Assembly: GCA_048940045.1 (NCBI GenBank) | Contig: JBHLOX010000001.1 | Coordinates: forward strand, 33,598 to 97,597 | DNA from: Promethearchaeota archaeon | Lineage (GTDB): Archaea > Asgardarchaeota > Thorarchaeia > Thorarchaeales > Thorarchaeaceae | Direction of reading: 5' to 3' | DNA length: 64,000 bases | In this document: positions 1 through 64,000 of the stretch, piece after piece | Position numbering within the stretch: the stretch's first letter is position 1 | Layout of the letters: the number at the start of each line of letters is the position of its first letter | Program-made: the position numbers and the translations under genes | The notes under the pieces: model-generated | What the model saw: only the letters and a program-made list of their open reading frames with translations | Database searches by the model: none | Told to the model about the DNA's origin: nothing

Positions 1-351
1 ATAGGGAAAGGAGTCTACATGGGATTCCTAGTAGCTATTGATGGAGAGTATCCCGAGTATATTGAGATTCAAGACTGGGCAAGTATAGGACCTAGTGTGA
101 AGATCATGGCGCACTCGGGGGCAAGTCCATATCACCAGAGAAGACGAATCTTTCACGAGGGACCCAAGAATGTTGTAATTGGTAAGGGAGCTTGGCTAGC
201 AGCAGGCGCAACAATTCTTCCAGGAGTCACCGTGGGAGAAGGAGCTATAGTTGCTGCAGGAGCTGTTGTGAGTAAGGATGTGCCACCACTCACACTTGTT
301 GCAGGGAATCCAGCACGTGTGGTTCAGAAACTTGAACCAAAGAAAGACTAA
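1..351 (+). CDS. Hexapeptide-repeat (left-handed beta-helix) acetyl/acyltransferase, C-terminal part; the 5' end lies outside the window
   Basis: The frame is open from base 1. Imperfect hexapeptide repeats ([47 protein letters not shown]) are typical of maltose/galactoside O-acetyltransferase-like LbH enzymes. Confidence 0.8.
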
Positions 352-587
352 GCTGACAGTTTGGATGCAAGGACTTTCTTGATATCACCCACTGTCCACA
401 AGTCAACGACCTCTTCATCCTCGAAGAACATCTCAAACTCATTCTCAATCTCACTCACAATTACTAGATGAGCCATCGAGTCCCATGGTTCGAAGTCCTT
501 TCGTCTAAGATCATCTGTGATTTTGTCCTTGTCCAATAATAGAACCTTAGACAGGATTTCTAGGAGCTTGTCTTCAAAGTCAGTCAT
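348..587 (-). CDS. Acyl carrier protein-like (phosphopantetheine-binding) small protein
   Basis: 79-aa acidic protein with the carrier-protein motif [17 protein letters not shown] (the DS-M serine attachment site). It lies directly downstream of the FkbH-like gene. Confidence 0.75.
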
Positions 588-591
588 TCAC

Positions 592-2424
592 TCATTCCTC
601 TTGTAGTTCTATCCAATCTGGGACTTCTACTGTGTCAGTGTCAAGATTGAGTATCCAAGTTGTACCATTATTATCGCTATCTGCAGGCATCCCAAATCCA
701 TGTTTCTCATAGAGGTCTGCTGCAGGAGGGTTCTTCTTTGTAGGAATATACTCTCCAATGATTCTCTTGGCTTTTACAGACCGGGCATCTGCTACTATTC
801 TAGCGAGGAGAGCGGTTTCTGCTGAACGACCTATTACTCTGCAGCTCATGAGGAAGGAGTCAATCCACCAGTCACCATTCTTTATCTTGACTATTGCCAC
901 ACCGACAACACCCTCATCACCAAACTTGTCTGTGACAGCCATGCTGTAGACTATGGAGTCCTTGCTCTCTCGAAACTGACGAACTTCAGCATCAGTATAC
1001 CTTCGTGTTGTGAGGTTGAACTGGTTAGTCTTCCCAATCAGTTGCACTACACGGGGTGTGTCAAAATCGTTCACTGGTTGTATCTTCACCTTTAATTCCA
1101 AGGTTCTAAGGAAGTCCTCTATCGACTCAGCACTCTGCTCTAGCTCAGCCCTCTTTCGCTTCCCGGTATACATCTCACCCCTCACAAGGTCTTCTTTAGT
1201 GAGTGAGAGAACATCAAAGACATTCAGATTCTCGAGGGTCTGTCGATAAAGACGAGGGTTCTTTGGTAGTTCCACAACTAACACCTCTGGATGAGCTTGA
1301 GAAACCTGTGCCCGCTCAACAGGATTGTCATCAAAGAATACTATACTATCAAGACCAATATTGATCTCCTTGGCAAGTTCAGCTATATTTGCGGCCTTGT
1401 TTTGCCAGTTGATTCTCATAGCTGCAAAGTGTTCTTCCTTCAATACTTGGTAGGGGTGTTCTTGAAACACCTTGATGGCATCATCATAGTTGTTCTTGCT
1501 GCAGATTGCGAGAATTACTCCTCTGTTGTAGAGGCTAAGTAGACTCCTTTGAAAGTCAACGTATTCTATACCGGGCGAAGTGTTGCTGAGTTTGATACCC
1601 TCGAGACCGTCTTCTCCAATGATTCCTCCCCAGAGTGTATTGTCAAGATCTAGGACAATACATTTCTTCGCACGTCCCTTCAGAGCACGAATGTATCGAA
1701 GATACTCATCAGCTAATACTGGAGTGAATTCTTCACTGAATGGTACTGACCCTCGGTACCATGTGTTCCAATTAATAATCCGAGATTTGCCATAATAGCT
1801 TGAGATTGATTCTAGGTCAACAATGAAGACCCGGTTACTCTTTGCGAACTTCTCAGCTAAAGCCTTGTTTGCCCCTTCAATGAACTGCTTCAACCCAGTT
1901 TTCTGCTTATTATCAACAATTCCTAACGGTGAAAAGACAGGTACAATGAAATTGTTTGCAAGGATGATTGCTGCAGTGTTCTTCTCCAGAACATCAATGA
2001 TTGTTGCAACGCTTTTTACAAGATCCTTCTGAAGATCAAGTTTCTCTTTGTCAGAGGCTCTTACGAAAGAAGAAAGAAATAGCTGATCCGATACGGACCA
2101 TGCATCCACAGACAGAACAATAACATCAGGTTCCGACTTGTAAAGAGGTGATTTCTGGTCGAGGGCTTCCTGACGGTAGGTGTTGAATCCACCGACAAAG
2201 GTACTAGTTTGAAACCCATCCAGTCGCGTTTTGACATCTAGACAGGCTGCGAGGGGTTCCAATGTTGAAGAGCCTATTACAACCAAGCTAAGAGAATTCT
2301 CCCCTTTGTCAAAAGAAAGGTTGAGATTCTCAATCTTCTTGTAGGCACTCCACAGGTTGAGATAAGTTGGATTCTCTCTGACTAGCTGCAGAATCGCTTC
2401 GATGTCCTGATTTGTATCCGTCAC
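592..2424 (-). CDS. FkbH-like protein: HAD-superfamily phosphatase subfamily IIIC domain plus C-terminal GNAT-like domain
   Basis: The HAD motif I context CIVLDLDNTLWGGIIGEDG is the hallmark of FkbH-like proteins. The C-terminal segment DKFGDEGVVGVAIV...MSCRVIGRSAETALL is GNAT-like. Confidence 0.85.
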   Translation of the reverse strand: MTDTNQDIEAILQLVRENPTYLNLWSAYKKIENLNLSFDKGENSLSLVVIGSSTLEPLAACLDVKTRLDGFQTSTFVGGFNTYRQEALDQKSPLYKSEPDVIVLSVDAWSVSDQLFLSSFVRASDKEKLDLQKDLVKSVATIIDVLEKNTAAIILANNFIVPVFSPLGIVDNKQKTGLKQFIEGANKALAEKFAKSNRVFIVDLESISSYYGKSRIINWNTWYRGSVPFSEEFTPVLADEYLRYIRALKGRAKKCIVLDLDNTLWGGIIGEDGLEGIKLSNTSPGIEYVDFQRSLLSLYNRGVILAICSKNNYDDAIKVFQEHPYQVLKEEHFAAMRINWQNKAANIAELAKEINIGLDSIVFFDDNPVERAQVSQAHPEVLVVELPKNPRLYRQTLENLNVFDVLSLTKEDLVRGEMYTGKRKRAELEQSAESIEDFLRTLELKVKIQPVNDFDTPRVVQLIGKTNQFNLTTRRYTDAEVRQFRESKDSIVYSMAVTDKFGDEGVVGVAIVKIKNGDWWIDSFLMSCRVIGRSAETALLARIVADARSVKAKRIIGEYIPTKKNPPAADLYEKHGFGMPADSDNNGTTWILNLDTDTVEVPDWIELQEE

Positions 2425-2867
2425 GAAACCTCACTCCCTGGGAGAATCTGTTTCACCGTTTCCTCCAGTAGTCCTTCAATCAGATTTTCATCTGGTGAAT
2501 GGGATTGGCAAACTGCTAATGCAACAGCCGCAGCATGAGATGATGAATGAGACAAACTAACGAAAATGTTGTGATTGCAGTCCTGATGTACTATAACATA
2601 AGGCACTCCATCCTCATCTCGAAGAATCTCGATGCTATCTAGAGGAATTCTGCAGCTATGGTATGTTGCCTTTACGACCGCCTCTTTCCCAGCAAATGTG
2701 GTGGCAAAGTGGGGAGCGGGATCCTGAAATCCACGACAATATTCTAGCTCGCTCACTGAGAAGATACGGTCATAAAATGGTGCTTCATGTTCAAGAATAC
2801 GAAACCTGTCTATCTCTACAATATCGGTGCCAATGGAAATATCGAGTCCATTGTCGTCTTTCAACAT
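2421..2867 (-). CDS. acpS: 4'-phosphopantetheinyl transferase, AcpS type (holo-ACP synthase)
   Basis: IGTDIVEIDRF and FAGKEAVVKA match the two AcpS signature blocks (E. coli GTDIVEIARI / FAVKEAAAKA). The size is 148 aa. There is a 4-nt overlap with the FkbH gene. Confidence 0.8.
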   Translation of the reverse strand: MLKDDNGLDISIGTDIVEIDRFRILEHEAPFYDRIFSVSELEYCRGFQDPAPHFATTFAGKEAVVKATYHSCRIPLDSIEILRDEDGVPYVIVHQDCNHNIFVSLSHSSSHAAAVALAVCQSHSPDENLIEGLLEETVKQILPGSEVS

Positions 2868-2915
2868 GAATCGGTTTCGAGAGAACCCGCGGCTCTTATA
2901 ATCATAATGACAGGG

Positions 2916-4346
2916 CTAGCCAAGCTTCTCAGAGTTAGTTTCAACGACTGCAGTGGACCATGGATATCGGTCTAAGATACGTTTCAAGAGTCGATTGACC
3001 TTGTACACTTCAGAGGTCCCAGAATAGGCTAGAAGAATGACGAGGCCACCCCTGGTGCGTTTGAACTTCTGATACATCGTTTTACTTGTGTTAATCGAGT
3101 CGCAAACAACCATCACCTCTGCTTGAGGGATGTCGAGGTCTCTCTCACCCACAGGAGACATAACGAGAACCCTTGCGTCTTCATCTTCACGGAATGCCTT
3201 GAGTACCTGGCCCTTGTCACGGGTTTCACCGGTTATTGTCAGGACTTTAAGACCCGCTTTCTCAAGGATTTCCTTGGTTTGAGCGACCATTTCAAGATAG
3301 GAAGTAAGCACCACCGTCTTCTCGTGCTTCAGTGCAATCTTCAGCACTCGAGTGACTTTGGAGGAGATTATTGGTAGAGTCTTTCTAAGATCACCCGTAT
3401 TGAAGTAGTGTTTCAGATAGTCACCATGAAACATACGTAGGAATCTCTTCGGAGGCATGGCATAGATGTATTTTCGCAACATGAGTAGTCCGGAGTATCG
3501 TCCTTTCAATTCCTCAGTAATTGGTAGTCGTTCTAACATGAGGTGAACCTTGCGTGCATCTCCATCTATGAGATGAAGGTTGTCATCCTCAGCTAGCTCG
3601 TTCATAATGTCAGTCCTGGTGTTTCTGACAAGCTCATCAATGACTTTGGAGATTGAACGTATTTTGGGATCGTAAACTGTACTTACTGTGAGTAATGTGG
3701 GCTCAATATAGTCTATCACATCAGTATCATAGAGGTCATCCATGGTGATCAGCTCAGCACCTGGGAAGAACTCCCTGAGGGTGTCGAGCTCTTTTCGAAT
3801 CTCCATTTGCTCATTGCTGAAGACTGCATGTTCATCCCGAAGGGTGCCACTCATCCCGATAAGCCATTTTCCCTCCATGTACATGAGGAGTGTTGGCCAC
3901 GGGAAGACAAGGGTCGTTCGAGTACCAGTTCGTCGAACCAAGGTATCGACTTCATTGATGAGAACTATCTCGACGGGCTCGAGCAGTGACGGGTCCTTCT
4001 TGTACATACCTGCAAGCACCTGTGGTGTTGCCACAATGACCCTTTTTTCGCGTAGTGTGTACGCACGTCTTCCAGATGGTACTCTGGAGGATAACTCCCC
4101 TAGGTCATCCTCGAGACCTCCATACTCACTCTTGAGATAGTCAACAGTCTCAGCCAGAGATGAGGAGGAGTGGACCACTATTATGACCTTAGAATTCGGG
4201 AACTTCTCCGCTACAAGTTGATGAGTAACAAATCGTTTTCCGAGACCACAGTCCAGCTCCAAGAGTAAGGGTGTGCCTTCCTTCTTTCCCACTTCCTCGA
4301 GAATGTAAGTCTGGTAACCTCTTGGAGTGTATTTGGTCTTCGACAT
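2916..4346 (-). CDS. Superfamily-2 helicase-like protein (Hef/FANCM-like layout) with atypical Walker motifs
   Basis: Motifs seen: PRGYQ near the N-terminus, CGLGKRF (Walker A-like), ATPQ, INEVD (in place of DEAH), MSGT, and C-terminal helicase lobe blocks (VLVMSPVGERDLDIP, QKFKRTRGG). Confidence 0.6.
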   Translation of the reverse strand: MSKTKYTPRGYQTYILEEVGKKEGTPLLLELDCGLGKRFVTHQLVAEKFPNSKVIIVVHSSSSLAETVDYLKSEYGGLEDDLGELSSRVPSGRRAYTLREKRVIVATPQVLAGMYKKDPSLLEPVEIVLINEVDTLVRRTGTRTTLVFPWPTLLMYMEGKWLIGMSGTLRDEHAVFSNEQMEIRKELDTLREFFPGAELITMDDLYDTDVIDYIEPTLLTVSTVYDPKIRSISKVIDELVRNTRTDIMNELAEDDNLHLIDGDARKVHLMLERLPITEELKGRYSGLLMLRKYIYAMPPKRFLRMFHGDYLKHYFNTGDLRKTLPIISSKVTRVLKIALKHEKTVVLTSYLEMVAQTKEILEKAGLKVLTITGETRDKGQVLKAFREDEDARVLVMSPVGERDLDIPQAEVMVVCDSINTSKTMYQKFKRTRGGLVILLAYSGTSEVYKVNRLLKRILDRYPWSTAVVETNSEKLG

Positions 4347-4401
4347 CGCAACCTCACGTCTGATTATGAGGTTATGAACCCATCTAATAGCAAATTGAGC
4401 T

Positions 4402-5487
4402 TTACTTCGCTTCCTTCAAGATAGCGTCAATTTTCTCTGAGAACTCTTCGTATGGCAGTCTCCAGCTCTCGGTTTCCTCGCTATACATGTCTATCAAGTG
4501 ACAGTAACCCTTGTGTGTTCCTTCCACAAGGAACTGGACAAACATCTCATCAGTATACTGCTTGAGATTTCGGAGGTGTTTCAGGTACTCATTGGTTTCT
4601 GTTGAGGGAAGGTAAACTTGAACAAAGAAATGGCTACTACTCTCCATTGTGATCTGATGGTAGAATGGAAGCATGTCAAACCAGAGCAGGATCTTTCGGG
4701 CATCCTTTGACTTGAAGAAAGTGATAACAGTCATGCCAGATTCTGCAAAGGGCTTCATTGACAGCTTGTAGCCTCTAATGATTCCAGACTCCTCAAGTTT
4801 CTTGACTCGATTATGGACTTGCGGTTGTGACAGGTCCAAGATCTTACCCAATTCCCGCAGAGTGATATCAGGCTCCTCCACCATATGTCGCAGTATAAGG
4901 GTGTCTTTGGAGTCAAAGCTTACTGTCTGAGGGAATTCCTCCATGTCTAGATCAATCTCTTTTCTCTTCGACATTATCTTCGGGAGTGACTCGGCCCATT
5001 TGTCCCAGTCCCAGTCCTTGATCTCTGATAGCTTTGACTCATATCGATGGTAGTCCACAACATCGAATAAGTAGTAGTCTTCAATCAGTCCCTTCTTCTT
5101 CAGATCTGCGGCAAGGTCTATTATCACACGAGGCCTGTTGAGAGGGTAGACTGTGTAAATGAAATAACCCTCGAATTTCCCATAGGACGGTGCGTAATAG
5201 TAGAAAGCGGGAATTTCATCCAGAACTTTCTTGAGTGCTAATTCTCTGGAAGGACTACTCGTCACAATGAGTATGTATTCAGCCAGTCCAAGTTTCCGCT
5301 CGTGTGTCTGGACCTTGGCTTTGCAGATTATTCCCTTTTCTTTCAGTTTTGAAATTCGATATCTGATAGTTCTACTTGGCTGATCTAATATATTGCTAAG
5401 CTCTCTAGTCGATACCTTCGTTCCATGTTCCTCAAGAGCGTGGAGAATTTCTAGGTCTAGCGGGTCTAGTGAAGGTTTTAGGGACAT
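4402..5487 (-). CDS. Transcriptional regulator with two Lrp/AsnC-type winged-HTH modules
   Basis: There are two HTH segments: LEILHALEEHGTKVSTRELSNILDQPSRTIRYRISKLKEKGII and LILRHMVEEPDITLRELGKILDLSQPQVHNRVKKLEESGIIRGY. Confidence 0.75.
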   Translation of the reverse strand: MSLKPSLDPLDLEILHALEEHGTKVSTRELSNILDQPSRTIRYRISKLKEKGIICKAKVQTHERKLGLAEYILIVTSSPSRELALKKVLDEIPAFYYYAPSYGKFEGYFIYTVYPLNRPRVIIDLAADLKKKGLIEDYYLFDVVDYHRYESKLSEIKDWDWDKWAESLPKIMSKRKEIDLDMEEFPQTVSFDSKDTLILRHMVEEPDITLRELGKILDLSQPQVHNRVKKLEESGIIRGYKLSMKPFAESGMTVITFFKSKDARKILLWFDMLPFYHQITMESSSHFFVQVYLPSTETNEYLKHLRNLKQYTDEMFVQFLVEGTHKGYCHLIDMYSEETESWRLPYEEFSEKIDAILKEAK

Positions 5488-5537
5488 TGTGTGTGATCAC
5501 CTTTCCGGCCCTATTACGCCGATGAATACACTTATAC

Positions 5538-5662
5538 TTTGGCAAGCGTATATAAAAATGATTCTACCAGTATATAAATCTCTTATGATATACTGGCAGA
5601 ATATAGCGTGGTTGCTTTGCCCAAATATTAGCCTAAGGTTTGGCAATATTTATATGCAAATG
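5538..5662. promoter_or_regulatory. Divergent promoter/operator region with repeated TTTGGCAA-N-TATAT-N-AAATG boxes and a 9-bp inverted repeat
   Basis: Two similar boxes lie at 5538-5560 and 5639-5662, and both contain TATA-like cores. The inverted repeat ccagtatat / atatactgg lies at 5567-5575 / 5588-5596. The region sits between the Lrp-type gene (-) and a small + strand ORF. Confidence 0.3.
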
Positions 5663-5692
5663 TATGCCAGATATTTAGTAGGTGCTTAAACA

Positions 5693-5806
5693 ATGGCATT
5701 CGCAAAAATCATGAAAAAATTCCGTGCTGAACCAGATTTGGAGAAGCTTCACAAGTTGAAGTCAGAGGTTCGGAGAGATATGTACAGAACCTCATTCCAT
5801 AGGTAA
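5693..5806 (+). CDS. Putative 37-aa basic small protein (below the ORF-track size cutoff)
   Basis: ATG at 5693 is preceded by aggtg (5679-5683) and a TATA-like tttatatg about 40 nt upstream. A hairpin plus T-rich tract follows at 5854-5890. Translation: MAFAKIMKKFRAEPDLEKLHKLKSEVRRDMYRTSFHR. Confidence 0.3.
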   Translation: MAFAKIMKKFRAEPDLEKLHKLKSEVRRDMYRTSFHR

Positions 5807-5853
5807 GCACTGATTATCCTTCTCGAGAGAAAGAACCACACCAGTGGTAATGG

Positions 5854-5890
5854 TCGTGGGTATATCACGACCTCTCTTCCTCTTTATTGT
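5854..5890 (+). terminator. Hairpin plus T-rich tract
   Basis: Stem ggtcgtg (5854-5860) / cacgacc (5868-5874) is followed by tctcttcctctttatt. Confidence 0.3.
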
Positions 5891-5989
5891 AAACCGAGGG
5901 ACGCATGACCCCTCACAACATCACGTACGTTCGTCATACCATATGTACATGCGAGCGGCAGATTCTACGATTTCCTCTCGGAACAGGAA

Positions 5990-6208
5990 GTGATCAAAAC
6001 GATTGTGACTCAACGTATATCCAGCTTTGGCAGAACGATTGTCGAGATTGTGACTCCTGATAGAATCAAGAAAAGAAAGCTTGAGGAGTACAAGGACGAC
6101 TCAATCGAACTCCGTCGATATCTCGCTTCTGAGATTGCTCACAGAGAGTTTGAACGGCACAAAGAGAGAGCATTGACGGAGAATCACAGGGCGGGTTTCT
6201 TGAGATGA
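5990..6208 (+). CDS. Hypothetical small basic helical protein
   Basis: 72-aa ORF with a GTG start. No recognisable motif. It fills otherwise empty space. Confidence 0.3.
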   Translation: MIKTIVTQRISSFGRTIVEIVTPDRIKKRKLEEYKDDSIELRRYLASEIAHREFERHKERALTENHRAGFLR

Positions 6209-6234
6209 TTCATCTCACCCGCCACTCACCTTTT

Positions 6235-6630
6235 TCAGACAATCCTCTTGAAGACCTTTGCTAAGGATGGTCCCTTAACATGCAGATTAAACTCGTAGAA
6301 CTGACCAAAAGGCACGACATGAACATCATAATCCCTGTCACGGAGTTTCGCAGCGACTTCCTCTATCAGAGAGTCGGCAAAATCTGGATCGGCTTTACTA
6401 TCATCTAGATGAGCGAAGGAGTGTAGAGTCACAGCATTGGCATCAATCTTCTTCGCCAACCAGCGAATATTCTTGACCATCTTTCGGAGGACTCCAGCTC
6501 GATTATCCTCATCGTTCTTTTCAGAGTGAATCCAGACATGAAGTGACTCGCCTATCTCTGTACGCTTCTCGGAATCCGACTCATTTGGTCGATACCAGAA
6601 ACTGTCAACATGGAACATCAAGAGTCGCAC
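6235..6630 (-). CDS. Free-standing archaeal threonyl-tRNA synthetase editing domain (tRNA-Thr_ED / DTD-like fold)
   Basis: It aligns block by block, from memory, with the N-terminal editing domain of Pyrococcus ThrRS: MRLLMFHVDSFWY vs MRVLLIHSDYIEY; SFAHLDDSKADPDFA vs PFAHLSSELAKPSVA; VPFGQFYEFNLHVKGPSLAKVFKRI vs [25 protein letters not shown]. Confidence 0.75.
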   Translation of the reverse strand: MRLLMFHVDSFWYRPNESDSEKRTEIGESLHVWIHSEKNDEDNRAGVLRKMVKNIRWLAKKIDANAVTLHSFAHLDDSKADPDFADSLIEEVAAKLRDRDYDVHVVPFGQFYEFNLHVKGPSLAKVFKRIV

Positions 6631-6652
6631 TCACATCACCAGATATAGTTGA

Positions 6653-7558
6653 TTAGAATCTTTCTCCGTTTGAAGGAATAGTGGTCCCTTCACGTTCCTC
6701 CCCTTCATCATTGTCAGCGGTTTCAATCTTCTCGAAGACCACAGTAGGGCCGCCAATTGGTTGATGCAATTGTTCAGCCTTGTGAAGAGGAATACGTGGA
6801 ATAGCCTTTCCATGGACCCATATAGTGTTTGACGGAATCACTTTATCCTTAGGAACAACAGAGTTCGCTCCAATGATTACATTATCACCAATGTCTGCTC
6901 CTGGGAGAATAACGGCGTTAGCACCAACAGTGACATTGTTGCCAAGTCGGACTGTTTGTAGGTAGAGACGCCTACCCTCATACACATGACCACTCAAGAT
7001 GGCATCATAACCAAAGAAGCAGTTATCCCCAATGATAGTCCGTTCAGGATTGAATAAACGGCCATTACCCACAATTGAGTTCTCACCGATCTTTGCTCCA
7101 AAAGCCTGATGACGAGGTTTCGTGTCAAAGAAGATACTGAAGAATCCAGCAAAGTATGGATACAGGATATAATAGACCTCGAAATATTCGTATAATAACC
7201 AAGCCTCTGATTCAGCCTCGTAATATCCATCATCTAGAAAGGGGATTCCCCTTCTTGCCAACCTAAAGAAAACCATGAGAAATGCGAGGAACACCCCATA
7301 GCAGATCAAACCTAGTGGGACAAACAGAATCAAGAGCCACCAATATTGCAAAGCAAAACCAGGAATCCATTCTGCAAAAGTATTGATGACCCAGTTATGA
7401 ATAAATGAGAAAGGCCAGATCGTGTCAAGAAATCTTGTGAATTCCTGTACGAAGATTGTGAACAGAAGGATTGCGGGGATCGCAGCCAGCGTAAGACTTA
7501 CCATTATTGAAAGAATTAGGTAAAACGAATACGCAATGGAACTGGCTTTCATCATCAA
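6653..7558 (-). CDS. Membrane-anchored hexapeptide-repeat (LbH) acyltransferase
   Basis: The N-terminal ~140 aa contain several hydrophobic helices. C-terminal hexapeptide repeats are present (IGENSIVGNGRLF...IGDNCFFGYDAILSGHV...LGNNVTVGANAVILPGADIGDNVIIGANSVV). Confidence 0.75.
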   Translation of the reverse strand: MMMKASSIAYSFYLILSIMVSLTLAAIPAILLFTIFVQEFTRFLDTIWPFSFIHNWVINTFAEWIPGFALQYWWLLILFVPLGLICYGVFLAFLMVFFRLARRGIPFLDDGYYEAESEAWLLYEYFEVYYILYPYFAGFFSIFFDTKPRHQAFGAKIGENSIVGNGRLFNPERTIIGDNCFFGYDAILSGHVYEGRRLYLQTVRLGNNVTVGANAVILPGADIGDNVIIGANSVVPKDKVIPSNTIWVHGKAIPRIPLHKAEQLHQPIGGPTVVFEKIETADNDEGEEREGTTIPSNGERF

Positions 7559-7685
7559 CCCTTCTGGAAGACTGTCCTCGGTTGTGTATTTGACTTTGTA
7601 TTATAGGTTATGACCTGGCAAAGACAATTCAGAAAGAGATATAGATGATACATAGTGGACTCGAGTAGCATTACGGAGCACCTCA

Positions 7686-8918
7686 ATGATGACGTATGAT
7701 GTGATTGTTGCTGGGACTGGTCCAGCAGGATTAATGACAGCTGAACATACTTCTCGATATGGTCTCAAGACCTTAGTCCTAGAAAAACGTCAATATGTTA
7801 CAGACTCTCTTATGGGTGAGCTTGTCACCGACAAAGCCCTGAACTTTCTTCGAGTCAAACCCAACTCAGAGTACATTGGGAATAAGTACACCTCGATTGT
7901 TGGGGAGAGTCTCGACACAGGAGCTAACATCGTCGTCGATAGATCTCTTCTTGGCAACTCTTATCTCTTTGATGAGGACAAGTGCCAGGAACTGATGCGA
8001 GACCGTGCACTCTCAGATGGTGCTGAGTTCAGGTACAAGGCACGAGTAGGGTCTGTTGTTAAAGATGACAATTCCGTTGTGGGTGTGAAGTACAACCAGA
8101 CAGAGGAAGAAAGAGCCAGTCTTACCATTGGCGCTGATGGGGCCTTCAGTAGGGTCTCTGAGACCGCAGGCTTTACACATCCAAAATGGCTACTCAGCTA
8201 TGGGTATAGATTCAAGCTTACAAACTGCAAGGGAATCGATCCCAATGTGGCGTACTTTTACGTTGGCAAAGACGTGGGTCTTGGCTACCTCTGGTTGTAC
8301 CCCAGGTCTGAAACTGAAACCAACCTTGGAATTGGTCGAGTTCCCTCGTCAAAGGCCAACTGGGATACGCTCCCACCAATGCAGGATGTTCTGAGGAAGT
8401 ACATGAAGACCCATACTGAAACTCAGAACGCAAAGATTGCAGCCGTAAATGGTGGTGCTGTGCCATGTGCCGGTATCATTCCCAGATTCACAGATGATGG
8501 AGTCGCGCTGTGTGGGAACTCCGCTGGACAGGTGAGCTCCATTGTCGGAGGTGGGGTCACCACTTGTTTTCATGCGGGTCAGGTCTTGGCTAAGCATGCC
8601 AAGCGAATGGTGGACTCTGAAGACTTCTCAAAGAAGAGTGTCAGCCTGTATGAGAAGGAGTATAGGAAGTCGAAACTGGCCTCAAACATCACAAACACAG
8701 GCAAAGGCATGTGGGCGGTTTCGAAGTACGCCATGCATAACGATCCAATAGCAGCAGCTGAGATTGTACTTAGCCAACTTGATGCAAAGACTCTGAATGA
8801 ACTGATCCAGGGGAACGCAAGCATCGCGACGATCATGACCCTTATGACAGACTTCCTACCGATGGTCGCCAAGATTGGAGTCGGGTATCTTCGGGCAATC
8901 GCTGTCAGCGGACTTTAA
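7686..8918 (+). CDS. FAD-dependent oxidoreductase of the geranylgeranyl reductase family
   Basis: Rossmann motif YDVIVAGTGPAGLMTAE...LVLEK, GADGAFSRV, GLGYLWLYP...NLGIG, and a C-terminal GxSAG block. This pattern matches archaeal digeranylgeranylglycerophospholipid reductase-like enzymes. Confidence 0.7.
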   Translation: MMTYDVIVAGTGPAGLMTAEHTSRYGLKTLVLEKRQYVTDSLMGELVTDKALNFLRVKPNSEYIGNKYTSIVGESLDTGANIVVDRSLLGNSYLFDEDKCQELMRDRALSDGAEFRYKARVGSVVKDDNSVVGVKYNQTEEERASLTIGADGAFSRVSETAGFTHPKWLLSYGYRFKLTNCKGIDPNVAYFYVGKDVGLGYLWLYPRSETETNLGIGRVPSSKANWDTLPPMQDVLRKYMKTHTETQNAKIAAVNGGAVPCAGIIPRFTDDGVALCGNSAGQVSSIVGGGVTTCFHAGQVLAKHAKRMVDSEDFSKKSVSLYEKEYRKSKLASNITNTGKGMWAVSKYAMHNDPIAAAEIVLSQLDAKTLNELIQGNASIATIMTLMTDFLPMVAKIGVGYLRAIAVSGL

Positions 8919-8945
8919 AAAAAACGTGAGAGAGTTCAAGGAGTA

Positions 8946-9070
8946 GAAGCAGGGGACACCCCCCGCGCCACCCTGCTTCATAGCCGGGTTTTCCCAGCAG
9001 CCCTGTATCATGCCCGTTTTTGTGGATTACCGTGAAGCATCCACCCGGAGTTAGCAGCGGACAGCTGCTA
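8946..9070. ncRNA. GC-rich structured intergenic element (candidate small RNA or terminator structure)
   Basis: Three stems: gaagcaggg/ccctgcttc (8946-8954/8971-8979), ccgggt/acccgg (8984-8989/9043-9048) and tagcagc/gctgcta (9052-9058/9064-9070). An A8 run at 8919-8926 gives T8 on the minus strand. The segment is clearly more GC-rich than its flanks. Confidence 0.3.
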
Positions 9071-9089
9071 GGAAGATGTAATATTGCCA

Positions 9090-9103
9090 CCATATATATA
9101 TGG
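9090..9103. promoter_or_regulatory. Perfect 14-bp (TA)n palindrome, candidate TATA element/operator upstream of the TrmB-like gene triplet
   Basis: ccatatatatatgg is self-complementary and flanked by ccac/gtgg. It lies about 85 nt upstream of ATG 9186. Confidence 0.3.
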
Positions 9104-9185
9104 CGTGGTTGTATACAGTCATAAAGTTAGTAAAAGAGGAATTTTCAAGTCTTACTCATAATTGAGTATAGAGGTGTGCCCTGTT

Positions 9186-10214
9186 ATGACAGAAAATGGC
9201 ATCTCAAAAGCCCTAGAACTATGTGGGTTTCTTACTGGTAGTGGGCAAGAGTCCCGTTTGATAAATCTACTCAGTGTTATTCTCAAGCTTCAGACGGACC
9301 CACCAATCCCTTTAACTTTTGGAGAAATCTATGATCAAGTGCAGAAAGATGAACCAGAGTCGAAGTTGACAAAAGCATGGGTACACAGGGTATTGAAAGC
9401 CCTAGTGGACATTCAGTTGATTCGCTTGGAGAGTCCTACAGCTCATCGAAAGAGGTACATTGCAGATGTGAATACCGTCATGGCTGGCCTTGAACAGTTG
9501 AAGAGTGAACGGATTAAAGAGCTTGAGGCACAAAAAGCGAAAATTGAGGAAACCCAAGATCTTGTGGCGAAACTAGAATGTGGAGAGCTTGCAAAGCAGT
9601 TTGTTAAGAGTGTGACTGGTGCTGAGCAGAAGATTAGTTCGCGTATAGTACGAGGAGTTGAAGAACTACACAGGGTTCTCAAATACAATATGTTAGACGT
9701 AGCAGGGAAAGGAGACACAATACGAGCAACCCTTCTCTGGGTTGGACCATTCCTGACTGGGGACACTATACAACGTATGATTAGTTTCACTAATGCAGCA
9801 AAGCGTGGTGCAGATGTCAGGTATATGACATCCACGGATATATTCAGTCTAGAAGAGATAGCTGATATTGATGTCGATGAAACTGCAGCGGCGGCATTAT
9901 TTCAACAACTTGTTGAATTAAAAAGGAGTAGGGTTAAATTTGATCTTCGTGTTTATGACGGTCCAAAAACATACTTTCAAGTGAGTCTTAACAAAGACAA
10001 TATGGCGCTGGTCATAGCTGAGAACCCAGTGACAGCCACATGGATTACCAGGGACTTCAATCCGGACTTAATTGACAATGCAGTGAAAGCGTTTGATAGG
10101 GAATGGAAGAAATCCAGATCATTTTTAGAATTATCACCCAAAGACTTGGAGGCTTTTGGTGTCCAACCCGATGCACTAATTAGTAGAATAAGACTTGTAA
10201 ATGGAGAAGAATAA
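9186..10214 (+). CDS. TrmB-like transcriptional regulator, paralog 1 (wHTH, coiled coil, C-terminal domain)
   Basis: The ORF is open from TTG 9162. ATG 9186 is preferred because agaggtg lies upstream. A wHTH-like segment (TKAWVHRVLKALVDIQLIRLE) and a coiled coil are present. The C-terminal block NMALVIAENPVTATWITRDFNPDLIDNAVKAFDREW is shared with the next two genes. Confidence 0.55.
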   Translation: MTENGISKALELCGFLTGSGQESRLINLLSVILKLQTDPPIPLTFGEIYDQVQKDEPESKLTKAWVHRVLKALVDIQLIRLESPTAHRKRYIADVNTVMAGLEQLKSERIKELEAQKAKIEETQDLVAKLECGELAKQFVKSVTGAEQKISSRIVRGVEELHRVLKYNMLDVAGKGDTIRATLLWVGPFLTGDTIQRMISFTNAAKRGADVRYMTSTDIFSLEEIADIDVDETAAAALFQQLVELKRSRVKFDLRVYDGPKTYFQVSLNKDNMALVIAENPVTATWITRDFNPDLIDNAVKAFDREWKKSRSFLELSPKDLEAFGVQPDALISRIRLVNGEE

Positions 10215-10231
10215 AGTGGCTACCCGGGGGA

Positions 10232-11149
10232 TTGAGGGTGACAACTGAAACAAGACATGAAGAACTGCTTGAATTGATTGGACTAGAGAAGACCAGAAAA
10301 GACATGGTCATACTTGGAGCCCTCTTCAAAGCCCAGAAAGAACCTTCTGATTTTATCGATTTCGAAACTCTGCGTGAACAACTAGCAAAAGACGAGGGTG
10401 CAAGAAAAGGAAAAGATTCCCTCATCTATAGGAGTCTGTCATGGCTCGAGAAGCAAGGATTTCTGAAGATTGACAAAGGGGGTCACAAGCATGGCTATAA
10501 CTCCAGTGTAGCAATTCTAGATAAGGCGGTAGAAAAGATAGTAAACAAGCAAGTCCAAACCCTAGAGAAAGAACTGAGGAAAATTGACTCCGAGATCAGT
10601 ATCTTCTCAGAAATGGATTCTGATGCCTTGGCATCTAGTCTAATCGATCTTGCTGCAGGGAAGGTAAAAATCGAGAAGTCGGTCTTTGCCCAAGGATGGG
10701 AGAGCATCCTGAAATTGCTTGAAAACAAGATATACAGTGGTCTCAAAGAGGGTGATGTGATAAGAATCAAGCTGGAGTGGTTATCTGACATTGACTACCT
10801 TGAGCCAAGAAGGATAATGAGATACGAAGAACTAGTTCAAAAGGGAGTGGAGATTCGAGCTCTCGATCATGACAGGGGTGAAAAGAAACTACGATCTAGA
10901 ATGAAGGAAGTTCTCACTACAATGCAAAACATGGGTGGCAAGGTTGGATATAAAATCCTGCGGCGGGAGGACGCAACATATCAATTCATGGGGCGCAACA
11001 ACGAAGGGATTGCGCTCATAGTTTCAGAGAGCCCACTCTCAGCAACATGGCTACCTAGAAGCAGTAACGAAGAGTTGGTTGAAAACGCGATAGACAGTTT
11101 TGACAGAGATTATGAGAAGGGGACAGACCTTCTGGATTATTTGGGGTGA
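10232..11149 (+). CDS. TrmB-like transcriptional regulator, paralog 2
   Basis: wHTH segment IYRSLSWLEKQGFLKID, a coiled coil, and the shared C-terminal block GIALIVSESPLSATWLPRSSNEELVENAIDSFDRDY. Confidence 0.55.
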   Translation: MRVTTETRHEELLELIGLEKTRKDMVILGALFKAQKEPSDFIDFETLREQLAKDEGARKGKDSLIYRSLSWLEKQGFLKIDKGGHKHGYNSSVAILDKAVEKIVNKQVQTLEKELRKIDSEISIFSEMDSDALASSLIDLAAGKVKIEKSVFAQGWESILKLLENKIYSGLKEGDVIRIKLEWLSDIDYLEPRRIMRYEELVQKGVEIRALDHDRGEKKLRSRMKEVLTTMQNMGGKVGYKILRREDATYQFMGRNNEGIALIVSESPLSATWLPRSSNEELVENAIDSFDRDYEKGTDLLDYLG

Positions 11150-12120
11150 AGGTTGTGGCTAGTAAGAAACTCCAGACAGCTTTGGAGAGGCTTGGGGTGG
11201 ATATGAGCTCAAGTGAGATGCAAGTCTTTCGAGCTGTTCTCATGGCTGCTGGGGGTACTGAGAGACCTGTGAATTATCGTAAAATCGCCACTAATCTTGA
11301 ATCAATAGCCAATAAAAAGTACACAAAGGCCTACATATACAGACGCCTTCACGATCTTGAGGAAGATGGATTCATCATAGCGGACAATATCCATTCTCCG
11401 AGGACCTATATGATTACTGAATCAAGTGTAGCAAAAGCACTAGACTCAAGACGAAAGCAGAAATTGTCTGAAACTCTAACAATGCGGCAAGATTTGACAA
11501 CAAATCTCAATCGTTTCAAGTCTGTCAAGAGCCATGAGCTTGCACTTATGCTACACAAACAGCTCGCTGGCGTTTCTGCATTCACGGATTCACTTCTCAT
11601 AGAAGGGGTAGAGAACGTCAGGAGTACGATAATCCGCGAGTTTGCAGATGGAGCGAAAGAGGGAGATGTTGTAAGAGTTCTTGGTCATGCTAGCACGTTG
11701 GCAGAAGGACTTGGACCGGGAGGTGTGACTGAGTTGAGGGTAATGCAGGCCGGTTTTAGAGGGGTTAAGGTTCTGGGGCTTCTCACTCCTGTTGGTGAGG
11801 ACACATTTGATGTTGAACTATTGGCAAAACACTTGGTTCCATTAGCAGAGGTGTTTGAGCAAGCAGCAGGGACAGGTAATATCCAGCTCAGGATATCGCA
11901 TGAACCCATTAAGACATATAGAATAGTCAGTCTCAACGAGGACAAGATGCTCCTTTATCTAACTCATGCTAAGGAGTCAGATGTTGCGGCTCTAGTCCAC
12001 AGAAAAGACAATCCTGGCCTCCTCAATGATGCACTTAGAACTTTTGACGAGATATGGGAAACCAGCATAGATGTTCTTGAAATTGTGAAAAAGAAAGCGC
12101 AGGAAGAGCATGCATTTTAA
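11146..12120 (+). CDS. TrmB-like transcriptional regulator, paralog 3
   Basis: N-terminus LERLGVDMSSSEMQVFRAVL...IYRRLHDLEEDGFIIAD is TrmB-type wHTH. The shared C-terminal block is KMLLYLTHAKESDVAALVHRKDNPGLLNDALRTFDEIW. The GTGA start/stop overlaps paralog 2. Confidence 0.6.
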   Translation: MKVVASKKLQTALERLGVDMSSSEMQVFRAVLMAAGGTERPVNYRKIATNLESIANKKYTKAYIYRRLHDLEEDGFIIADNIHSPRTYMITESSVAKALDSRRKQKLSETLTMRQDLTTNLNRFKSVKSHELALMLHKQLAGVSAFTDSLLIEGVENVRSTIIREFADGAKEGDVVRVLGHASTLAEGLGPGGVTELRVMQAGFRGVKVLGLLTPVGEDTFDVELLAKHLVPLAEVFEQAAGTGNIQLRISHEPIKTYRIVSLNEDKMLLYLTHAKESDVAALVHRKDNPGLLNDALRTFDEIWETSIDVLEIVKKKAQEEHAF

Positions 12121-13190
12121 GAAACTGAAACCCACGCTTTGCTCTTCGATAGGGTCAAGAAAATATCGTCACAGACTGCCTGAAAGTCCTCGTAAAGACC
12201 ATACTCTCCACCAGCAGCATACGGATGCCCGCCACCATTGAATAACTTCGCTGCAGCATTGCACAGTACTCCATCTCTGCCTCGTCTGAACCCTAACATC
12301 CCACCTTGACTGAGTGAGAGTAGGAGATCTGCAACCTTCAGCTCAGAATCGATAGCACTCAGGTTTTCCGGATTCGAGGCAAATGTGCCCATATCCGTCG
12401 AGGTCAAGCCACTGGGTATTTCGACGATTCGTACAAGCTTGCCATGGATGATCTGGTCGTGATGACCAGCTAGAGCCTTTCTCATCTTCTTTTTCTTCTC
12501 TTTCCTGTAGTTCTCGACCCTCTTGTTCAAAAGTGGATCCTTGAACCTGTGTGTATTATCTTCCCAAACTCCACTCATTCCACTTTCAGCTAATTTTGTG
12601 AGAACAGGATACAAGGCATAGGTCACGTCTTCCTTCTTGTCGATGGCTCCAAAACGGGTAACACTAACAGCATCAGTGAGTGCGGTAGCGGCTTCAATTT
12701 GTCGAAGGTTGAAATCGGTATCATGTGCAATCTTAGCAAGCTCAGCACATACTTCATCTCTTGGCATGAGCACCTTGTGAGTTATCTCTGCAGCACAGAA
12801 CTCATGATTGACCTTCAGCACGGGTTTGCTCCCTAGGGACAAAACCATTCGGATAGACCGATCTGACCACTGGTGATGGTCCAACCACACTATCCGACAG
12901 CCCTGTGAGATTGCTCGAGTCAATCCTGTCTGAACCGTTTCAAGTATCGTATCATCCATGCCAAGATCAGTGATGATGATTAATGTGTTTCGTTGTTTAC
13001 CAATGTCAGAGAACACCTGCTCGAATGAGCCATAATCAGTGAGAATCGCCTTGAAGTCGAAACCCTTTGCTTTGGCATATCTCCAAACAATAGCGGCTGA
13101 AACAAGTCCATCCACATCCTTATCATGAGATATTGAGAGAAGAGATGTAATCTTCTTTGTTTTTGACTCGCTTTCTCGTTCCTCAGGCAT
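12117..13190 (-). CDS. DHH/DHHA1-family phosphoesterase (NrnA/RecJ-like)
   Basis: DHH motifs HDKDVDGLVSA, ITDLGMDD and WLDHHQW, plus the DHHA1 motif GGGHPYAAGG. Confidence 0.85.
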   Translation of the reverse strand: MPEERESESKTKKITSLLSISHDKDVDGLVSAAIVWRYAKAKGFDFKAILTDYGSFEQVFSDIGKQRNTLIIITDLGMDDTILETVQTGLTRAISQGCRIVWLDHHQWSDRSIRMVLSLGSKPVLKVNHEFCAAEITHKVLMPRDEVCAELAKIAHDTDFNLRQIEAATALTDAVSVTRFGAIDKKEDVTYALYPVLTKLAESGMSGVWEDNTHRFKDPLLNKRVENYRKEKKKKMRKALAGHHDQIIHGKLVRIVEIPSGLTSTDMGTFASNPENLSAIDSELKVADLLLSLSQGGMLGFRRGRDGVLCNAAAKLFNGGGHPYAAGGEYGLYEDFQAVCDDIFLTLSKSKAWVSVS

Positions 13191-13356
13191 TTGAGCTCAT
13201 TGAACGAGGTGAAAGGGGGCCTATTTTAACTTCCCGTAGGTATACCCGTTATGTTCCTATCTGTATATTTATTTTGAATTATAATTCATTATTTCCTGAG
13301 GCTGCCAAAACCGTTTCTCGGTGCAGCCTACAAATTTCAAGAGAAGAGAAAAAAGA

Positions 13357-13803
13357 ATGGGAAACTCAACCTTCACGGCTCATCTAACCTCAACAGACAT
13401 GCCTAAGATTCACAGTATCACCCTTGGGGGTTATCAGAGTACAGCAGTCTGCCCACCTCCTATGACAAAGAACTATCCAGGAACGACCAGTCCACATCAG
13501 CTCTTTCTTGCTTCTATTGGGGCATGTGTGAACCTCGTTTTCGAGATTGCACTGGAAAAAGCACACATAGAGCTTTTTGACCTGCATTCGGAAATAACAG
13601 GGCATTATGAAACCGTTGAAGAATCTGGGCAGAGCCGTTTCACTGCAATTGAAGTAGAAACCAAAATAACAATTCCAAAAGGAGTGAATGAGAAAAAGGT
13701 CTTGAGACTGTATGAAGTTGCTCAGGACAATTGTCCCATTGGCAATTGCTTGATTGGTTCATGTGTGAAGCTCGTTACAAATCTAGACATCACATACCGA
13801 TAA
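13357..13803 (+). CDS. OsmC/Ohr-family protein
   Basis: LFLASIGACVNLVFEIALEK... and C-terminal NCPIGNCL match the two Cys-containing blocks of the OsmC family. The ORF is open from 13321; ATG 13357 is preferred. Confidence 0.65.
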   Translation: MGNSTFTAHLTSTDMPKIHSITLGGYQSTAVCPPPMTKNYPGTTSPHQLFLASIGACVNLVFEIALEKAHIELFDLHSEITGHYETVEESGQSRFTAIEVETKITIPKGVNEKKVLRLYEVAQDNCPIGNCLIGSCVKLVTNLDITYR

Positions 13804-13903
13804 AGAGAGTCTTGTCATGAAAGATCTTTGCTTCCGTAATGATTGCTAGTTAGTCGAAAGTGTTTTGTGATGCGTCACCAGCAGTTAACCTGCGAGGAAT
13901 AGA

Positions 13904-15748
13904 ATGAGCGAATCCAAAGAAGACACCATCATGAGTGGCAATGAAGCTATAGCGAGAGGGGCTTTAGAGGCAGGCATTGGATTTTGTGCGTCCTATCCCG
14001 GAACCCCATCCACCGAGATTGCGACAACCCTCTTCAAAGCCACGCCTGAGCATGATATACATGTCGAGTGGTCCACCAATGAAAAGGTGGCCATGGAGGC
14101 TGCAGCTGCTGCAAGTTGGGCAGGGATTCCAGCCCTTTGTTCAATGAAGTCACTGGGTCTGAATGTTGCCTCTGATTTTCTACTAAACCTCAACCTCTCA
14201 GGCTCAGGAAAGGGGGGTTTCGTAATTGTCGTCTGTGATGACCCACGGGGTCATAGCTCTAGTAATGAACAAGATTCAAGGTTCTATGCGAAAGCAGCTA
14301 AAATTCCCCTGTTAGAACCATCAACCTATCAAGAGGCGATGGATGTCACAAAGACTGCATTCAAACTCTCTCGGAAGTTTGAGGTCCCAGTTCTTGTTCG
14401 AAGTACGACTAGGTTGTCACACTCAAGAGGATTAGTCCAGGTTGGCAAGGTTTTAACGAAGAAGAAAAAGGCGCAGAGTCTTCCAGAACACCTCTACAAT
14501 ATCCCATCACCTCACTTAAGGCATAGAGATCTCTTGGTGAAGATGGACAGGATAGAACAGGAGTTTGAGGAATCAACATTCAATGTTGAAGCAAACATCA
14601 AGGATATGGATCTATTAGTCATTTCAAGTGGTATTAGTTCTCTCTATACTCAAGAAGCCATCCAGACTCTTCAGGTAGATAAGATAGGTCATCTGAATCT
14701 AGTCACGACATACCCTCTACCTAGAAAGGCGGTTACCAATCTTCTACATAGGGTTGACAGAGTATTGTTCGTTGAGGAGAATGATCCTTTCCTTGAGGAT
14801 GAAACTAGATCACTTTCCGCGGATTTTGAGAGCCCCCCACATTTCTATGGTAAAAAGACAGGACACATTCCAAGCTTTGGTGAAATGAAAACAGATGTTG
14901 TCTTGAACGCCATTGCCAAACTGTTTGGAAAGGAGTCACCTTCAAGAGAAGATGCATCTTCGGACATGCTTGTAGATAGACCACTCACCTTCTGTGCAGG
15001 ATGTACGCACCGCAACTTCTACTGGGCCGTTCGCACTGTGAAGAAACGGCTGAGTGGGAAACTTGTTGTTGCTGGAGACATTGGGTGCTACTCGCTAGGT
15101 GTATTCTATGATGAGGCAATGGACACCATGCATGCCATGGGCTCTGGGATAGGAGTTGGGAGTGGACTGGGTCAACTGCAAAGATTCGGGTTTGATTCTA
15201 AGGTCGTATCGGTTGCAGGTGACTCGACCTTCTTCCATGCGTGCTTACCGGGACTCATCAATGCACGACATAAGAATGCAGACCTGACATTTGTGATACT
15301 TGACAATGCCACAACTGCAATGACTGGGTTCCAAGTTCACCCAGGTTCAAGGTTCCAAGAGAAATATCTGAGAAGAGTAAAGATTGATAGCTTGGTCAAA
15401 GCAGTGGAGCCAGATTTCTTCTCTATGGGAGATGCGACAAATATCAAGTCACTCACTGAGCTGCTTCACTCGACAGTGAAAAAAGATGGTCTGAAGGTCC
15501 TCTTGCTGAATAGTGTGTGTAGACTTGAGGAGGTCAAGCGAGAGCCGGGATTTGTTGGTGCCACACCAGTTCAGATAGACTGGGATCTGTGTAAAGGCGA
15601 GAAGTGCAAGATCTGTGCCCGTGACTTTGGGTGTCCAGCATTGAGCTGGGATGCAGAAGCCGGATATCCAGTCGTTTTGGATCACATATGTGTGCAATGT
15701 GGCGCTTGCATAGCAGTGTGTCCTCACGATGCCATTGTGGAGGGTTAA
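13904..15748 (+). CDS. iorA: Indolepyruvate:ferredoxin oxidoreductase, alpha subunit
   Basis: N-terminal MSGNEAIARGALEAGIGFCASYPGTPSTEI, a TPP-binding block (GDIGCYSLG...AGDSTFFHA) and a C-terminal 2x[4Fe-4S] region (CKICARDFGCPA...CVQCGACIAVCP). The size is 614 aa. Confidence 0.9.
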   Translation: MSESKEDTIMSGNEAIARGALEAGIGFCASYPGTPSTEIATTLFKATPEHDIHVEWSTNEKVAMEAAAAASWAGIPALCSMKSLGLNVASDFLLNLNLSGSGKGGFVIVVCDDPRGHSSSNEQDSRFYAKAAKIPLLEPSTYQEAMDVTKTAFKLSRKFEVPVLVRSTTRLSHSRGLVQVGKVLTKKKKAQSLPEHLYNIPSPHLRHRDLLVKMDRIEQEFEESTFNVEANIKDMDLLVISSGISSLYTQEAIQTLQVDKIGHLNLVTTYPLPRKAVTNLLHRVDRVLFVEENDPFLEDETRSLSADFESPPHFYGKKTGHIPSFGEMKTDVVLNAIAKLFGKESPSREDASSDMLVDRPLTFCAGCTHRNFYWAVRTVKKRLSGKLVVAGDIGCYSLGVFYDEAMDTMHAMGSGIGVGSGLGQLQRFGFDSKVVSVAGDSTFFHACLPGLINARHKNADLTFVILDNATTAMTGFQVHPGSRFQEKYLRRVKIDSLVKAVEPDFFSMGDATNIKSLTELLHSTVKKDGLKVLLLNSVCRLEEVKREPGFVGATPVQIDWDLCKGEKCKICARDFGCPALSWDAEAGYPVVLDHICVQCGACIAVCPHDAIVEG

Positions 15749-16343
15749 TGATTTGAGAGACCCATATTCCATTCTGGTGGCTGGTGTTGGAGGACAGGGA
15801 AACCTTGTATGTGGGAGGATTATCGCAGAGGCCACAGTGCTGCAGGGTCTACGTCCCGTCGTGGGTGACACCTTTGGTGCATCACGTAGAGGTGGAAGTG
15901 TGATGACCCATATCAGGATTGGAAAGCAGGACTGGGGACCCCTGATACCCAAAGGGGAGGTTGACATCTTACTTGGTTTCGAGCCGGTTGAGGCGCTTCG
16001 CGCAGCAGTGAGGTATGCAGGTAAGAGAACAATTGCTATTGTGAGCAGGATGACTGTGCCACCCTCCAATGTGACTTCAGGCGATCTGAGCTACCCGGAG
16101 ATTGATGACATCAAGAGAGAACTGGAATCTTTATGCAAATGGGTGCATCTTTTGGAAACTGAACCGGTCTTGAAGAAGCTGGGTTCAACGAGGGTCCTGA
16201 ACTCCTACATGATTGGTGCACTATCAACGCTCGAGGAGAATCCTCTTGACTCTAAGAACTTGCAACAGGCACTTTCGAACATACTTGACTCTGAGAGAAA
16301 CCTAGTTGCATTCGATGAGGGAGCTCAAGCTCTACAGCGATAA
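15729..16343 (+). CDS. iorB: Indolepyruvate:ferredoxin oxidoreductase, beta subunit
   Basis: ILVAGVGGQGNLVCGRIIAEA is the gamma-type oxidoreductase domain motif. The gene overlaps the iorA 3' end; the true start may be TTG 15753. Confidence 0.85.
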   Translation: MPLWRVNDLRDPYSILVAGVGGQGNLVCGRIIAEATVLQGLRPVVGDTFGASRRGGSVMTHIRIGKQDWGPLIPKGEVDILLGFEPVEALRAAVRYAGKRTIAIVSRMTVPPSNVTSGDLSYPEIDDIKRELESLCKWVHLLETEPVLKKLGSTRVLNSYMIGALSTLEENPLDSKNLQQALSNILDSERNLVAFDEGAQALQR

Positions 16344-16351
16344 GTTTGACT

Positions 16352-18655
16352 CTAGACCTTCTTGCCTTCTTGCATCTTGCGAGCCTCTCGCCACATGACC
16401 TCAGCAAGCACAGTGAACATATCCGCTACACCCTCACCGGTCTTTGCTGATGATTCCATGTAGAGGAAGCCATTGTCCTCTGCCCAGCGCTTTGCCTCAT
16501 CAGATGGGACTGCGCGGTCTGGTAAGTCTGTCTTGTTTCCAACACAGACCATGGGCACTCGGGCTCCAATGGACTCATCTGCTTCCTGCACCCACTTCGA
16601 CAACTCAGTGAATGAGCGACGCCGCGTGACATCGTACACCAGGATTATCCCTGCTGCTCCCGAATAGTACATCTTCCGGACAGCCTTGAACCGGGCTTGG
16701 CCTGCAACGTCCCACGCCTGCAGTTTGATTCCAGTGGCATACTCCTTCTCGGGAGGTGAAATGTGAGTCAGTTTGACAGCGAACTGACTCCCAATAGTAG
16801 TCTTATAGTCCCGCTCGAACACTCCAGTGACATAACGGTTCACAAGGGTTGTCTTTCCGACTGCACCCTCTCCGATGACCATTGTCTTAAACAGGAACTG
16901 ATAGGAATCAGGTGCGGTTCCAGGTTGCGGAGCCTTTGGTCGTCGGGTCCGAATTTCAGCGACAAGTTGACTCTCAGTGTCAGACACAACAGCAGTCGTT
17001 ACTGTTTCAGCTGGGGTCGGTTCTGCTGCGAGTGCCTCAATGTCGTCAATCTCAGACAGTGCAGCACCAGTTTCTTCCGCACCAAAGAGTTTGTCAAGAA
17101 GCTCTTCTGCAGCTCTTAGTGACTCAGAGCCATCATCAGCCATAGTGGTCTGTAGAATCTCAGCTGCCTTTTCCTTGGCCTCAGTCCCTTTAAAACCGGT
17201 ACCCACAACAGGACCGAATGGAGATTCTTCGACAACTTCAGGGGGCTCATAGGTTTCAGTAGGTTCTACAGTGACTGGAGCAATTGCGGCTGGAGCAGCC
17301 ACTGCTGCACCCTTCTCAACAAGAATAGCTGTTTCTGGTGTTGTGACCTGTAGGACCTTACCAGTGACATCAGTCCACATCAGGACAATAGGGCGTACAA
17401 TCACTGTACCCTCTTCCCTTGGTGTCATCTTGATTTCAGCAAACTTGCTCTCTCCTGGAGCAAGATCAAAACGAAGTTGCTGTGGATCGACATCCATGTG
17501 ATCCTTCGGGAACCAGTAGATCTTACCTGCAATACCATTGATTGGTTGGTTACTCACATTGTACACAGTGACCTTTCCTTTGAGCTCTGCACCAGTCTTT
17601 GTTTCAGGGCTCACCTCAAAGGTTGGAATAATCTTGTAGAGGCCTTCGATGACCTTCAACGGGCCATCAGAAACGCCAACCTGAACCTCTTTTCGCCCAT
17701 CTCCACCAGCATCACCAACATTGATCGAGAGTATCTTCTTTCCAATGTCAACTGATGCCAACTGGTTGAGGTCGGCCATATGAAGGCTGTAGAAGTTGAT
17801 TTTGAAATCAGAAGTAGCCACAACAATTTCATCTTGGTGGTCCGCGTTGAGCTCTTCTATCCGAACTGAGAGTGCGTTCACGTTCTCGAGTTTGGAGAAC
17901 AAGTCCAGTTTGCTCTCTTCATTTCTATAGATACGAACAGAACCATCGTGTGTGACTACTCCAAGCTCCATCTTCCTGTCACCCAACACGTCGCCAGCCG
18001 CTAGAGATATGACAGGACTTGGTAGTTGGATGACTTCAATCTGGTCGACTGACTGGTCGCGTACTTTGAATATCCTAAGTGTCCGGTCTCTATTCCCAGT
18101 GACTATCTCCTCAATCTCATCGCCAATCACATCACAAGTTCCAATGGCGATGGGCATGTCGTCGAGCTGATGGTTCACAAATTGTTTGAGGTTATTCGCT
18201 GAGTCCATCTGGAAGATTCTCAATGTCGAATCACTGCCACCAACAAGAATCTCGTTCTTCTCGTCGCCAGTCACGTCGGTGACATAGACGGTTGTGACAA
18301 AACGGTCAACAGGGTATTCGGCCAACACCTCGAGTCGCCCGCTAGGAGCATAGCGGTAGACCTGGATAGTTCCAGCTTCACCAGGGTTCTCACTACCTCC
18401 GATTGCACGACCAATGACTAGTTCCATCTGTCCATCGTTGTTGGCATCGGCAATCTTGATGGAGAGTATACTTCCTCCAACATCATGTTGTGCTAGAAAC
18501 ACAATTTCACTCTTGTTTGCATCATAAAGACGGAGAACACCATCACGGCCACCGGTACATAGTTCTGCGGTACCATTTCCAGTGACATCTCCAACTGCAA
18601 TTGCGCTCGTGCTTTCTTCATCCTCTATTTCGAACAGAACTTTTGGTGATCCCAA
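16352..18655 (-). CDS. Multidomain protein: 7-bladed FG-GAP/VCBS-like beta-propeller, beta-sandwich, acidic low-complexity linker, C-terminal Rab/Ras-like small GTPase
   Basis: Seven repeats of the type GDVTGNGTAELCTGGRDGVLRLY span aa 1-340 (nt 17636-18655). A beta-rich module spans aa 343-447 (nt 17315-17629), and an A/E/T/P-rich linker follows. The GTPase occupies aa 585-767 (nt 16355-16903) with G1 GEGAVGKT, G2 TIGSQF, G3 WDVAGQARF, G4 GNKTD and G5 SSAK. Confidence 0.85.
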   Translation of the reverse strand: MGSPKVLFEIEDEESTSAIAVGDVTGNGTAELCTGGRDGVLRLYDANKSEIVFLAQHDVGGSILSIKIADANNDGQMELVIGRAIGGSENPGEAGTIQVYRYAPSGRLEVLAEYPVDRFVTTVYVTDVTGDEKNEILVGGSDSTLRIFQMDSANNLKQFVNHQLDDMPIAIGTCDVIGDEIEEIVTGNRDRTLRIFKVRDQSVDQIEVIQLPSPVISLAAGDVLGDRKMELGVVTHDGSVRIYRNEESKLDLFSKLENVNALSVRIEELNADHQDEIVVATSDFKINFYSLHMADLNQLASVDIGKKILSINVGDAGGDGRKEVQVGVSDGPLKVIEGLYKIIPTFEVSPETKTGAELKGKVTVYNVSNQPINGIAGKIYWFPKDHMDVDPQQLRFDLAPGESKFAEIKMTPREEGTVIVRPIVLMWTDVTGKVLQVTTPETAILVEKGAAVAAPAAIAPVTVEPTETYEPPEVVEESPFGPVVGTGFKGTEAKEKAAEILQTTMADDGSESLRAAEELLDKLFGAEETGAALSEIDDIEALAAEPTPAETVTTAVVSDTESQLVAEIRTRRPKAPQPGTAPDSYQFLFKTMVIGEGAVGKTTLVNRYVTGVFERDYKTTIGSQFAVKLTHISPPEKEYATGIKLQAWDVAGQARFKAVRKMYYSGAAGIILVYDVTRRRSFTELSKWVQEADESIGARVPMVCVGNKTDLPDRAVPSDEAKRWAEDNGFLYMESSAKTGEGVADMFTVLAEVMWREARKMQEGKKV

Positions 18656-18841
18656 GTCAGCAACCTTCCTGTGATAATGCCGTTTATGGTATTCACTATT
18701 ATTTACACATGCCTTGTGCAGATATTGATTGCATCAGGGGCCTTTTTTTACTTTGCTGGGTTGACCTCCACCACATACTATGACGCGTCAACAGCGTAGC
18801 ATTTAACAGATTGAGCTATTCCAGTTACATTGGTAACAAAA

Positions 18842-19642
18842 ATGCCCAAACTCTCAGTTCGAAACCTCTCAAAATCATACCCAAATGGAGACTCAGATGA
18901 TGTAATAGAGGTGCTTGATGACATCTCTTTTGATGTTCATGAAGGCGAACTGCTGGGGATTGTTGGACCAAGCGGATGCGGGAAGACCACGCTATTGAAG
19001 ATCATAGCTGGCCTGCTTGAACCAGACAAGGGGCAGGTCTTCATTGATGAAAAAGAAGTCCACCCAGGTCACAATAGAGTAGGGTATATTTTCCAACAGG
19101 AGTCACTCTTCCCCTGGAGAACAGTACGACAGAATATCCAGTTTGGACTAGAGGTGGCAGGAGTTGATTCATCTGAGATGCGAGCGCGAGTGGACGAGAT
19201 CATCAAGATTGTGGGCATGGGTGGTCTCGAGGATAACTATCCTCACGAGATCTCAGGAGGGCAAGCCAGAAAGACAGAGATGGCCCGAAGTCTTGTGGTA
19301 TCTCCAGACATTCTGGTTGCCGATGAGGCTTTGTCCAACTTGGACGCACAGACAAGAAACTATCTCCAAGAAGAGTTCCTCCGGGTCCAGAAACAGACGG
19401 GGTCAACTATCGTCTTTGTTTCGCACAACGTTGATGAAGCAGTCTTCATGTCTGACAGGATTCTGATTATGAGTAATATCCCAGGAAAGATACTTGCAGA
19501 GTATGAGGTCGATGTACCTAAACCAAGGATAAGAACCTCTCCTGAGTGTTTGGCCTATCGTAGTGACATCCTAGAAGTTCTCAAGGTGGAACAGGAGAAA
19601 GCGATGAGTCGCTCTAGACCGAGACAGTCTGCCTCCACTTGA
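18842..19642 (+). CDS. ABC transporter ATP-binding protein (NitT/TauT nitrate/sulfonate/taurine family)
   Basis: Walker A GPSGCGKTTL, signature ISGGQARK and Walker B ILVADEALSNLD. The ORF is open from TTG 18830. Confidence 0.85.
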   Translation: MPKLSVRNLSKSYPNGDSDDVIEVLDDISFDVHEGELLGIVGPSGCGKTTLLKIIAGLLEPDKGQVFIDEKEVHPGHNRVGYIFQQESLFPWRTVRQNIQFGLEVAGVDSSEMRARVDEIIKIVGMGGLEDNYPHEISGGQARKTEMARSLVVSPDILVADEALSNLDAQTRNYLQEEFLRVQKQTGSTIVFVSHNVDEAVFMSDRILIMSNIPGKILAEYEVDVPKPRIRTSPECLAYRSDILEVLKVEQEKAMSRSRPRQSAST

Positions 19643-20453
19643 GAATACGCTTCTCTATGATTAAGAAGAAAAATGTGATGAGAAAGCCAATCAGACCGAT
19701 GAGAAGCATACTGACTATTACGGCTCCTGTATGCCCAATCTGTTGCATTATAAGGACAAGATAACCAAGTCCTAGTCCGCCTCCAATCATCTCAGCTGCA
19801 ACAAGACACATCCATCCAATTCCAAATCCTATCCTTAGGCCTGCGAATATCTCAGGCCCAGCTGATGGTACAACAATCTTTGAAAGAATTTGGAACTCAC
19901 TCGCACCAAATGTCTTCGCTGAGTCGATATGAACAGGTTCAGTTCTCTTGACGCCAGTTGTAGTATTGATGAGAATGGGAAAGAAAGCACCCACCCAAAT
20001 GATGAATATCTGAGCTCCAAGCATGTTCCGATAGAATATAAGAATAGCAAGAGGAATCCATGCTATAGGAGGGATTGGACGCATGGCCTCAACTAAGGGT
20101 CCAAGAATTGCGTCAACTAATCGATATCGCCCGATTGCTATTCCAAGGGGTACGGCCGTTACTACTGCAACGGCGAAGCCAATCGAAACCCTTGTGAGAC
20201 TTACTCTAACATGGTCAATAAGAAAATAACCTTCACTATCACCTTCTATCACGAGTCGAATAAAGGCTGCGATGACCTCCTCCAAGGAAGTTCCTGAAAC
20301 TGTTGAAATAAGATGCCAAAGGAGAACAAGTAGAATGACCGGAATGACAACCTTCAGTAGGATTGTCTGAATTGAATATACTGCAGATTCTTGACCAGTA
20401 GGGGGTATCTTCTGCGGCTCACTTGTTGATTCCATGGAAGTCATTCTGCTCAA
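19614..20453 (-). CDS. ABC transporter permease (NitT/TauT family, SsuC/TauC-like)
   Basis: Six hydrophobic helices and an EAA-like loop region (IDSAKTFGASEFQILSKIVVPSAGPEI). Confidence 0.8.
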   Translation of the reverse strand: MSRMTSMESTSEPQKIPPTGQESAVYSIQTILLKVVIPVILLVLLWHLISTVSGTSLEEVIAAFIRLVIEGDSEGYFLIDHVRVSLTRVSIGFAVAVVTAVPLGIAIGRYRLVDAILGPLVEAMRPIPPIAWIPLAILIFYRNMLGAQIFIIWVGAFFPILINTTTGVKRTEPVHIDSAKTFGASEFQILSKIVVPSAGPEIFAGLRIGFGIGWMCLVAAEMIGGGLGLGYLVLIMQQIGHTGAVIVSMLLIGLIGFLITFFFLIIEKRILKWRQTVSV

Positions 20454-20492
20454 CTAAGCAAGATTTTGTCTCGCTTTTCTGTCTGTCGTTTT

Positions 20493-21488
20493 TTAGCAAC
20501 AGAAAAGGGGGTCTTCAATATAGGTCTTGTTGATGAATCCGTTGAAGAACTCTGTTATATTTTCAGGTGGATTCAGAATCACACCCTCCTGTGTAAGCAG
20601 GAAATCCAGGTATATCTCAAGTCCAGTGACGTTCAGATTATAATCGAAGATGATTCGATTGAAAGCGGTTGTAACAGGAGTTTCATCCATCTCAAGCCAA
20701 TCAATGGCAATGGCAATGGCCTGAAGTGGGTGGGTCACAATCCAGTCAGTTGCCTCTTGGTGTATTTTTGTCACTGTTTCAACAATATCGGGATGTGATG
20801 AGAAAAATGTGTTATCGGTCGCTAAAACACAGCATGGATGGCGAGGCCAGATGTCACCAGATAATATCAAAGGAACCGCTTTTTCCTGGTATTCGGCCAA
20901 AGCGTTGAAAGGCTCCCACACAATGAATGCAGGATTCTCAGGAGTAAGGGAATCAGCCATTAGTGATGGCTGAGTCGACAGCGCAGTTATATTTGAATAG
21001 CTTAAGCCAGATTGATTCAAAGCTAGTCTGAGGAGAAAGTTCTGGACAGTTGAAGGGCCAGGCTGGTAAACTCCTTTACCAACAAGATCAGCAATACTTG
21101 TTATATGTCCTGCATCATATTCTGATTTAGAAACCATTATTGCAGACCCTTCCAGATTTGCTGAAGCAAGGACTGTAATATTGATATTCTGATTCAAACG
21201 CTTAATCAGAGCAGGAGCGGCTCCTAGATATCCCATGTCGATTTGACCACCAGCAAACCCATCCATTTCTAGAGCTCCGTTCCCATATTGTACTAATTCG
21301 ACAAGGAGTCCTTCGCGTTCAAAGTATCCATTTTCAAGTGCAACTCTGAGAGCTAGCTGATGGAGGTCTTTCGAAAGATAGCCCATTCTTACATCGGGTA
21401 CAGGAACAGGATTCCAGAATGCTACTAATGCAACGGAGCCGATCACGACTGCAACTACAACGATGGCGGCAACTTGATTCCGTTCCAA
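20493..21488 (-). CDS. ABC transporter substrate-binding protein (NMT1/THI5-like, SsuA-type)
   Basis: N-terminal membrane anchor followed by the pattern VRMGYLSKDLHQLALRVALENGYFEREGL...GQIDMGYLGAAP, typical of sulfonate/nitrate-type binding proteins. It lies next to the permease. Confidence 0.75.
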   Translation of the reverse strand: MERNQVAAIVVVAVVIGSVALVAFWNPVPVPDVRMGYLSKDLHQLALRVALENGYFEREGLLVELVQYGNGALEMDGFAGGQIDMGYLGAAPALIKRLNQNINITVLASANLEGSAIMVSKSEYDAGHITSIADLVGKGVYQPGPSTVQNFLLRLALNQSGLSYSNITALSTQPSLMADSLTPENPAFIVWEPFNALAEYQEKAVPLILSGDIWPRHPCCVLATDNTFFSSHPDIVETVTKIHQEATDWIVTHPLQAIAIAIDWLEMDETPVTTAFNRIIFDYNLNVTGLEIYLDFLLTQEGVILNPPENITEFFNGFINKTYIEDPLFCC

Positions 21489-21592
21489 CTTCAGCTAACC
21501 TCAAGTTTTCCACGCTAAGAGCACATATGAGGGTTGAGATTGAGGATTCTCAATCCATCAAGTTGATTAGTCGAATTTGGTGATATGATAAT

Positions 21593-21967
21593 ATGTCACT
21601 ACGAAACCGCATTCCAGATCAGCTTAGGATTACTGATGATGTGGTTTCAATCACGATTGAGGAGGACATAGCGGTATACCCAACGAGTGACTATATACTT
21701 CTTGAGATTTCTCACAAAGCTGGAAAAGTCAATATTTCGAAGGTGGCGAATACTATCAGAGGACTTGTCAAGGATGACAAAAGAATGGTGGCGATTCGTG
21801 GATTTGGATTCAAGGGAATTGGTCTTGCTGTCAGAGTGGCTCACGACTTGAAAATACGTGAAAGCAAGTTCATTTACGAGATGACCTTTGATACATTTGA
21901 TGCAATAGACCCAAAATCTGAGCGACCTGTTACAAGTGTTCAGATCATAGTTATGCCACCACAATAG
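21593..21967 (+). CDS. Hypothetical protein, possibly a divergent Alba-fold nucleic-acid-binding protein
   Basis: [42 protein letters not shown]...[11 protein letters not shown] parallels the Alba pattern [36 protein letters not shown]...SRVSTIEIAI. Weak, by eye. Confidence 0.3.
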   Translation: [124 protein letters not shown]

Positions 21968-21986
21968 ATGATCTGGAGGTCTATCC

Positions 21987-22580
21987 ATGATTGCATCAGA
22001 TGACAGGAAGAAGATCCGAGTGAAGTTATCAAAGATTCAATTCCCTGATATTTGTCCAGTCTGTTTGAAAGAACCGGAAGACTTGGTTTTTGTCACTATA
22101 ATGGAGAGAAGGGACTATGATTATGCTTATAGTTCATGGATGAAGGGACAAGACAAAACAGAGGTTGCATTGAATGCAGCAAAGGGAGCGATAGCCTTTA
22201 CAATCCCAACATGCATGCTTCATGGAAGCAAGAGTGTAAGGACTTTCAGAACAAAAATGGTTGCAGCCGTAGGATTCTTTGGTTTATTTTACCCAATTCT
22301 GTACTACTTGCTACAAATCAATGTGGCTGTGGGAATGGCCAGATCCATTCTCGAGCCTCTTCTTGGGCTCGTTGGTACCTTCTCTCTGTTACTCATCTTT
22401 CTACTCTATGGACTTTTCCCACGGGCATTGGAACGAGCCATTCATTTTGATGATGTGAGTCGTGTGAAAGATTGGGTATTGTTACGAATATCAAATCCAG
22501 AGTATCGGCACCAGTTCATGGATCTCAACATGATCAGCGCAGATATTGTCGAGAGTGAACCCACAGAAAATAGAGAATAG
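21987..22580 (+). CDS. Hypothetical membrane protein with an N-terminal CxxC element
   Basis: CPVC near the N-terminus and two or three hydrophobic helices (VAAVGFFGLFYPILYYLL, LLGLVGTFSLLLIFLLYGLF). Confidence 0.4.
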   Translation: MIASDDRKKIRVKLSKIQFPDICPVCLKEPEDLVFVTIMERRDYDYAYSSWMKGQDKTEVALNAAKGAIAFTIPTCMLHGSKSVRTFRTKMVAAVGFFGLFYPILYYLLQINVAVGMARSILEPLLGLVGTFSLLLIFLLYGLFPRALERAIHFDDVSRVKDWVLLRISNPEYRHQFMDLNMISADIVESEPTENRE

Positions 22581-22649
22581 CACATTGGTAACCTTCAATA
22601 GCAAGCAGCATCAAGTAACGAAAATAATCACGAGGTCATTGATTTGAGA

Positions 22650-23840
22650 ATGAAGCGTGTAGTTGTCACCCCTTTGATAGTCTTTCTAATTGTGTTATCA
22701 GCTACAGGTAGTTTCGCTGTAATGCAGAGTCATTTCTATTTAAAATCCATCAAGGTGACCCCAGTACATTCTAATAATCTAGCCCAGCTCGAAACACGTG
22801 ACCCAATTCATATCGGAGCAAACTCAGATTTTGCACTTGTAGGAGCGACGGGCGTTGGCACTCCCTCGGATCCTTACAGATTTGAGAATCTAACAATTGC
22901 CTCAAATGCCACCTGCATAATTGTTGAAAATACAACAGCACACTTTGTCATTTCCAACTGCAGGCTCGAAACTTTTGGTGCTTCTGGAGCCATAACATTC
23001 TCAAATGTGGAAAATGGAAGGGTCGTGAGCTGTGAGGTGGCAAATGCGGCATTTGGCATCACCGTCATAGATTCGCTTAATGTGAGCTTAGAGAATACCA
23101 CAATTTATGGCTCGAGTTATGGAATCGCTTTGAATGGGGTAGCAAATGCAACCATTGTTGATTGTACTATATTCTACAACTATAGAGGCGTTGTCTTGGA
23201 TCGAACAAACCGAAGTCAAGTTCGCCACAACACAGTCTATGGGAACATGCAGCTTGGGATTCAAATCGGATTTTCCTCGCATAATAATTCAATCTATGGA
23301 AATTCGATTGGATGGAATGTAATGAATGCTATTGATACTGGTGCTGACAATTACTTCGATGATAATGTCAGTATTGGAAACCGTTGGTCTGATTTCAATG
23401 AATCAGAATCGTATGTGATAACTGGAACAGCTAATTCTGTGGACTCATTTGCACAACTTCTCGAGGATAATGTCGCCCCTTATCTGATGCCCATTTATGA
23501 CGTGGCGATAGATATTGATAGTGTTGGCAACACATTGACTTGGTTGGCACACGATGAGTTTCCAAGGTCATATAAAATACAGGAAAATCAAGTGGACAAG
23601 GTAATTTCCGTCTGGACAGGGGGAGATGTTAGTTATGGAGTTGATCATCTCATGATTGGGACCTATAACGTAACTATCATCTTAACTGATGGGGCTCAAC
23701 ATGAGGCTTCAGACGAGGTTCTCGTTTCGGTTGCGTCACGCATCTTAGGCGGTATTGGGACTGAGCTTGTTATGATAGCCTCTGGAATAACTGCGGCTAG
23801 TTTTGGTATTGTAGTGATTTTGAGTAAGAGATTGTCTTAA
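22650..23840 (+). CDS. Secreted, membrane-anchored right-handed parallel beta-helix protein (NosD/PbH1-like), paralog A
   Basis: It has an N-terminal signal/anchor and a C-terminal TM helix. Repeated N/G-rich beta-helix rungs are present (IVENTTAHFVISNC, TFSNVENGRVVSCEV, ITVIDSLNVSLENTTIYG, IALNGVANATIVDC, VVLDRTNRSQVRHNTVYGN). There are many N-x-S/T sequons, plus a GNRWSD motif shared with 54523-55791. Confidence 0.7.
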   Translation: MKRVVVTPLIVFLIVLSATGSFAVMQSHFYLKSIKVTPVHSNNLAQLETRDPIHIGANSDFALVGATGVGTPSDPYRFENLTIASNATCIIVENTTAHFVISNCRLETFGASGAITFSNVENGRVVSCEVANAAFGITVIDSLNVSLENTTIYGSSYGIALNGVANATIVDCTIFYNYRGVVLDRTNRSQVRHNTVYGNMQLGIQIGFSSHNNSIYGNSIGWNVMNAIDTGADNYFDDNVSIGNRWSDFNESESYVITGTANSVDSFAQLLEDNVAPYLMPIYDVAIDIDSVGNTLTWLAHDEFPRSYKIQENQVDKVISVWTGGDVSYGVDHLMIGTYNVTIILTDGAQHEASDEVLVSVASRILGGIGTELVMIASGITAASFGIVVILSKRLS

Positions 23841-24151
23841 CATAGTTCGTTGATTGCCGATTTTTCTTGCGTGGAAGGAGTAGTTAATATTCATCATTAC
23901 TACGTATATGGGGTGTTTCCGTTTCGATTCGAGGTCGACCGATTGGAACACGGATTTGTTAAGCGTTCTCCTCACGGTCCCGGAAAAGCTGGAGAGATGT
24001 CGACCCATGTGCCGCGCATATGCTCTCCAGCAATACACTCTCGCCTTTTCATGGTCATACATTTTCCAAAGATAGGTCCAAGCCACTAAATACATAAGCA
24101 GCCCACAGAGAGGCCCCCCTGCATACTCTCCCAATGTAGGTGAGATTGACA

Positions 24152-24727
24152 ATGGCGATGGATTTCGCAAAAGGAATTACTGAATTTCGCTGGCACGGTC
24201 GCGGCGGCCAAGGTGTGGTCACCAGCAACCAGATGCTAGGCAAAGCCGCTCTCGCTGAAGGCAACTATATCCAGGCATTTCCAGAGTTTGGCCCAGAGAG
24301 AACTGGAGCACCAGTGAGGGCGTTCTTGAGAATCAGTAAGGAACCCATCCAGGTGTACGCACAGGTGTACAATCCGGATGTGGTGGTCTGTATTGACCCC
24401 ACCTTACTTGATGTTGTGAATCCTGCCGAGGGTCTCAAGGAAGATGGCATTCTGGTCGTCAACAGTGACAAGGAACCGCAAGCCATCAGGGACAAGCTTG
24501 GTTTCAAGGGTGGCAAGGTTGTCACCGTTGATGCCAGCACTATTGCGATGGAGGTTATGGGTCGACCATTCTATAACATGCCCACCATGGCAGCAGCTGT
24601 CAAAGTCACAGGTATAGTGGCGGTTGACACAGTCATCAATGAAGTCCTCGAAAGATACCCCGGCAAGGTAGGAGACTTGAACAAAGTCGCAATTGAAAGA
24701 GCTGTGAAGGAGGCTAAAGTCGGATGA
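24152..24727 (+). CDS. porG: Pyruvate/2-oxoacid:ferredoxin oxidoreductase, gamma subunit
   Basis: FRWHGRGGQGVVTSNQMLGKAALAEG. It is first in a 4-gene overlapping operon. The ORF is open from GTG 24140; ATG 24152 has aggtga upstream. Confidence 0.9.
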   Translation: MAMDFAKGITEFRWHGRGGQGVVTSNQMLGKAALAEGNYIQAFPEFGPERTGAPVRAFLRISKEPIQVYAQVYNPDVVVCIDPTLLDVVNPAEGLKEDGILVVNSDKEPQAIRDKLGFKGGKVVTVDASTIAMEVMGRPFYNMPTMAAAVKVTGIVAVDTVINEVLERYPGKVGDLNKVAIERAVKEAKVG

Positions 24728-25020
24728 GTGAGAAGTACAACGAGATCCCTATTGCTGGCAATATTATCGAGCCTGGCAATTCTAAGAAGTACAAGACGGG
24801 TGGGTGGCGTGCTGAACGTCCAATCCACAGCGACGAAAAGTGTCTCTGGATAAAGAACGGCACATGTGGTCGATGCTGGATATTCTGTCCCGACATGGCA
24901 GTTGTTCTGACAGAGAAGGATGGAAAGTACTCCTATGCATACAACTACGATTACTGTAAAGGATGCGGAATTTGTGCAACAGAATGTCCCACTGACAGCA
25001 TTCACATGGAGAAGGAGTGA
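24724..25020 (+). CDS. porD: Pyruvate/2-oxoacid:ferredoxin oxidoreductase, delta subunit (2x[4Fe-4S])
   Basis: Cys clusters CGRCWIFCP and CKGCGICATECP. The size is 98 aa. Confidence 0.9.
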   Translation: MSEKYNEIPIAGNIIEPGNSKKYKTGGWRAERPIHSDEKCLWIKNGTCGRCWIFCPDMAVVLTEKDGKYSYAYNYDYCKGCGICATECPTDSIHMEKE

Positions 25021-26219
25021 GTGAGATGAGTGTTCCAAAAGACAAGATTACTGTTGAAGGTCTGACGGGTGATGCAGCGATTGCACATGCACTCAAGCAA
25101 GCAGACCTTGATGTACTAGCAGCTTATCCAATCACTCCCCAGACAATCATAGTAGAGGACTATCAACGATTCGCTGCAAACGGCGAGGTAAAGGCACATG
25201 TTATCCCAGTAGAATCCGAGCACTCTGCAATGAGCGCATGTGTTGGAGCTTCAGCTGTGGGAGCTCGAGTTGCAACCGCTTCAGCTTCTGCTGGACTTGC
25301 CCTCATGTGGGAGATCCTCTACTGTGCAGCCTCGATGAGGATGCCGATAGTTTTCACTGTAGCAAACCGTGCTCTGTCTGCACCGATCAACATCCACAAC
25401 GACCATTCAGATGGAATGGGAATGCGAGATAGCGGGTTCATCCAGCTCTACTGTCAGAGCTCTCAGGAGGCATACGACACTACTATCATGGCCTTCAAGC
25501 TTGCAGAGCGACATGATGTCTTGCTACCAGTGATGGTTGGGATTGACGGGTTTATTCTGAGCCACAATGTTGAACGTGTCGAGATGCTCCCGGACGATGC
25601 GGTTCAGAAGTTCCTCGGAGTACGCGAACCGTTCATTGCACTTGACCCTGACAAGCCTATCACCATGGGTCCACTAGCACTCACTGACTACTACTTTGAG
25701 TTCAAGGAGCAGCAGGATGAGGCGATCATGGGTGTGCCAAAGGCTTACGAGGAGGTCGAGGCTGAGTTCGCTAAACTTACAGGTCGAAAGTACGGACTCT
25801 TCGAGTCTTACAAGACAGATGATGCAGATATCATCATCATCGCCATGAGTACCATGGGAGGCACAGCCAAGGTTGTTGCTGATGTCATGCGAGAGAAGGG
25901 CGAAAAGGTCGGTGTCATCAGGCTCAAGATGTTCAGGCCATTCCCAACCAAGGAGATTGCAAAGATCCTTGAAAAGGCGAAAGCAGTAGCTATCTTTGAG
26001 AAGGCGATGTCTTTCGGAGCTGCCACACACCCATTGGCTCTGGAGGTCAGAACTGCCCTCTACGACGCAAAGGAGAGACCGATGGTGGTTGACTTTGTAG
26101 TTGGACTGGGGGGTCGTGACGTCCCACCAACAACATTCGTTGAGGGAATCAAGAAGACAAAGGAGTACCTCAAGAAGGGTGAGGCTCCTATGTACGAAAC
26201 ATTGGGGGTGCGTAAATAA
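25017..26219 (+). CDS. porA: Pyruvate/2-oxoacid:ferredoxin oxidoreductase, alpha subunit
   Basis: GDAAIAHALKQADLDVLAAYPITPQT...ESEHSAMSACVGASAVGARV is the typical PorA N-terminus. The size is 400 aa. Confidence 0.9.
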   Translation: MSEMSVPKDKITVEGLTGDAAIAHALKQADLDVLAAYPITPQTIIVEDYQRFAANGEVKAHVIPVESEHSAMSACVGASAVGARVATASASAGLALMWEILYCAASMRMPIVFTVANRALSAPINIHNDHSDGMGMRDSGFIQLYCQSSQEAYDTTIMAFKLAERHDVLLPVMVGIDGFILSHNVERVEMLPDDAVQKFLGVREPFIALDPDKPITMGPLALTDYYFEFKEQQDEAIMGVPKAYEEVEAEFAKLTGRKYGLFESYKTDDADIIIIAMSTMGGTAKVVADVMREKGEKVGVIRLKMFRPFPTKEIAKILEKAKAVAIFEKAMSFGAATHPLALEVRTALYDAKERPMVVDFVVGLGGRDVPPTTFVEGIKKTKEYLKKGEAPMYETLGVRK

Positions 26220-27178
26220 TGAGCGACAAACCAGCAGTTTCAATCAAAGACATGCTCAAGCAGGATTTGATTCTGAGTTCGGGACACAGGATGTGTGCTG
26301 GGTGTGCAGCCCCGACAGTCATCAAGCTCATGGGGATGGCTCTTAGAGGACCCACCATAGTGTGCAACAGCACAGGCTGTCTTGAGGTTGCAACGACAAT
26401 CTACCCGTACACAGCTTGGAAGCTTCCTTGGATTCACGTTGCTTTCGAGAACTCTGCGGCGGTTGCGTCAGGCGCTCTCGAAGGTATCAACGCAATGCGA
26501 GAAAAAGGACACTACAAACATGACCATGTTGATGTGATTGCCATCGGAGGCGATGGCGGCACATTCGATATTGGATTTGGTGCGATCAGTGGAGCACTCG
26601 AGAGAGGGCATGACTTCGTGTACATGTGCTATGATAATGGTGCATATCAGAACACAGGTATACAGCGTTCTGGAGCTACATTCCCAGGTCAGGAAACAAC
26701 CACATCGTGGGGAGGTAGCGTTATTCCAGGGAAACTGGAGCGGAAAAAACCACTCGCGCAGATTGTTGCAGCTCACAAGATTCCCTATGTTGCCACAGTA
26801 GAACCTTCCAACTATCGTGACTTTATTACGAAGTTTCGGAAAGCCTTAGATGTTGAGGGACCAGGATTCATCCACGCATTCTCACCATGTCCAAGAGGGT
26901 GGCGTTCACCTACTGGGAACAGCATCTCAATCTCTAAGCTAGCTGTAGAAACTGGTCTCCATCCACTCTACGAAGTCATTGATGGTGAGGAGTGGATCAT
27001 GTCAGGAGCCAGCAAGAGGGTTGCTGATGCAGGTCTAAAACCGGTGGACGAGTACTTCAAGACACAGGGTCAGTTCAAGCACCTCTTCAAACCAGAGTGG
27101 GAAGACTTCAGAAAGAGAATCCAAGAACAGGTCAATCATGACTGGGAATTCCTGAAGAAACGTTGCGGTGTGGAATAA
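26219..27178 (+). CDS. porB: Pyruvate/2-oxoacid:ferredoxin oxidoreductase, beta subunit (TPP-binding)
   Basis: GHRMCAGCAAP and the TPP motif GGDGGTFDIGFGAISGALERGHDFVYMCYDNGAYQNTG. Confidence 0.9.
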   Translation: MSDKPAVSIKDMLKQDLILSSGHRMCAGCAAPTVIKLMGMALRGPTIVCNSTGCLEVATTIYPYTAWKLPWIHVAFENSAAVASGALEGINAMREKGHYKHDHVDVIAIGGDGGTFDIGFGAISGALERGHDFVYMCYDNGAYQNTGIQRSGATFPGQETTTSWGGSVIPGKLERKKPLAQIVAAHKIPYVATVEPSNYRDFITKFRKALDVEGPGFIHAFSPCPRGWRSPTGNSISISKLAVETGLHPLYEVIDGEEWIMSGASKRVADAGLKPVDEYFKTQGQFKHLFKPEWEDFRKRIQEQVNHDWEFLKKRCGVE

Positions 27179-27188
27179 TTCGGATTCT

Positions 27189-27221
27189 AGGAGCGCGAGT
27201 GCGCTCCTTTCTCTTCTTTTT
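27189..27221 (+). terminator. Stem-loop plus T-rich tract after porB
   Basis: aggagcgc-gagt-gcgctcct (27189-27208) is followed by ttctcttcttttt. Confidence 0.5.
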
Positions 27222-27263
27222 GTTGATGGATATATCTGAATAATAATTGGAGTTCAAACAAGA

Positions 27264-28697
27264 CTAGAATCCTAACAGTGTATGAAGACCAGCCATGACA
27301 AACTCATATAGTGTTTCTCCAAAGGCAATGAGGAGAAAGGTTGTCACCCAAGCAAAGATGCCGATTGCAGCACTTCTGTGCCTTGAACGTTCCTTCGAGA
27401 ACCTTTTTGCCACTCTCTTGAGTTCATCAACCCGATTATGGTAGTAGAGTGAGAGACCATTATTCGTGATGGACAGAACACCTTGGTCCTCGTCTATTAG
27501 ACCACTACGCTTTGCGATTTGGATATGTTTTGAAATCCCCTTCTCCTCAAGATTCCCAAAACCGAGTACAGCTTGCACATCGAAGTACCTATGACCGATG
27601 GTGATTCCATTGATGAATGTCTGATTGAGATTCTCTTTGGTATCAGGACCTCTTGCAAGTCTGGCAAGTAACCAAGCTGTCATGAGATCATCATATGTAT
27701 CAGCGGCGGCAAGATGTATTGTATCAACACTTAGGTCATCTCCAGCTTGTAGTATCTCTCGCAAAGCCTCGATACCCTCCCAGATAATGACCATGGCAAT
27801 GAGAATTGCTACTATCGAGTCAATCACATAGATCTGAAACTCAGCAAAGAAAAGTCCAATCATGACACCTATACCAATTCTGATGTGGGTCTGGTCCTCC
27901 TTTGCATCGCTTACTAACGCCAAATTTCCAGTCATTCGTCCTACTGTTGTTTTGTACCAAATAAGGCAGTAGTTCATTCCAATTGAGAAAGCTGCGAGGA
28001 GGTAACCGTAAAAAGTCACATTCATCTCTTCAGGTGAAAACAATCTCAAAAGCCCATTGTATCCAAGAAGAACCCCAGAGATTAACATGAAAATCATAAT
28101 AGCAATAGCGCCGTATCGGTCGCGCTCATATCTCAGACTGAGAAAAATGATTCCAACAACAGCCAAGTCAGTAAGATTCTCAAGACCGTCGGTAATCATG
28201 GCGCGACTGCCAATGTTGAGCCCAACCATTAGCTTCAAGATTACCAATATAATTAGGAATGAAGCGGATGTGAGGACTACCCATTTCTTCTGCAAAAAAA
28301 GTTTCATCCAATAACCCTCATGAAGCACTGTTGTTCTTGAGAGTCGAAGAATATCGATACCTCGCTGCGTGAGATTGAAGGTATTATCAGATTCGATGAT
28401 CAAATTCTCATTCAATGCATGTTGTAGAACCTCATCCACATCCACTGGAGATACGGTCATCCTGTTCATCCGAACTACAAAAATTGACTCCAAGTGGGAA
28501 TACAAAGCAGGTTTTGTGATGTGACCTTCATAGATAGAACAGAGTACTGCATAGAGTAAGGTTTCTCCTGGGTCCCCTCGCATGGTTTTACTTATTTCAC
28601 GGTTATGGGAATATTGACCCCTTCGTAAATCGTCCTCTGTGAAATCCCAGAGTTCATCAATACTTCTGGCTTGCGTCACGCGAAAAACCCCACACAT
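27264..28697 (-). CDS. Cation-diffusion-facilitator-like membrane protein with extra wHTH-like soluble segments
   Basis: The TM core carries CDF-like motifs: GSRAMITDGLENLTDL and ALVSDAKEDQTH (compare S-ALLADA-H-L-D). N-terminal and pre-C-terminal soluble segments look wHTH-like. Confidence 0.45.
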   Translation of the reverse strand: MCGVFRVTQARSIDELWDFTEDDLRRGQYSHNREISKTMRGDPGETLLYAVLCSIYEGHITKPALYSHLESIFVVRMNRMTVSPVDVDEVLQHALNENLIIESDNTFNLTQRGIDILRLSRTTVLHEGYWMKLFLQKKWVVLTSASFLIILVILKLMVGLNIGSRAMITDGLENLTDLAVVGIIFLSLRYERDRYGAIAIMIFMLISGVLLGYNGLLRLFSPEEMNVTFYGYLLAAFSIGMNYCLIWYKTTVGRMTGNLALVSDAKEDQTHIRIGIGVMIGLFFAEFQIYVIDSIVAILIAMVIIWEGIEALREILQAGDDLSVDTIHLAAADTYDDLMTAWLLARLARGPDTKENLNQTFINGITIGHRYFDVQAVLGFGNLEEKGISKHIQIAKRSGLIDEDQGVLSITNNGLSLYYHNRVDELKRVAKRFSKERSRHRSAAIGIFAWVTTFLLIAFGETLYEFVMAGLHTLLGF

Positions 28698-28807
28698 TAG
28701 AGTTAGTTTAGACTAACTTTCGAAACTATATAAAGTTGGCTCACTTTTTGTGTCTTAATCAGGAGGACTTATGCCGAACCGGGTTATCTCAAATACAAGG
28801 GATTAAG

Positions 28808-29608
28808 ATGATATTTGATATTGGTAGACCACTCATTATGGCTCACCGTGGGGAGTCTGGCAATATTCCAGAGAACACCATCCTTGCTCTTGAGGCTGCA
28901 GTAGACATAGGTGTCGATGTACTAGAATCTGACATACGTTTCACAAAAGACAATATACCAATCCTCTATCATGATGAGGACTTGGTTCGTATAACTGGTA
29001 AGGATGAAGAGGTCCGAAAGAAGAAATTGGACGAGTTGCTGCAGTATGATTTGGGCTATAACTTCTCAATAGATGCTGGACGGACCTATCCATTTCGAGG
29101 AAAAGGATTGACGGTCGTCACACTCGAAGAGGCAATCAAAAGATTCCCAGACACCATCCTCAACTTAGACATCAAAGACAGGTTTAAGGAGGCACCTAAT
29201 GAGGTGGCTCGGATTTTGCTAGAGAATGAAAGAACGGAGAAGATAATGATAGCCTCGTTTCATCCGAAACAACTGAAGAGGTTCAGAAAGAAGGCACCTA
29301 TGATACCCACGTCTGCTCACCCTAATGAGATTCGCAACTTTATCATAGGATACAGAGCGAGAGCAATGGGTATGTTTGTGCGTTCAATAGGGTATAGAGC
29401 GTTTCAAGTTCCCGAGCGGATGGGATCACTACAAATTGTCACACCCGAGTTTGTGAATGCAGCCCACGACAAAGACATAGCAGTCCATGTGTGGACTATC
29501 AACAATAGACCCGACATGGAGCGATTATTAGACATGGGAGTGAATGGGATTTTCACAGACTTCCCATCTGTTCTGCGAGATGTCTTAGAGGATAGAGGCT
29601 ACCTTTGA
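28808..29608 (+). CDS. Glycerophosphodiester phosphodiesterase (GDPD family)
   Basis: IMAHRGESGNIPENTILALEAAVDIGVDVLESDIRFTKDNIPILYHDEDL and C-terminal VHVWTINN...GVNGIFTDFP. The ORF is open from 28736; ATG 28808 is preferred. Confidence 0.85.
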   Translation: MIFDIGRPLIMAHRGESGNIPENTILALEAAVDIGVDVLESDIRFTKDNIPILYHDEDLVRITGKDEEVRKKKLDELLQYDLGYNFSIDAGRTYPFRGKGLTVVTLEEAIKRFPDTILNLDIKDRFKEAPNEVARILLENERTEKIMIASFHPKQLKRFRKKAPMIPTSAHPNEIRNFIIGYRARAMGMFVRSIGYRAFQVPERMGSLQIVTPEFVNAAHDKDIAVHVWTINNRPDMERLLDMGVNGIFTDFPSVLRDVLEDRGYL

Positions 29609-29654
29609 TGTGAGAAGAGCTATACTAGAAGGCAATCAACCGAAATAGCTTAAT

Positions 29655-29873
29655 ATGCGCCTAAAGTGTGGAGCTGTTAATAGTCCAGGGACCGCGGGAC
29701 CTGAGGCTAAAGCAAAGACCATATTGGATGAATGTGCAATGACCTGTCCAGAGTACAATGCGGCCGAAGGAAAATGTGGTGTTGACGGATTCAAGTTCTA
29801 CACAGGGATGCAAAAGCCCTGCGAAACCCCTGGTATATCCAAGGAAAAGTGTCCTCGGTTTGCCATGCAGTGA
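29655..29873 (+). CDS. Hypothetical small Cys-rich protein
   Basis: 72-aa ORF with 6 Cys (or 44 aa from the internal Met). A hairpin/T-tract follows at 29909-29945. Confidence 0.3.
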   Translation: MRLKCGAVNSPGTAGPEAKAKTILDECAMTCPEYNAAEGKCGVDGFKFYTGMQKPCETPGISKEKCPRFAMQ

Positions 29874-29908
29874 GCCCCTCAACAGAGTATTTCTTTTTGC
29901 CTAAAGCA

Positions 29909-29945
29909 ATTGGGCAGCATTAACTGCCCAATACAGTTCTTTTCA
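29909..29945 (+). terminator. Stem-loop plus T-rich tract
   Basis: attgggcag-cattaa-ctgcccaat (29909-29932) is followed by acagttcttttc. Confidence 0.4.
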
Positions 29946-30006
29946 TTCTGAGAGCAAGAGTTATCAGTTTGCAGAGTCGAGATCGGATTATTCTGTGGTG
30001 TCAAAC

Positions 30007-30273
30007 ATGGTAAAAGCCTATATCTTAATCAAGGCCAAGGTTGGACAGGAGGACTCAGTCCTCAAAGACATGCTATCAATCTCTGTGACCGAGGAGGCAC
30101 ACAAGGTTTTCGGACCCTACGATATCGTAGCAGAGGTCAGAGGTCGTGATATGGAAACGTTGGTCGAGATTATCACAGAGAAGGTTCGAAAAATCAAGGG
30201 CATTGAAGACACTCAATCAATTCTTGTTATTGACTCTGAGATTGATATGACCTCCACAAGTCTAGGTTCCTGA
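30007..30273 (+). CDS. Stand-alone Lrp/AsnC ligand-binding (RAM) domain protein
   Basis: MVKAYILIKAKVGQEDSVLKDML...VTEEAHKVFGPYDIVAEVRGRDMETLVEIITEKVRKIKGIEDTQSILVI matches the AsnC_trans_reg beta-alpha-beta-beta-alpha-beta pattern. No HTH is present. Confidence 0.7.
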   Translation: MVKAYILIKAKVGQEDSVLKDMLSISVTEEAHKVFGPYDIVAEVRGRDMETLVEIITEKVRKIKGIEDTQSILVIDSEIDMTSTSLGS

Positions 30274-30360
30274 TAGTGTTCTTTACATCCAAGAATTTCT
30301 TTTATGCAATGGTCGGTCAATGGGTAAAGAGGATTACATTTTCGGAGGCATCAGATTCCT

Positions 30361-31275
30361 ATGAAGACCCTTTCGAGAAAACCATTCATGCTCATGTTAA
30401 GAGATGATTCTGGAGAAGTAAGCACGGTCAAATTAGACCCTGCTCTGGTTAACAGTGACAATGCTCTCATCGTTTTGGATGAGTACAATGATACTTGTTG
30501 GGCATGGATAGGCCGTAATGTGAATATGCCTACACGAATGCACACAATCAGAATTGCAAGAGGTCTACAGAAATCAGGACACCAAGTAGGAATAACAACA
30601 ATTGGTTTGGCGGCCTCCAGATTCGTAGAGATGATGGAGAAGGATGACTCAGATCAAGATGTTGCAAACAATATTGCTGAGTTTAGGAGTGTTCTAGAAG
30701 GAAGATGGTCCTTTGATGATGGGGTGCTTGCATACAAGGGAAAACCCGAAGTCACTGAGCCAATTGCTGGGGCTCCAAAGAAGAAGATATTGCCTGAGCG
30801 CGAACCAGAGCCTGTGGTCAAGCTCACAAAACCGGAACCTGAAGCAGAACCTATTGCGGGAGCTCCAAAGAAGAAGATATTGCCTGAGCGCGAACCAGAG
30901 CCTGTGGTCAAGCTCACAAAACCGGAACCTGAAGCAGAACCCATTGCAGGAGCTCCAAAACCAAAACCACCGCCACCACCAGAGCTTGTTGCGGAAACAG
31001 TACCTGATGTACCACCACCAGCACCTTCAGCCTCCTTGGCTGAGAAGAAGATGGCATACCTCATGCTTTCAATCACACGTAATTCGGAGCTTGTCTATAC
31101 TGAGCGCTTCGAACGTGCTGGCAAGTCTGGTCTGAAGATTGAGTCACCTGGAGTTATGGTGATTGAAGCTGTTCTTGATGGAAACGACCTGACGATTACT
31201 CCTGGTGACTTTGGCGGTTCAGATATCGGCAAAAAAATCAAGTCGGAATATGAAGGGTTAGCTAGCAAGCTCTAA
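30361..31275 (+). CDS. Gelsolin-like domain protein with a Pro/Lys-rich tandem-repeat linker and an unknown C-terminal domain
   Basis: The N-terminal ~100 aa contain NALIVLDEYNDTCWAWIGRNVNMPTRMHTIRIARGLQ. This resembles the gelsolin-repeat core (hydrophobic-ILD...W-IG-x-x-S...A). A 30-aa repeat EPIAGAPKKKILPEREPEPVVKLTKPEPEA occurs 2.3 times, followed by PKPKPPPPPE. ggagg lies upstream of the ATG. Confidence 0.45.
   Translation: MKTLSRKPFMLMLRDDSGEVSTVKLDPALVNSDNALIVLDEYNDTCWAWIGRNVNMPTRMHTIRIARGLQKSGHQVGITTIGLAASRFVEMMEKDDSDQDVANNIAEFRSVLEGRWSFDDGVLAYKGKPEVTEPIAGAPKKKILPEREPEPVVKLTKPEPEAEPIAGAPKKKILPEREPEPVVKLTKPEPEAEPIAGAPKPKPPPPPELVAETVPDVPPPAPSASLAEKKMAYLMLSITRNSELVYTERFERAGKSGLKIESPGVMVIEAVLDGNDLTITPGDFGGSDIGKKIKSEYEGLASKL
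30757..30960 (+). repeat. In-frame 90-bp tandem repeat, 2 full copies plus a 24-nt partial third
   Basis: Units 30757-30846 and 30847-30936 are nearly identical at the nucleotide level. A third copy starts at 30937 and then diverges into a poly-Pro run. Confidence 0.9.
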
Positions 31276-31321
31276 AGCCCCATTGCATAAACCGGTGAGA
31301 AACAATCCTCCACCTGAGAGG

Positions 31322-32083
31322 CTATTCTTCTCCATCCAACTTGCGATACCAGTAGGTGTATGCATACTGAAAACCCAGTTTGGAATATAGCTTAAGAGCT
31401 GGGATGTTTTCAGATTCCACTTGAAGATAGGCAGACCTAGCTCCTCTTTGGTGACCCCAATGTGCTAGAGCTATGTTCACTGCAAGTGCAACACCTCTTC
31501 CTCTCATTGTAGGATGGACTGCAATGTTGAAGAGACCCAACCATTTATCCTTAACAACACCAAACCCGACTCCAGCCAGCTCCCGATCAATTTTCACTAG
31601 GGCAAAGGCTTTGGTTAAACTAGTTCGTTTCATCAGTTCTCTGCGGGTGTCCATTGTTGAGGCTTGATAGCCAGATGACTCGCTGTATACAGACATCCAA
31701 CCATCAGAGATGTCATTTGAGATCATTACATCATATGCTGGTTCTTTTTGCACAAGATGGTTAATTGCTGCAGTGTGAAGCTCAACCTGGAGCCCCACTG
31801 TGAAACCGCGGTCTGAAAGATCTCGGTCTAGTTCGACAGGCTTACTAGTTTCAGTCATCTGGAATCGAGGAATGAGATTTCGCTCTCTATAAAAAGTAAT
31901 AACTTTCTCAATTGCTTCATCAAGTGGTAGAGGTGGAGGACCGATTGGAAGAACACTATTTGCCCGACGCGTGACACCAGCGTTCGCACGCAGAAGCCAT
32001 CCACCAAAACGTACCTCTTCTTCTGCAACCCAGGCATTGGAGGCCACTTGTTCCAGTTCAATGATTTGTGATTGGTCTGTCAA
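31322..32083 (-). CDS. GNAT-family N-acetyltransferase
   Basis: Acetyl-CoA binding block VHPTMRGRGVALAVNIALAHWGHQRGARSAYLQVESENIPALKLYSKLGF. Confidence 0.8.
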   Translation of the reverse strand: MTDQSQIIELEQVASNAWVAEEEVRFGGWLLRANAGVTRRANSVLPIGPPPLPLDEAIEKVITFYRERNLIPRFQMTETSKPVELDRDLSDRGFTVGLQVELHTAAINHLVQKEPAYDVMISNDISDGWMSVYSESSGYQASTMDTRRELMKRTSLTKAFALVKIDRELAGVGFGVVKDKWLGLFNIAVHPTMRGRGVALAVNIALAHWGHQRGARSAYLQVESENIPALKLYSKLGFQYAYTYWYRKLDGEE

Positions 32084-32200
32084 GACACAATGCCCCCTGT
32101 ATGCTGCAAATCACTGCCTAGTATACACCATAACCCCCAAATAATTCAAACGATTGATATTGGCTGAATGCTTTTGGGATGGTAGGAGCTAGTAGAGAGT

Positions 32201-32908
32201 ATGAAAATCCCATCTGATGTTCACATTTTGGCTCAGAAGTTCGCCCCAATTCTCCACTTTCATCCCAAAGAAGGAGAATTCTGCTGTTATCCATCAGATG
32301 CAGAAGAGGTCTATGAGATATTTCAAGAAGACTGGAAACTCTTTGTTGAGGACAGACAGCCCAAGGAATTGCTACCCTCTACGCCATGCTACTACGAGTT
32401 CTGGCAAGATGAGAAACTTACTCAGCTTCGATATTGGTTCTGGTATCGCTTCAATGATTTCCCTAGGACAACTCTGAGTTTCGGTAAGCATGTTGGAGAC
32501 TGGGAGAATGTTGAAGTCAGGTTCTATGGCAAAACGAAGCTTGAGAATGTGATATGGATGCTTTCTAATCACTACGAAGCCAGACTCGCCTCCTTGTCAT
32601 GGACTCTACCAAACTTTGACCGGGAGGATCCAATTCTGAATGGTGAGCAGATACATGTCTGGGCCGCCTTGGGGACTCATGCAAACTATCCATCACCCCG
32701 AAGTAAACCTCGATGCTATTTCAAAATCTTTTGCGACAAGTTAGCTGATAGTGGGGCTATATGGAACACTCAAGAGAATCTTAAGCCAATGGAAGAAACC
32801 AATTTCTATTCCTTCGAAGGAAGATGGGGCGATAAGAAAGCACCTAGAAGTCCTGCTAACAAATATAACAACCGCTGGCGAAACGCGCCCAATCATACTC
32901 CAGTCTGA
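32201..32908 (+). CDS. Vps62/DUF946-like protein
   Basis: FAPILHFHPKE, YWFWYRFND...GKHVGDWENVEVRF and AALGTHANYPS follow the conserved blocks I recall for the Vps62 family (YAP-v-lH--E; yW-FY-yN...G-H-GDWEh-t-rf; GSHa-y). Confidence 0.5.
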   Translation: MKIPSDVHILAQKFAPILHFHPKEGEFCCYPSDAEEVYEIFQEDWKLFVEDRQPKELLPSTPCYYEFWQDEKLTQLRYWFWYRFNDFPRTTLSFGKHVGDWENVEVRFYGKTKLENVIWMLSNHYEARLASLSWTLPNFDREDPILNGEQIHVWAALGTHANYPSPRSKPRCYFKIFCDKLADSGAIWNTQENLKPMEETNFYSFEGRWGDKKAPRSPANKYNNRWRNAPNHTPV

Positions 32909-33444
32909 TTCTCAGGATTTCTCGAAGGCATCCATGGTGTGCGTCGAGGTAACCATCTGGGTACATTCTCGAAGTATTCTGCATATTCTTTTCCGAACCT
33001 CTTCAGAAGCCCTGGTTCTTCAGACTTGATGAAATAGATATGATTGCCGATGAAGGCTAGAAGGAACCAAAGAAACATCGCGTAGCTGGAGAGGATGACC
33101 GCCTCTCCTAAGAGACCAAGGAGGACTCCAGATATCATGGGGTTTCTCATGTATCTGTAGATGCCGACCACCACAAGATTTTGGGGGGGTGCCCAAGGAG
33201 CAAGTGTTCCCTTACCGATATGTGCGAACATTCGTATGCACGCTGCTGTAAGAAGAAGACCGGTAAGGAGAATTGTCAGACCTACTAAAAATATCAGCAG
33301 GTTCAGTGACCCTAAAGCGGGCCATCCAATAGTTTCGTCTGCCGTAATCCACATCAAGAACCAGGGAATGATGATCATAACACCGATTGGCAACATGATT
33401 GCACTGGCGTGCTGCCTTCTACTCATTGTTGAACACCCTTTCAT
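32893..33444 (-). CDS. Isoprenylcysteine carboxyl methyltransferase (ICMT/PEMT)-family membrane methyltransferase
   Basis: GIYRYMRNPMISGVLL and EEPGLLKRFGKEYAEYFENVPRWLP are classic ICMT-family blocks. Four to five TM helices are present. Confidence 0.8.
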   Translation of the reverse strand: MKGCSTMSRRQHASAIMLPIGVMIIIPWFLMWITADETIGWPALGSLNLLIFLVGLTILLTGLLLTAACIRMFAHIGKGTLAPWAPPQNLVVVGIYRYMRNPMISGVLLGLLGEAVILSSYAMFLWFLLAFIGNHIYFIKSEEPGLLKRFGKEYAEYFENVPRWLPRRTPWMPSRNPENQTGV

Positions 33445-35024
33445 TCAACAGCTGCATAGCCTTTCTTGAGGATTGTATCTACTGCTTCCTCTGATTGTTC
33501 AGGATAATCTATGTTGTAGTGAGCGCCTCTACTCTCCTTACGCATTCTGGCGCTCCTGATAATCAATTCTGCGACTGTAGCGATGTTTCTTAGCTCGACA
33601 AGGTCCGGAGTGATCTTGAAGTCCCAGTAGAATTCGGCAATCTCCCTTGCTATGAATCCAATTCTGTTGTTTGCTCGGATTAAGCGTTTGTTTGATCTTG
33701 CGATTCCAACATAGTTAATCATTATACGACGAATCTCTTCCCACAGATGAGAGATCACAACCAATTCATCCGGGTCTGTGGCTTCTCCAGGATCCCAAGG
33801 AGGAATATCAATTGGTTTGATACCACTCGAGACCTCATCAGCAGCAGCAATAGCTGCATTCCGTGCTAGAACTGCAGCCTCTAGTAGAGAGTTAGATGCA
33901 AGTCGATTTGCACCATGGAATCCTGTGCAAGTGGTTTCACCAATGGCATATAGTCCCGCAACATCAGTCCGACCATGGATGTCAGTCTTGACACCACCCA
34001 TTATGTAATGGGCGGCGGGAACTACAGGAATCGGTTCTTTTGTAATATCTATCCCTGCAGTCAAGCAGGTTTCATAGATTTGGGGAAAACGATCTTTGAT
34101 ATAGGTGGCATCTTTGAATGATATATCAAGCCAGACATGGTCAGCACCCGTCTTTTTGAGTTCAGTATCAATTGCGCGGGCTACAACATCACGAGGGGCA
34201 AGCTCTCCATCTTCATGATGGTCTAACATGAACCTCTTCCCATCACGTCCTAATAATCGGGCTCCCTCTCCCCGAAGTGCCTCGGATATGAGAAAAGAAC
34301 GAACCTTGTGATGGTAGAGAAGCGTAGGATGAAACTGAACCATCTCGAGGTTCATCACAGTGGCGCCCGACCTAAATGCCATTGCGATACCATCACCTGT
34401 AGCCACATCGGGATTGCTTGTATAGAGAAAAACCCGACCAGCACCACCTGTGGCCAGGATGACGGTCTTGGCAACGAAGCGTTCAACTTCGTTCGTATTC
34501 TGGTCTAGGATGTATGCTCCATGGACTCTATTGTTTCTGACAAATAGATTCACAGCCATGTGGTTCTCATGGATTGTGATGTTCTTAGCTGTTTGTACTT
34601 GTTTTGTAAGTGCAATTTCAATGTCTTTCCCAGTATGATCTTTGACATGAAGTACTCGACGTCTGGTGTGTCCACCCTCCAGTCCAAGTTCATATTCTCC
34701 AGAGGATTTCTCATTACTGAAGTGAACACCGAGTTCCACTAGTTCTTTGATTATTGATGGTCCAGCCTGAACTATCTTCTCTACTACATCATGGTGACAG
34801 AGCCCATCTCCTACTCGAATCGTGTCCTCAAAATGCCGTTCGATTGAATCATCTTCAGAAACGACAGCAGCAATGCCCCCCTGTGCCTTCATTGTAGCAG
34901 AGTCTGTTAAACGTCCCTTGGTCACAAGGTTGACAGTTCCATATCGTGCAGCTTTCAATGAGAAAAGCTGACCAGATAGTCCACTGCCAATTACAAGAAA
35001 ATCCGATGAATAGACCTTTGACAT
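33441..35024 (-). CDS. nadB: L-aspartate oxidase
   Basis: DFLVIGSGLSGQ FAD motif, AQGGIAAV, RHFEDTIRVGDGLCHHDVV, HPT...ISEALRGEGA and NRLASNSLLE. The size is 527 aa. Confidence 0.9.
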   Translation of the reverse strand: MSKVYSSDFLVIGSGLSGQLFSLKAARYGTVNLVTKGRLTDSATMKAQGGIAAVVSEDDSIERHFEDTIRVGDGLCHHDVVEKIVQAGPSIIKELVELGVHFSNEKSSGEYELGLEGGHTRRRVLHVKDHTGKDIEIALTKQVQTAKNITIHENHMAVNLFVRNNRVHGAYILDQNTNEVERFVAKTVILATGGAGRVFLYTSNPDVATGDGIAMAFRSGATVMNLEMVQFHPTLLYHHKVRSFLISEALRGEGARLLGRDGKRFMLDHHEDGELAPRDVVARAIDTELKKTGADHVWLDISFKDATYIKDRFPQIYETCLTAGIDITKEPIPVVPAAHYIMGGVKTDIHGRTDVAGLYAIGETTCTGFHGANRLASNSLLEAAVLARNAAIAAADEVSSGIKPIDIPPWDPGEATDPDELVVISHLWEEIRRIMINYVGIARSNKRLIRANNRIGFIAREIAEFYWDFKITPDLVELRNIATVAELIIRSARMRKESRGAHYNIDYPEQSEEAVDTILKKGYAAVE

Positions 35025-35133
35025 CGCGATTTCTCCACATTTCGTTCAACATATTTGGCTCATAAGGCTTCGTGAAGGTCGTAGGAAGACATTAACATCA
35101 GCTTTGTTAATTAAGGTGTGATAGGATTGATGA

Positions 35134-35850
35134 GTGATGACGAACTGCGAGGAATGTAAACGATACGGATACTCTCGTACAAATCAAGAGGTATTCCCAT
35201 GTGCACTCTGTGGGGAGCTAAGATGCGAAGACCACACAATTTGGGTGCCGGCCCACGAGATTGATAGACCGTTCGAGGAGAACCAGGCACTCATCAGCTT
35301 GATGGGGAAAAATGCAAAACAAGGTGGATGGTACTGCTTCTGCGGGAGGCCATCACATATCCCACGGGGTGTCCCCTATCGTGCAGGTCCAGGCAAAGAA
35401 GGAGGCAAGATTGTTACACCTATTCTCGAGCATGAGAAGAAACCGGGTCTCGAGATGTTCCGGATGTGGGAAACGGGGGTCATTGAAGATGGATTTGAAA
35501 AATCTTGGGAAACCAATCATTACGCTTTATCCTGTTCGGTGGCAACTATCATGGTCCTTGCAGCCAACCTCCATGCAACAATGGGAGCCACGCCAGGCTT
35601 ACTTGAAAAGATCTATAACACAGCCATACAACCCCTAGGTGAGAAGAAGGACACATTTTTTGTACCATCAAAACAGATGTTTGAGGTTGTGGTTTCAAAA
35701 TCCCCTGAGATGAGAGTGATTGTTGAGCTCCTATGTTCGCGCTGTGTTGTAGTACCATGTCTGAACAGACAAGCGCCATTCTTTGATCAAAAACTCTACA
35801 TGACACTTGTCAAGTTTCCAGAATTACTCTCTGCAGAACCAGAGGATTAA
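35134..35850 (+). CDS. Hypothetical protein with an N-terminal Cys-rich (zinc-ribbon-like) segment
   Basis: CEECKRY...CALCGELRCEDH and CFCGRPSH. No other recognisable motif. Confidence 0.45.
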   Translation: MMTNCEECKRYGYSRTNQEVFPCALCGELRCEDHTIWVPAHEIDRPFEENQALISLMGKNAKQGGWYCFCGRPSHIPRGVPYRAGPGKEGGKIVTPILEHEKKPGLEMFRMWETGVIEDGFEKSWETNHYALSCSVATIMVLAANLHATMGATPGLLEKIYNTAIQPLGEKKDTFFVPSKQMFEVVVSKSPEMRVIVELLCSRCVVVPCLNRQAPFFDQKLYMTLVKFPELLSAEPED

Positions 35851-35917
35851 ATTCTGTTTAACAATCTCATATAGTATTAAAAATGTAATATACGAGCTCA
35901 TCTTGAGGCTGGCAAGG

Positions 35918-36796
35918 ATGGATATCGAAGGAATTGTCATTTTTGATGCCGCAGCAGGTATTCCTCTCTTTTCTAGGATGAAGACGAAGATTGATCCCTC
36001 ACTATTTTCCAGCTTCATTTCCGCCATCGGTCATTTCACAAAGGAGCTCCATTTCGGAGGTTTGTCTTCATTCACCACTGAGGAGAAAGTGATCTATTTA
36101 GCTCCAAGAGACAAGATTATCACAGCACTAATCGCTCCCAAGAAGAAAGAGTATCAGATGGCATATTCCTTGGCAAACGAGCTGGGAAGGCAGTTCGAAG
36201 AAATTGGTGGAACCTCGAACATAGCTCAAAGAGATATATATCATGAGTTCGCAGAAGTAGCTGATCAGTATCTCAGGAAAATTCAGAACCCATTCCTAAC
36301 TAGAGTTTCGGAGTTCATTCAAAGCGAGTACTCGGGAGAGGTATCCGTTAGACCAAACCTAATGAAGCGTGATGGCTCACAGGGAACTGTGGATCTGCTG
36401 ATTGATACTGGTAAAAAGAGCACTGATGGTGCAAAACAGACTGGTAAGTTTGGAGAAAACTACAGCTTTGTCAAGGTAATAGATTCAAGAGTGCGTAGAG
36501 TTCATGTCATTGATTTCATTGACACTCTAGATAACTTTGGAGTCCTTGTAATGAAGAAGGACGAGATGATAGTACAACCGTACTTCCCAGCAAGAGCCAT
36601 AATTGTAGGAAGAGAGTATGACCCAGAGGCTATTGAATTCCTCAAGAAACTTCCCAAGGGCAAGATTGGGAGGTATGTTGATGGTGCCTACGTATATGCG
36701 GGTCTCAAACTAAAGGGCATCCCAAAAGAAACACGCTGTGTAGTTGATGTTTGGCTGTGGCACGATGATATTAAGCCAGAACGTGTCGAATTCTAA
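35918..36796 (+). CDS. Protein with an N-terminal longin/roadblock-like alpha/beta domain and an unknown C-terminal domain
   Basis: MDIEGIVIFDAAAGIPLFSRM...DPSLFSSFISAIGHFTKEL..GGLSSFTTEEKVIYLAPRDKIITALIAP follows the longin/roadblock regulatory-domain pattern. The ORF is open from 35807, but ATG 35918 follows an AT-rich stretch and avoids overlap with the upstream gene. Confidence 0.4.
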   Translation: MDIEGIVIFDAAAGIPLFSRMKTKIDPSLFSSFISAIGHFTKELHFGGLSSFTTEEKVIYLAPRDKIITALIAPKKKEYQMAYSLANELGRQFEEIGGTSNIAQRDIYHEFAEVADQYLRKIQNPFLTRVSEFIQSEYSGEVSVRPNLMKRDGSQGTVDLLIDTGKKSTDGAKQTGKFGENYSFVKVIDSRVRRVHVIDFIDTLDNFGVLVMKKDEMIVQPYFPARAIIVGREYDPEAIEFLKKLPKGKIGRYVDGAYVYAGLKLKGIPKETRCVVDVWLWHDDIKPERVEF

Positions 36797-36816
36797 AGAT
36801 TCCTAGAGTCTTGACA

Positions 36817-39162
36817 CTAGCGATGATAGGTCAACACCACATCATTCGCTAATGGAACAAGTTTGAGGTGAGGTGAGCGATTTTTCACCGCCCGTTCCAC
36901 AACACTGCCACCATATGCCTTAACCATTCGCAGAGGAACGGTTTCAGGAACATGGATCTCAATCTCCTCTGGAAGGATTTCCATCCCGGTTTCAATTTGA
37001 TGTTGATTCGCGGATAAGCCTATTTCAATATGGATCTTACCAAACTTAGTGTGAAGACCTTTAATGATGAGAGCCTTTTTAGATGTGAACCATTCACTCG
37101 GGATTCCAGCCAGGAAGATCAAGTTATTCTGGTCCTCTTGAACCAGCATATCACTCAAGAGAAGGATGATATCTGCAGCAGCCAGCGCACTTGATCCAAC
37201 TCCACCGCTACCCCCAAAAGTTCTAGGATTTACGAAGTCTGGAAGCAGATAGTCTTGCGACAAAAACTCAAGTGCTCTTCGAAGAATTGGCTCAGCTCCA
37301 TCTCGCTGCTTGTCCCAGACATGAAACTGCGCTATTCTCAGGGCAAGATGACTGGATAAAGACTCAGAGGATTCCTTTGTCTTCCAAAGATAACGCAGAA
37401 GCCGTCTGCCAGAGATCTTCCTGCACAAATCACGTAAGTAGCTGATATCCAAGTCATGAATCTTAAATTGAACAACGCTAGTCAAGATATCGAGAATTGC
37501 TCTATCAATCTCCAGCATTCGTGGATCATTGGATCTTGGCCACCGGGCACTCCTAATCTCGTCAAGTCTCTCCCGTATACGAGCCTCAACAAGGGGAATC
37601 GTGTTCTTTATTTTGTCGACCAGGCTGACCTTAGTTAGAGCAAAGTAACTCTGACTCTCCCTGAGAGCTGAAAGATCCCAGAGTAATTCATTAAACTCTT
37701 GGAGTAGACTCTCATCCAAAACTCGATAGTGTTCCAATGGAACATCGTCAGTTTCATCAGGTCTTTCTGATGAGGAATCAACCACTTTCCTCCGAGGCCT
37801 TCCTACTTCCAAAGCAGTGACTAGACCTTCAGCTAATTGCGCGAGATACTCGATGTTCTCTTGGATAGACTCCTTCTCGATAGAATACCCTTGTAGCTGA
37901 AGAAGACCCCAGAGAAGTGGACTAAATATGGTTGTGTCTAAGGAAGTATCTGACTCCTTGAAGATTCGCGCAGCTTGATTTGTGATTTGACTGGCAACAT
38001 CAACAACGCCAGACTTGATCAGTGCATAGAGAACCCTCATTCGATCTCTCCACCTGAAAGGCGAGTTGTCCCCTTCTTCAGGGAATAATACAGTTTGTGA
38101 TTGAATGGCAAGAGAAACAGCGGCCTGTGATAGAACCTCGTTCAGTTCCTCATCAGGAAAGATTGCCACTCCCCTCTGCCGTGTAAAATCATACCACTTT
38201 CCAATTGCTTGATCTCGATTACGACTCTCAGGTTTCCACTCAGCCAAGGACTCCATGTAAGAAGATGGTTCAAGGGGCGAGGCAAAGACTATTGTCTTGG
38301 TTCCTGCAGGAGGCAGTGAAATATTGAATCTGAGAATTGCGGTACAAAGACCCTCTTTAGAGGCCTTTTTGTAGTCATACCGAATTTGGTCAGATTGTAT
38401 AATATCAGGAATGGTTGTATCATTTGCTTCAACCAAGTAAACTGCAGAAGGTGCCATGTCAACTTGAAGCGCAATGGATTCATTCGCGAGTATTTGGTTT
38501 GTCACAGGGTCAAACTCTAGGTTCTCAAGAGGTTCAAACCCTAACACAGACATGGGTCTAAGCACCGCATAGAAGGTGACTCTCGTCTTCTCAAGGGCTA
38601 TGTTCTTCAGAATCACCTCATTTGAGAGATATTCTAGTCCATCCTGTTCAGCATGGTAGAGTAATCTTGTGAACTCAACTGATTTGACATCAGTTTTCCA
38701 TTCATAGAGCTGATCTTCCGAAGAAACTAGTTTTAACTGTGGTTCATCTTTTCCCATAAGGGCTGGAAAGATGACACCCTCAGTTCCTAGAACCCAGATA
38801 TCTACAGACCCACAGTCTGGAGAGGCAGTCACCAGTCCACGAGAGTCTGTTATCCCGAATTTCTTTGACCCTACACCTCCGATCAATGACCAGTTTCGAT
38901 AGGAATTGTTTGGCAGTTCGGTGATCAGGGTTTCTTCCTTTCCAAGTCCTTTCAGGGTAAGGTCTACCCATGAGGGGAGCATCCATGGTTCAGCCTCAAG
39001 ATAGACAGATGCATTGAGTTGCTCTCTAAGATACTCGATTTCACTTTCTACAAGCGTGTCAGGTTCAGGGAGTGCTATATCATGTTTCATAGATACTCTC
39101 CTGAACCGTTTCAAACGAGCAAAATCATCCTTGGCCAAGTCAAAGAACCTCTTCAGGAACAC
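36817..39162 (-). CDS. Large hypothetical protein, possibly an (alpha/alpha)6-barrel glycoside-hydrolase-like fold in the C-terminal half
   Basis: 781-aa ORF. RWRDRMRVLYALIKSG and GGVGSSALAAADIILLL faintly resemble GH15/debranching-enzyme blocks. Weak. Confidence 0.5.
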   Translation of the reverse strand: MFLKRFFDLAKDDFARLKRFRRVSMKHDIALPEPDTLVESEIEYLREQLNASVYLEAEPWMLPSWVDLTLKGLGKEETLITELPNNSYRNWSLIGGVGSKKFGITDSRGLVTASPDCGSVDIWVLGTEGVIFPALMGKDEPQLKLVSSEDQLYEWKTDVKSVEFTRLLYHAEQDGLEYLSNEVILKNIALEKTRVTFYAVLRPMSVLGFEPLENLEFDPVTNQILANESIALQVDMAPSAVYLVEANDTTIPDIIQSDQIRYDYKKASKEGLCTAILRFNISLPPAGTKTIVFASPLEPSSYMESLAEWKPESRNRDQAIGKWYDFTRQRGVAIFPDEELNEVLSQAAVSLAIQSQTVLFPEEGDNSPFRWRDRMRVLYALIKSGVVDVASQITNQAARIFKESDTSLDTTIFSPLLWGLLQLQGYSIEKESIQENIEYLAQLAEGLVTALEVGRPRRKVVDSSSERPDETDDVPLEHYRVLDESLLQEFNELLWDLSALRESQSYFALTKVSLVDKIKNTIPLVEARIRERLDEIRSARWPRSNDPRMLEIDRAILDILTSVVQFKIHDLDISYLRDLCRKISGRRLLRYLWKTKESSESLSSHLALRIAQFHVWDKQRDGAEPILRRALEFLSQDYLLPDFVNPRTFGGSGGVGSSALAAADIILLLSDMLVQEDQNNLIFLAGIPSEWFTSKKALIIKGLHTKFGKIHIEIGLSANQHQIETGMEILPEEIEIHVPETVPLRMVKAYGGSVVERAVKNRSPHLKLVPLANDVVLTYHR

Positions 39163-39365
39163 ACTTCATGATAGACGGTCTGAATAGGTTCTAGCCCTTT
39201 ATTTGTTTGTTTAGGCTAGCTGGCGAAAAAACGACCTTAGCCCTTTTCCATGAACTAGATGACAGGTGGTAAACCCTTAATAGAGTTCAACTGAAGGTTG
39301 CCTTCGTTAAGGATAAAAAAGAGCCCCTAGATGAATCTAGAGCCACTGATAAAGAGGGAACAAGA

Positions 39366-40550
39366 ATGGCGGAAGTTCTCACAAAACCATCCAGACGCAT
39401 CAGGAACATGGTTATGAAAGAGCTTCGGCTGATAATTAAAGACAAAGTTGCCCTCTTACTTATTTTCCTACTTCCCGCTGCACTCATCGGGATGCTCTGG
39501 TATGTTACTAATGAGAGCAGCTTGGGAGGGATGGGGATGGGTGGTGGAACTGGTATAGGCGGTGGGGATGATATTGGTAATGAAACAGTCACAGAGGATG
39601 CTGTTAAATTAGGCATTGTGAATCTTGACGAAACCAGAGGCTATTATGGAGAAGAAATCCTTTCGGATAACCTAACGGCGTTTTTTGAAACAATGGCGAA
39701 TGTAACGATGTTTAACACTACAGCTGATGCGTATCGGGCTTTGTACGAACAGCAGATTGATGCTTACATTGTGATTCCAAATGGTTTTGAGTACAACCTT
39801 ACAGAGAACTTTCCAACATATATCGAGGTTCATTATGATGGAAATGACCTCTTTGGATCTGCAGCCATTCAAGGAATTGTTCAAGCTGGAACAATCCTGT
39901 TCAGAGCTTCCAAGCTCTGGATTCGGTCTGAGGTGTTCCCAGGCGTAATTATCGAGTTCACTCCGGAGGGAGGATACCTTGAAAGTGTGTTTGGTGGATT
40001 CATCGTCATTTTCTCAAGCTATCTCGGAATCGCCATGACTTCAGCCCAGTCAATTGTAGGTGACATACCATTACGGAGAATGCTACTCACACCAACTAGT
40101 AGGCTAGAAGTCGTTGTTGCGAAAGTGATTGGATATGTGATCATTGGATTTTTCCAGTCACTCCTATTGGTTACACTGTGGGTCCTTGCGTTCAATCTCA
40201 GTCTGAACACGAGCTTCATCTCGCTCGTAGTCATCATGAGTCTGAGTTCGCTAACAGGATCTGCCACAGGGATTTTGATCTCAGCGGTTGCGAGTACGAG
40301 ATTGCAGGCGAATCAGATGTTTCTCTTTGTGCTATTTGGCACCCTTATTCTCTCAGGGTTCTTCCTTGATGTAGGAATCCTAGATAGAATTCTTCCAATG
40401 AACCAAGGACTCAACCTCTTAATTGACACAGCATTCAAGGGACTCACACTTCTAGAGGTAATAGATAGAGTCCTCACACTTTTCGGATTTTCAGCCATAG
40501 CAATTCTGACTGCTACGTTCGTATTCTCAAAGAAACCAACACTGGGTTAG
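39366..40550 (+). CDS. ABC-2 type transporter permease
   Basis: One N-terminal TM helix, a ~170-aa external loop, then five C-terminal TM helices. This is the ABC2_membrane_3-type topology. The stop abuts the next gene's start. Confidence 0.75.
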   Translation: MAEVLTKPSRRIRNMVMKELRLIIKDKVALLLIFLLPAALIGMLWYVTNESSLGGMGMGGGTGIGGGDDIGNETVTEDAVKLGIVNLDETRGYYGEEILSDNLTAFFETMANVTMFNTTADAYRALYEQQIDAYIVIPNGFEYNLTENFPTYIEVHYDGNDLFGSAAIQGIVQAGTILFRASKLWIRSEVFPGVIIEFTPEGGYLESVFGGFIVIFSSYLGIAMTSAQSIVGDIPLRRMLLTPTSRLEVVVAKVIGYVIIGFFQSLLLVTLWVLAFNLSLNTSFISLVVIMSLSSLTGSATGILISAVASTRLQANQMFLFVLFGTLILSGFFLDVGILDRILPMNQGLNLLIDTAFKGLTLLEVIDRVLTLFGFSAIAILTATFVFSKKPTLG

Positions 40551-42242
40551 GTGATTCTAAAGATGCTTCAAGACATAGACCGATTGGATTCGCATGATGA
40601 AGAGAAACCAGTCTTTGTTGAAGAAGGGTACTTCTCTGGTGCTCGGATGGGCGAAGCCATTGATTGGTGTATCACACGGCAAGATCGTGAGCTACATTGT
40701 GAGGTCGAAGGAAAGCTGACTTCAACGGGTAAAGAGGTGAAGTTCAGAGGGCGAATCCTGAAGGTCAAGAAAGGAGTCCTGACACGTCGGATTGCTGTAT
40801 ATGTAGAGGAGGACCTTCGGAGACAACGAGCAGGAGAACTTGACAAGGTTCTCACTGTTGGAGGTGAGGGAACAAGTCAGGAGGATGTAGCGGCCGCTCA
40901 AGTCACTGTACAGAACTACTTGAAGAGAAACATGGCTGATGACCTGTACTATGATGGTAGAGACCTCCAACAGGCTGTGAAGGATCTAGAGAAGATGAAG
41001 AGTCAGGAAATAGAGTGTACGGTTTGGGGTCGTAGAGGTTCTGATAAGACCATGATCATGATTAAGGGAACAGTTGTTGGCGCAGCAACAAGACCGGCCC
41101 CAATTCTGCCAGAGGGGACTCTTGAGGTGAGAGTCGCTCCTGAGGAGGAGGTGGGAGACCCAAAGATCTATCTGATTGCACAACCTCAACTTCTAATTGG
41201 GCCCAGTTACAACCCAAACCTCACTGTCGTTGCTGACAAGGTCTACATTATTCCATTTGCTTGGAAACAGGCTCCTGAATACAGAGATGTCCTTGCAGCC
41301 AGAAACCTTACTGTGACCATTAAAAGTGGAAAGAGACTCATCGAGAATGTATCATTCTCTATGCGGGAAGGAGAGATGTTAGCTATCATCGGTGAGTCTG
41401 GTGCTGGTAAGTCAACCACGGTGAAAGCACTGATTGGTGACATCCCAAGTACAGGTGTTGCCAGAATAGCTGGGATTGACTCTCGACAAACACAGAAGGT
41501 TCGGCACTTTTTCGGATACTGTCCGCAAGACCTGTCATATATGTATGAAACCTTCACCCCTCTCGAGAACATCATTGCCTTTGGAAAACAATACGATATT
41601 CCTGAGTGGCAGCTCATTCAGAGAGGAAAGACACTCTTGAGGGACTTTGGCATATTGGAGAAAGGAAATAATCCCACAAAGAAGCTTAGTGGTGGTGAAC
41701 AGAGGCGGGTTTCTGTTGGTATCGCACTCGCCCACAAGCCCAAAGTACTCCTAATGGATGAACCGACTTCAGGTTTAGATCCTGACAACAGGAATGAGCT
41801 TTGGAGCTATCTCACCTACATCAATCAAGAGTATGGAACATCAATTGTTGTCATTACACATTATCCAGTCGAGTCAGAGTTCTGTGACAAGGTGGCAGTC
41901 TTCATGCGTGGCAAGAGTTTAGTCGCATTTGGAAGTCCAGCGACATTGAAGGAGTCAATGCCCTCCAGAGGATTTGCTGTTGGTATTGTTCTGGAAGAGG
42001 TGGACCCAAGAGCACGTAAAACATTAGAGAAGGTCAAGGGAGTTCGCTTTGTATTGCAGAGAGGAGAGCTCCTCAAGATTTTCACTGATGAACCTCTAGA
42101 AGTGATTGCAGAGAGATGCGTTTCTGCTTTGAAGGAACAGGACATCCCAGTCAAGATTGTGAAGACAAAGTCGGTAGCTGACATGGTAGATTACTATGTA
42201 GCTATTACTCGAGGTCTTATTCAAGGCACTATTGAGAAGTGA
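40551..42242 (+). CDS. ABC transporter ATP-binding protein with an unknown ~260-aa N-terminal extension
   Basis: The C-terminal NBD has Walker A GESGAGKST, signature LSGGEQRR and Walker B VLLMDEPTSGLD. The N-terminal 260 aa show no recognisable motif. An alternative ATG lies at 40563. Confidence 0.85.
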   Translation: MILKMLQDIDRLDSHDEEKPVFVEEGYFSGARMGEAIDWCITRQDRELHCEVEGKLTSTGKEVKFRGRILKVKKGVLTRRIAVYVEEDLRRQRAGELDKVLTVGGEGTSQEDVAAAQVTVQNYLKRNMADDLYYDGRDLQQAVKDLEKMKSQEIECTVWGRRGSDKTMIMIKGTVVGAATRPAPILPEGTLEVRVAPEEEVGDPKIYLIAQPQLLIGPSYNPNLTVVADKVYIIPFAWKQAPEYRDVLAARNLTVTIKSGKRLIENVSFSMREGEMLAIIGESGAGKSTTVKALIGDIPSTGVARIAGIDSRQTQKVRHFFGYCPQDLSYMYETFTPLENIIAFGKQYDIPEWQLIQRGKTLLRDFGILEKGNNPTKKLSGGEQRRVSVGIALAHKPKVLLMDEPTSGLDPDNRNELWSYLTYINQEYGTSIVVITHYPVESEFCDKVAVFMRGKSLVAFGSPATLKESMPSRGFAVGIVLEEVDPRARKTLEKVKGVRFVLQRGELLKIFTDEPLEVIAERCVSALKEQDIPVKIVKTKSVADMVDYYVAITRGLIQGTIEK

Positions 42243-45200
42243 GAAAATGGCAGGCCTGAAACGATCTATAGAACATCTGACACAAAGAGTAGCTGCATAC
42301 CTGCTGGTATGCATCCTCATGGTCAGTGGACTATCGGTGTTTCCACCTGTTGTCGGGATCAGTCCTTACGTAGCAGAACCTATGAACAAGATTGATGAAT
42401 CATTGCTCAATCAGACCTCAATGGATCAGTATCTGGATGTTCTTGTAGGGTACGATGAAGAAGTGGGTGATTTTAAGGCAAAGAACGCTGTTATATTCGC
42501 AGATCGAACAGCAGAGATGATAGATGTCTTTGAATCAATAGGAATGCTCCATGTGAAGATGCTGGGGTCTGCTATTGTGGACTTGGCTAGAGAGGAGTTC
42601 ATCACTAAGATATGGTCAAACGAAATCACTCCAATTGAACAAACACAGACCACAGCTTCTACAATATCATCAACTGAGGACTATGTGCCACTTATTGACA
42701 GAATTGGTGCAAGAGACCTTTGGGATGCTGGGTACAATGGCACTGGTACAGTCATTGCAGTCCTTGACACTGGAGTGGACCCACTTCAGTCTGATTTCAG
42801 TGTGGCTGCTTTTGCTTCCTTTGTTGAGGCAGATACACTGCCTCTTGACCTCATCGGACATGGTACATACGCAGCATCCGTTGCAGTGAGTTCTGGGAAT
42901 ACCTCAGGAGGTGTATATGCAGGTATCGCCCCTGGCGCAACACTGCTATCTGCCAAGGTGACCCTTGGAGGTCTCTTTGCTGCTCCAAGTTGGATTGTAT
43001 CAGGTATTGAATGGGCAAGTAGCAGGGGTGCAGATATCATTCTTCTACCATTCAACACCCTTGGGTCGCCAGATGATGCAGTTTCCAAAGCTGTTGAAAT
43101 CGCAGCGAACAAGGGAATTTTTGTTGTGGCTGCATCAGGTGATGACGGCCCAGACTACCTGACTGTTATGTCTCCTGGTGGAAATGCTGCAGCCTTCTGT
43201 GTTGGTGCATATAACACAGAGTTGCAGGAGATACCAGATTTCTCAGGGAGAGGACCATCACTCTCACTGCTAACAAAACCAGATTTAGTGGCTCCTGGTG
43301 TGGGAGTTGTAGGTGCTAAACCATTTTCAGGTCTTGCAGGTCTTGGATTTGGCGACATTGGTCTTGGAGACCTAGGCGACCTTGGTGGACTTGGAGGTCT
43401 CCTAGGAGGCTCTATTGGCGAAACATACGATGAGAATTACACTATTGCAGACACTACAGCTGCCTCTGCAGCCATCACTGCAGGTGCCGCAGCAATTCTA
43501 CTCCAGGCGTTCGATAGGGTCCATCCAATCACTCTTGCAAATGTTCTCCGAGATACTGCATCCCCTATTGGCTATGGTGCCAATGATGGAGGGGCGGGTC
43601 TTCTCAATCTTCAGGTGGCATTTGACTATTTGAGTACACAACAGACACCAGGGGATCCACATGTTCGAACAACAAGTTTGCCTTTACTTGCACTAGGCCT
43701 TATCACTGCAACTGGGACTGACGCTTCAACTTCGATGCTGATGAGTAGTTTTGGAACTACCCTTGTAGCACTGGATCAACGTAATCCCCAAGACTCAGGT
43801 ACTCACCTAATGATGGGAATGTTCTCGCTGAAATGGAACAACGAAGATCCTACAAACCTGATGATGTTCGATGTGAAAAGTGAGTTTCATCAAGTTGTGA
43901 GTGCATCAAATACAATACCTTACAACCGGTATGTTGGGGTATTGTCCTACAATGATTCGATCTATGTCACCTTCCTTGTAGAGTCGTATAATCTCACAGA
44001 ATACTCATCACTTCCTCTTACAGCATTTAGAGTAACACCATTCATTCTCAATCTTGATGATGAGCCAATTGCCAATGTTAGTCTCTATGTTTCTTACTCA
44101 CTTGATCTTTATCTCGATGGTGAGGATGACCATGGAAAATATGACCTTGATAACCAGCAACTCTTTGCTTACGGTCTCTCAGAGAGTTACGGAAACTTCT
44201 ACGTGGGCATGAACTCAAGCATCCCACTTTCAGGATTTGAGGTTGGTAACTCATCAAACATCGCAAGTCATGTTTCAGACAATAATCTGACTGGATCCAC
44301 CGTATTCGACGGAGATGTCGGTTTGGCAATGCAATGGGACTTTGGGACTTTGGATATTGACGAGCTCGTCAATGTGACAATTGCCATGGGATTTGGAGAG
44401 AACCGCACAATCCTGGATGCGTCAATCGACGCTATGTGGGAGAATGACATTCCATCTGGGGCCTTAGATCAGGGGGACCTCATTGTTGTCGAGGTGGATG
44501 TTCCAAGGATAGCAGAAGCAGGTCATACATATCAATCAAAAGCTGTCATCATGAACATTGGACAGGAGAACTCAACTGCTATTGGAGCAATGCTTGTTGT
44601 AGAGGGCACTGTTGAAGACGGAACTATGTTTGCGAGATACTTCAACTATGATGTTCTTGAACCCTTCAAGGCCAAGGTATTGGTGACTGACTGGCGACCT
44701 GAAACAGAGGGAGTAAGAACAGCAGCTTGGGCTGTTTCTACAGGTCTAGATCAAATAGTTGGTCTAATATCTGACCCAACAGGTGCTATACTGACCTCAG
44801 GAGTGGGGCTATTGGATGATTTCATCATGCGTGATGTCTTCATCATCGACCCCATATCGTCAAGCTCTGTGTTCCCAAAGCAACTACCCTTCGCACCATT
44901 TGACATCAGATTTCCAGCAGACTTTGGACTCTATAGCTTTGTTTTGTCAACCACAGAGTCACTAGGAAATATGACCATCTCAAACCATGGAAACGCATCA
45001 GACTGGGGTAACATGTCCCTTACTAGTGCAGAAACAATAGAGGGATTCTATGACTTCTCAGGTTTCTTTATGGCACCGCCTATTGGTATGGATGGGTATC
45101 ATAGATGTGACTATGTAATCGAAACAGACTATGGATGGACCACAAATATCACGTTAGAAAGGGTAATAGAGTATCCGCGCGCAATGATGCTCCTTGATAC

Positions 45201-46620
45201 ATCGCATGGGGGTGGATTTGGATCTCTCCTAGGAGATATGGGAGGATTTGGTGATACAGGGAACCTGACGGGTGAAACAGGAGGAATAGGTTTCCCGCTT
45301 GCTCAGGAGGATGGAAGTTCCAGTGAAACGGATATGCTCACAGGCTTTAGTCTGAACGATTTGGGTAGCCTCGATTCGCTGACCAGTCTCTTTGACTCAT
45401 TCAGAATGACAACATTCTCCGGACTTTCAAATATGAAAAAGAGAATGGCTGAAGTTGGACTCGATCTCATAGAAACACCAGGAATGGAACTGGATTCGGG
45501 TTTACTCGCAACATTCTCGACTGTCTTCATTATCGCTCCAACTGAAGAATTCAACCAGACTGACATCGATATTCTCAGGGAATTCTCGCAGGACGGTGGA
45601 ACAATAGTCGTTCTTGGTGACAATGATGACAATGCGAATACTACCGTACTCAATCCGTTATTGATGGAGTATGGTTACTATCTTCAAGGAAGTCATAGCG
45701 AGGATAACACTACTGACATCATGACGATAACCCCACTGGGACGAGGTCTAGAGAGTATCTGGCTTGGCGGTGGAGCCTATGTCATGAACAATCAATCCAA
45801 CGCAAATGCCAGACTCAATGGAAACAGTGTAATCATGCTAGACACGACTGATCCTGAAATCGCGATTTTTGGTTCTTCGAAGATTTTCATGAATAAGAAC
45901 CTGGTGAAGTGCAACAACAGCAGATTACTCGATAATCTGAATGAGTTCCTACTGCGAAATACCCTGACCGCCTCTACAAGTCTCTCAGAGAACACAACAT
46001 TGTACCAAGCTGGTCGAAGTGTCTATGTCAATCTTGAGTTAGCAGATTATTATGGGAATCCTGTCAATGACCTATTGGTTGCAATTGCCTATGAACTTCC
46101 GAACGGAAGTCTAGCATTCTTCATTGCAGGTTTCGTTGAGGATGGTCTTTATTCCTCGCAGTTTACACCTAGCTACTGGAAGAAGGCTGGTAGAATAAAC
46201 GGTATTTTTCTCATCTTAGGCGATGAGAACTACGCGATGACATATGCCAGTGTCAGCTTCTATCTGTATGAGGTTGAACCAACTAGTCCACCACCCCCAC
46301 CGTTTATGTTCCTGACTATGGCAGAACTGGCGGTCATCACATCACTAGGGATATTTGGGGGACTCATCGGATACCTCGTCTGGAACCGCCGAAGAATGAG
46401 GAAGCGTCTAAGAATTCCAGAGATCGAGCCGGAACTAGTTCAAGACATAGACAATACCCTCAGTGCACTCCTTGCAGCATTCACACTACTGGAGAATCTC
46501 ATCAGAAGAGAGGATCTTGATAGAATACAGAAGATCGAAACATTACGTGTGCTTATGCAGGACATTGAAGAAGCTCGTAGGATGTTCGAAAGAGTGAGCG
46601 ACAAGGTAGGAGGTGTGTGA
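42232..46620 (+). CDS. Giant (1462 aa) N- and C-terminally membrane-anchored surface protein with a subtilase (S8)-like domain lacking canonical Ser/Asn, and a GldG/ABC_transp_aux-like segment
   Basis: The S8-like blocks are VIAVLDTGVD (Asp, 42766-42768), GHGTYAAS (His, 42859-42861), VVAASGDDG (Asp where the oxyanion Asn is expected, 43141-43143) and YTIADTTAASAAITAGAAAILL (Thr where the Ser of GTSMAAP is expected, 43456-43458). Other features:
- a Gly/Leu/Asp-rich insert at about 43325-43420;
- many N-x-S/T sequons;
- the segment VFIIAPTEEFNQTDIDILREFSQDGGTIVVLGD at about 45510-45635;
- a C-terminal TM helix plus an ~85-aa helical tail.
An alternative ATG lies at 42247. Confidence 0.8.
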   Translation: MRSEKMAGLKRSIEHLTQRVAAYLLVCILMVSGLSVFPPVVGISPYVAEPMNKIDESLLNQTSMDQYLDVLVGYDEEVGDFKAKNAVIFADRTAEMIDVFESIGMLHVKMLGSAIVDLAREEFITKIWSNEITPIEQTQTTASTISSTEDYVPLIDRIGARDLWDAGYNGTGTVIAVLDTGVDPLQSDFSVAAFASFVEADTLPLDLIGHGTYAASVAVSSGNTSGGVYAGIAPGATLLSAKVTLGGLFAAPSWIVSGIEWASSRGADIILLPFNTLGSPDDAVSKAVEIAANKGIFVVAASGDDGPDYLTVMSPGGNAAAFCVGAYNTELQEIPDFSGRGPSLSLLTKPDLVAPGVGVVGAKPFSGLAGLGFGDIGLGDLGDLGGLGGLLGGSIGETYDENYTIADTTAASAAITAGAAAILLQAFDRVHPITLANVLRDTASPIGYGANDGGAGLLNLQVAFDYLSTQQTPGDPHVRTTSLPLLALGLITATGTDASTSMLMSSFGTTLVALDQRNPQDSGTHLMMGMFSLKWNNEDPTNLMMFDVKSEFHQVVSASNTIPYNRYVGVLSYNDSIYVTFLVESYNLTEYSSLPLTAFRVTPFILNLDDEPIANVSLYVSYSLDLYLDGEDDHGKYDLDNQQLFAYGLSESYGNFYVGMNSSIPLSGFEVGNSSNIASHVSDNNLTGSTVFDGDVGLAMQWDFGTLDIDELVNVTIAMGFGENRTILDASIDAMWENDIPSGALDQGDLIVVEVDVPRIAEAGHTYQSKAVIMNIGQENSTAIGAMLVVEGTVEDGTMFARYFNYDVLEPFKAKVLVTDWRPETEGVRTAAWAVSTGLDQIVGLISDPTGAILTSGVGLLDDFIMRDVFIIDPISSSSVFPKQLPFAPFDIRFPADFGLYSFVLSTTESLGNMTISNHGNASDWGNMSLTSAETIEGFYDFSGFFMAPPIGMDGYHRCDYVIETDYGWTTNITLERVIEYPRAMMLLDTSHGGGFGSLLGDMGGFGDTGNLTGETGGIGFPLAQEDGSSSETDMLTGFSLNDLGSLDSLTSLFDSFRMTTFSGLSNMKKRMAEVGLDLIETPGMELDSGLLATFSTVFIIAPTEEFNQTDIDILREFSQDGGTIVVLGDNDDNANTTVLNPLLMEYGYYLQGSHSEDNTTDIMTITPLGRGLESIWLGGGAYVMNNQSNANARLNGNSVIMLDTTDPEIAIFGSSKIFMNKNLVKCNNSRLLDNLNEFLLRNTLTASTSLSENTTLYQAGRSVYVNLELADYYGNPVNDLLVAIAYELPNGSLAFFIAGFVEDGLYSSQFTPSYWKKAGRINGIFLILGDENYAMTYASVSFYLYEVEPTSPPPPPFMFLTMAELAVITSLGIFGGLIGYLVWNRRRMRKRLRIPEIEPELVQDIDNTLSALLAAFTLLENLIRREDLDRIQKIETLRVLMQDIEEARRMFERVSDKVGGV

Positions 46621-47620
46621 TGTGGGAAAATCAGAAACTAGAGAAACACATCGAGAGATTGACATCATAGACCTCCAGGTTGCTTTTGGTAAGTTCTATG
46701 CACTCAAGGGAGTGTCATTCTTCGCAAACAAGAGGGAGTTTCTAGGGATCATTGGAGCATCGGGAGCTGGAAAAACAACAGTACTCCGAGTTCTCACTGG
46801 GCAGATAGGTCCCACTGATGGTCAAGCCTTTGTCGGTGGGTATGATGTCACTAAGAAGTCCAAACTGATCAGTCTACTCGTTGGCTATGTTCCCCAGCTA
46901 GAACACCTGAGCCTATACTATGATTTCAACTCAATTCAAAACGCCCAGTTCTTTGGCCGCATGTTTGGTCTCAGGCCAAAAGAGATTGAGGAACGTGCGA
47001 GGAATGTCCTTACAATCCTTGGATTCGATGAAGACCTCATAACAAAGAGAGTAGACAGGCTCTCAGGCGGAGAGCGCAAGAGGGTGTCAATCTGCCTTGG
47101 GATGATCCATAATCCGCCTGTGCTCTTACTTGACGAGCCAACCACTGGTCTGGATGCACACCTCAGACATGAAACACTGAACTATCTGAAGGAGCTCAAC
47201 TACGAGCTGGGCACGACCATGGTCATCATCAGTCATGACCTAGAGATTGTTGATTACTGTACGCGAGTGTGCCTTCTGGAAGAAGGCAATGTGAGTCAGT
47301 TCGGAACTCCAGAAGAACTGATCTCGACACTCCCTGGGAGAGGAGAGAGCATCCGAGTAGCGCTCCACGCGATGACACCAGAAATCATCAGACGGGTGAA
47401 CTCACTTCCAGGAGTACAATATACTGCACAAGCTGGCAGGAAAGCAATGAAGCTGTTCATAGACAATCCAAGTGAACAAATCTTGCCAATCATCCATAAA
47501 CTCAACGAAATGAAACTACCATTTGAAGAGGTCAGTCTCGTTGAGGCAGACTTCTTTGACTACTTCCAGGTGAAACCCTGGAAGCAAATTCCTAGAGAGA
47601 TAGGAGGAACCGCAACATGA
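46613..47620 (+). CDS. ABC transporter ATP-binding protein (second NBD of the operon)
   Basis: Walker A GASGAGKTT, signature LSGGERKR and Walker B VLLLDEPTTGLD. It overlaps both neighbours (an ATGA junction at 47617-47620). Confidence 0.85.
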   Translation: MCDVGKSETRETHREIDIIDLQVAFGKFYALKGVSFFANKREFLGIIGASGAGKTTVLRVLTGQIGPTDGQAFVGGYDVTKKSKLISLLVGYVPQLEHLSLYYDFNSIQNAQFFGRMFGLRPKEIEERARNVLTILGFDEDLITKRVDRLSGGERKRVSICLGMIHNPPVLLLDEPTTGLDAHLRHETLNYLKELNYELGTTMVIISHDLEIVDYCTRVCLLEEGNVSQFGTPEELISTLPGRGESIRVALHAMTPEIIRRVNSLPGVQYTAQAGRKAMKLFIDNPSEQILPIIHKLNEMKLPFEEVSLVEADFFDYFQVKPWKQIPREIGGTAT

Positions 47621-50600
47621 AGACCTATCATGTGATCATAGCCCTACTGGTCGTCTGCGCGCTTGCAGGATTGCAGGTCCAAACGACAAACACGGGTACT
47701 CAACCCGTTGTAATCACAAGTCCTCAGGTTCAGCAAAATCCACATGCTCTCGCAGAGATCGCACCGTTCAACACGGCCATTGTGTGGTCAAACACAACGG
47801 GCAATCAGGTTGTGGACCTTGTTGTCGACAACTTCGATGCGGATGTGCGAGATGAGGTTGCTGTCATCGTTCAGAATGGTTCTTTGTTCCTGTTCGACGA
47901 CGACAGCTCACTATTGTGGAAACTGAAGCTTGGCTCGACACCACACGCACTTGCCTCTCTTGATGGCACCGCTGCTTCAGGTCAGGAGATGCTCGTTGGA
48001 ACAGACTCTGGCATTGTCGTAGTTGGAGCTGACAAGACTGTTCAGATGAACATGTCACTCCCTGAGCCAGTGTATGCTGTTGCTGGTGGTAATTTCGATG
48101 CAGATGGATTTGAAGAGGTCGTTGTGGGCTGTGACGACTTCTACGTCTATGCATTCGAGATTGACACCACTCCACTCTGGAGCTATCTCAGTAATGGTAG
48201 AGTGCGGCTGGTTGCTGGTGCGGACATCGATTCTGATGCTCGAACGGAGGTAATAGTAGCCTCTGAGGGAAGGCGGTTCACCCTCTTACAGGACACCGGT
48301 GCGGTTGTATTCGAGAAGAGTAGTGGCACAGCAATCACTGTCGTTTCTCTGGGCGATCTCACTACAGCGACAAACTTGGATGTTGTATTTGGAAACAGTA
48401 ATGGAACACTCAACATCTGGTATGATACCGGTATTCTGGCGTACAACTTGCAGGTTGGAAACCGTATCACTGCTCTCGAGGTGGGTGACCTCGTCACTGG
48501 AGGACGACACGAGCTTGCCCTCGGGACAGACAGCAATCAACTCAGGGTATACGACTCAGGTGGAACTTTCCTTTGGAACAAGACACTCACAGGGCAACCC
48601 AACAGTATATTGTTCCCCAATATCGGTGCGACTCCGAACGCCCAAGTTCTGGTGGGGATTCCCAACACCCTCAGGCTCTACAACTCTACTGGTTGGTTAG
48701 TAAGCTCGGTCAATGCTGCTGGCTTCTCCAGAGCCTTGAGCTTTGGAGACCTCGACAACTTCGGTGGTCAGGAGTATGTCTTTGGCACTAATGGAGGGCA
48801 AGTCTCCGCATACGGTCGGGACTTTGATGGTGAAGGACTAGCAGATGCGCGTGAGATCCTTATCGAGGGCACTGCTTACGATGACCCAGACAGCGATAAT
48901 GACAATTTGAATGATGCAGAAGAGGTCCTGGATTATGGGACCAACCCTCTCGCACCAGACTCGGACTTTGACAAGCTGTCTGACTTTGCAGAGGTCAGAA
49001 CATATGGCACGGACCCCAACCTAAAAGATACCGACTCTGACAAACTCACGGACTGGCAGGAGATATACCTCGGCACGGACCCGAATCAGGCAGACACTGA
49101 CTCGGACTCACTCACAGACTATGAGGAGAACAACATCACCCTCACCCTTCCCACAGACCCTGACAGCGATTCCGACGATATCAATGATGCACAGGATGAT
49201 AATGATGGGGATGGTCTCACTAACATTCAGGAGGTTCGTCTCTCCAAGACAGATCCCAACGATGTTGATACAGACGGAGATCTGACCACGGACTATTACG
49301 ATGACCAAGATGGCGACAACCTCGCCAACTGGAAGGAGATTCAAATCGGAACAGGACTTTATGACCCAGACAGTGACGATGATCTTCTCAATGATGGGTA
49401 TGAGGTGAAGACCAGCAAGACCTCCCCCTTGAACGAGGACACAGACTCAGATTCGCTCACTGACTATGAGGAAGTGATGATTGTCCATTCAGACCCGCTC
49501 AAGGCGGACGGGGACGAGGATGGGCTCAGTGACTACGATGAATATGTCGTCTATGGGACCGGGGTCTTGGACAGTGATAGTGACGATGATACATTGAAAG
49601 ATGGGGCTGAGGTCAACACCTACTTCACAGACCCCTTGAACAATGACACTGACTCTGACAATATTTCAGATGGACTAGAGGTCAACTTCTGGGGTTCAGA
49701 CCCCAATTCTGCAGACACTGACCTTGATGGTCTGAATGATTACTTGGAGTGTTATGTGTGGAACACCAATGTGACAAAAAGTGACACAGACGGAGATTCG
49801 TTGGGAGATGGGCTAGAAATTCTCACCTATGGAACAAATGCCACTCTTGTGGACACAGACTTTGACCTGATTCGAGACCCTGATGAGGTAAAGTATCTCG
49901 CCAATGGTTGGGACCCAACAAACCCCAACACCTTTGACGCTGGCACCTTAGACGGAAATTGGGACTTTGATGGAGATAGGTTAACGAACTATCAGGAAAT
50001 CTATCTGACGAGAACAAATCCAACATTATTGGATTCCGGAGGGTTGCCTCTCACTGATGACCTTGAGGACAGTGATCTTGACGGACTGAACAACTATGAT
50101 GAGTTGTATGTAACCTTCACACTTCCGAGGAATCCAGACAGCGATGAAGATATGGTCAAGGATGGAGATGAATGGAGTATTCTAGGAACTGACCCGAACG
50201 ATGAGGACACCAATGATAATGGTGTGTCAGATTATGATGAAGACTTTGATGATGATGGGCTGAGTGATGGTATTGAGCTGTATATCACTCATACCAAGCA
50301 TAACGTGACAGATAGTGATAGCGACACAATCTCAGACTATGATGACGATGAGGATGCTGATCTCCTACCAAACTGGTTCGAGGTCGAAATGACTGGTACA
50401 GATCCCTTGTATAATGATACAAACGACAACGGGACTTTCGACTGGGAGGAAGACCCCGATAACGACGAGCTCAACAATCTTGAGGAGTTTCTAAATGATT
50501 GTGACCCTCTGGCTGCAGACACTGACTTGGACCAGCTGACTGATGGAGAAGAGGTGCTCTACACCCATACAGATCCCACTGACAGCGACGATGATGACGA

Positions 50601-53600
50601 TGGAATTCTCGATGGACAGGATGACCTAGACAATGACGGTCTCACAAACCTCGAGGAACTCAGGACTTACGACACAAACGTCACCCTCTGGGACACTGAT
50701 GGAGATCGCATCCGGGATGGCCTCGAGATCGATGTGGGTCTCAATGCTACAAATCCAGACAGTGATGGCGACGGTCTATACGATGGTTGGAACGACATCA
50801 TTCCCAACGGCATCTATGAGCCTCATTTGGGAGAACGAGGCGAGGATGTCAACGCAAACGGTGTTGTTAATGTGGGAGAGACCTCACCATTCGAAGCTGA
50901 TAGTGATTTTGATGGATTGGATGACTATGAGGAGTACTCCTATGGCACATCGCCTACAAACGATGACTGTGATGATGATGGTCTATTAGATGGAGAGGAG
51001 ATAAACGACTATGGAACTAATCCTCTCAACAACGACACGGATTCTGACCTCCTGTCGGATTACATTGAGGTTGAGATTACCCTCACAGACCCGAACAACA
51101 TGTGGTACAATGGGACTCACACAGACTACATGATTGATAGTGATGGTGACATGTTGACCAATGGTGATGAGATTGACATCTATGACACCAGTCCTGGAGA
51201 CTTCGATAGCGACAATGACAACATTGGCGATGGGATGGAAGTACTCGTCTATCTCTCTGACCCAAATTCGAATGACAGTGACGGAGATGGACTCTTAGAT
51301 AACGAAGAGCTGTTCTATGGTACGGAGATCAACATACAGGACACTGATGGAGATCAGCTGGATGATTTCGTTGAAATTGAGTATCTCGGAACAAATCCAT
51401 TACTCCCATCCACATACATGAACGGTACCCTTGATGGAGACCTAGACAATGATGGGGACGGGCTCAGCAATGCAGTCGAGATCTATGGATACCACTCAAA
51501 CGCTACTGCGAAGGACAGCGATTTAGACGGTCTAGAAGACGGATTTGAGGTGTTTACGACAGGTACATCACCCACCGACATGGATAGTGACAATGACCAG
51601 CTCAGTGATTATGATGAGTACATGATATACCACACTGATCCAAGTGGCAGTGACAGTGACTCTGATGGTCTTGATGACTATACTGAGGTCTATGTTTCAC
51701 TCACCACACCAACCTCCTGGGACAGCGACGGAGATACCTTGTCTGATGGACTTGAGTGGAATGACTACGGGACAGATCCAAATTCAATAGACAGTGATAA
51801 CGACCTCCTAAATGACAATGTCGAATTGGACATTGGAACTGACCCTCTGCTTAATGACACCGACGGTGATACCCTTTCAGACTGGGAAGAGTGGATTCTC
51901 TATGATACCGACCCGACAGAAGCGGATATGGATCAAGATGGACTCAATGACGCAGAGGAGCTAGAGAACGGTACAGACTGGGAGAATTGGGATAGTGATT
52001 TCGACACCCTCAGTGATGGAGATGAAGTGAACATCTACGAAACCTCACCCATTGACGATGACACCGATTCTGACAACATCGCTGATGCAGATGAGCTGTT
52101 CAACAGCCATACCGACCCACTGCTTCTTGACACGGATGGCGATTCGATTCCTGACGACTTAGATGATCAAGATGCTGATGGCCTCACCAATCATGATGAG
52201 ATTTACCTCTATGAAACCAACTGCACAATGATTGACACAGATCTAGATTTCCTGAGTGATTATGATGAGATTTTCATCTGGGAAACATCACCCACCAAAT
52301 TTGATAGTGATGAGGACTCCCTTGGAGATTGGGACGAACTCTTCTACTGGTCAAGCGACCCCAATGATAGAGACAGTGACGGAGATGGTCTTGAAGACTC
52401 AGAGGAGGCCTTGACATTCCACACACTCCTGAATAGTACAGACTCTGACATGGACAATGTGAGTGATTATGATGAAATCAAGGTCTTTGAAACGGATCCT
52501 CTACATTGGGATACAGATTCTGATTCTATCTCAGATGGCGACGAACTGTACGTGTACAACACCTCACCCCTACGCAAAGACACTGACTCAGACAAACTTC
52601 TCGATGGACAGGAAATACATGGATTCTACATGACCTTCAACATAAGCGGTGTTGTGAGTAGTCGATGGGTCTACACGAACCCAAGAGTGGGAGACACAGA
52701 CCTCGATACACTCACTGACTTCGAAGAAGTGAACATGACTAACACTGACCCAACACTCTTCAGCACTCAAGGAACCACGATATCAGATGCAGATTGGGAT
52801 ATTGATGGAGACCTCCTGACCAATGCACAGGAGATTCGCCTCACACGAACCGACCCTCGTGACTATGATAGCGACTCAGATGGAAAATCAGATGGTGCTG
52901 ATGATGAGGACAGAGACCTCCTCACTAATTACTGGGAGTGCGTGCTGACTGAAACTGACCCGAGAGACCCGGACAGCAATGATAATGGAATCTCGGACTA
53001 CAACGATGATGAGGATGGAGACACCCTATCAAACGGAGAAGAGTGCAAGGTTTATGGAACAAACCCACTAGAACGAGACACCGATAATGACGGTCTCGAC
53101 GATAACGAGGAGATTGAGGACTGGGGGATTGATCCTCTTAACAAAGACAGTGACGGAGATGGTCTTGAAGATGGTCCAGAGGTCAACGATTGGGGGACAA
53201 TGCCTGACTCGAATGATACTGATCAAGATTGGTTGAGTGACTGGGAGGAAGTTGTCCTCACCGGCACCAGTCCAACAAACAACATGACGAATCCAGGCAC
53301 CCCTGACAGACTATGGGACAGTGATTCAGATGGTCTCTCAAACTGGGATGAGCTGAGAGTCTGGTTCACACTACCCAATGACCCAGACTATGATAACGAT
53401 GACCTCATTGATGGACTTGAGGTGACTCTGGGCACAGACATCAATGGAACAGATACTGACTCGGATTTGCTGACAGATGGAGAGGAGTATCTGCTCTATG
53501 ATACTGACCCCTTGGAGCCAGATAGCGACCTTGATGGTCTCGACGATTACGAAGAGGTAATCACGTATGAAACTGACCCGAATGAGGAGGACACCGACTC

Positions 53601-54438
53601 AGATGAGATTAGCGATTACGATGAGGTCTTTGGAGTCAATCCACTGGGAATCCCAACAGACCCGCTGGAGGATGACGGAGATTTCGACGGACTGACTGAT
53701 TACGAGGAACTCTTCATCTACGGGAGTTATCCGAACTCACAGGACAGTGACGAGGATGACCTCAGTGATTTTCTAGAGGTCACGGAGTATCTCACTGAAC
53801 CGATGAACAATGACACAGATGGAGAAGGACTCCTTGATGGTGCAGAAATAAATGTCTATGAAACAGACCCGCTGCTGGAAGACAGTGATGGCGATGGACT
53901 AGACGACTATACAGAGGTCATGGTGCTGGGCACAGACCCGAACAGCAGAGACAGCGACGGAGACGGAATCATGGATGGTCAGGACTTTCTCCCGATGATT
54001 CACTGGATATTCCCGATTGCGGGACTTCTGGTGCTGGGGTTCGTGGTCGCAGTGGGCGTGAGGCGGTTCAGAGACAGGTACATGGTGGAGGAATTCGTCA
54101 CCAAGGCAGAGCCTGCGAGCCTGGGCCTAGAACCGGGCATGGACATCGCGGTGGAGTACAAGATCCGTGGAGGGCGAGTGATATTCGGAGTGGTTGTGCG
54201 GAACGGTTCTGACAACCCAATGCAGAACGTACAGGTGATACTGGGTGTGCCAGACCTGACTGACGCAATCAAGACTGAGAATTTGGGTGCAGTGGAGCCA
54301 GACACGGTCTCAGTGGCTGAGATCGAGTTCGAGCTGCAGCCTGGCGCTGAGGGCGAGCTTGTTGGCATGGTCGAGTACGACAATGTTGAGGGTGAACACA
54401 AGGTCGTGAACCTGAAGCCGGTCAGGATTGTGGCATAG
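47617..54438 (+). CDS. Giant (2273 aa) type-I membrane protein: signal peptide, FG-GAP/VCBS beta-propeller, very long thrombospondin type-3-like Ca-binding repeat array, TM helix, cytoplasmic beta-rich tail
   Basis: The N-terminal hydrophobic leader is followed by FG-GAP-like blades (VDNFDADVRDEVAV, GNFDADGFEEVVVG, GDLDNFGGQEYVFG). Dozens of D-x-D-x-D-type repeats follow (DTDSDKLTDWQE, DTDGDSLGDGLE, DSDGDGLLDNEE and others). The TM helix IFPIAGLLVLGFVVAVGV lies at about 53998-54060, followed by RRFRDR. The tail is 125 aa (54061-54435). Confidence 0.9.
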   Translation: MKTYHVIIALLVVCALAGLQVQTTNTGTQPVVITSPQVQQNPHALAEIAPFNTAIVWSNTTGNQVVDLVVDNFDADVRDEVAVIVQNGSLFLFDDDSSLLWKLKLGSTPHALASLDGTAASGQEMLVGTDSGIVVVGADKTVQMNMSLPEPVYAVAGGNFDADGFEEVVVGCDDFYVYAFEIDTTPLWSYLSNGRVRLVAGADIDSDARTEVIVASEGRRFTLLQDTGAVVFEKSSGTAITVVSLGDLTTATNLDVVFGNSNGTLNIWYDTGILAYNLQVGNRITALEVGDLVTGGRHELALGTDSNQLRVYDSGGTFLWNKTLTGQPNSILFPNIGATPNAQVLVGIPNTLRLYNSTGWLVSSVNAAGFSRALSFGDLDNFGGQEYVFGTNGGQVSAYGRDFDGEGLADAREILIEGTAYDDPDSDNDNLNDAEEVLDYGTNPLAPDSDFDKLSDFAEVRTYGTDPNLKDTDSDKLTDWQEIYLGTDPNQADTDSDSLTDYEENNITLTLPTDPDSDSDDINDAQDDNDGDGLTNIQEVRLSKTDPNDVDTDGDLTTDYYDDQDGDNLANWKEIQIGTGLYDPDSDDDLLNDGYEVKTSKTSPLNEDTDSDSLTDYEEVMIVHSDPLKADGDEDGLSDYDEYVVYGTGVLDSDSDDDTLKDGAEVNTYFTDPLNNDTDSDNISDGLEVNFWGSDPNSADTDLDGLNDYLECYVWNTNVTKSDTDGDSLGDGLEILTYGTNATLVDTDFDLIRDPDEVKYLANGWDPTNPNTFDAGTLDGNWDFDGDRLTNYQEIYLTRTNPTLLDSGGLPLTDDLEDSDLDGLNNYDELYVTFTLPRNPDSDEDMVKDGDEWSILGTDPNDEDTNDNGVSDYDEDFDDDGLSDGIELYITHTKHNVTDSDSDTISDYDDDEDADLLPNWFEVEMTGTDPLYNDTNDNGTFDWEEDPDNDELNNLEEFLNDCDPLAADTDLDQLTDGEEVLYTHTDPTDSDDDDDGILDGQDDLDNDGLTNLEELRTYDTNVTLWDTDGDRIRDGLEIDVGLNATNPDSDGDGLYDGWNDIIPNGIYEPHLGERGEDVNANGVVNVGETSPFEADSDFDGLDDYEEYSYGTSPTNDDCDDDGLLDGEEINDYGTNPLNNDTDSDLLSDYIEVEITLTDPNNMWYNGTHTDYMIDSDGDMLTNGDEIDIYDTSPGDFDSDNDNIGDGMEVLVYLSDPNSNDSDGDGLLDNEELFYGTEINIQDTDGDQLDDFVEIEYLGTNPLLPSTYMNGTLDGDLDNDGDGLSNAVEIYGYHSNATAKDSDLDGLEDGFEVFTTGTSPTDMDSDNDQLSDYDEYMIYHTDPSGSDSDSDGLDDYTEVYVSLTTPTSWDSDGDTLSDGLEWNDYGTDPNSIDSDNDLLNDNVELDIGTDPLLNDTDGDTLSDWEEWILYDTDPTEADMDQDGLNDAEELENGTDWENWDSDFDTLSDGDEVNIYETSPIDDDTDSDNIADADELFNSHTDPLLLDTDGDSIPDDLDDQDADGLTNHDEIYLYETNCTMIDTDLDFLSDYDEIFIWETSPTKFDSDEDSLGDWDELFYWSSDPNDRDSDGDGLEDSEEALTFHTLLNSTDSDMDNVSDYDEIKVFETDPLHWDTDSDSISDGDELYVYNTSPLRKDTDSDKLLDGQEIHGFYMTFNISGVVSSRWVYTNPRVGDTDLDTLTDFEEVNMTNTDPTLFSTQGTTISDADWDIDGDLLTNAQEIRLTRTDPRDYDSDSDGKSDGADDEDRDLLTNYWECVLTETDPRDPDSNDNGISDYNDDEDGDTLSNGEECKVYGTNPLERDTDNDGLDDNEEIEDWGIDPLNKDSDGDGLEDGPEVNDWGTMPDSNDTDQDWLSDWEEVVLTGTSPTNNMTNPGTPDRLWDSDSDGLSNWDELRVWFTLPNDPDYDNDDLIDGLEVTLGTDINGTDTDSDLLTDGEEYLLYDTDPLEPDSDLDGLDDYEEVITYETDPNEEDTDSDEISDYDEVFGVNPLGIPTDPLEDDGDFDGLTDYEELFIYGSYPNSQDSDEDDLSDFLEVTEYLTEPMNNDTDGEGLLDGAEINVYETDPLLEDSDGDGLDDYTEVMVLGTDPNSRDSDGDGIMDGQDFLPMIHWIFPIAGLLVLGFVVAVGVRRFRDRYMVEEFVTKAEPASLGLEPGMDIAVEYKIRGGRVIFGVVVRNGSDNPMQNVQVILGVPDLTDAIKTENLGAVEPDTVSVAEIEFELQPGAEGELVGMVEYDNVEGEHKVVNLKPVRIVA
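48820..53990 (+). repeat. Coding array of thrombospondin type-3-like aspartate-rich calcium-binding repeats
   Basis: The period is about 11-13 residues, with a DxDxDxLxDxxE consensus repeated throughout about 5 kb of the giant CDS. Confidence 0.8.
54411..54435 (+). repeat. Copy 1 of a recurring 3'-end motif (cctgaagNNggtcaggattgtggca)
   Basis: cctgaagccggtcaggattgtggca. Here it encodes the last residues NLKPVRIVA of the giant protein. Confidence 0.9.
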
Positions 54439-54522
54439 ACAACTTGCCAAAACACACATAATCTGGAACTCACAACACCAGATTATGGAGGAAGGGTTCT
54501 GAGAGAGATTAGAAGTGCCTGT

Positions 54523-55791
54523 GTGGTCATTCTGCTATGTCTGTTGATGGTGAGTGTTCCACGAGAATCTCACTCAATTGTAACTGAAACATCGGGTACT
54601 GTAATAGCTGAGACCACACATTCACCAATCAATATCACGTCGGAGTCAGATTTCATTTCACTAGGACTTCCTGGTGATGGTTCGCCCACAGACCCCTACA
54701 TCATAGAAGATCTCTCCATCGAGTCAGTTTCAGGTGAGTCGTGCGTCAGTGTGTCAGGAGATATCTCGTCTAATTATGTGATTCGAAACTGTATCATATC
54801 TGGTACGATAATGGGAGAAGGTGATGATATAGCCGCGGCGGGAATATACCTTGGGGCTGGGCAAGGGATTATTGATGGATGTAGAATTTCAGATTGTGAA
54901 ATCGGTGTGGGAATTGAATACATAGAAGATGTAATGATTCAAAACAACATAATCGAAACAACATACAGAGGTGTCGCAATTCTCAACTCAAGCAATGTAG
55001 TGATCGAGGATTGCGAGCTTAGAGGTGGAAATGGTCTATCTTTGAGGTTAGTTAATGTATCAGATGCACTCGTCAGTAATTGCATAATTGATGCAGACTA
55101 TACAATCATCCACGGAGAACATAGAGTGGAAATAGAAAGATGTTCCGTGGCTGGATCGACCATTGCTATTGGGGCTGTTTCAGAAGCGACCATCAGACAC
55201 AACACCCTCACTCGATCAGAAATAACATTGACAGGTTCATCGGAGAACATTGATGTCTATAACAACACCCTTCTCCAATGTTATAACACAGGAATCGATG
55301 TAGGTGCTAATAACTCATTGATTTATGATAACACCATAGAGGGGTATGGTGACTTCAACTACTTTGGGTTAGTTCTGGCTGGTTACGATTGTGAAGTCTT
55401 TGGTAATGAGATCAGCAATTTCTACTATGGTGTTGTTGTTCATTCTACTGGGAATGATATTCACAACAACACAATACACGATTGTTCAGTATGTGGCGTG
55501 GTAATGGTTTCATACTCGTCAGGCAATCGGTTTTACTATAACCATGTTTACAGGAATAAGTTCAACGCGCATGATGATGGCATTAACAACATCTGGGATG
55601 ATGGAATCGACACAGGAAATAGGTGGGGCGATGCATGGTCTGCGCCTTACCAAATAAACGGAAGCGCAAATGCAGTGGACAGATATCCAATCATAATTCG
55701 GGGGTTTGACGTAGCTCTTGCAGTTATACTTACGGGTATAGTAATTGCAGTAGTTGTGATTGTCTTCGTTATCAAGAAGAAGAAAACCTGA
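54523..55791 (+). CDS. Secreted, membrane-anchored right-handed parallel beta-helix protein (NosD/PbH1-like), paralog B
   Basis: N-terminal hydrophobic leader, TDPYIIEDLSIES (compare SDPYRFENLTIAS in paralog A), repeated beta-helix rungs, GNRWGD, and a C-terminal TM helix followed by KKKK. Confidence 0.7.
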   Translation: MVILLCLLMVSVPRESHSIVTETSGTVIAETTHSPINITSESDFISLGLPGDGSPTDPYIIEDLSIESVSGESCVSVSGDISSNYVIRNCIISGTIMGEGDDIAAAGIYLGAGQGIIDGCRISDCEIGVGIEYIEDVMIQNNIIETTYRGVAILNSSNVVIEDCELRGGNGLSLRLVNVSDALVSNCIIDADYTIIHGEHRVEIERCSVAGSTIAIGAVSEATIRHNTLTRSEITLTGSSENIDVYNNTLLQCYNTGIDVGANNSLIYDNTIEGYGDFNYFGLVLAGYDCEVFGNEISNFYYGVVVHSTGNDIHNNTIHDCSVCGVVMVSYSSGNRFYYNHVYRNKFNAHDDGINNIWDDGIDTGNRWGDAWSAPYQINGSANAVDRYPIIIRGFDVALAVILTGIVIAVVVIVFVIKKKKT

Positions 55792-55811
55792 AGTTGGTCA
55801 GGATTGTGGCA
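55787..55811 (+). repeat. Copy 2 of the recurring 3'-end motif
   Basis: cctgaagttggtcaggattgtggca spans the stop codon (55789-55791) of the beta-helix gene. It matches copy 1 at 23 of 25 positions. Confidence 0.9.
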
Positions 55812-55890
55812 AAGAGTCGCTATTACGCAAGACTCAAGACTCTGACCTACCATTATAGTTGATGGAATTGGTGGAAGGCGGAATTGAAAC

Positions 55891-56169
55891 TTGAAGTCCA
55901 GCAGAACCTACCACCCTGCATATTTGTGGGGCTATTTGATGGTCTTTGCCTGTTTCGTAATCATAGCCATAGCTGCGTTGACTGACATAGTTCCCCTAAG
56001 TCTCCAACCTTCGTTTATTTTCCTGATGGTGGCCATCATGATTGCAGGAGGAATAATTGGAATGGTGGGATTCTTCAAGTCCTATGATAAGAGTGCCTAT
56101 CCAGTATTAGTAGTAGTCCTATTGATTCCACTAATATTGGTTCTAATCTATTATCTTACCAGACGATGA
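55891..56169 (+). CDS. Small hydrophobic membrane protein (about 3 TM helices)
   Basis: 92-aa ORF with a TTG start (an internal ATG is also possible). It is almost entirely hydrophobic helices. Confidence 0.45.
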   Translation: MKSSRTYHPAYLWGYLMVFACFVIIAIAALTDIVPLSLQPSFIFLMVAIMIAGGIIGMVGFFKSYDKSAYPVLVVVLLIPLILVLIYYLTRR

Positions 56170-56210
56170 GCTTTCTGAGTAGCAAAATCAGGATCAAGGA
56201 GATGATATTT

Positions 56211-56224
56211 GTCAGGATTGTGGC
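56211..56224 (+). repeat. Copy 3 of the recurring motif (14-nt core gtcaggattgtggc)
   Basis: An exact 14-mer lies 42 nt after the stop of the small membrane ORF. It sits inside a 33-codon ORF (56166-56267) whose ATG overlaps that stop (ATGA). Confidence 0.9.
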
Positions 56225-56420
56225 TCAGTGGACTTTGGCTAACTCACTCAGCATCATCTGTCCATGACCTGACCTCAGCCATAAGAATATCATAACCAGT
56301 CTTGAGGAACGCAAGCATCTCAATGATGCGTACTTCGCTTCATTGCACAAACAGTGATGCATTCAGTATAGACCCCGAAATCGCATTACTTAAGGGTCGG
56401 ATTCGCCTCCACAGCGGAGT

Positions 56421-57107
56421 ATGTTAGAGATCTACAGTGCAGTCTTCTGGGTCGTAGCAATAATCTCGGTAATACTCCAAGACAGGAAGGCTGAGTCTGG
56501 AGTGACAACGGTCGCATCTCTGACCACTGTCGTGAAGTTCCTCCCAGCTTTGATAGCAGTGGTTTTTGTCTTACTCTTTCGGTCAGTCACAATGTTCACT
56601 ATCCTGTTGGCTGCAGCACTGGTGTTTTGTGCAATAGGCGATGTAGGAATGGAGATAGACCTTGTTCCAGGGATCGGGATGTTCCTGATTGCCCAGATTC
56701 TCTACACAGCGAACTTCCTTTGGCAGTCTGTTATTATTGGGTTGACAACAATCCCTATGCTATTGGCTGCTGTGTGTATGTTTGCAGGGGGTCTGTATGT
56801 CTTTATACTCATTCGATACCTTCAGTCTTCAGGTCCTGAAATACCTCCCTTCATTCTTAGAGCAGGAACACTATACTTCATCATTATTGGAGCAACATTG
56901 AGCACTTCCTTACTACTCTGGCAAACAACAGGAGCCCTACTAGGATATCTACCAGTGATTGGAACTCTCATCTTCATAATCTCGGATTCATTCATTGGAA
57001 TCAATGAGTTCCACCATAAGATCTCACACCATGAGTTCTACAACAAGCCAACATACTATCTGGCAATCTTCCTACTGTCACTAGGCGTGTTTGTGTTCGC
57101 GTTGTAA
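56421..57107 (+). CDS. YhhN-family (lysoplasmalogenase/TMEM86-like) membrane protein
   Basis: Eight hydrophobic helices with CAIGDVGME and FIISDSFIGINEF, resembling the conserved YhhN blocks. Confidence 0.6.
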   Translation: MLEIYSAVFWVVAIISVILQDRKAESGVTTVASLTTVVKFLPALIAVVFVLLFRSVTMFTILLAAALVFCAIGDVGMEIDLVPGIGMFLIAQILYTANFLWQSVIIGLTTIPMLLAAVCMFAGGLYVFILIRYLQSSGPEIPPFILRAGTLYFIIIGATLSTSLLLWQTTGALLGYLPVIGTLIFIISDSFIGINEFHHKISHHEFYNKPTYYLAIFLLSLGVFVFAL

Positions 57108-57166
57108 GAAGATTAAGGTCCAAAGTTTGATAAGAATAGATACCCTCACTGGCTGAGGGAACACGC

Positions 57167-58423
57167 GTGAACAAAGAAGAGCTGCTGGAGGCAATCGACG
57201 CCAAACTGGATCAGCTGGATCTTCCAGAGCTGATTGAGCCAGAGAGCATCCAACCAGTAGCGATTATGACGCGTGAAAGAAGGCAGCTAGGCGAGCTCGA
57301 GAAGGAGTTGCTACAGATTCTTGAGCTTGTGAAATTGGATGAGAGACTTCCGAGTATCATTACACGACTAGCCACTGTCTATCTCAAGGAGGCCATTTTT
57401 GGTCGAGCCATTGTCCTATTCGAGTTGACATTGGGTCTTGACAGTAAGCAGGTCAATGCATGGATCAACATGGGACTGTCTTATCTTATGGTATCTAGCC
57501 CTAGGGAAGCCATCAGTTGTCTTGGTAGTGCTCTTGCAATGGACCAGAGAAACGCACTCGCATATGTATATCTGGCGATGGGACAGCTCAATTTGGGAGA
57601 ACTTGATAAGGCAAACACAAACCTTGACCGGGCAATCTTCGTCGACTCCAATATGCCTAGGGCGCTGCTCGGAAAAGGAAAGCTCTTCCGTGCGAGAGGC
57701 GAACTTGAGGTTGCAGTGTCATGGCTACGACGTGCCCTATCCATGGATTCGAACTTCTTGCCAGCACTGATGGAGCTAGGAAGTGTCTATCTTGCTCTCA
57801 AGAAGTATGAAGATGCAAGTGATGCTCTTTCCAAAGCTCTAGCAATCGATTCTGAACAGGCGTACGCACTTTCAACCATGGGAGATATTCATGCGGAGCA
57901 GGGAGAACTCGAGGCTGCCCTATACTACTATGATAAGGCTGTGAGCATCAAGTTTGACGACCCAGACTTATGGATAAAGAAGGGAGACATTCACAAATCT
58001 CTGAAATCCTACCAACAAGCATCAAACGCATATCAGAAGGCAATCAATGCCAACCCAGAACATGTAGAGGCCTGGGTCAAGAATGGTGCTGTGATGTTGC
58101 TTCTGGATGACGAGGGAACTGCACTAGAGTATCTCAATACCGCACTCGCTTTGGAACCAAAGAACGCCGATGTTTCGCATCAGAGAGGATTAATCTACTA
58201 TTCCCTAGAACGTCATCAGGAGGCGTTGGATGATTTTGATGCGGCATTCTCAGTGGACCCAGGAAATCCCATGCACCTCTATTATCGTGCACTCCTCCTG
58301 GAGATTCTAGATAGGGTTGACGAGGCGAGAAGAACCTGGCAGGTTGCCCTCAGTCTCTTCAAGGAGATAGGTGATGAGATGAAGATAGCAGAGTGCTCCG
58401 CCAGACTGAACCGGCTTGGTTAA
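57167..58423 (+). CDS. Tetratricopeptide (TPR) repeat protein
   Basis: There are about 9 consecutive 34-residue repeats with the W/A-x-x-L-G-x-x-Y...A-x-x-x-F/Y-x-x-A-L-x-x-D-P-x-N pattern. The start is GTG. Confidence 0.85.
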   Translation: MNKEELLEAIDAKLDQLDLPELIEPESIQPVAIMTRERRQLGELEKELLQILELVKLDERLPSIITRLATVYLKEAIFGRAIVLFELTLGLDSKQVNAWINMGLSYLMVSSPREAISCLGSALAMDQRNALAYVYLAMGQLNLGELDKANTNLDRAIFVDSNMPRALLGKGKLFRARGELEVAVSWLRRALSMDSNFLPALMELGSVYLALKKYEDASDALSKALAIDSEQAYALSTMGDIHAEQGELEAALYYYDKAVSIKFDDPDLWIKKGDIHKSLKSYQQASNAYQKAINANPEHVEAWVKNGAVMLLLDDEGTALEYLNTALALEPKNADVSHQRGLIYYSLERHQEALDDFDAAFSVDPGNPMHLYYRALLLEILDRVDEARRTWQVALSLFKEIGDEMKIAECSARLNRLG

Positions 58424-58440
58424 GTACCCATTAGACAACT

Positions 58441-61400
58441 CTACTCTATTACCTCAGGCAAGTCCTTCAGCTGTTCAACCGTGTCGACATCATGGGTAAT
58501 CATTATGTAGCTAGTCATACTAGTACTCTCACCAGGCTTCAGAGCACGCCTTTCACGAAGGCCGAAATGCTGAGCTTTCTCACCAAGAGTATCAAGGTAG
58601 AGGAGATTATCCCACTTGTAGGCACTTATGATACCTAGAACTGTGCCATCAGTTGCATTCTCGTAGGCACCCCATCCCTCCCTACCAGCAAATAGTTCAG
58701 ATTCTTGTGAGGTGGGTTCGTGGACAATTCGTTTGTTATCGCGGGTTGTATGGATTGTATTCAAGACTCCTCCACCAGGCGTGGGGATACCTCTGTAGCC
58801 TACAGCGGGTCTCTTCCATTGACCACTACTGTTGAGGGTAGTGAATTCAACACTCATGAGTGGAGTTCCGGGTAGAATGAGGTAACGGAAGGATACACTT
58901 ACTCCCTTCAAACCAGGACTGTGTTGTAACACAGAGGTGGTCTTGAAACCTACCCAGGGTCCAACCTTCTCATTCGAAATGGTCCAAGATTCCTGATGCA
59001 ATGCAGACTCCCAGTCCCAGACATCCATTCCAGCGATAATGGGACTAAGGCCACTGTATACCTTCTCCCACCAGATGAATGGACCAACCTTGGGGAAGGT
59101 GTCGTAGAACACACTCGGTGAGCCCTCTTTGTGGAACCTGACCAACGTGCCTGCATGCTCTGGGCATGCAGCAATTGAATACCCACCCGTACTGATGGTG
59201 TGAAGTGTTACATTCTCCTCCTTTGTCTTTGATCTATCAACTTTCAAGGCAGAATCATAGACAACAGCTGTCAATGCTGTTCTGTGGTTTCGAGTCTTGA
59301 ATTGTACCAGAATCTCCCCATTTCTTCGGAACCAAGACGAATCATCGGTTATGGTTATCTTCAAGGGGTGTGAGAAAGGCTTGTCTATATTGACCTCCGG
59401 GACCTCAATCTTCAGTTCTTTCTCGCCATTGGCGAGAAGTCCATCAGGCATTCTCAATTGAATACTAGCATCAATTGGATCTGCAAATGTAGTCCTCAAA
59501 CGTATTTCGTGATTGTTCGTCTTTGATCGATCAACGATGATAGGAGTCGACACCTTTCGGAGCTGTTTACTTGATTTGGGAGAGATTTCAACCTCGAGGT
59601 CAGACCTGATATCATATACCTCTGTGACTGGTTCGGTGATTCCGTATAGCTTTCTATACAACGATCGCACTTTCCTCCAATCACCATCACCTATGTAGAG
59701 TCGTAGAGGTGTCTTCTGGACTGACTTGCCAGGAGCCAATGTTGATAGACGGTACTCAATTCGTGGAACTTCCATTCCCCTTTTTAGTCTCACTTCCTCA
59801 ATATCTTCAGGATCCCAGATGTAACCCAGAAGGAGTTTCTCTTGATGACGATATGATGCACACCATGTTTCATGATAATCATCTGGTGATTTTGGTATCT
59901 GAGGATAGCCTGACCATTCTATGGATCCAAGATCATAGAGTTGCCCTCTCAATGGGATGATCGCATGCTCAAAGATTCCACCAAACCAGCCAGTAAGACG
60001 CAAGCCAAGGTCTTCTAAGGCTGAGTCGCCAGTATTCTCATATCTCACAATTGTATCGACTAGGTCAGTTCCGCTTTGAATACAATAGGTGACATGGTAC
60101 CTTAGGCCAGGACGTTCAAGTGAATCAGCAGTCATCTGAATCTCAGCATGATCATCTTTGGACTCAAGTAGAATTTCAGGCGTCAATCGACTCCACTCAC
60201 CTCCATCAGAAGAGAATGGATATCCCACCTCTAGACCCATCGCGTGCCGGCCATTTAAAATGCGAGATTGCGACTTGTACTCAAATCTAGTGAATCCTAG
60301 TGCTGGTTGCTGGGCCATCACTCCTCGGATGTTCTCTGTTTCTAGGATGATTCTATTGTCAAGTCCCCTGTACGCTACCGCACCTGTTACTCCAAGTACA
60401 GGAATGCTGAAGTCCTTTTGTTCAACACATGTTTGTGTCCCCTCCTCCTCCAGATAGACCTCAAGACCGATTGTGAGTAGGTGACCAACATCACTCTCAA
60501 GTGATATTGTGACAGGTTCTTCAATTACCGCTCCCTGTGAAAGATTGAATCCAATCTTTTCTGAACTGATTATGACGCCTTTTGGTGCAACCAGAACAAG
60601 CTCTCCTTTGAGATCCATTGATGTGTTGTTGAAGACGCTGATCCTAATCTGCTCAGTCCCGTTTGGTCGAAGGACAGGATGTGTTGGTCCAGAACGAACC
60701 TTGATGGGAGTTGTGGGGATGAGCCCGCTGAAGAGAGATACCTCATCAGACCCAAGTTTCAGAGCCCATTCCACTTGGGTTGGGACCTTCTCATCAGAAT
60801 TTGTTTCCCTACTAATTTCACGAACCCCGCTAGGTATCGAATAGACTCCATTGATAGAGATACTTCCATCAGCAGCCACTGAACCAGATGTGTCATCTTG
60901 GAGTCTGGCTGAGATGTTCTCCGATGGCTCAATATTCACTAAGAATGGCAGTTCGTCTTTTGTCCCATTCTCAATGACCAATTCTACAGGATACTCTCTG
61001 AAGCCGATATAGCCAATATGGGTCTTGGGTTGGACACTAGCGGAGAGTGACTCACCTTCAAGCACAAGCCGAAAGGCGCAGATTCCCTTCGCTTCTCTGT
61101 CTACGGTGACATCAAGTGATTCGCCATTCTCGCCTTCAAAATGGTATTTGAAGACTCCAATACCATCCTCTTTGATGTCGTCAGTTTCCTGTCGAATCTC
61201 GCGTTTGAAGGAGTCATACCAATGATACTTCTCGAAGAATGGTTGAAACAGCTTGTTACCAAGGATTCCAGGGATGTGCGACTCCATTAGAACTCTGGTC
61301 GCAGGCACCCAGTTGTATCCAGTTCTCTTGTAGAGCGGAAGAGCTTTCAGATTCCCTGCCCAAGTGTGAAGATCAATACGTCGCTTTCCAGCCTTAGCAG

Positions 61401-61746
61401 CAGTTTCTGCAGCCTCTATGAGGAGAGCCTTTCCAAATCCTTGTCCTTGAAAGTGTGGATTTACACCTAATAGACCAACATATGCTGCTTCGTTATCACG
61501 GTCAGAATTACACACATTGCAGAAACCCACGACCTTGTCATCTTTGTATGCAACAATCACACGGATGTCCTTGTTTTTCTTCTGAGCATCAAATACTCGC
61601 TCCGCTGTGATGACTGACCCCTCAGTAAAGCCACCAGGCCAACTGTCTGAGTCGTTGAAGGAGTTGAAACACTCAGCCACGCGAGCAGAGTCTTCCATAG
61701 TCAGCTGATAGTCACGAACCTTACCTTGTGTATGTTTGTTAGTCAA
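58441..61746 (-). CDS. Large (1101 aa) protein: N-terminal GNAT acetyltransferase domain plus ~900 aa of unknown beta-rich sequence
   Basis: GNAT block VVGFCNVCNSD...YVGLLGVNPHFQGQGFGKALLIEAAETAAKAGKRRIDLHTWAGNLKALPLYKRTGY. The remainder has no recognisable motif. Confidence 0.75.
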   Translation of the reverse strand: MTNKHTQGKVRDYQLTMEDSARVAECFNSFNDSDSWPGGFTEGSVITAERVFDAQKKNKDIRVIVAYKDDKVVGFCNVCNSDRDNEAAYVGLLGVNPHFQGQGFGKALLIEAAETAAKAGKRRIDLHTWAGNLKALPLYKRTGYNWVPATRVLMESHIPGILGNKLFQPFFEKYHWYDSFKREIRQETDDIKEDGIGVFKYHFEGENGESLDVTVDREAKGICAFRLVLEGESLSASVQPKTHIGYIGFREYPVELVIENGTKDELPFLVNIEPSENISARLQDDTSGSVAADGSISINGVYSIPSGVREISRETNSDEKVPTQVEWALKLGSDEVSLFSGLIPTTPIKVRSGPTHPVLRPNGTEQIRISVFNNTSMDLKGELVLVAPKGVIISSEKIGFNLSQGAVIEEPVTISLESDVGHLLTIGLEVYLEEEGTQTCVEQKDFSIPVLGVTGAVAYRGLDNRIILETENIRGVMAQQPALGFTRFEYKSQSRILNGRHAMGLEVGYPFSSDGGEWSRLTPEILLESKDDHAEIQMTADSLERPGLRYHVTYCIQSGTDLVDTIVRYENTGDSALEDLGLRLTGWFGGIFEHAIIPLRGQLYDLGSIEWSGYPQIPKSPDDYHETWCASYRHQEKLLLGYIWDPEDIEEVRLKRGMEVPRIEYRLSTLAPGKSVQKTPLRLYIGDGDWRKVRSLYRKLYGITEPVTEVYDIRSDLEVEISPKSSKQLRKVSTPIIVDRSKTNNHEIRLRTTFADPIDASIQLRMPDGLLANGEKELKIEVPEVNIDKPFSHPLKITITDDSSWFRRNGEILVQFKTRNHRTALTAVVYDSALKVDRSKTKEENVTLHTISTGGYSIAACPEHAGTLVRFHKEGSPSVFYDTFPKVGPFIWWEKVYSGLSPIIAGMDVWDWESALHQESWTISNEKVGPWVGFKTTSVLQHSPGLKGVSVSFRYLILPGTPLMSVEFTTLNSSGQWKRPAVGYRGIPTPGGGVLNTIHTTRDNKRIVHEPTSQESELFAGREGWGAYENATDGTVLGIISAYKWDNLLYLDTLGEKAQHFGLRERRALKPGESTSMTSYIMITHDVDTVEQLKDLPEVIE

Positions 61747-61819
61747 TTGTGTAATCTCCTCAGAAGGCGTAAGACGACCGTCTAGGATTTGTTAATAAGG
61801 TCTATGGACTGCGTGATAT

Positions 61820-62470
61820 TCATTGATTCTTAACCTGCTCTTCCTTTGCCTTCTTCTCCTTTTCTTCCTCCACCTTTGCTTTGAGAGATTTCTCCACCTC
61901 ATTGTCAAACTCAATGAGGTGTTTGATATCTGAGAATGCAATTTCAATCGGACGTAGGGCAACAAGAACAATCAGCCCCATAACTAGAAGAAATAGGATA
62001 ATCATACCCATCACAGCCCAAAGCACAACCTCGCTTGCCTCACTAATGTTTTCGACGAAAGTGACAACAATGGGGGCTATTGAAAACCATACTACTTGAC
62101 AGACCCCCGTTGAGATATAGCCTGCAATCAGAGCTCCAAAATGATGAATCCGTTTGTACTTTAGAAATCGTTCAAGCTCAAACTCTTGGACCATGAAGTT
62201 TCTTCTCATATAGGGGAGTAACTCCTCTCGATACCAATTCATTCCAACAAGGGATGAATAGAAAAAAGAAGTAACAGCAAGAAGGAGGGGAGTCAACAAA
62301 CCAGTACCGACAAACCATGAATAGGGACCACCTGAAAAACTGAGGATAGAAATTGCTACTCCGAGAACTATGTGAGCAAGAAATACATACTTTTGGTGAG
62401 GGTCTGGCTCGGATGGCTTTAAGTTTGCATGACTGTGGTAAAATTCTTCATCATCAGCTGATGATTCCAC
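61820..62470 (-). CDS. Hypothetical membrane protein with a Lys/Glu-rich C-terminal tail
   Basis: Four hydrophobic helices and the C-terminus KAKVEEEKEKKAKEEQVKNQ. Confidence 0.5.
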   Translation of the reverse strand: MESSADDEEFYHSHANLKPSEPDPHQKYVFLAHIVLGVAISILSFSGGPYSWFVGTGLLTPLLLAVTSFFYSSLVGMNWYREELLPYMRRNFMVQEFELERFLKYKRIHHFGALIAGYISTGVCQVVWFSIAPIVVTFVENISEASEVVLWAVMGMIILFLLVMGLIVLVALRPIEIAFSDIKHLIEFDNEVEKSLKAKVEEEKEKKAKEEQVKNQ

Positions 62471-62637
62471 TTCTATCCCTCCAAGGACTGCATAAAGAGA
62501 TGTTTGAAAACCTATTAACCAATCGCGTGGGTTTATGGTTTCCCTAAATTTACGAAGAAGTGGTATTAGTCAATCTTCTGTTCGAGTGACTTGTATGCTT
62601 GACTTCGAAATCCAGAAACAGGATAGCTGATGAATGT

Positions 62638-62675
62638 AAGAGAAAAAGAAGAGAGGTGAGGGGATTTTCCCCTCA
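62638..62675 (-). terminator. Stem-loop plus T-rich tract downstream of the 62685-63446 gene (minus strand)
   Basis: On the minus strand, tgaggggaaaatcccctca (62657-62675) is followed by cctctcttctttttct. Confidence 0.5.
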
Positions 62676-62684
62676 TTATTCATG

Positions 62685-63446
62685 CTATGTGAAGGTGGCT
62701 GTGATGCCACCTGTTGTTGCTTCAGCGACAACAGTCAATGTCTGTGAGGCCGTGTCATAGTCAGTGGTTTCGTAATGATTCGAAGTGATTTGTGTCCAAC
62801 CTGAAGCTGTGATTTGAACACTACCGACGGTAGTTGCACATTCGACACTACCACCGACACCTGTTGGAAGATCTACTACAATAGCAATACCACCTGTAGT
62901 GGCGTCTAGATCAAAAGTGGCATTTCCAATAAGAACAACATCATCTGTCATCACGAAGGAAATCCCACCGGTTTCTGACTTGATTGAGAGATCTCCGACA
63001 TGCGCACCATCGACTAGTTCAACATCGACACCGCCAGTCGCTACATCAACATCAAAGGTATAGTTGAGACCACTACCGAGTGTGATGTTCACACCTGCGG
63101 CTGTATAGTCAAGTCCAATCGTGTTACTCGTAAAGGTGACTGATGGATTTCCATCCCTCTGCAGAGTGTTATTCTGAACTTCCATATCTATGTTGTATAG
63201 CAATGTAGCATCATCAACGAATGTTATTGTGACACCGCCTACATCCAGGTCAATGTCCAAGGTTACCGTACCAGTGGTGGCTCCGACCTCTGCATCGAAA
63301 TGGAAGTCGGTACTGGCTGTATTCCAGTTAAACCAGTTAGCTCCATAGAAGGATAATGCTCCTACAGCAATGGCTCCAACGATTATAACTGCAAATATAC
63401 ACACAACCATGCTTGTGTTTCTTTGATAGTTACTCATTTCATACAC
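62685..63446 (-). CDS. Membrane-anchored beta-rich protein with repeated T-G-G-I/V strands (DUF4097 / putative-adhesin-like)
   Basis: N-terminal TM helix and a recurring motif: VGGVTITF, TGGVDVEL, TGGISFVM, TGGIAIVV, TGGITATF. Confidence 0.55.
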   Translation of the reverse strand: MYEMSNYQRNTSMVVCIFAVIIVGAIAVGALSFYGANWFNWNTASTDFHFDAEVGATTGTVTLDIDLDVGGVTITFVDDATLLYNIDMEVQNNTLQRDGNPSVTFTSNTIGLDYTAAGVNITLGSGLNYTFDVDVATGGVDVELVDGAHVGDLSIKSETGGISFVMTDDVVLIGNATFDLDATTGGIAIVVDLPTGVGGSVECATTVGSVQITASGWTQITSNHYETTDYDTASQTLTVVAEATTGGITATFT

Positions 63447-63990
63447 CTTTTCTGTGAGACCTTAGAAATGCGTGCCATTTCGACCTGAGGTCTCTATACT
63501 GCGAATCTTCTTCCAGAGCAAAGCGACGCATGATCCGCGAAGCATCGCCTCGTACTGAGGATGGTAGTTTGTCAAGACCTTCCTCATTCACGATAAGATT
63601 CCGAGAACTGACTTCGTTCTCGTGATCTATCAACGCCGTCATTAGTTCCATGCCTTTCTCAACCTGATCCTCTGGAACATCAATGCCATAGACTGAGAGG
63701 CTTCTAATTATGGATTTCAGGCGTTTTGTAGTGTCATCCCCAGTGGCTTGTACCATTTCACTGATACCCATCCGGTACTCACGAGCAGATGCACGGTAGT
63801 ACCTCTGGACGATGCCAGTCTGGGTCTGTTCAGTTCGTTCTTCAAAGACAAGACCGACTTCCTTCAACTTCTGAATATGGTGAAGGATAGTTCCAGGGTT
63901 CTTGCCCGTTACTTCTGAAAGCTGTTTGACTGTCATTGAATCTTTCACGAGATAGTCAAAGATTATCTTGGCTCGGGTTGGCTCCATCAA
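63439..63990 (-). CDS. ArsR-family winged-HTH transcriptional regulator with a C-terminal extension
   Basis: MTVKQLSEVTGKNPGTILHHIQKLKEVGLVFEE is an ArsR-type recognition helix. The gene overlaps the downstream DUF4097-like gene by 8 nt. Confidence 0.7.
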   Translation of the reverse strand: MMEPTRAKIIFDYLVKDSMTVKQLSEVTGKNPGTILHHIQKLKEVGLVFEERTEQTQTGIVQRYYRASAREYRMGISEMVQATGDDTTKRLKSIIRSLSVYGIDVPEDQVEKGMELMTALIDHENEVSSRNLIVNEEGLDKLPSSVRGDASRIMRRFALEEDSQYRDLRSKWHAFLRSHRKGV

Positions 63991-64000
63991 TAGCTTAATC

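Follow-up and report, generated by a model that had tools for sequence, protein, structure and literature searches.

We found that a single gene in a 64,000-nucleotide stretch of a Promethearchaeota archaeon genome (assembly GCA_048940045.1, contig JBHLOX010000001.1; hereafter the window) encodes, from N- to C-terminus, a seven-bladed FG-GAP beta-propeller, an Ig-like beta-sandwich, an acidic linker of about 130 residues and a Rab-like small GTPase, and that this fusion gene is conserved across, and specific to, the Thorarchaeota lineage of Asgard archaea. We read its product as a single-gene cytosolic Rab-like GTPase tethered to its own protein-binding platform, which would be gated by the GTP/GDP cycle, and place the probability of this reading at roughly 0.5. 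No description of a propeller–Rab fusion was found in the searchable literature, a body of text to which the supplementary files of the asCOG preprint do not belong. Eukaryotes depend heavily on pairs of a small GTPase and a propeller-containing scaffold (coats, BBSome, KICSTOR/GATOR, HOPS) to organise their membranes, and the origin of such GTPase–effector pairings is a question of eukaryogenesis; as a natural ‘Rosetta stone’, the fusion predicts a functional GTPase–propeller partnership in archaea.

The four-part architecture, which an earlier note had proposed from the sequence, is real as judged by translation, Pfam and AlphaFold2 (AF2) modeling (Table 1). HMM searches of the open reading frame (ORF) returned Pfam FG-GAP_3 (E=4.6e-17) at one end and Pfam Ras (158.5 bits, E=1.4e-46) at the other. 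Translation begins at a TTG codon, with an in-frame stop 81 nt upstream and no other start codon between, and the homologs start at the same MGSPK residue. Both a transmembrane (TM) segment and a lipid anchor were looked for in the protein sequence and neither was found; lacking a TM segment, with an acidic N-terminus and fused to a GTPase, the protein is predicted to be cytosolic. The full-length AF2 model resolves the propeller (aa 1–336) as 28 strands, or seven blades of four, at a pLDDT of about 88, but it does not place the domains relative to one another with confidence (pTM 0.55), and the N-terminal half of the GTPase came out poorly.

Table 1. Features of the fusion gene and protein, in window coordinates
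Feature	Residues (aa)	Coordinates	Strand	Basis or remark
Complete 767-aa fusion gene		16352..18655	(-)	Stop codon 16352-16354; ORF call, Pfam, homologs, translation
Seven-bladed FG-GAP (‘calcium-blade’) beta-propeller	1-336	17648..18655	(-)	Pfam, AF2 model, Foldseek, profile against PDB
Blade-2 loop DANNDGQME	70-78	18422..18448	(-)	Sole exact Dx[DN]xDGxx[DE] calcium-blade motif
Ig-like beta-sandwich	342-455	17291..17632	(-)	AF2 model of the domain alone, Foldseek
Acidic, predicted-disordered Ala/Glu/Thr/Pro linker	456-584	16904..17290	(-)	Composition, AF2, alignment
Linker island 1, SPFGPVVGTGF	478-488	17192..17224	(-)	T486, G487 and F488 kept in 52-53 of 55 sequences
Linker island 2, SLRAAEELLDKLFG	512-525	17081..17122	(-)	Predicted amphipathic helix; A516, E517, L519, L520 and F524 near-invariant
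Linker island 3, ESQLVAEIRTRRPKAPQPGTAPDS	561-584	16904..16975	(-)	Conserved; short helix, then basic proline-rich segment
Rab-like small GTPase domain	585-767	16355..16903	(-)	Pfam Ras, PDB search, blastp, RabF motifs
G1 / P-loop GEGAVGKT	595-602	16850..16873	(-)	Translation; invariant in family alignment
G3 / switch II WDVAGQARF, catalytic Gln653	648-656	16688..16714	(-)	Translation; invariant in family alignment
G4 NKTD	707-710	16526..16537	(-)	Translation
G5 SAK	736-738	16442..16450	(-)	Translation

When the spread of the fusion was surveyed, it proved to be lineage-wide: full-length, as a single ORF with the same Pfam architecture, it makes up over 120 protein clusters drawn from NCBI, JGI, ENA and Logan, and it occurs in some 63 genomes at species level, almost all of them from Thorarchaeota, the homologs being labeled Thorarchaeota. 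Propeller and GTPase share one open frame at 54 of 61 genome loci; of the others, six are truncated at the end of a contig and one has a G1 variant. An identical protein is encoded in GCA_048940325.1, and a 42%-identical ortholog (P0123) has the same four parts. All four segments show a dN/dS of 0.02–0.11, which reflects purifying selection, and synteny around the gene is conserved. The earlier note had raised the possibility that mis-assembly or a frameshift joined two genes; an artefact of this kind, read-through between adjacent genes included, has nothing in its favor and is practically ruled out by the uninterrupted ORF in 54 independent genome assemblies (two closed chromosomes among them), by the number of clusters from four sources, by the shared architecture of the divergent ortholog, by the low dN/dS and by a linker in which pN is far below pS. 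When a split version was sought elsewhere, a single one of the distant propeller loci (L075) had a Ras-family GTPase nearby; this proximity is not significant because an opposite-strand gene lies between the two and Asgard genomes are rich in small GTPases.

The C-terminal domain carries the full set of catalytic and switch elements expected in a working Rab-type GTPase. The G1, G3, G4 and G5 motifs were each verified by translation, and GEGAVGKT, the switch I threonines T619/T620, DVAGQ, NKTD and SAK are all present and invariant across the family. The best 60 PDB matches consist of Thor-Rab 7ezb (2e-43) followed by 59 Rab chains. By blastp, the domain scored 159 bits with Thor-Rab, 150 with Rab14, 124 with Rab5A, 105 with Rab7A, 91 with Ran, 73 with HRas, 61 with Rac1, 45 with MglA and 40 with Arf1 (of the non-Rab references, those of MglA, which matches PDB 6HJH exactly, and of Ran were validated against the PDB). 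These pairwise scores and the ranking class the domain as Rab-like, in line with the Rab/Ras-like assignment made earlier, and membership of the MglA/Rup type was rejected, MglA reaching 45 bits versus 150–159 for the Rabs. The five RabF motifs, reportedly defined by Pereira-Leal and Seabra in 2000 as IGVDF, KLQIW, RFRSIT, YYRGA and LVYDIT, have counterparts at the expected positions (IGSQF, KLQAW, RFKAVR, YYSGA and LVYDVT), with RabF1 and RabF3 diverged, and the Rab Phe/Trp/Tyr effector triad is present. As noted from the sequence before, there is no C-terminal prenylation cysteine: the protein ends in …REARKMQEGKKV, a short basic tail (…EGKKV), and its only cysteines are at positions 33, 174 and 704.

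The closest known proteins to this domain are Thor-Rab (PDB 7EZB; Tran et al. 2024, PMC10933270) and the eukaryotic Rab14/Rab11/Rab4/Sec4, at 159 and 150 bits and 42% identity. Like them, the fusion has G1–G5, an N-terminus of the form Y-x-[YF]-L-F-K, the hydrophobic triad and the RabF positions, and the crystallized Thor-Rab, too, is without the cysteines at which eukaryotic Rabs are geranylgeranylated (PMC10933270). Whereas these Rabs are single-domain proteins, the fusion has a 584-aa N-terminal extension and no hypervariable C-terminal tail; it also differs by a 4–6 residue insertion in the beta2–beta3 hairpin (SPPEKEY) and by an Ala in its switch II sequence WDVAGQARF where Rab WDTAGQERF has Glu.

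All seven FG-GAP-like repeats quoted in the earlier note were located in the propeller, at aa 22–36, 69–82, 126–140, 174–187, 221–234, 267–280 and 314–327, a period of about 47 aa. Loops of the form D-x-x-G-D-x-x-x-E are conserved in all seven blades. Judged by the Dx[DN]xDG calcium-blade motif definition (PMC3123361), only blade 2 has a canonical Ca2+ loop, the other six being degenerate, and D70, A71, N73, D74, G75 and E78 of that loop are invariant across the family alignments, the 42%-identical ortholog included.

The beta-sandwich, modeled alone, forms 10–11 strands at a pLDDT of 84.3 and has no Pfam match. Foldseek places it nearest TRAP beta/delta (1e-5), MSP/VAP (2e-4) and CARDB (9e-4), and the model predicts a generic Ig/CARDB/MSP-like fold. 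We considered identity with a GAE domain and did not consider it established, the BBS9 GAE appearing just at rank 42 (2e-3) in this PDB search.

The Ala/Glu/Thr/Pro character of the linker was confirmed by composition, with 24 Ala, 20 Glu, 15 Thr and 13 Pro among the 136 residues of aa 450–585, a net charge of −18 and predicted disorder. Its mean identity to the query is 47% and its dN/dS about 0.11. Within this otherwise variable segment lie three near-invariant islands (Table 1), indicating that it does more than keep the two halves apart; AF2 predicts short helices at aa 510–519 and 563–570, and the third island runs into the Rab-type N-terminus of the GTPase. The motifs SPFGPVV and LFGAEE were also considered as gamma-ear- or FFAT-type ligands of the sandwich, a proposal that rested on visual likeness and a weak MSP match and is not claimed here.

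The conserved neighborhood of the fusion gene is purely metabolic (genes for an ABC transporter and for indolepyruvate/2-oxoacid ferredoxin oxidoreductase), with no TPR, solenoid or coat-type partner genes in it. The earlier note had proposed looking for neighboring GAP/GEF (roadblock/longin) genes; none was found within ±8 kb in any relative examined, and GAP, GEF, roadblock, longin, TBC, DENN and TRAPP genes are all absent from this interval in the window and at loci L001–L003 and L081. Partners of the BBS4/8-type TPR, PH-like BBS5 and BBS18 kinds are likewise absent within ±8 kb of the fusion gene. Three conserved unknown ORFs (9162–12120) and a conserved 124-aa ORF (21593–21967) gave no Pfam or PDB match of GAP/GEF kind.

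The likeness of the propeller to BBS proteins and ITFG2 is superfamily-level only. Searching solved structures with Foldseek, we found BBS2/9/7/1 at ranks 1–8 (E 2e-20 to 2e-15), followed by ITFG2 (E=4e-15, TM-score 0.69–0.70 over the target, rmsd about 4 Å, whole propeller), with generic WD40 propellers at most about two orders of magnitude behind ITFG2 in E-value and with equal or higher TM-scores. ITFG2 was also the top PDB match by sequence profile (E=2.5e-8, 36 bits, mostly blades 1–2), a significant likeness that does not amount to orthology. The nearest sequence relatives, however, are archaeal propellers, at 100–113 bits versus 36 for ITFG2. In the propeller protein P0175, a roadblock-like C-terminus was considered and had no Pfam support. 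An exhaustive search with aa 1–460 recovered only three full-length representative family clusters; beyond them the matches fell away sharply, to generic FG-GAP proteins of archaea and bacteria with E-values no better than 1e-27. Against Pfam, the propeller reached 61.5 bits with Beta-prop_BBS7 and 52.9 bits with BBS2_Mid (cut-off 27 each), in several short, repeated blade-level stretches that are not collinear domains; Itfg2 matched at 35.1 bits (cut-off 27) over 44 residues only, FG-GAP at 24 bits (cut-off 22.1), and PHTB1_N, at 27.9 bits, fell slightly below its cut-off of 28.6. When nine other such archaeal and bacterial FG-GAP propellers were scanned, eight lay above the BBS7 threshold and most also above BBS2_Mid and Itfg2. 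The window itself encodes a secreted 2273-aa protein (signal peptide, TM-anchored) that passes BBS2_Mid too. With both matching, we downgraded the Pfam BBS matches as proof of BBSome homology. The earlier remark that propeller and sandwich are loosely reminiscent of coat- or BBSome-type building blocks proved better founded than the sequence alone could show, in that the solved structures matching the propeller best, by structure and by profile, are those of BBSome subunits and ITFG2; the sandwich is generic, no alpha-solenoid or coat-type partner accompanies it and the Pfam BBS matches are non-specific.

These results bear on ancestry, where we lean slightly towards the fusion being a cytosolic member of the large prokaryotic FG-GAP superfamily, joined to a GTPase in a lineage-specific Thorarchaeota event and with no special evolutionary or functional link to eukaryotic BBS or ITFG2 proteins. 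Such an origin is compatible with a tethered-platform mechanism. The steep drop beyond three family clusters, the blade-level Pfam matches shared with other propellers and with the secreted protein, the WD40 propellers close behind ITFG2 and the generic fold of the sandwich all argue for it, set against the first ranks of BBS2/9/7/1 and ITFG2 by fold and profile, ahead of integrins and bacterial calcium-blade propellers in the PDB, and against a cytosolic, GTPase-coupled setting like that of the BBS and ITFG2 systems. The alignments with full-length BBS proteins also reach beyond the propeller, since they span 480–530 columns versus about 350–360 for propeller-only structures. It is quite unlikely, in our estimation, that the fusion preserves an ancestral BBSome/KICSTOR-type module, a cytosolic calcium-blade propeller and Ig/GAE-like sandwich hard-wired to a cognate Rab-like GTPase, in which case the propellers of BBS1/2/7/9 and ITFG2/KPTN would descend from cytosolic Asgard ones that were already GTPase-coupled, and the protein would be an archaeal scaffold or proto-coat unit that assembles itself under nucleotide control. 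Until now, BBSome and KICSTOR propeller scaffolds have counted as eukaryote-specific; KICSTOR is a scaffold for GATOR1, the Rag-GTPase regulator. Like BBS1/2/7/9 of the BBSome with ARL6 (PDB 6VBU, 6VOA), at 12–14% sequence identity, the fusion has a cytosolic seven-bladed propeller of calcium-blade type followed by a beta-sandwich. Unlike them, it lacks a coiled-coil, a platform and a helical C-terminal domain, a disordered linker and the GTPase following the sandwich instead, and this GTPase is Rab-like and covalently joined, whereas ARL6 is Arl-like and separate. ITFG2 with KPTN in KICSTOR (PDB 9V6E, 9O5A) is similarly a cytosolic propeller serving a small-GTPase (Rag) pathway, but stands alone, without sandwich, linker or GTPase, and no counterparts of KPTN, SZT2 or C12orf66 are evident for the fusion.

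As to function, the propeller and the Ig-like sandwich are protein-interaction folds, and under the tethered-platform reading they would form a built-in effector or scaffold platform whose action is gated by the GTP/GDP state of the attached Rab domain. Gating might operate in cis, if the propeller is alternately bound and released by the switch surface of the Rab domain or by a helix of the linker. It might also operate in trans: the GTP-bound Rab domain of each molecule would then hold on to the propeller of its neighbor, so that nucleotide controls assembly. ARL6-GTP recruits the BBSome via the BBS1 propeller; by analogy, a GTPase–propeller coupling that involves separate proteins in eukaryotes may here be hard-wired in one polypeptide. 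The membrane- or scaffold-recruitment role suggested previously is something we only infer, because no coat-type or GAP/GEF partner genes are present and the Pfam BBS matches are non-specific. That the protein has no such role and is instead a ligand- or Ca2+-sensing signaling GTPase of Roco/STAND kind, with propeller and sandwich as sensor of a ligand, metal or protein and the Rab-like domain as output, strikes us as rather unlikely. Prokaryotes have many multidomain GTPases whose sensors are repeat domains, and the exact, family-invariant Dx[DN]xDGxxE motif of blade 2, the acidic loops in every blade and the absence of trafficking genes nearby would fit a sensor, yet the canonical loop is confined to one of seven blades, Ca2+ binding is putative, no COR domain or other Roco/STAND hallmark was found and the GTPase belongs specifically with the Rabs, whose effector triad and RabF motifs it retains intact. 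Roco proteins (Roc-COR with LRR or WD40) do combine a Ras-superfamily G domain with a beta-propeller, and the Pfam Roc model matches the fusion; its propeller, however, sits at the N-terminus and is built of FG-GAP, not WD40, repeats, its G domain is Rab-like, and neither Pfam nor AF2 reveals a COR domain, the protein ending about 10 residues past helix alpha5. We give little credence to the propeller being a cis-acting GEF- or GAP-like regulator of the fused GTPase, as RCC1 is for Ran and Sec12 for Sar1, which would make the protein a self-regulating switch. These two beta-propeller GEFs provide a precedent, the tether would allow contact in cis and the neighborhood holds no separate GEF/GAP gene, but neither RCC1 nor Sec12 is among the best 50 Foldseek matches, and a switch would tend to lose its point if its GEF or GAP could never leave it. 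Further against it, a study of Asgard Arf GTPases found that the Sec12-like propellers of Asgard archaea do not seem able to work as Sec12 (PMC11914678).

Asgard Rag/Arf-like GTPases fused to small regulatory platforms, roadblock or longin domains, have been described (PMC10933270; Liu et al. 2020 preprint, 10.1101/2020.10.19.343400), and no mention of a propeller fusion was found in either report. In both cases a small GTPase is covalently joined to a domain that in eukaryotes sits on a separate partner protein of the GTPase, but the present protein differs in its Rab-like GTPase, large propeller and Ig module and long disordered tether. Even if its propeller is related to eukaryotic ones at the superfamily level only, the fusion extends Asgard GTPase architectures beyond roadblock and longin, and as one soluble protein it is tractable for work on how conformation depends on nucleotide and on whether the protein self-assembles, binds Ca2+ and captures partners. 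Integrin-alpha and prokaryotic FG-GAP/VCBS propellers (PMC3123361) belong to the same repeat family and share the Dx[DN]xDG loop, although integrins are absent from the PDB sequence and fold matches listed for the fusion propeller. These relatives are almost always extracellular, whereas the fusion is predicted to be cytosolic, has one canonical Ca2+ loop and is joined to a GTPase; even on a conservative reading, calcium-blade propellers, usually extracellular in prokaryotes, would here have been recruited to cytosolic GTPase signaling.

Translation, Pfam searches and AlphaFold2 modelling recovered each element that the earlier note had listed for the fusion gene. A stop lies in frame 81 nt upstream of the TTG with no other start codon between, and homologs share the same first residues (MGSPK). 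The seven noted FG-GAP-like repeats follow a D-x-x-G-D-x-x-x-E pattern at a spacing of about 47 aa and fold into seven blades in the model; the Pfam E-values (FG-GAP_3, 4.6e-17; Ras, 1.4e-46) indicate that these elements are not due to chance. The beta-rich module after the propeller is modelled as a sandwich, and the acidic Ala/Glu/Thr/Pro linker, put at about 135 aa, comprises 136 residues (A24, E20, T15, P13; net charge -18) and is predicted to be disordered, with short helices, up to the G domain. As the note had it, G1 (GEGAVGKT), G3 (WDVAGQARF), G4 (NKTD) and G5 (SAK) are complete, and the only cysteines are at positions 33, 174 and 704, leaving the C-terminus without a prenylation Cys. 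The full-length model, built on an alignment of 38 homologs of at least 66% identity, has a pTM of 0.55 and no confident inter-domain geometry, and its confidence is poor across the first half of the G domain despite an unambiguous Rab sequence there, likely because of this shallow alignment.

Location of the fusion gene, its parts and other features mentioned in the text (window nucleotides unless aa or a locus is given)
Feature	Location	Strand	Description
Fusion ORF	16352-18655	-	767 aa, start codon TTG
Propeller	aa 1-336		28 strands, seven four-stranded blades; pLDDT about 88
Sandwich	aa 342-455		10-11 strands; pLDDT about 83 in full-length model
Linker helices	aa 494-502, 510-519, 563-570		Short, predicted
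Linker island 1	aa 478-488		S-P-F-x-P-x-x-G-T-G-F
Linker island 2	aa 512-525		S-L-[KR]-x-A-E-x-L-L-D-[QK]-L-F-G; predicted amphipathic helix
Linker island 3	aa 561-579		E-S-x-L-V-x-E-I-R-x-R-x-P-K-P-P-R-P-G; runs into G domain
First half of G domain	aa 572-665		pLDDT <50 in full-length model
Beta2-beta3 insertion	aa 633-639		SPPEKEY, family-specific, inside the low-pLDDT stretch
ORF trio	9162-12120	+	Consecutive ORFs of 350, 305 and 324 aa
Conserved ORF	21593-21967	+	124 aa
Long ORF	36817-39162	-	781 aa
Region upstream of secreted-type ORF	40551-47620	+	Part of the surface-protein/transporter-like cluster
Secreted-type ORF	47617-54438	+	2273 aa
Stand-alone GTPase	L001 14110-14643		177 aa
Arf-family protein	L081 11794-12753		319 aa
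Tandem propeller ORFs with downstream GTPase	L075 5872-13139		Two ORFs of about 890-900 aa, then a 189-aa Ras-family GTPase

The fusion is a real single gene. A mis-assembly or frameshift joining two genes, which the earlier note had named as grounds for refutation, is a practically negligible prospect: the propeller signature, G1 and G3 share one uninterrupted frame at 54 of 61 loci, the other seven being cut by contig ends (six) or carrying a G1 variant (one), and the gene is present on two closed chromosomes (CP070658.1 and CP070761.1). The suggested survey of its spread, run on one genome per GTDB species, gave about 63 loci with at least 64% identity. Of 5.8 billion proteins searched by word index, 165 matched significantly; the 120 listed, from NCBI, JGI, ENA and Logan assemblies, all share this architecture (66-92% identity; 757-826 aa for complete entries), bear only the names 'GTP-binding protein' or 'hypothetical protein', and nearly all named entries among them are assigned to Thorarchaeota. 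The sole Hermodarchaeota-labelled locus has complete Thorarchaeota-type synteny. When aa 1-460 were searched exhaustively with HMMER against 1.84 billion representatives, three full-length clusters were followed by a steep fall to generic FG-GAP proteins; the most divergent cluster (P0123, 42% identity, at locus L081, assembly GCA_053994715.1) has the same four-part architecture and a partly syntenic locus. Pooled Nei-Gojobori dN/dS against 11 relatives, with dS near saturation, was lowest in the GTPase (0.02) and propeller (0.03), higher in the sandwich (0.08) and highest in the linker (0.11), and pN was far below pS in all four segments, each of which is under purifying selection; mean identities to the query are 88% (GTPase), 75% (propeller), 66% (sandwich) and 47% (linker). 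The matching architectures, species scan, dN/dS and HMMER result therefore describe a gene of the Thorarchaeota lineage that is narrowly distributed, strongly conserved and apparently single-copy. Within its overall variable sequence the linker holds three near-invariant islands, and it is thus not just a passive spacer.

For the G domain, the closest solved structure is Thor-Rab, a crystallised Thorarchaeota Rab (PDB 7ezb, E=2e-43), and the next 59 PDB matches are all eukaryotic Rabs (Rab14, Rab11, Rab25, Rab4, Sec4, Ypt1/31/32 and Rab1/2/10). Blastp scores were 159 bits for Thor-Rab, 150 for Rab14, 124 for Rab5A and 105 for Rab7A, against 91 for Ran and 45 for MglA (reference sequences identical to PDB entries) and 73, 61 and 40 for HRas, Rac1 and Arf1, whose reference sequences are approximate. 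The five RabF positions can all be recognised (IGSQF, KLQAW, RFKAVR, YYSGA and LVYDVT), the effector triad Phe/Trp/Tyr is invariant in the family alignment, and Y-x-[YF]-L-F-K, typical of Rabs, opens the domain. The noted Rab/Ras-like assignment therefore holds over a grouping with MglA/Rup-type families. Unlike canonical Rabs, the fused domain lacks a prenylation site and hypervariable tail, has 4-6 extra residues inserted in its beta2-beta3 hairpin, and carries Ala in place of the switch II Glu. On CP070761.1 (locus L001, the same as L056), a stand-alone small GTPase is encoded some 4 kb away from the fusion and scores 104.7 bits against its G domain; this GTPase gene is absent from the window and from the related locus L002. 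The Arf-family protein of L081 is encoded near P0123.

The fusion gene is monocistronic, with an ABC-transporter ATPase gene divergent from it across 174 bp and a ferredoxin-oxidoreductase (POR gamma-domain) subunit gene converging on it 8 bp away. ABC genes recur at 55-60 of 63 loci and oxidoreductase genes at 49-51, a metabolic neighbourhood that gives no functional clue to the fusion. Neighbouring GAP/GEF (roadblock/longin) genes, which the note had proposed seeking in relatives, did not turn up, nor did TBC, DENN, TRAPP, TPR or solenoid genes, within 8 kb on either side in the window and the relatives examined. The protein itself is cytosolic, since it has no TM segment (19-residue hydropathy maximum 1.52), its N-terminus is acidic, and acidic residues (121) outnumber basic ones (79). 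The ORF trio, with weak winged-helix-like hints and no significant Pfam match, is syntenic with the fusion at 19-34 of 63 Thorarchaeota loci and is also found in L001 and L002. The 124-aa ORF, which has an ABC substrate-binding-protein gene on one side and a 197-aa membrane-protein ORF on the other, is kept in three relatives holding the fusion gene (L001-L003); neither Pfam nor the PDB gave a match for it, and these searches do not support it as a roadblock/longin protein. The 781-aa ORF lacks a TM segment and any Pfam match at E<=1.

The propeller can defensibly be placed, as a cytosolic member, in the calcium-blade superfamily, with BBSome and KICSTOR propellers as its nearest solved relatives; this similarity does not establish orthology. 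Foldseek of the full model against PDB ranked BBS2, BBS9, BBS7 and BBS1 on top (E 2e-20 to 2e-15; 480-530 aligned columns), followed by ITFG2 of KICSTOR (TM-score 0.69-0.70, E=4e-15, rmsd about 4 A), with generic WD40 propellers behind them (E 4e-13 or weaker). When the N-terminal 450 residues were searched as a profile, ITFG2 ranked first among PDB sequences (E=2.5e-8), with BBS7 at 1e-3, BBS2 at 6e-3 and no integrins among the matches. Blade 2 carries an exact, invariant calcium-blade motif, Dx[DN]xDGxxE, of the kind described by Rigden et al. in intracellular BBS2 and kaptin (PMC3123361). Pfam gave Beta-prop_BBS7 at 61.5 bits, BBS2_Mid at 52.9 and Itfg2 at 35.1 (cut-off 27 each), with PHTB1_N slightly under its cut-off. 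The BBS matches are several short blade-level stretches; of nine further propellers scanned, archaeal or environmental, eight also pass the BBS7 threshold and most pass those of BBS2_Mid and Itfg2, and the BBS2_Mid threshold is passed even by the 2273-aa secreted-type protein of the window, our specificity control (37 bits). By sequence, the propeller's closest relatives, at about 100-113 bits, are other propellers of archaea, some labelled Promethearchaeota or Helarchaeales, compared with 36 bits for ITFG2, and we lean slightly towards a BBS/ITFG2 likeness that is merely superfamily-level.

The sandwich has no Pfam match. Modelled alone (AlphaFold2, pLDDT 84), it best resembles TRAP beta/delta luminal domains (1e-5), MSP/VAP (2e-4) and CARDB (9e-4), with the BBS9 GAE domain only at rank 42 (2e-3), so that a GAE identity is not established. 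BBS1 and BBS9 have the same order of propeller then Ig-like sandwich, and the Foldseek alignment covers 511 columns with full-length BBS9 versus 361 with propeller-only BBS9 (4yd8), which suggests that in the model it takes in the sandwich. The loose BBSome likeness of the earlier note thus stands in the Foldseek and PDB profile rankings, but not in the unspecific Pfam matches or the sandwich.

The protein joins a complete Rab-type switch to two protein-interaction folds by a flexible, motif-bearing tether. We propose, with a probability of about 0.5, that propeller and sandwich would together serve as an effector or scaffold platform built into the protein, and that the nucleotide state of its tethered Rab domain may gate, in cis or trans, when this platform is available or assembles; the model stays a hypothesis because AlphaFold2 gives no confident arrangement of the domains. 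ARL6-GTP pairs with the BBS1 propeller, and the fusion could be a hard-wired form of such pairings. A Ca2+- or ligand-sensing, Roco-like signalling protein is an unlikely alternative given that a COR domain is lacking, and that the propeller acts in cis as a GEF or GAP of its own GTPase is very unlikely, neither RCC1 nor Sec12 being among the best 50 Foldseek matches. Compared with this, the gated platform remains our preferred reading; that the fusion reflects archaeal ancestry of GTPase-coupled BBSome/KICSTOR-type scaffolds is quite doubtful.

Within the searchable literature, the fusion is an Asgard Rab-like GTPase with a previously undescribed multidomain architecture. The Thor-Rab paper sorts the GTPases of the cultured Lokiarchaeon MKD1 into single-domain proteins, roadblock/longin fusions or 'unknown' (PMC10933270). 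Neither a propeller-Rab fusion nor BBS/ITFG2-like Asgard propellers are mentioned in the full texts searched, which include that paper, the asCOG preprint (10.1101/2020.10.19.343400), an Asgard Arf study (PMC11914678) and recent reviews; supplementary tables and subscription-only papers fell outside the search.

Other propeller proteins were also seen. About 24 calcium-blade-like loops lie in the 2273-aa ORF, which has a signal peptide at its N-terminus and a TM anchor at its C-terminus. It is grouped on the same strand with two ABC ATPase genes and the gene of a TM-anchored subtilase of 1462 aa; towards its C-terminus the subtilase matches the IFT52 'GIFT' domain (33.9 bits), and the group (40551-54438) resembles a surface-protein and transporter cluster. 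At L075 (Promethearchaeota MAG DZ2M.350), FG-GAP_3 repeats run along most of each tandem ORF, and some 1 kb further downstream the same strand encodes a 189-aa Ras-family GTPase, with an opposite-strand DUF998 gene between. This might be an unfused counterpart of the pairing, although chance could easily produce it because Asgard genomes carry many GTPases. Two apparently cytosolic proteins, P0175 (1021 aa, Logan assembly; propeller, beta-rich segment, PCI/DDRGK winged-helix matches and C-terminal zinc ribbon) and P0129 (796 aa, Promethearchaeota GAB4320573.1; propeller, then repeated DUF5817/PaaX-like winged-helix units), suggest that cytosolic calcium-blade propellers make up a wider protein class in Asgard archaea.

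Follow-up and report, generated by a model that had tools for sequence, protein, structure and literature searches.

A conserved Asgard archaeal operon linking an ABC-2 transporter to two giant surface proteins: a candidate cell-surface machine

We propose that five adjacent genes of a Thorarchaeota genome (an Asgard archaeon) encode the parts of a single membrane machine. The genes form an operon on the + strand at positions 39366-54438 of the window, which is the whole 64,000-nt stretch of DNA analysed, and they join an ABC-2 permease and two different ABC ATPases to two giant surface proteins, g1 and g2. That the five products form one functional complex is probable; that this complex is Asgard-specific, is driven by ATP and acts on or through the giant ectodomains is put forward more tentatively. 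Since the transporter and the first giant recur among Asgard archaea and have no prior characterisation, they are a good candidate for a new archaeal cell-surface machine. The sequence-only reading knew of no characterised system of such composition, and we likewise found no published description in the literature searched. The operon and two downstream genes are laid out as follows.

39366-40550, + strand: ABC-2 (type V) permease, 394 aa
40551-42242, + strand: atpA, long ABC ATPase, 563 aa; alternative start at ATG 40563
42232-46620 as an ORF (1462 aa), 42247-46620 as the gene call (1457 aa), + strand: g1, pseudo-subtilase/GIFT surface protein
46613-47620, + strand: atpB, short ABC ATPase, 335 aa; likelier start at GTG 46622
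47617-54438, + strand: g2, surface protein, 2273 aa
54523-55791, + strand: NosD-like beta-helix surface protein with a C-terminal TM (Beta_helix 79.5 bits, NosD 64.9 bits), outside the conserved system
57167-58423, + strand: cytoplasmic TPR protein (TPR families), candidate sixth component

An ORF check of the window recovered all five + strand ORFs claimed by the sequence-only reading, and our profile searches gave domain calls that agree with its list for all five proteins. The packing that it described is indeed tight, with intergenic gaps of -4 to +12 nt under either start choice. The ATGA at 47617-47620 is exact, whereas the extent of the other overlaps varies with the start codon assumed. 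In the database, the g1 gene (P0001, 1457 aa) begins at ATG 42247, 4 nt past the atpA stop; the GTG at 46622, preceded by GGAGGT and 1 nt past the g1 stop, is the more likely start of atpB, and atpA may start at ATG 40563. Among Thorarchaeota loci, the spacing is -4 between atpB and g2 in 49 of 55, +1 between g1 and atpB in 47 of 57, and +4 between atpA and g1 in 42 of 75. The operon is far beyond chance because its ORFs, of 335-2273 aa, have full-length homologues in ~80 species.

Tight coupling and fixed order in these ~80 species support the one-complex proposal. The five genes are adjacent and tightly coupled in every long-enough Thorarchaeota locus, and ~80 species-level Thorarchaeota genomes retain the gene order, the junctions and a g2 of ~2250 aa. 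Within the single class Thorarchaeia, such synteny partly reflects common descent and not selection; it reaches unrelated flanking genes (up781, an FAD flavoprotein and a GNAT protein). The proposal is further supported by a four-gene core (permease or permeases, atpA, g1 and atpB) that stays clustered across Asgard lineages despite shuffling: it recurs, with order and strand changed, in Ranarchaeia, Hodarchaeales and other MAG/metagenome contigs. The order is atpB-permease-permease-atpA-g1 in Hodarchaeales locus L082 and also in L089 and L090 (the g1 of L090 clusters with Lokiarchaeia proteins), and permease-atpA-g1-atpB in L092-L094. The flanking ATPases lie on the strand opposite g1 in L088, and the ABC operon is divergent from g1 in L113, L120 and L134. 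Wherever the two share a strand, atpA is directly upstream of g1.

In the Ranarchaeia locus L086, one 1692-aa ORF comprises a signal peptide, an FG-GAP propeller, MG2, a TM, a linker of ~25 aa and an ABC-2 permease, the last being 37% identical to the window permease. This fusion of a g2-like ectodomain and anchor helix to the permease argues for one physical complex. The fusion is known from a single contig, a second Ranarchaeia contig ending before the permease, and a metagenome scan gave no close relatives of the fused protein. This restricted occurrence weakens the proposal, as does the fact that in at least four lineages (L083/84, L087, L112 and L123) no ABC genes were found within 9-10 kb of g1-like genes. 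The latter would suit a coincidental or merely regulatory link, in which an ordinary ABC-2 efflux pump for a drug, ion or lipid shares a transcript with surface glycoproteins that are unrelated to it; modules of the ABC-2/DrrA type are widespread as housekeeping pumps, and the inherited Thorarchaeia synteny fits the same idea. We consider such a link improbable: the ATPase genes alternate with those of the giants at junctions of 1-4 nt, the linkage outlives rearrangement across Asgard classes, a Ranarchaeia protein combines a propeller ectodomain with the permease, and the N-domain of atpA co-occurs with g1.

The permease matches Pfam ABC2_membrane_3 at 96 bits (gathering score 31.6), with 6 TM helices predicted by hydropathy. 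An extracellular loop of ~155 aa, which bears N-x-S/T sequons, separates TM1 from TM2. The identity of the permease is 61-88% among Thorarchaeota loci and 26-37% to the permeases of the Hodarchaeales, L089/L090 and Ranarchaeia clusters. The first ATPase (ABC_tran 93 bits) does carry the extra N-terminal domain claimed for it, of ~245 aa (40551-41285). Residues 43-121 match Regulator_TrmB at 38 bits (gathering score 22.2), a similarity to the TrmB effector-binding domain, whereas the AF2 model of the domain is unreliable, with a pLDDT of 42. This N-domain is homologous in the long ATPases of Thorarchaeota, Ranarchaeia, Hodarchaeales, L089 and L090, always with g1 alongside, which again supports one complex. 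In the atpA NBD (41286-41960), Walker A, Q-loop, LSGGE, Walker B and H-loop are all intact, and a C-terminal extension of ~93 aa is present. The second ATPase (ABC_tran 91 bits; drrA subfamily model 182 bits, under its cut-off) also has all catalytic motifs intact and a C-terminal extension, of ~90 aa; its identity is 69-96% within Thorarchaeota and 44-52% to other Asgard clusters. Both ATPases are predicted to be catalytically competent.

ABC-2 transporters are classically exporters, and the solved NBDs nearest to atpB are those of ABCA3, ABCA4, ABCA1 and ABCA7 (3e-51 to 1e-42), lipid exporters to which both DrrA-type NBDs are related. These two points favour a true exporter, whose ABC-2 core would flip or extrude a membrane-derived lipid, a lipid-linked glycan or another hydrophobic molecule; the cargo would be passed to the GIFT domain of g1, predicted to bind sugar, with g2 as a co-assembled coat or receiver. 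The well-conserved permease, its family, the ectodomains rich in N-glycosylation sequons and the analogy with the giant extracellular domains of ABCA-type exporters are also in its favour. A passage in PMC7226087, citing Beatson & Ponting 2004, has GIFT domains proposed as sugar binders. The eukaryotic ABCA1/3/4/7 proteins share with the operon the type V fold class and a large extracellular domain inserted after TM1, but each of them is one chain that includes its extracellular domains, whereas the operon giants are separate single-pass proteins; the NBD likeness is generic to DrrA-type NBDs. Moreover, a substrate clue is absent, the neighbourhood lacks conserved genes for glycosyltransferases or lipid synthesis, and an exporter leaves unexplained the conserved cytoplasmic domains of the giants, the atpA N-domain and the dead protease domain. 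We regard the exporter as rather doubtful, and rate similarly the option that, within one complex, a membrane-derived lipid or glycan is exported to the ectodomains.

The first giant begins with a hydrophobic segment that, by hydropathy and the positive-inside rule, may be an anchor or a signal. Its other parts are as follows.

~42739-43581, + strand: degenerate S8 domain (Peptidase_S8 112 bits)
~43642-45351, + strand: orphan central region, 570 aa
~45487-46011, + strand: GIFT domain (IFT52_GIFT match), with a beta-rich segment after it
46297-46368, + strand: TM, aa ~1351-1374, by hydropathy and the positive-inside rule
46369-46617, + strand: conserved helical cytoplasmic tail, 83 aa

The IFT52_GIFT match (39.4 bits, gathering score 27.2) and the retrieval of IFT52 GIFT domains from the PDB by the family profile A7 (6e-17) point to a genuine GIFT domain. 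The peptide VFIIAPTEEF...VLGD, singled out by the sequence-only reading, lies within this match (aa 1093-1125, nt 45523-45621). The GldG/ABC_transp_aux-type likeness that it suggested holds at the superfamily level; g1 also matches ABC_transp_aux and DUF4350, but in the window protein ABC_transp_aux falls under its gathering score. For the central region no relative was detected in the PDB, while the tail is invariant at many positions. An exhaustive search of 1.84 billion representative proteins returned only 48 relatives of g1, and those with names are all Asgard. In module order (S8, further luminal domains, a GATase-like domain, TM and cytoplasmic tail) g1 resembles the eukaryotic site-1 protease (MBTPS1/S1P); the family member P0174 matches Pfam MBTPS1_4th at 35.9 bits, but the g1 family profile reaches MBTPS1 in the PDB only at E = 0.16.

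Unlike S1P, which is an active protease, g1 is ruled out as a working one. Where a subtilase has its catalytic Ser, the window protein has Ala and the 112 homologues have A47/T59/S6 (Ser missing in 106 of them), the oxyanion Asn155 is Asp in 112 of 112, and the His is often lost too; with these losses family-wide, the S8 domain would be a binding or structural module. The same losses largely refute a dedicated role in secretion or maturation. In one version of this idea, the ABC transporter would move the giants out as in type I secretion; in the other, g1 would be a functional subtilase cleaving g2 or further surface proteins, with the ABC module giving export or immunity, as in lantibiotic LanP/LanFEG systems. 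Although the S8 domain adjoins ABC genes and the NBDs weakly match type I secretion and bacteriocin-export ATPases, both giants carry N-terminal Sec-type signals and C-terminal stop-transfer anchors, and the permease, being ABC-2, does not belong to the T1SS-type exporters with their C39 or MFP partners. Such a role is very unlikely.

The second giant starts with a signal peptide, as judged by hydropathy and the positive-inside rule, and continues as follows.

~47749-48876, + strand: FG-GAP/BBS-type beta-propeller
~48889-53991, + strand: TSP3-type Ca-binding motifs, 62 strict and ~80 loose
54004-54060, + strand: TM, aa 2130-2148
54061-54435, + strand: cytoplasmic 7-strand beta-sandwich, a 125-aa tail

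The propeller matches BBS2_Mid (47.9 bits), PHTB1_N (38.1 bits) and Beta-prop_BBS7 (34.6 bits), all above gathering scores, and finds BBS2 (1e-12) and ITFG2 (2e-10) in the PDB. The strict motif, DxDxDxxx[DN]xxE, occurs 62 times, and D+E make up 26%. Despite the repeats, the length of g2 stays at 2217-2331 aa in 40 species. The apparatus had been called integrin-like, which stands for the propeller class and no further. The likeness of the propeller to BBS2/BBS7/BBS9/ITFG2 and of the GIFT domain to IFT52 is at the domain level only: these domains are extracellular in g1 and g2 and cytoplasmic in the eukaryotic IFT52/BBS proteins, and other family members give similar scores with ABC_transp_aux, DUF4350 and FG-GAP_3, so that no special affinity to ciliary proteins is shown. 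The AF2 model of TM plus tail has a pLDDT of 81, and Foldseek relates the modelled tail to ApaG/PolDIP2, COPI and adaptin appendage, and arrestin-type sandwiches; we consider the tail, in this confidently folded model, to be a putative beta-sandwich of protein-binding type. As part of the system, g2 stands in Thorarchaeota but not in the Asgard-wide core: it is a lineage-specific addition, found in Thorarchaeota and one further relative, and fused in Ranarchaeia.

Both giants have cytoplasmic tails, as the sequence-only reading had claimed, and in both these are more conserved than the ectodomains (for g2, 53-88% identity against 32-81% for its propeller). This conservation, together with the protein-binding-type fold of the g2 tail, supports the one-complex proposal, as do the held length of g2, the dead S8 domain, the GIFT domain and the two intact NBD motif sets. 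In Thorarchaeota, we infer, the five proteins would form a physical complex in which the long and short ATPases drive the type V permease, and g1 would be a GldG-like auxiliary subunit, single- or double-anchored, whose membrane-proximal GIFT and dead subtilase domains may serve as binding modules. By our conjecture, its helical tail probably docks on the ATPase side. The g2 propeller head would sit on a stalk of fixed length, probably stiffened by calcium, with the anchor helix and cytoplasmic beta-sandwich docking on the permease or the ATPases; in Ranarchaeia, the same kind of ectodomain would be joined straight to the permease. Which tail binds what, and the kind of work done, are likewise what we infer: ATP binding and hydrolysis in the cytoplasm would do work on or through the ectodomains, and we favour inside-out mechanical actuation or assembly of a surface structure over solute efflux. 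Within one complex, such mechanotransmission or assembly is possible, though short of probable.

This scheme recalls ABC complexes that control dead-enzyme ectodomains or dock extracellular proteins. In FtsEX-EnvC/PcsB/RipC, ABC-like mechanotransmission reaches a catalytically dead or regulatory ectodomain; as established for FtsEX-EnvC, and like the operon, a cytoplasmic ATPase is coupled via a membrane part to a partner with an enzyme fold and no catalysis. FtsX, unlike the operon permease, is a type VII (MacB-like) 4-TM protein without sequence relationship to it, and no downstream hydrolase was identified at the operon. The ABC systems in which mechanotransmission is established are mainly of type VII and not of type V, which weakens the mechanical proposal. 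NosDFY consists of the ABC-2 protein NosY, the ATPase NosF and the periplasmic beta-helix protein NosD: in it, a large extracytoplasmic protein binds to a type V/ABC-2 core, and ATP is spent on conformational work, not bulk transport. Next to the operon, the beta-helix partner is not conserved, and NosZ, NosL and copper genes are absent.

The sequence-only reading had described a GldAFG-like engine. An ABC-2 permease and a DrrA-type ATPase, together with a membrane-anchored extracytoplasmic GIFT auxiliary, are common to the operon, to GldA/GldF/GldG and to the wider "ABC-type uncharacterized transport system". In Flavobacterium, GldF and GldG are required to keep GldA at the membrane (PMC9127263). 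Unlike GldAFG, the operon has two distinct ATPases, one with a novel N-domain, adds a second giant subunit and belongs to an archaeal host; unlike GldG, its auxiliary is 1457 aa long, with a dead subtilase, a 570-aa orphan region and a conserved cytoplasmic tail. Orthology to the Bacteroidota gliding transporter, or to NosDFY, with the same function in archaea would fit the GIFT domain on an anchored auxiliary next to the permease and ATPase, as well as NosD-like beta-helix proteins that adjoin the module in the window and in Hodarchaeales L082. In searches with the window proteins, however, the GldA equivalog model gives 95-133 bits against a cut-off of 402.6, GldF, GldG, NosY and NosF equivalogs give no match, and NosD_copper_fam reaches 33 bits against 300. 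GldA/GldF/GldG orthology is rejected on these scores. Archaea are also not known to have T9SS or gliding partners. The chance that the operon is either system under another name is slight.

The sequence-only reading had also placed a beta-helix gene and small membrane ORFs downstream. They are present, but the beta-helix gene is a strain-specific indel and not part of the system: it has no tblastn match in 81 related loci, and against L004 and L025 positions 54440-55784 form an indel. The window has a paralogue at 22644-23840. The TPR gene is a conserved neighbour without translational coupling, a candidate sixth component. In 30 of the 40 Thorarchaeota loci with ~2.2 kb of downstream flank it comes after g2 on the + strand. 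In ~20 of them it is directly 3' of g2 (52-174 nt), as it is in the distant locus L085.

The five genes of the operon all lie on the + strand, and each of the ORFs claimed by the sequence-only reading is present exactly where that reading had placed it:

39366-40550, + strand: gene 1, perm, an ABC-2 permease
40551-42242, + strand: gene 2, atpA, a DrrA-type ABC ATPase preceded by a domain of about 245 aa
42232-46620 as an ORF, + strand: gene 3, g1, a surface protein with Peptidase_S8 (S8) and GIFT domains, a TM helix and a tail
46613-47620, + strand: gene 4, atpB, a second DrrA-type ABC ATPase
47617-54438, + strand: gene 5, g2, a surface protein with a signal peptide, a propeller, TSP3-type motifs, a TM helix and a tail

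As for the junctions proposed at the same time, the ATGA at 47617-47620 is exact, whereas the other overlaps vary with the choice of start codon. The public gene call starts g1 at ATG 42247, 4 nt past the preceding stop (protein P0001, 1457 aa); atpB probably starts at GTG 46622, with GGAGGT in front of it, and atpA may start at ATG 40563. Under any start choice, the intergenic gaps are -4 to +12 nt, and the junction spacing is conserved among the Thorarchaeota loci. There are no tRNA genes in the window, and its base composition is even throughout. On the chromosome of Thorarchaeota bin8 (CP070658.1; L053 and L080), the operon is found in two pieces about 0.47 Mb apart, one holding perm, atpA and g1 aa 1-310 and the other g1 aa 417-1457, atpB, g2 and a downstream TPR gene; the split reflects a rearrangement through g1 or else a misassembly.

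Homologues of g1 with 52-89% full-length identity are nearly all annotated as Thorarchaeota. Our scan of one genome per GTDB species gave 79 loci, most labeled Thorarchaeota, with a few labeled Promethearchaeota, "uncultured archaeon" or "archaeon" and one Hermodarchaeota. By tblastn of all loci, perm, atpA, g1, atpB and g2 follow one another in the same order and on the same strand wherever a locus is long enough to include all five. The adjacency that the sequence-only reading had put forward for checking thus holds in Thorarchaeota, and the core of the cluster stays linked in other Asgard lineages, as described below. Across the Thorarchaeota loci, tblastn identities are 80-97% for the nucleotide-binding domain (NBD) of atpA, 69-96% for atpB, 55-94% for the N-domain of atpA, 61-88% for perm, 49-89% for g1, 32-81% for the g2 propeller and 53-88% for the g2 tail. 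The cytoplasmic tail of g2 is therefore clearly better conserved than its head.

To look further afield, g1 without its S8 domain was run in an exhaustive HMMER search against 1.84 billion representative proteins (E <= 1e-3), which returned only 48 relatives. The full-length distant ones are 22-33% identical, and those that carry a lineage name are all Asgard: Ranarchaeia, Helarchaeota, Hodarchaeales, Lokiarchaeia/Promethearchaeia and Promethearchaeota. Their gene neighborhoods are arranged as follows:

L085: perm-atpA-g1-atpB-g2 (2196 aa)-TPR, g1 33-34% identical
L092-L094: perm-atpA-g1-atpB, no g2; the L094 contig ends inside atpB, and a Ras-like GTPase gene comes next in L092
L082 (Hodarchaeales, via the clustered homologue P0217): atpB-perm-perm-atpA-g1-small TM protein, then a 1359-aa beta-helix protein
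L089 (Promethearchaeota): atpB-perm-perm-atpA-g1-small TM protein
L090: atpB-perm-perm-atpA-g1-small TM protein; g1 clusters with Lokiarchaeia/Promethearchaeia proteins at 90% identity
L088: perm-g1, with the two ATPase genes flanking on the opposite strand
L113, L120 and L134: atpB-perm-atpA on the minus strand, divergent from g1
L083/84, L087, L112 and L123 (Helarchaeota-like and others): a g1-like gene alone within 9-10 kb

The long ATPase of Ranarchaeia, Hodarchaeales, L089 and L090 matches atpA at 32-43% identity over its full length, including the N-domain, and the short ATPase of the other Asgard clusters matches atpB at 44-52%. A neighborhood kept through this much rearrangement is a classical signature of functional coupling; it contradicts pure coincidence, one of the weaker readings of the cluster. 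Right after the g1-like gene, L082 (14612-14812), L089 (14908-15123) and L090 (15351-15575) encode a two-TM protein of 66-74 aa, a counterpart of which was not found in the Thorarchaeota operon. Ras/Arf-family small GTPase genes are located near g1-type clusters in two unrelated lineages (L092 7778-8311, directly behind atpB, and L083 18730-19248).

By permease family and ATPase motifs, perm, atpA and atpB qualify as an ABC-2 (type V) transporter. In Pfam, perm matches ABC2_membrane_3 at 96 bits (gathering score 31.6) and ABC2_membrane at 46.8 bits, and its hydropathy indicates TM1 and a cluster of 5 TM helices, with an extracellular loop of about 155 aa after TM1. Both ATPases match ABC_tran (atpA 93, atpB 91 bits) and retain intact GxxGxGK[ST] (Walker A), PQ (Q-loop), LSGGE, hhhhDEP (Walker B) and [ST]H (H-loop) motifs. 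The closest solved NBDs to atpB are those of ABCA lipid exporters. ABC-2 family membership and ABCA-like NBDs both favor the export of a lipid or glycan by this core, a reading that we regard as nearly as likely as the mechanical one developed below. The atpA N-domain detectably resembles only the TrmB effector-binding domain, in its C-terminal part (38 bits, gathering score 22.2); a profile search against the PDB gave no match, and the AF2 model, from a shallow alignment, is not usable (pLDDT 42). Domain-level homologue searches with this N-domain and with the g2 tail returned Thorarchaeota fragments only, and a common fold of the two was ruled out by hhalign (probability 0.1%). An anti-phage defense system was also considered and rejected, PADLOC giving generic folds only (the ABC ATPase to mad3/mad8/AriA, the subtilase and the TPR).

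The predicted topology of g1 is an N-terminal hydrophobic segment, Peptidase_S8, a central region of 570 aa, GIFT, a TM helix and a helical cytoplasmic tail of 83 aa, both membrane anchors being predicted from hydropathy. The central region has no relative in Pfam or PDB by profile searches. The S8 fold itself is evident from the Peptidase_S8 match (112 bits) and from the alignment to the Thermococcus subtilisin Tk-SP (3afg) at 4e-35. In that alignment, Ala405 of g1 takes the position of the catalytic serine (Ser221), and Asp299 that of the oxyanion asparagine (Asn155). Among 112 full-length g1 homologues, 47 have Ala at the Ser221 position, 59 have Thr and 6 have Ser; Asp replaces Asn155 in every one of the 112, and His64 is lost in 7. 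Distant relatives in other Asgard classes have Ala, Gly, Phe and occasionally Ser at the serine position, and members of the Hodarchaeales/L089/L090 type have Arg in place of His64; the full catalytic triad is kept only in P0197, the most remote match. The S8 domain is therefore a conserved pseudo-protease, presumably serving as a binding module. An active protease system, again among the weaker readings, would need the Asp-His-Ser triad and the oxyanion Asn, and is contradicted by the changes at Ser221, Asn155 and His64.

The other recognizable domain of g1 connects it to the GIFT superfamily (GldG/IFT52/OST48), a membership that profile comparison bears out. IFT52_GIFT scores 39.4 bits in the window protein (gathering score 27.2); ABC_transp_aux, at 24.6-27.4 bits against a gathering score of 34.7, and DUF4350 stay below theirs. 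The three families score alike in other g1-family members, and in the distant member P0174 ABC_transp_aux reaches 35.2 bits, above its gathering score of 34.7. With a profile of eleven diverse family members (A7), the only significant PDB matches were the GIFT domains of IFT52 chains (5fmr 6e-17, 8bd7 1.6e-16, 5fms 2.6e-15). GIFT domains have been proposed as sugar binders (PMC7226087). The likeness to GldAFG drawn by the sequence-only reading is thus real as a GIFT link and fails as orthology, which belongs with the weaker readings: the two ATPases score 95.4 and 132.8 bits with the GldA equivalog TIGR03522 against a cut-off of 402.6, and neither perm nor g1 has an NCBIfam match to the GldF or GldG equivalogs at E <= 0.01. 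In Flavobacterium, membrane localization of GldA needs GldF and GldG, and the review that reports this names no transported substrate (PMC9127263). Separately, P0174 (L088 10001-13837) scores 35.9 bits with Pfam MBTPS1_4th, which stands for the GATase-like domain of site-1 protease in eukaryotes, and has the same module order as that protease (S8, luminal domains, GATase-like domain, TM, tail). However, only this one family member matches, and the family profile finds MBTPS1 in the PDB only at E = 0.16, so we do not claim kinship.

The second giant, g2, is predicted to consist of a signal peptide, a beta-propeller, a repeat stretch, a TM helix and a cytoplasmic tail of 125 aa. The repeat stretch holds 62 strict (80 loose) TSP3-type DxDxDxxx[DN]xxE calcium-binding motifs, mostly 23 residues apart, and 26% of its residues are acidic. 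N-glycosylation sequons number 1.5-2.0 per 100 aa in the predicted extracellular parts, against 0-0.5 in the cytoplasmic proteins atpA, atpB and TPR and 0.9 in up781, a 781-aa protein encoded upstream of the operon. Since g2 keeps a length of 2217-2331 aa in 40 species though it is mostly repeats, its length seems to be constrained, which suggests that it is not a freely expanding adhesin. In one complete Thorarchaeota genome (CP070761.1; L001/L036, 15398-17749), g2 is shortened to 784 aa and has neither TM nor tail, probably through a collapsed repeat or a frameshift. A match to CglD, the Myxococcus gliding adhesin, was rejected: NF033765 reaches 322.8 bits over 14 stretches, short of its cut-off of 400, and the match rests on the TSP3-type repeats.

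The g2 propeller scores above gathering with BBS2_Mid (47.9 bits), PHTB1_N (38.1) and Beta-prop_BBS7 (34.6); Itfg2 matches too, and in Pfam the window protein has no significant match to classical FG-GAP. Against the PDB, a propeller profile of 29 species finds BBS2 (1e-12), ITFG2 (2e-10) and a Vibrio haemolysin-related propeller (3e-8), and FG-GAP_3 is the profile that gives the Ranarchaeia relative its highest score (77 bits). We therefore assign the propeller to the broad FG-GAP/BBS/ITFG2 class; a special affinity to ciliary proteins is not supported. The class recalls integrin alpha, but FG-GAP itself falls short in the window and the operon cluster contains no vWA or integrin beta-subunit gene. 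The Asgard "integrin-like" proteins of the literature are a different family, adjoining FtsZ/tubulin (PMC9258230). For the anchor and tail, an AF2 model from 26 sequences (pLDDT 81) gives the TM helix and then a seven-strand beta-sandwich. Foldseek relates the modeled tail, at 1e-5 to 1e-3, to ApaG/PolDIP2, COPI and adaptin appendage, GAE, arrestin and transglutaminase-type sandwiches, and a profile search against the PDB gave no sequence relative; the model thus points to a generic protein-interaction fold.

In Ranarchaeia, at locus L086, atpA is preceded by one ORF of 1692 aa that runs from a signal peptide through an FG-GAP propeller (aa ~57-400), MG2, further ectodomain, a TM helix (aa 1273-1291) and a basic linker of about 25 aa into a complete ABC-2 permease (aa 1302-1688, 37% identity to the window perm). 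In this ORF, a g2-like ectodomain and anchor are covalently joined to the permease, in place of a free cytoplasmic beta-sandwich. Seen on one contig, this fusion is the strongest single argument that g2 would dock on the transporter in Thorarchaeota. The second Ranarchaeia contig, L091, ends just upstream of g1, before the permease. A metagenome scan with the fused protein gave no close relatives, and a second scan gave mostly Thorarchaeota-like loci and new shuffled arrangements, with no second fusion.

Our analysis establishes which proteins the operon encodes, their predicted topology and their domains, the pseudo-enzyme status of S8, the restriction to Asgard archaea, the conserved linkage and the fusion. 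We further infer that the five proteins form one complex. In it, the asymmetric NBD pair of atpA and atpB would engage the tails of g1 and g2; this pair may ancestrally have been matched by two permeases, as in L082, L089 and L090, and ATP hydrolysis would perform work on or through the ectodomains. We favor mechanotransmission or assembly as the role of the complex, because the enzyme domain is dead, the cytoplasmic domains are conserved, one ATPase has a dedicated N-domain and the stalk is of fixed length. Dedicated secretion is a weaker reading, contradicted by specific results. The most far-reaching picture would be an Asgard-specific, ATP-powered surface machine whose ABC ATPases actuate giant adhesin-like ectodomains from inside, an archaeal counterpart of inside-out integrin activation or of gliding-type motility at the surface that serves attachment to partners or surfaces, with the GIFT domain and BBS2/7/9-type propeller representing the archaeal stock of eukaryotic IFT52 and BBSome modules; we consider it improbable in this full form.

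ABC-2 transporters with a GIFT-domain auxiliary are a general kind already known, although functionally obscure. The Asgard version differs in having its auxiliary fused to a pseudo-subtilase, paired specialized ATPases, conserved cytoplasmic tails and, in some lineages, a giant propeller-TSP3 partner. In the literature searched, we found no relevant paper on GldG, IFT52 or the BBSome in Asgard/Thorarchaeota or on the GIFT domain in archaea, and no description matching this composition, in agreement with the sequence-only reading that no characterized system of this kind is known. No relatives closer to eukaryotes are known than the Asgard archaea, whose cell-surface proteins and contacts with partners are as yet little described. 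Here, a conserved module that is Asgard-only among named sequences (ABC-2 permease, two specialized ATPases and pseudo-subtilase/GIFT giant, to which some lineages add a propeller-stalk giant) has precisely delimited components, and a natural gene fusion points to a physical complex. It gives cryo-ET, proteomics and heterologous reconstitution something concrete to aim at, and provides a second, phylogenetically independent context for the role of GIFT-domain ABC auxiliaries such as GldG. It would also set two domain types familiar from ciliary trafficking in eukaryotes, GIFT and the BBS-type propeller, on a surface machine of archaea.

Downstream of g2, the TPR gene (57167-58423, + strand) comes after g2 on the + strand in 30 of the 40 Thorarchaeota loci that have about 2.2 kb of flank downstream, directly behind g2 (52-174 nt) in about 20 of them, and also downstream of g2 in the distant L085. 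It is absent from L082, L089, L090 and the Ranarchaeia clusters. Its cytoplasmic product could be a scaffold for the tails. Of the beta-helix surface protein and small membrane ORFs that the sequence-only reading had listed after the operon, the beta-helix protein is not conserved with it. By tblastn, the beta-helix gene (54523-55791) has no counterpart in any of 81 related loci, 54440-55784 is an indel relative to L004 (an 89%-identical relative), and L025 has neither this gene nor the 92-aa three-TM ORF; we therefore rejected the gene as a system component. NosDFY orthology, likewise one of the weaker readings, is contradicted by this indel, by a NosD_copper_fam score of only 33 bits (cut-off 300) and by the absence of matches to the NosY and NosF equivalogs. 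The region from g2 to YhhN/TPR (54440-55784, 55785-56370) is variable, and a 9-bp inverted repeat (ATAATCTGG...CCAGATTAT) at about 54456-54490 lies right behind the stop codon of g2. Another NosD/Beta_helix surface protein (22644-23840, + strand), which has a signal peptide and a TM at its C-terminus, shares 24-34% identity with the 54523-55791 protein; given this paralogue, such surface proteins form a multi-copy family in the window genome.

Upstream, a 329-aa protein (35807-36796, + strand) and up781 (36817-39162, - strand) have no Pfam match and are syntenic throughout Thorarchaeota. By eye, the N-terminal part of the 329-aa protein looks roadblock/longin-like; outside Thorarchaeota it was compared with L082/L083 only. 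We rejected up781 as an operon partner: it is cytoplasmic, has no domain match, and its homologues were not seen beside the operon in L085 or the loci of other Asgard classes. Elsewhere in the window (16352-18655, - strand), a 767-aa protein combines an FG-GAP/BBS-type propeller with a C-terminal Ras/Roc/Arf-like small GTPase (Beta-prop_BBS7 61.5, BBS2_Mid 52.9, Ras 158 bits). Its propeller is of the g2 class, but the protein is apparently cytoplasmic, its N-terminus having no obvious signal peptide, and a BBS-type propeller joined to a small GTPase brings to mind the BBSome and Arl6.

Follow-up and report, generated by a model that had tools for sequence, protein, structure and literature searches.

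What placed the same 14-nt sequence, GTCAGGATTGTGGC, exactly three times at or behind the ends of different genes, at positions 54421, 55797 and 56211, all on the + strand of a 64-kb stretch of Promethearchaeota archaeon DNA (the window)? We consider it probable that the three copies are att-like junctions at which recombination joined the units of an integron-like array of cassettes, anchored on gene 3′ ends. The initial annotation had reported these copies and no others in the 64 kb, and a mismatch-tolerant search confirms this, with no further match in the window when up to 2 mismatches are allowed. Nor is the motif abundant in the rest of the genome holding the window (G000; assembly of 3,154,026 bases, 90% complete): the exact 14-mer is found only three times in the 3.15 Mb, all at this locus (reversed control: 0), and three copies with one mismatch occur elsewhere (C139, C145 and C224). 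According to a repeat search, the 14-mer forms the core of a longer direct repeat (31 nt) with copies 100, 90 and 65% identical, spaced by 1376 and 414 nt. This repeat is a copy of the last nine codons and the stop codon of a giant gene (NLKPVRIVA plus stop), the reading frame of which had been assigned correctly.

The giant gene (47617..54438, +), the anchor of the array, is an ORF of 2273 aa for a secreted or surface protein with beta-propeller and TSP3 Pfam matches. Its own end, stub 1 (54409..54439, +; core 54421-54434), is the reference copy of the repeat (PSSM 55 bits), reads AAC CTG AAG CCG GTC AGG ATT GTG GCA TAG A and plays an attL/attI-like role. It is followed by cassette A (54440..55784, +), consisting of a leader with a perfect 10-bp inverted repeat (54457-54466 / 54478-54487) and a beta-helix/NosD-like gene (Pfam; 54523-55791, +), the 422-aa product of which has a C-terminal membrane anchor and ends with KKKKT. 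Stub 2 (55785..55815, +; core 55797-55810; PSSM 38 bits) matches stub 1 in 28 of 31 nt; its own stop is mutated to AAG. Relative to the beta-helix ORF it is read in the -1 frame, as had been noticed, and the TGA of that ORF (55789-55791) falls within the repeat. Cassette B (55816..56198, +) carries the gene of a 92-aa membrane protein (sm92; 55891-56169) with the conserved upstream block caagactcaagactc. Stub 3 (56199..56229, +; PSSM 11 bits) is decayed to 65% identity: its left half and stop are gone and the 14-nt core (56211-56224) alone is intact, 42 nt past the 92-aa ORF as previously given. It sits at the joint between sm92 and cassette C, the same position as stub 2 of G010. The shortened remnant of cassette C (56230..56372, -) was recognized by alignment (blastn match to G005, G012 and G019); in relatives this cassette encodes a membrane protein of ~130 aa on the minus strand, of which the window keeps only a 45-aa ORF (56225-56362), and no stub follows the remnant in the window. 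The conserved right flank (56373..58423, +) comprises YhhN (56421-57107), with the upstream block cgaaatcgcattacttaagg, and TPR (57167-58423); in empty-site genomes it abuts the stop of the giant gene.

What the motif encodes is a C-terminus conserved across the genus in a family of orthologous genes; the initial annotation had noticed neither this nor the genus-wide occurrence of the arrays and their second anchor gene (below). The last ~30 residues (...GELVGMVEYDxVEGEHxxVNLKPVRIVA plus stop) are conserved in giant gene orthologues, all ending in VNLKPV(R/K)IVA, and the variants of the motif either fall on third positions of codons or make conservative changes (GTG/GTA/GTT/GTC, AGG/AGA/AAG, ATT/ATC); within G000, the C-terminal motif is unique to the giant protein. 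Searching with a 23-mer and up to 3 mismatches, we obtained matches in 25 of 28 genus genomes (reversed control: 0), and nine genus genomes have 2–3 copies on one contig and one strand. When both strands of G000 (6.3 Mb in total) were scanned, a 34-nt PSSM gave 23 hits of ≥6 bits; within the variable regions, which add up to 51.8 kb, it hit the forward strand exclusively.

We compared 25 loci from the same genus and 13 metagenome loci (the latter among those with L-numbers). The order giant gene, YhhN, TPR is fixed in all of them, and between the first two there are up to three extra repeat copies ('stubs'), or none, in a single orientation, each closing a cassette of one or two genes. Downstream stubs, one or more per locus, are present in 19 of 38 loci (12 of the 25 from the genus, 7 of the 13 from metagenomes), and the largest number is four stubs in all (L128, L139). 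Empty sites were found in G014, G024, G011b, L126 and L136, and of four loci from more distant Thorarchaeota, three (L153, L160, L168) are empty as well. The last stub starts 79–118 nt before YhhN in eight of nine arrays (313 nt in L128); in empty sites the giant gene's own end starts 86–101 nt before it. The cargo is typical accessory material: the beta-helix protein, the 92-aa and 130-aa membrane proteins, VapB-Fic, DUF998 and a PKD protein, as well as PIN and LRR proteins (Pfam). Homologues of sm92 occur right after the giant gene in G010, G016, G019, G004, G013, G009 and L119; in L085 and L139 they follow cassette C instead. Thirteen stubs in relatives stand right after genes of the opposite (minus) strand. 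In relatives the repeat thus comes after genes of either strand, and the link to the 3′ ends of three consecutive genes, drawn in the initial annotation, is incidental. Large variable regions of several genes without stubs are found in G022, G002, G013, G016 and G041, and homologues of sm92 and the PKD protein are also present, again with no stubs, in the interval from YhhN to TPR of G012, G017 and G007; hence not all shuffling at this locus goes via stubs.

Cassettes are not only present or absent but also permuted. Their order is sm92 then C in G000 and G010, and C then sm92 in L085 and L139. Homology breaks at the repeats: positions 55785-56195 of G000 match the giant gene end plus sm92 of G016, starting 12 nt left of the stub 2 core, and positions 56210-56327 match the giant gene end plus cassette C of G005. 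The beta-helix cassette follows the giant gene also in the metagenome locus L101 (63% aa identity); giant gene, beta-helix cassette and stub 2 are common to both loci, and beyond them identity is 6/40 and 12–19/40. A second anchor, nrdD, has an array of the same kind in four genomes: its end forms an exact 45-nt repeat in G000 (C261) and three to four stubs in G001, G020 and G002. Overall, 13 gene ends of G000 recur downstream (control: 2). Of these 13, two are assembler repeats of 77 nt; the giant gene and nrdD stand out as the clear cases. The direct basis of our reading is formed by stubs that copy a coding end, variable arrays, empty sites, breakpoints, one orientation and the nrdD arrays. 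Of the three explanations offered initially, insertion of cassettes with att-like repeats is the one supported by this comparison of synteny.

The giant gene's terminal ~30 nt would accordingly be a chromosomal attachment site, which DNA units of one or two genes may enter by a crossover inside the gene-end sequence. Such an insertion would leave the gene end intact and a second repeat copy at the far side of the insert, and repeated events might have produced the array of giant gene, beta-helix gene, 92-aa protein gene, cassette C remnant and YhhN. Recombination between stubs may delete or reshuffle units, and cassettes presumably move as excised circles with one stub. The exchange point can be placed tentatively at the right end of the 14-mer, between ...GGATT and GTN..., because in about six close pairs the left part of the stub tracks the upstream unit and the right part the downstream unit. 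The duplicated stretch can be as short as 14 nt or, in L114 stub 2, at least 57 nt long, and this variability is a poorer fit to a single fixed att core. Downstream stubs often retain the stop codon and synonymous-looking changes, which could reflect selection to keep a reading frame and not descent from true gene ends.

As to the machinery, a search for PF00589 found nothing in G000 (90% complete) and gave matches in only 8 of 28 genus genomes, always off the examined array contigs; neither resolvase nor Cas1 was found in G000. Pfam scans gave no recombinase or transposase among 92 array-region ORFs and no recombinase among the window ORFs from 39366 to 61746, and the array loci examined (19 giant-gene, 4 nrdD) contain no integrase. 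Excised or empty-site junctions were not seen in four runs, as judged from contigs only, which drop rare variants. A site-specific recombinase that acts in trans or belongs to an unrecognized family may be responsible, or, almost as likely, the exchange may proceed by short-homology recombination; the remainder of our expectation falls to other routes.

Could the repeat instead be mainly a cis-acting signal, i.e. a protein-binding site upstream of promoters or an RNA element, required once by every unit, its coincidence with cassette borders being secondary? In several arrays stubs lie 65–95 nt ahead of the next start codon on the same strand, G000 stub 3 has kept the exact 14-mer despite the decay of both flanks, and in five arrays (G020, G004, G017, G042, G005) the stub has kept AGG while the resident gene end changed. 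Stubs that are not gene ends conserve the 11-nt core GTCAGGATTGT best (pairwise identity 0.7–1.0 versus 0.33–0.70 for the left part), though this is partly circular because detection of stubs by PSSM favours conserved cores. However, homology breakpoints coincide with stubs, stub orientation is constant relative to the giant gene whichever strand the neighbour is on, many multi-gene variable regions have no stub, the genome has no other exact copy of the motif, and the nrdD end, unrelated in sequence, shows the same behaviour. Rfam gave no match at E up to 1 across 53800-56800, and DNA folds of the three copies on both strands showed no significant structure (z -0.5 to +1.0). The only inverted pair of the stub is one of 5 bp (CCTGA/TCAGG) that is lost in K-variants and absent from the own gene end of G007. 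We therefore regard a cis-acting signal as unlikely, and the RNA processing or termination site common to the three cistrons that had been suggested did not stand up. The 13 stubs after opposite-strand genes exclude both a shared mRNA 3′ signal and a frameshift peptide as a general explanation. For the latter, in which -1 frameshifting or coupling would add an LKPVRIVA module to the C-terminus of cassette proteins, it may be said that the beta-helix ORF ends inside the stub in both G000 and L101, that the -1 frame is open upstream, after an A-rich run (...NLKLVRIVA... in G000, ...DLKPVRIVA plus stop in L101), and that many stubs have a stop codon immediately past VRIVA. But G000 and L101 count as one case, since the whole cassette is common by descent, and no X XXY YYZ heptamer is present in AAGAAGAAGAAAACC (G000) or AGGAAAAGAAAGACC (L101); on this and on the 13 stubs after minus-strand genes, a programmed -1 ribosomal frameshift was rejected. 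Several repeats, G015 stub 2 and G020 stub 2 among them, are preceded by 7–9 open codons without a start, the stop of G000 stub 2 is lost, stub 3 lacks NLKP, and the motif terminates no other G000 protein. The VRIVA peptide proposed earlier is thus highly improbable.

The stubs might also be relics of local 3′-end duplication (slippage, unequal crossing-over or decayed tandem paralogues), between which genes arrived separately and without cassette mobility. Some stubs indeed reach further into the gene end (L114 stub 2, DSVESEHRIVNLKPVRIVA, and L128 stub 4, EHRIVNLKPVRIVA, each followed by a stop), and stub scores often drop with distance (55/38/11 in G000, 48/36/26 in G010, 44/26/22/19 in L139). 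Yet the extension of L114 stub 2 reads EHRIV and the resident end EHKVV, so it is not a local copy; stub-bounded sm92, C, VapB-Fic, DUF998 and beta-helix units recur in differing orders and neighbourhoods, the last stub restores the empty-site junction with YhhN, and no traces of the giant-gene body were detected between stubs (query: last 199 aa). We consider local duplication improbable. An assembly artefact that duplicated a segment, named in the initial annotation as a possible refutation, is next to negligible. The same assembly does have at least 10 artefact-like exact 77-nt repeats spaced exactly 177 nt apart, but the three copies differ in their flanks as well as in their degree of likeness (100/90/65%), and the architecture is repeated in 19 independent loci. 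In a second sample (X2), separate contigs run across each of the copies (53000-55410, 55382-55895 and 56033-56702); a single contig of X1, possibly the source sample, covers 53000-57429.

The preferred reading of a cassette array has counterparts among known systems. Integrative elements target 3′ ends of tRNA or protein genes and bring a replacement end copy (attL/attR direct repeats); they can accrete in tandem, and some, the cis-mobilisable elements, have no integrase. Likewise, the target gene is intact here, a partial 3′ copy closes the insert on its distal side, three or more direct repeats result from successive insertions, and relatives have empty sites. The units described here, in contrast, measure 0.4–1.9 kb with one or two genes, contain no integrase (92 ORFs, Pfam), and circulate and permute like cassettes. 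Small integrated elements of Atabeyarchaeia (Asgard) are reported to excise and circularise, starting from 1.3 kb, with a short bounding repeat present twice when integrated; for a mini-element of 2.6 kb, the genes listed are ParG, RuvB and one for a hypothetical protein, none of them an integrase (Valentin-Alvarado et al. 2024, Genome Res, PMC11529989). These too are small inserts in Asgard chromosomes bounded by a short repeat, but their reported att is 11 bp, AT-rich and not a gene end, inserts are single and the larger ones encode tyrosine integrases. Plasmid dif modules of Acinetobacter are reported to be small accessory units including toxin-antitoxin pairs, bounded by ~28-bp sites, moved by a host recombinase that is not module-encoded and extensively shuffled (PMC6449649, PMC13141974). 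Size, toxin-antitoxin cargo, short bounding sites and shuffling resemble our arrays, whereas their sites bind XerC/XerD and no tyrosine recombinase was found in G000. Xer/dif modules were rejected, with no PF00589 match in G000 and no two inverted 11-bp arms but only the 5-bp pair, and so was a transposon with target-site duplication (no transposase, no Cas1, repeat length 14 to at least 57 nt); none of the 25 of 36 inverted pairs listed is a terminal inverted repeat at cassette ends. The stubs all point one way; dif sites flanking a module, as a rule, alternate in orientation.

There is a strong likeness to integrons and to attC clusters that lack an integrase (CALINs), which in archaea are reported to be mostly without a nearby integrase and enriched in Asgard archaea (Ghaly et al. 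2022, Sci Adv, PMC9668308). They share with our locus mostly single-gene cassettes, each followed by a site-like repeat in one orientation, beside a fixed insertion point, and toxin-antitoxin modules in the cargo; cassette ends of the same orientation, with content and order varying between genomes, are found here as well. Unlike an integron, the locus has no IntI (PF00589 gave no match in G000 and no recombinase was found in the arrays), and its repeats are not attC: they form no hairpin, and no RYYYAAC...GTTRRRY pair occurs on either strand of 54301-56500, with a lone GTTRRRY inside the beta-helix gene. The repeat is the coding 3′ end of a core gene, which serves as insertion point in place of an attI beside intI, and cassette genes lie on either strand. 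Taken together, the array resembles an integron and differs between related Thorarchaeota, without a recognisable recombinase and anchored on gene ends. It is conceivable, if rather doubtful, that Thorarchaeota have a cassette-capture system of their own, in which the conserved ends of certain core genes (the last 30–50 nt of the giant gene and nrdD) act as attachment sites and cassettes of one or two genes, each with a gene-end copy, circulate among species; an unrecognised recombinase, or short-homology recombination by itself, would insert, excise and reorder them at these sites. Functionally, this would be an integron whose sites are gene ends and which has neither IntI nor attC.

Three exact copies of the 14-mer GTCAGGATTGTGGC lie on the + strand of the window, at 54421, 55797 and 56211; no further match with up to 2 mismatches occurs elsewhere in the 64-kb window, and these three are also the only exact copies in the whole assembly of the source genome, G000 (3.15 Mb in 273 contigs, 90% complete). 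A reversed-sequence control gave zero copies in the same assembly, and the three one-mismatch copies found on other G000 contigs are at about chance level (roughly one estimated by chance). The window spans 33598-97597 of G000 contig C125. The repeat extends to 31 nt (54409-54439; 55785-55815, 90%; 56199-56229, 65%) and is real, as the initial annotation had held. Duplication during assembly can be ruled out as its source, because contigs from a second sample bridge each of the three copies separately. Elsewhere in this MAG false short duplications could occur: exact 77-nt direct repeats with a spacing of exactly 177 nt are found on at least 10 G000 contigs (C38, C87, C88, C123, C126, C206, C234, C238, C249 and C252) and are probably an artefact of the assembler (k=77).

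The gene order of the locus starts with an ABC-2 permease and ATPases, followed by a subtilase (1462 aa), a giant protein of 2273 aa with propeller and TSP3 matches (47617-54438), a beta-helix/NosD-like protein of 422 aa with a C-terminal anchor (54523-55791), a 92-aa membrane protein, sm92 (55891-56169), YhhN (56421-57107) and a TPR protein (57167-58423). In the 1101-aa protein at 58441-61746 (-), an N-terminal GNAT acetyltransferase domain is the only part recognised, the remaining ~950 residues being without assignment. Between the giant stop and the beta-helix start we noted a perfect 10-bp inverted repeat, CATAATCTGG...CCAGATTATG (54457-54487), which may be a regulatory hairpin; the ~50-nt leader before the beta-helix gene is near-identical in the metagenome locus L101, though the beta-helix proteins share only 63% identity. 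The 92-aa gene is preceded by a conserved tandem block, caagaYtcaagactc (55830-55845), which recurs at the same place in G010 and G019 (three species) and may serve this cassette as a promoter or operator element.

In same-genus genomes the motif recurs with synonymous or conservative changes in the V-R-I-V-A frame and closes orthologous giant genes (...AEGELVGMVEYDxVEGEHxxVNLKPV[R/K]IVA*), so copy 1 is the conserved sequence that encodes the C-terminus of the giant protein. A shared C-terminal sorting signal was rejected, as no other G000 ORF ends with the motif. We refer to the direct-repeat copies of the gene end as stubs, stub 1 being the gene's own end. The exact 11-mer core is present in 9 of 24 gene ends and 8 of 16 downstream stubs (hand count), i.e. 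without difference. There is no support for stubs evolving in concert with the resident gene end: in five arrays the stub retains AGG against AAG, ATG or CGG in the gene, or ATT against ATC.

A 23-mer pattern (≤3 mismatches) matched 25 of 28 genus genomes, nine of which carry 2-3 copies on one contig and strand; the reversed control matched none. A metagenome scan returned 68 stretches, 21 of them scoring at least 30 bits. We left out five duplicates of one contig family and three high-GC bacterial chance matches (L102, L140, L143), in which KPVRIVA is encoded inside ordinary proteins, and used 13 further non-redundant, Thorarchaeota-like loci. A viral attP was likewise discarded, both matches in viral contigs being due to chance (one a high-GC response-regulator gene on the contig of L140, the other inside a 752-aa ORF on the opposite strand). 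A 34-nt PSSM matched G000 (6.3 Mb) 23 times with a score of 6 bits or more; within the variable regions, 51.8 kb in total, the matches lie on the forward strand without exception.

Across these loci the gene frame giant - YhhN - TPR is constant, while the gap between the giant gene and YhhN ranges from ~50 nt to 3.9 kb. Downstream stubs are present in 12 of 25 genus loci and 7 of 13 metagenome loci, with a largest total of four per locus (L128, L139). Empty sites occur in G014, G024, G011b, L126 and L136 as well as in three of four more distant Thorarchaeota loci (L153, L160, L168), which suggests an ancestral empty state. The last stub begins 79-118 nt before YhhN in 8 of the 9 arrays reaching YhhN (313 nt in L128), and at empty sites the giant gene's own end begins 86-101 nt before YhhN; such an arrangement is the attL/attR pattern. 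The MAG G011 (9% contamination; contigs C194 and C225) contains an empty site giant|YhhN as well as a separate contig on which two stubs surround cassette C, a gene for a ~130-aa membrane protein; this may reflect two strains binned together and hence strain-level variation.

Neighbouring stubs enclose one or two genes. Besides the beta-helix cassette (G000, L101; a minus-strand relative in L128), sm92 (G000, G010, G004, L119, L139) and cassette C on the minus strand (G020, G005, G012, G010, G011a, L085, L139; truncated in G000), we found VapB-Fic (G015, L114), a PIN protein (G008), DUF998 (G007, G017), a PKD protein (G042), a ferredoxin-domain protein (L119) and a putative nucleotidyltransferase (L105). 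Their order is permuted, with sm92 before C in G000 and G010 and C before sm92 in L085 and L139. Breakpoints of homology between genomes fall at the stubs: G000 55785-56195 aligns with the giant end plus sm92 of G016, starting 12 nt left of the core, and 56210-56327 with the giant end plus cassette C of G005, while G000 and L101 share 55-95% identity from the giant gene through stub 2 and are unrelated beyond. The initial annotation had proposed att-like direct repeats left by cassette insertion at the giant gene's end, to be checked by the presence or absence of cassettes between repeats in relatives; variable arrays, empty sites, breakpoints at stubs and permuted order all bear this out. No joints, either excised or empty-site, were seen in the assembled contigs (as distinct from raw reads) of four runs. 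One contig of another sample, X3, was rejected as an excision product: it derives from a co-occurring relative, because its sequence after stub 1 continues into G004-type cassette sequence. The intergenic space between YhhN and TPR is a second site of variation, with a different insertion route: an sm92 homologue (G012, G017) and a PKD homologue (G007) are located there, and no stub accompanies them.

Gene ends repeated downstream (at least 14 nt) gave 13 matches in G000 versus 2 in the reversed control; two of the 13 are the 77-nt assembler repeats. The clear case besides the giant gene is nrdD (anaerobic ribonucleotide reductase), a second anchor, on contig C261 (L172), where a 45-nt exact repeat of the last codons (2707-2751 and 3575-3619, 868 nt apart) encloses a 155-aa ORF. 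Further nrdD loci are L173, L174 and L175. Three nrdD-end stubs are found in each of G001 and G020 and four in G002, all in one orientation and each reading ...FNPAKKQEFLDRHRYxL* or a decayed form. The cargo consists mostly of unknown proteins plus a luciferase-like enzyme, and beta-helix genes lie directly beyond the last nrdD stub in G001 and G014. The window locus exemplifies a type of integron-like cassette array that occurs across the genus and has conserved gene ends as its anchors.

Two other readings had been offered for the repeat, namely an RNA processing, termination or regulatory site shared by the three cistrons and a VRIVA peptide module accessed by frameshifting or coupling. In favour of translation, many stubs look coding, with the stop retained and differences of the synonymous type. 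Against both readings, thirteen stubs directly follow minus-strand genes; upstream of some, just 7-9 codons are open and a start codon is missing, and a slippery heptamer before stub 2 is absent in G000 and L101. As DNA, the three copies folded no better than shuffles on either strand, the repeat matched no Rfam family and the repeat locus has no attC R''/R' cores; an attC or other structure was rejected on these grounds. The RNA and frameshift readings do not hold. Under cassette insertion, the coding look may arise because the right parts of stubs were repeatedly inherited from real gene ends via crossovers.

In close pairs (G005 stub 2 and G010 stub 3; G020 stub 1 and stubs 1 of G011a and L085; stubs 2 of G000 and L101; stubs 2 of G007 and G017), the part up to ...GGATT tracks the upstream unit and GTN-GCN-stop plus flank tracks the downstream unit. 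This mapping rests on few stub pairs; a family-level comparison of all pairs did not locate the exchange point, because the cassette families are too diverged for resolution. Two features, the tight core and an exchange point that seems to be shared, speak for a site-specific enzyme; two others, the varying length of the repeats and their decay from the left, speak for crossovers spread over short homology. No recombinase candidate was found in G000, the genus genomes or the array ORFs. PF00589, PF00239 and PF01867 have no match in G000; PF00589, the tyrosine recombinases, occurs in 8 of 28 genus genomes, always off the array contigs examined and without association with stubs (4 of 12 stub-bearing genomes versus 4 of 16 others). 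A conserved Xer-type gene is not apparent across the 28 genus genomes; provided that the MAGs are representative, its absence would be unusual among archaea.

How Asgard archaea assembled their gene content is under study, and their gene uptake is little understood. The locus offers a concrete, repeatable route of uptake at a defined sequence, by which surface proteins, small membrane proteins and toxin-antitoxin pairs, probably exchanged between species, are placed behind a conserved cell-surface operon and behind nrdD. If no dedicated integrase is needed, this would be a simple way to integron-like plasticity; if one is, an unrecognised recombinase is still to be found. Annotators should be aware that a short out-of-frame echo of 'C-terminal' coding sequence behind a gene can be a scar of recombination and not a recoding signal.

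Integrative elements can accrete in tandem at a gene 3' end, an arrangement that the array resembles. Within the literature searched, we found no description of gene-end-anchored arrays in Thorarchaeota. The small excising elements of Atabeyarchaeia (PMC11529989) and dif modules are also similar; what sets the array apart from each of these three systems is the kind of site or the missing recombinase. The array is not an integron or CALIN, because it has neither IntI nor attC, but it is alike to them in function, and archaeal integrons are enriched in Asgard archaea (PMC9668308).
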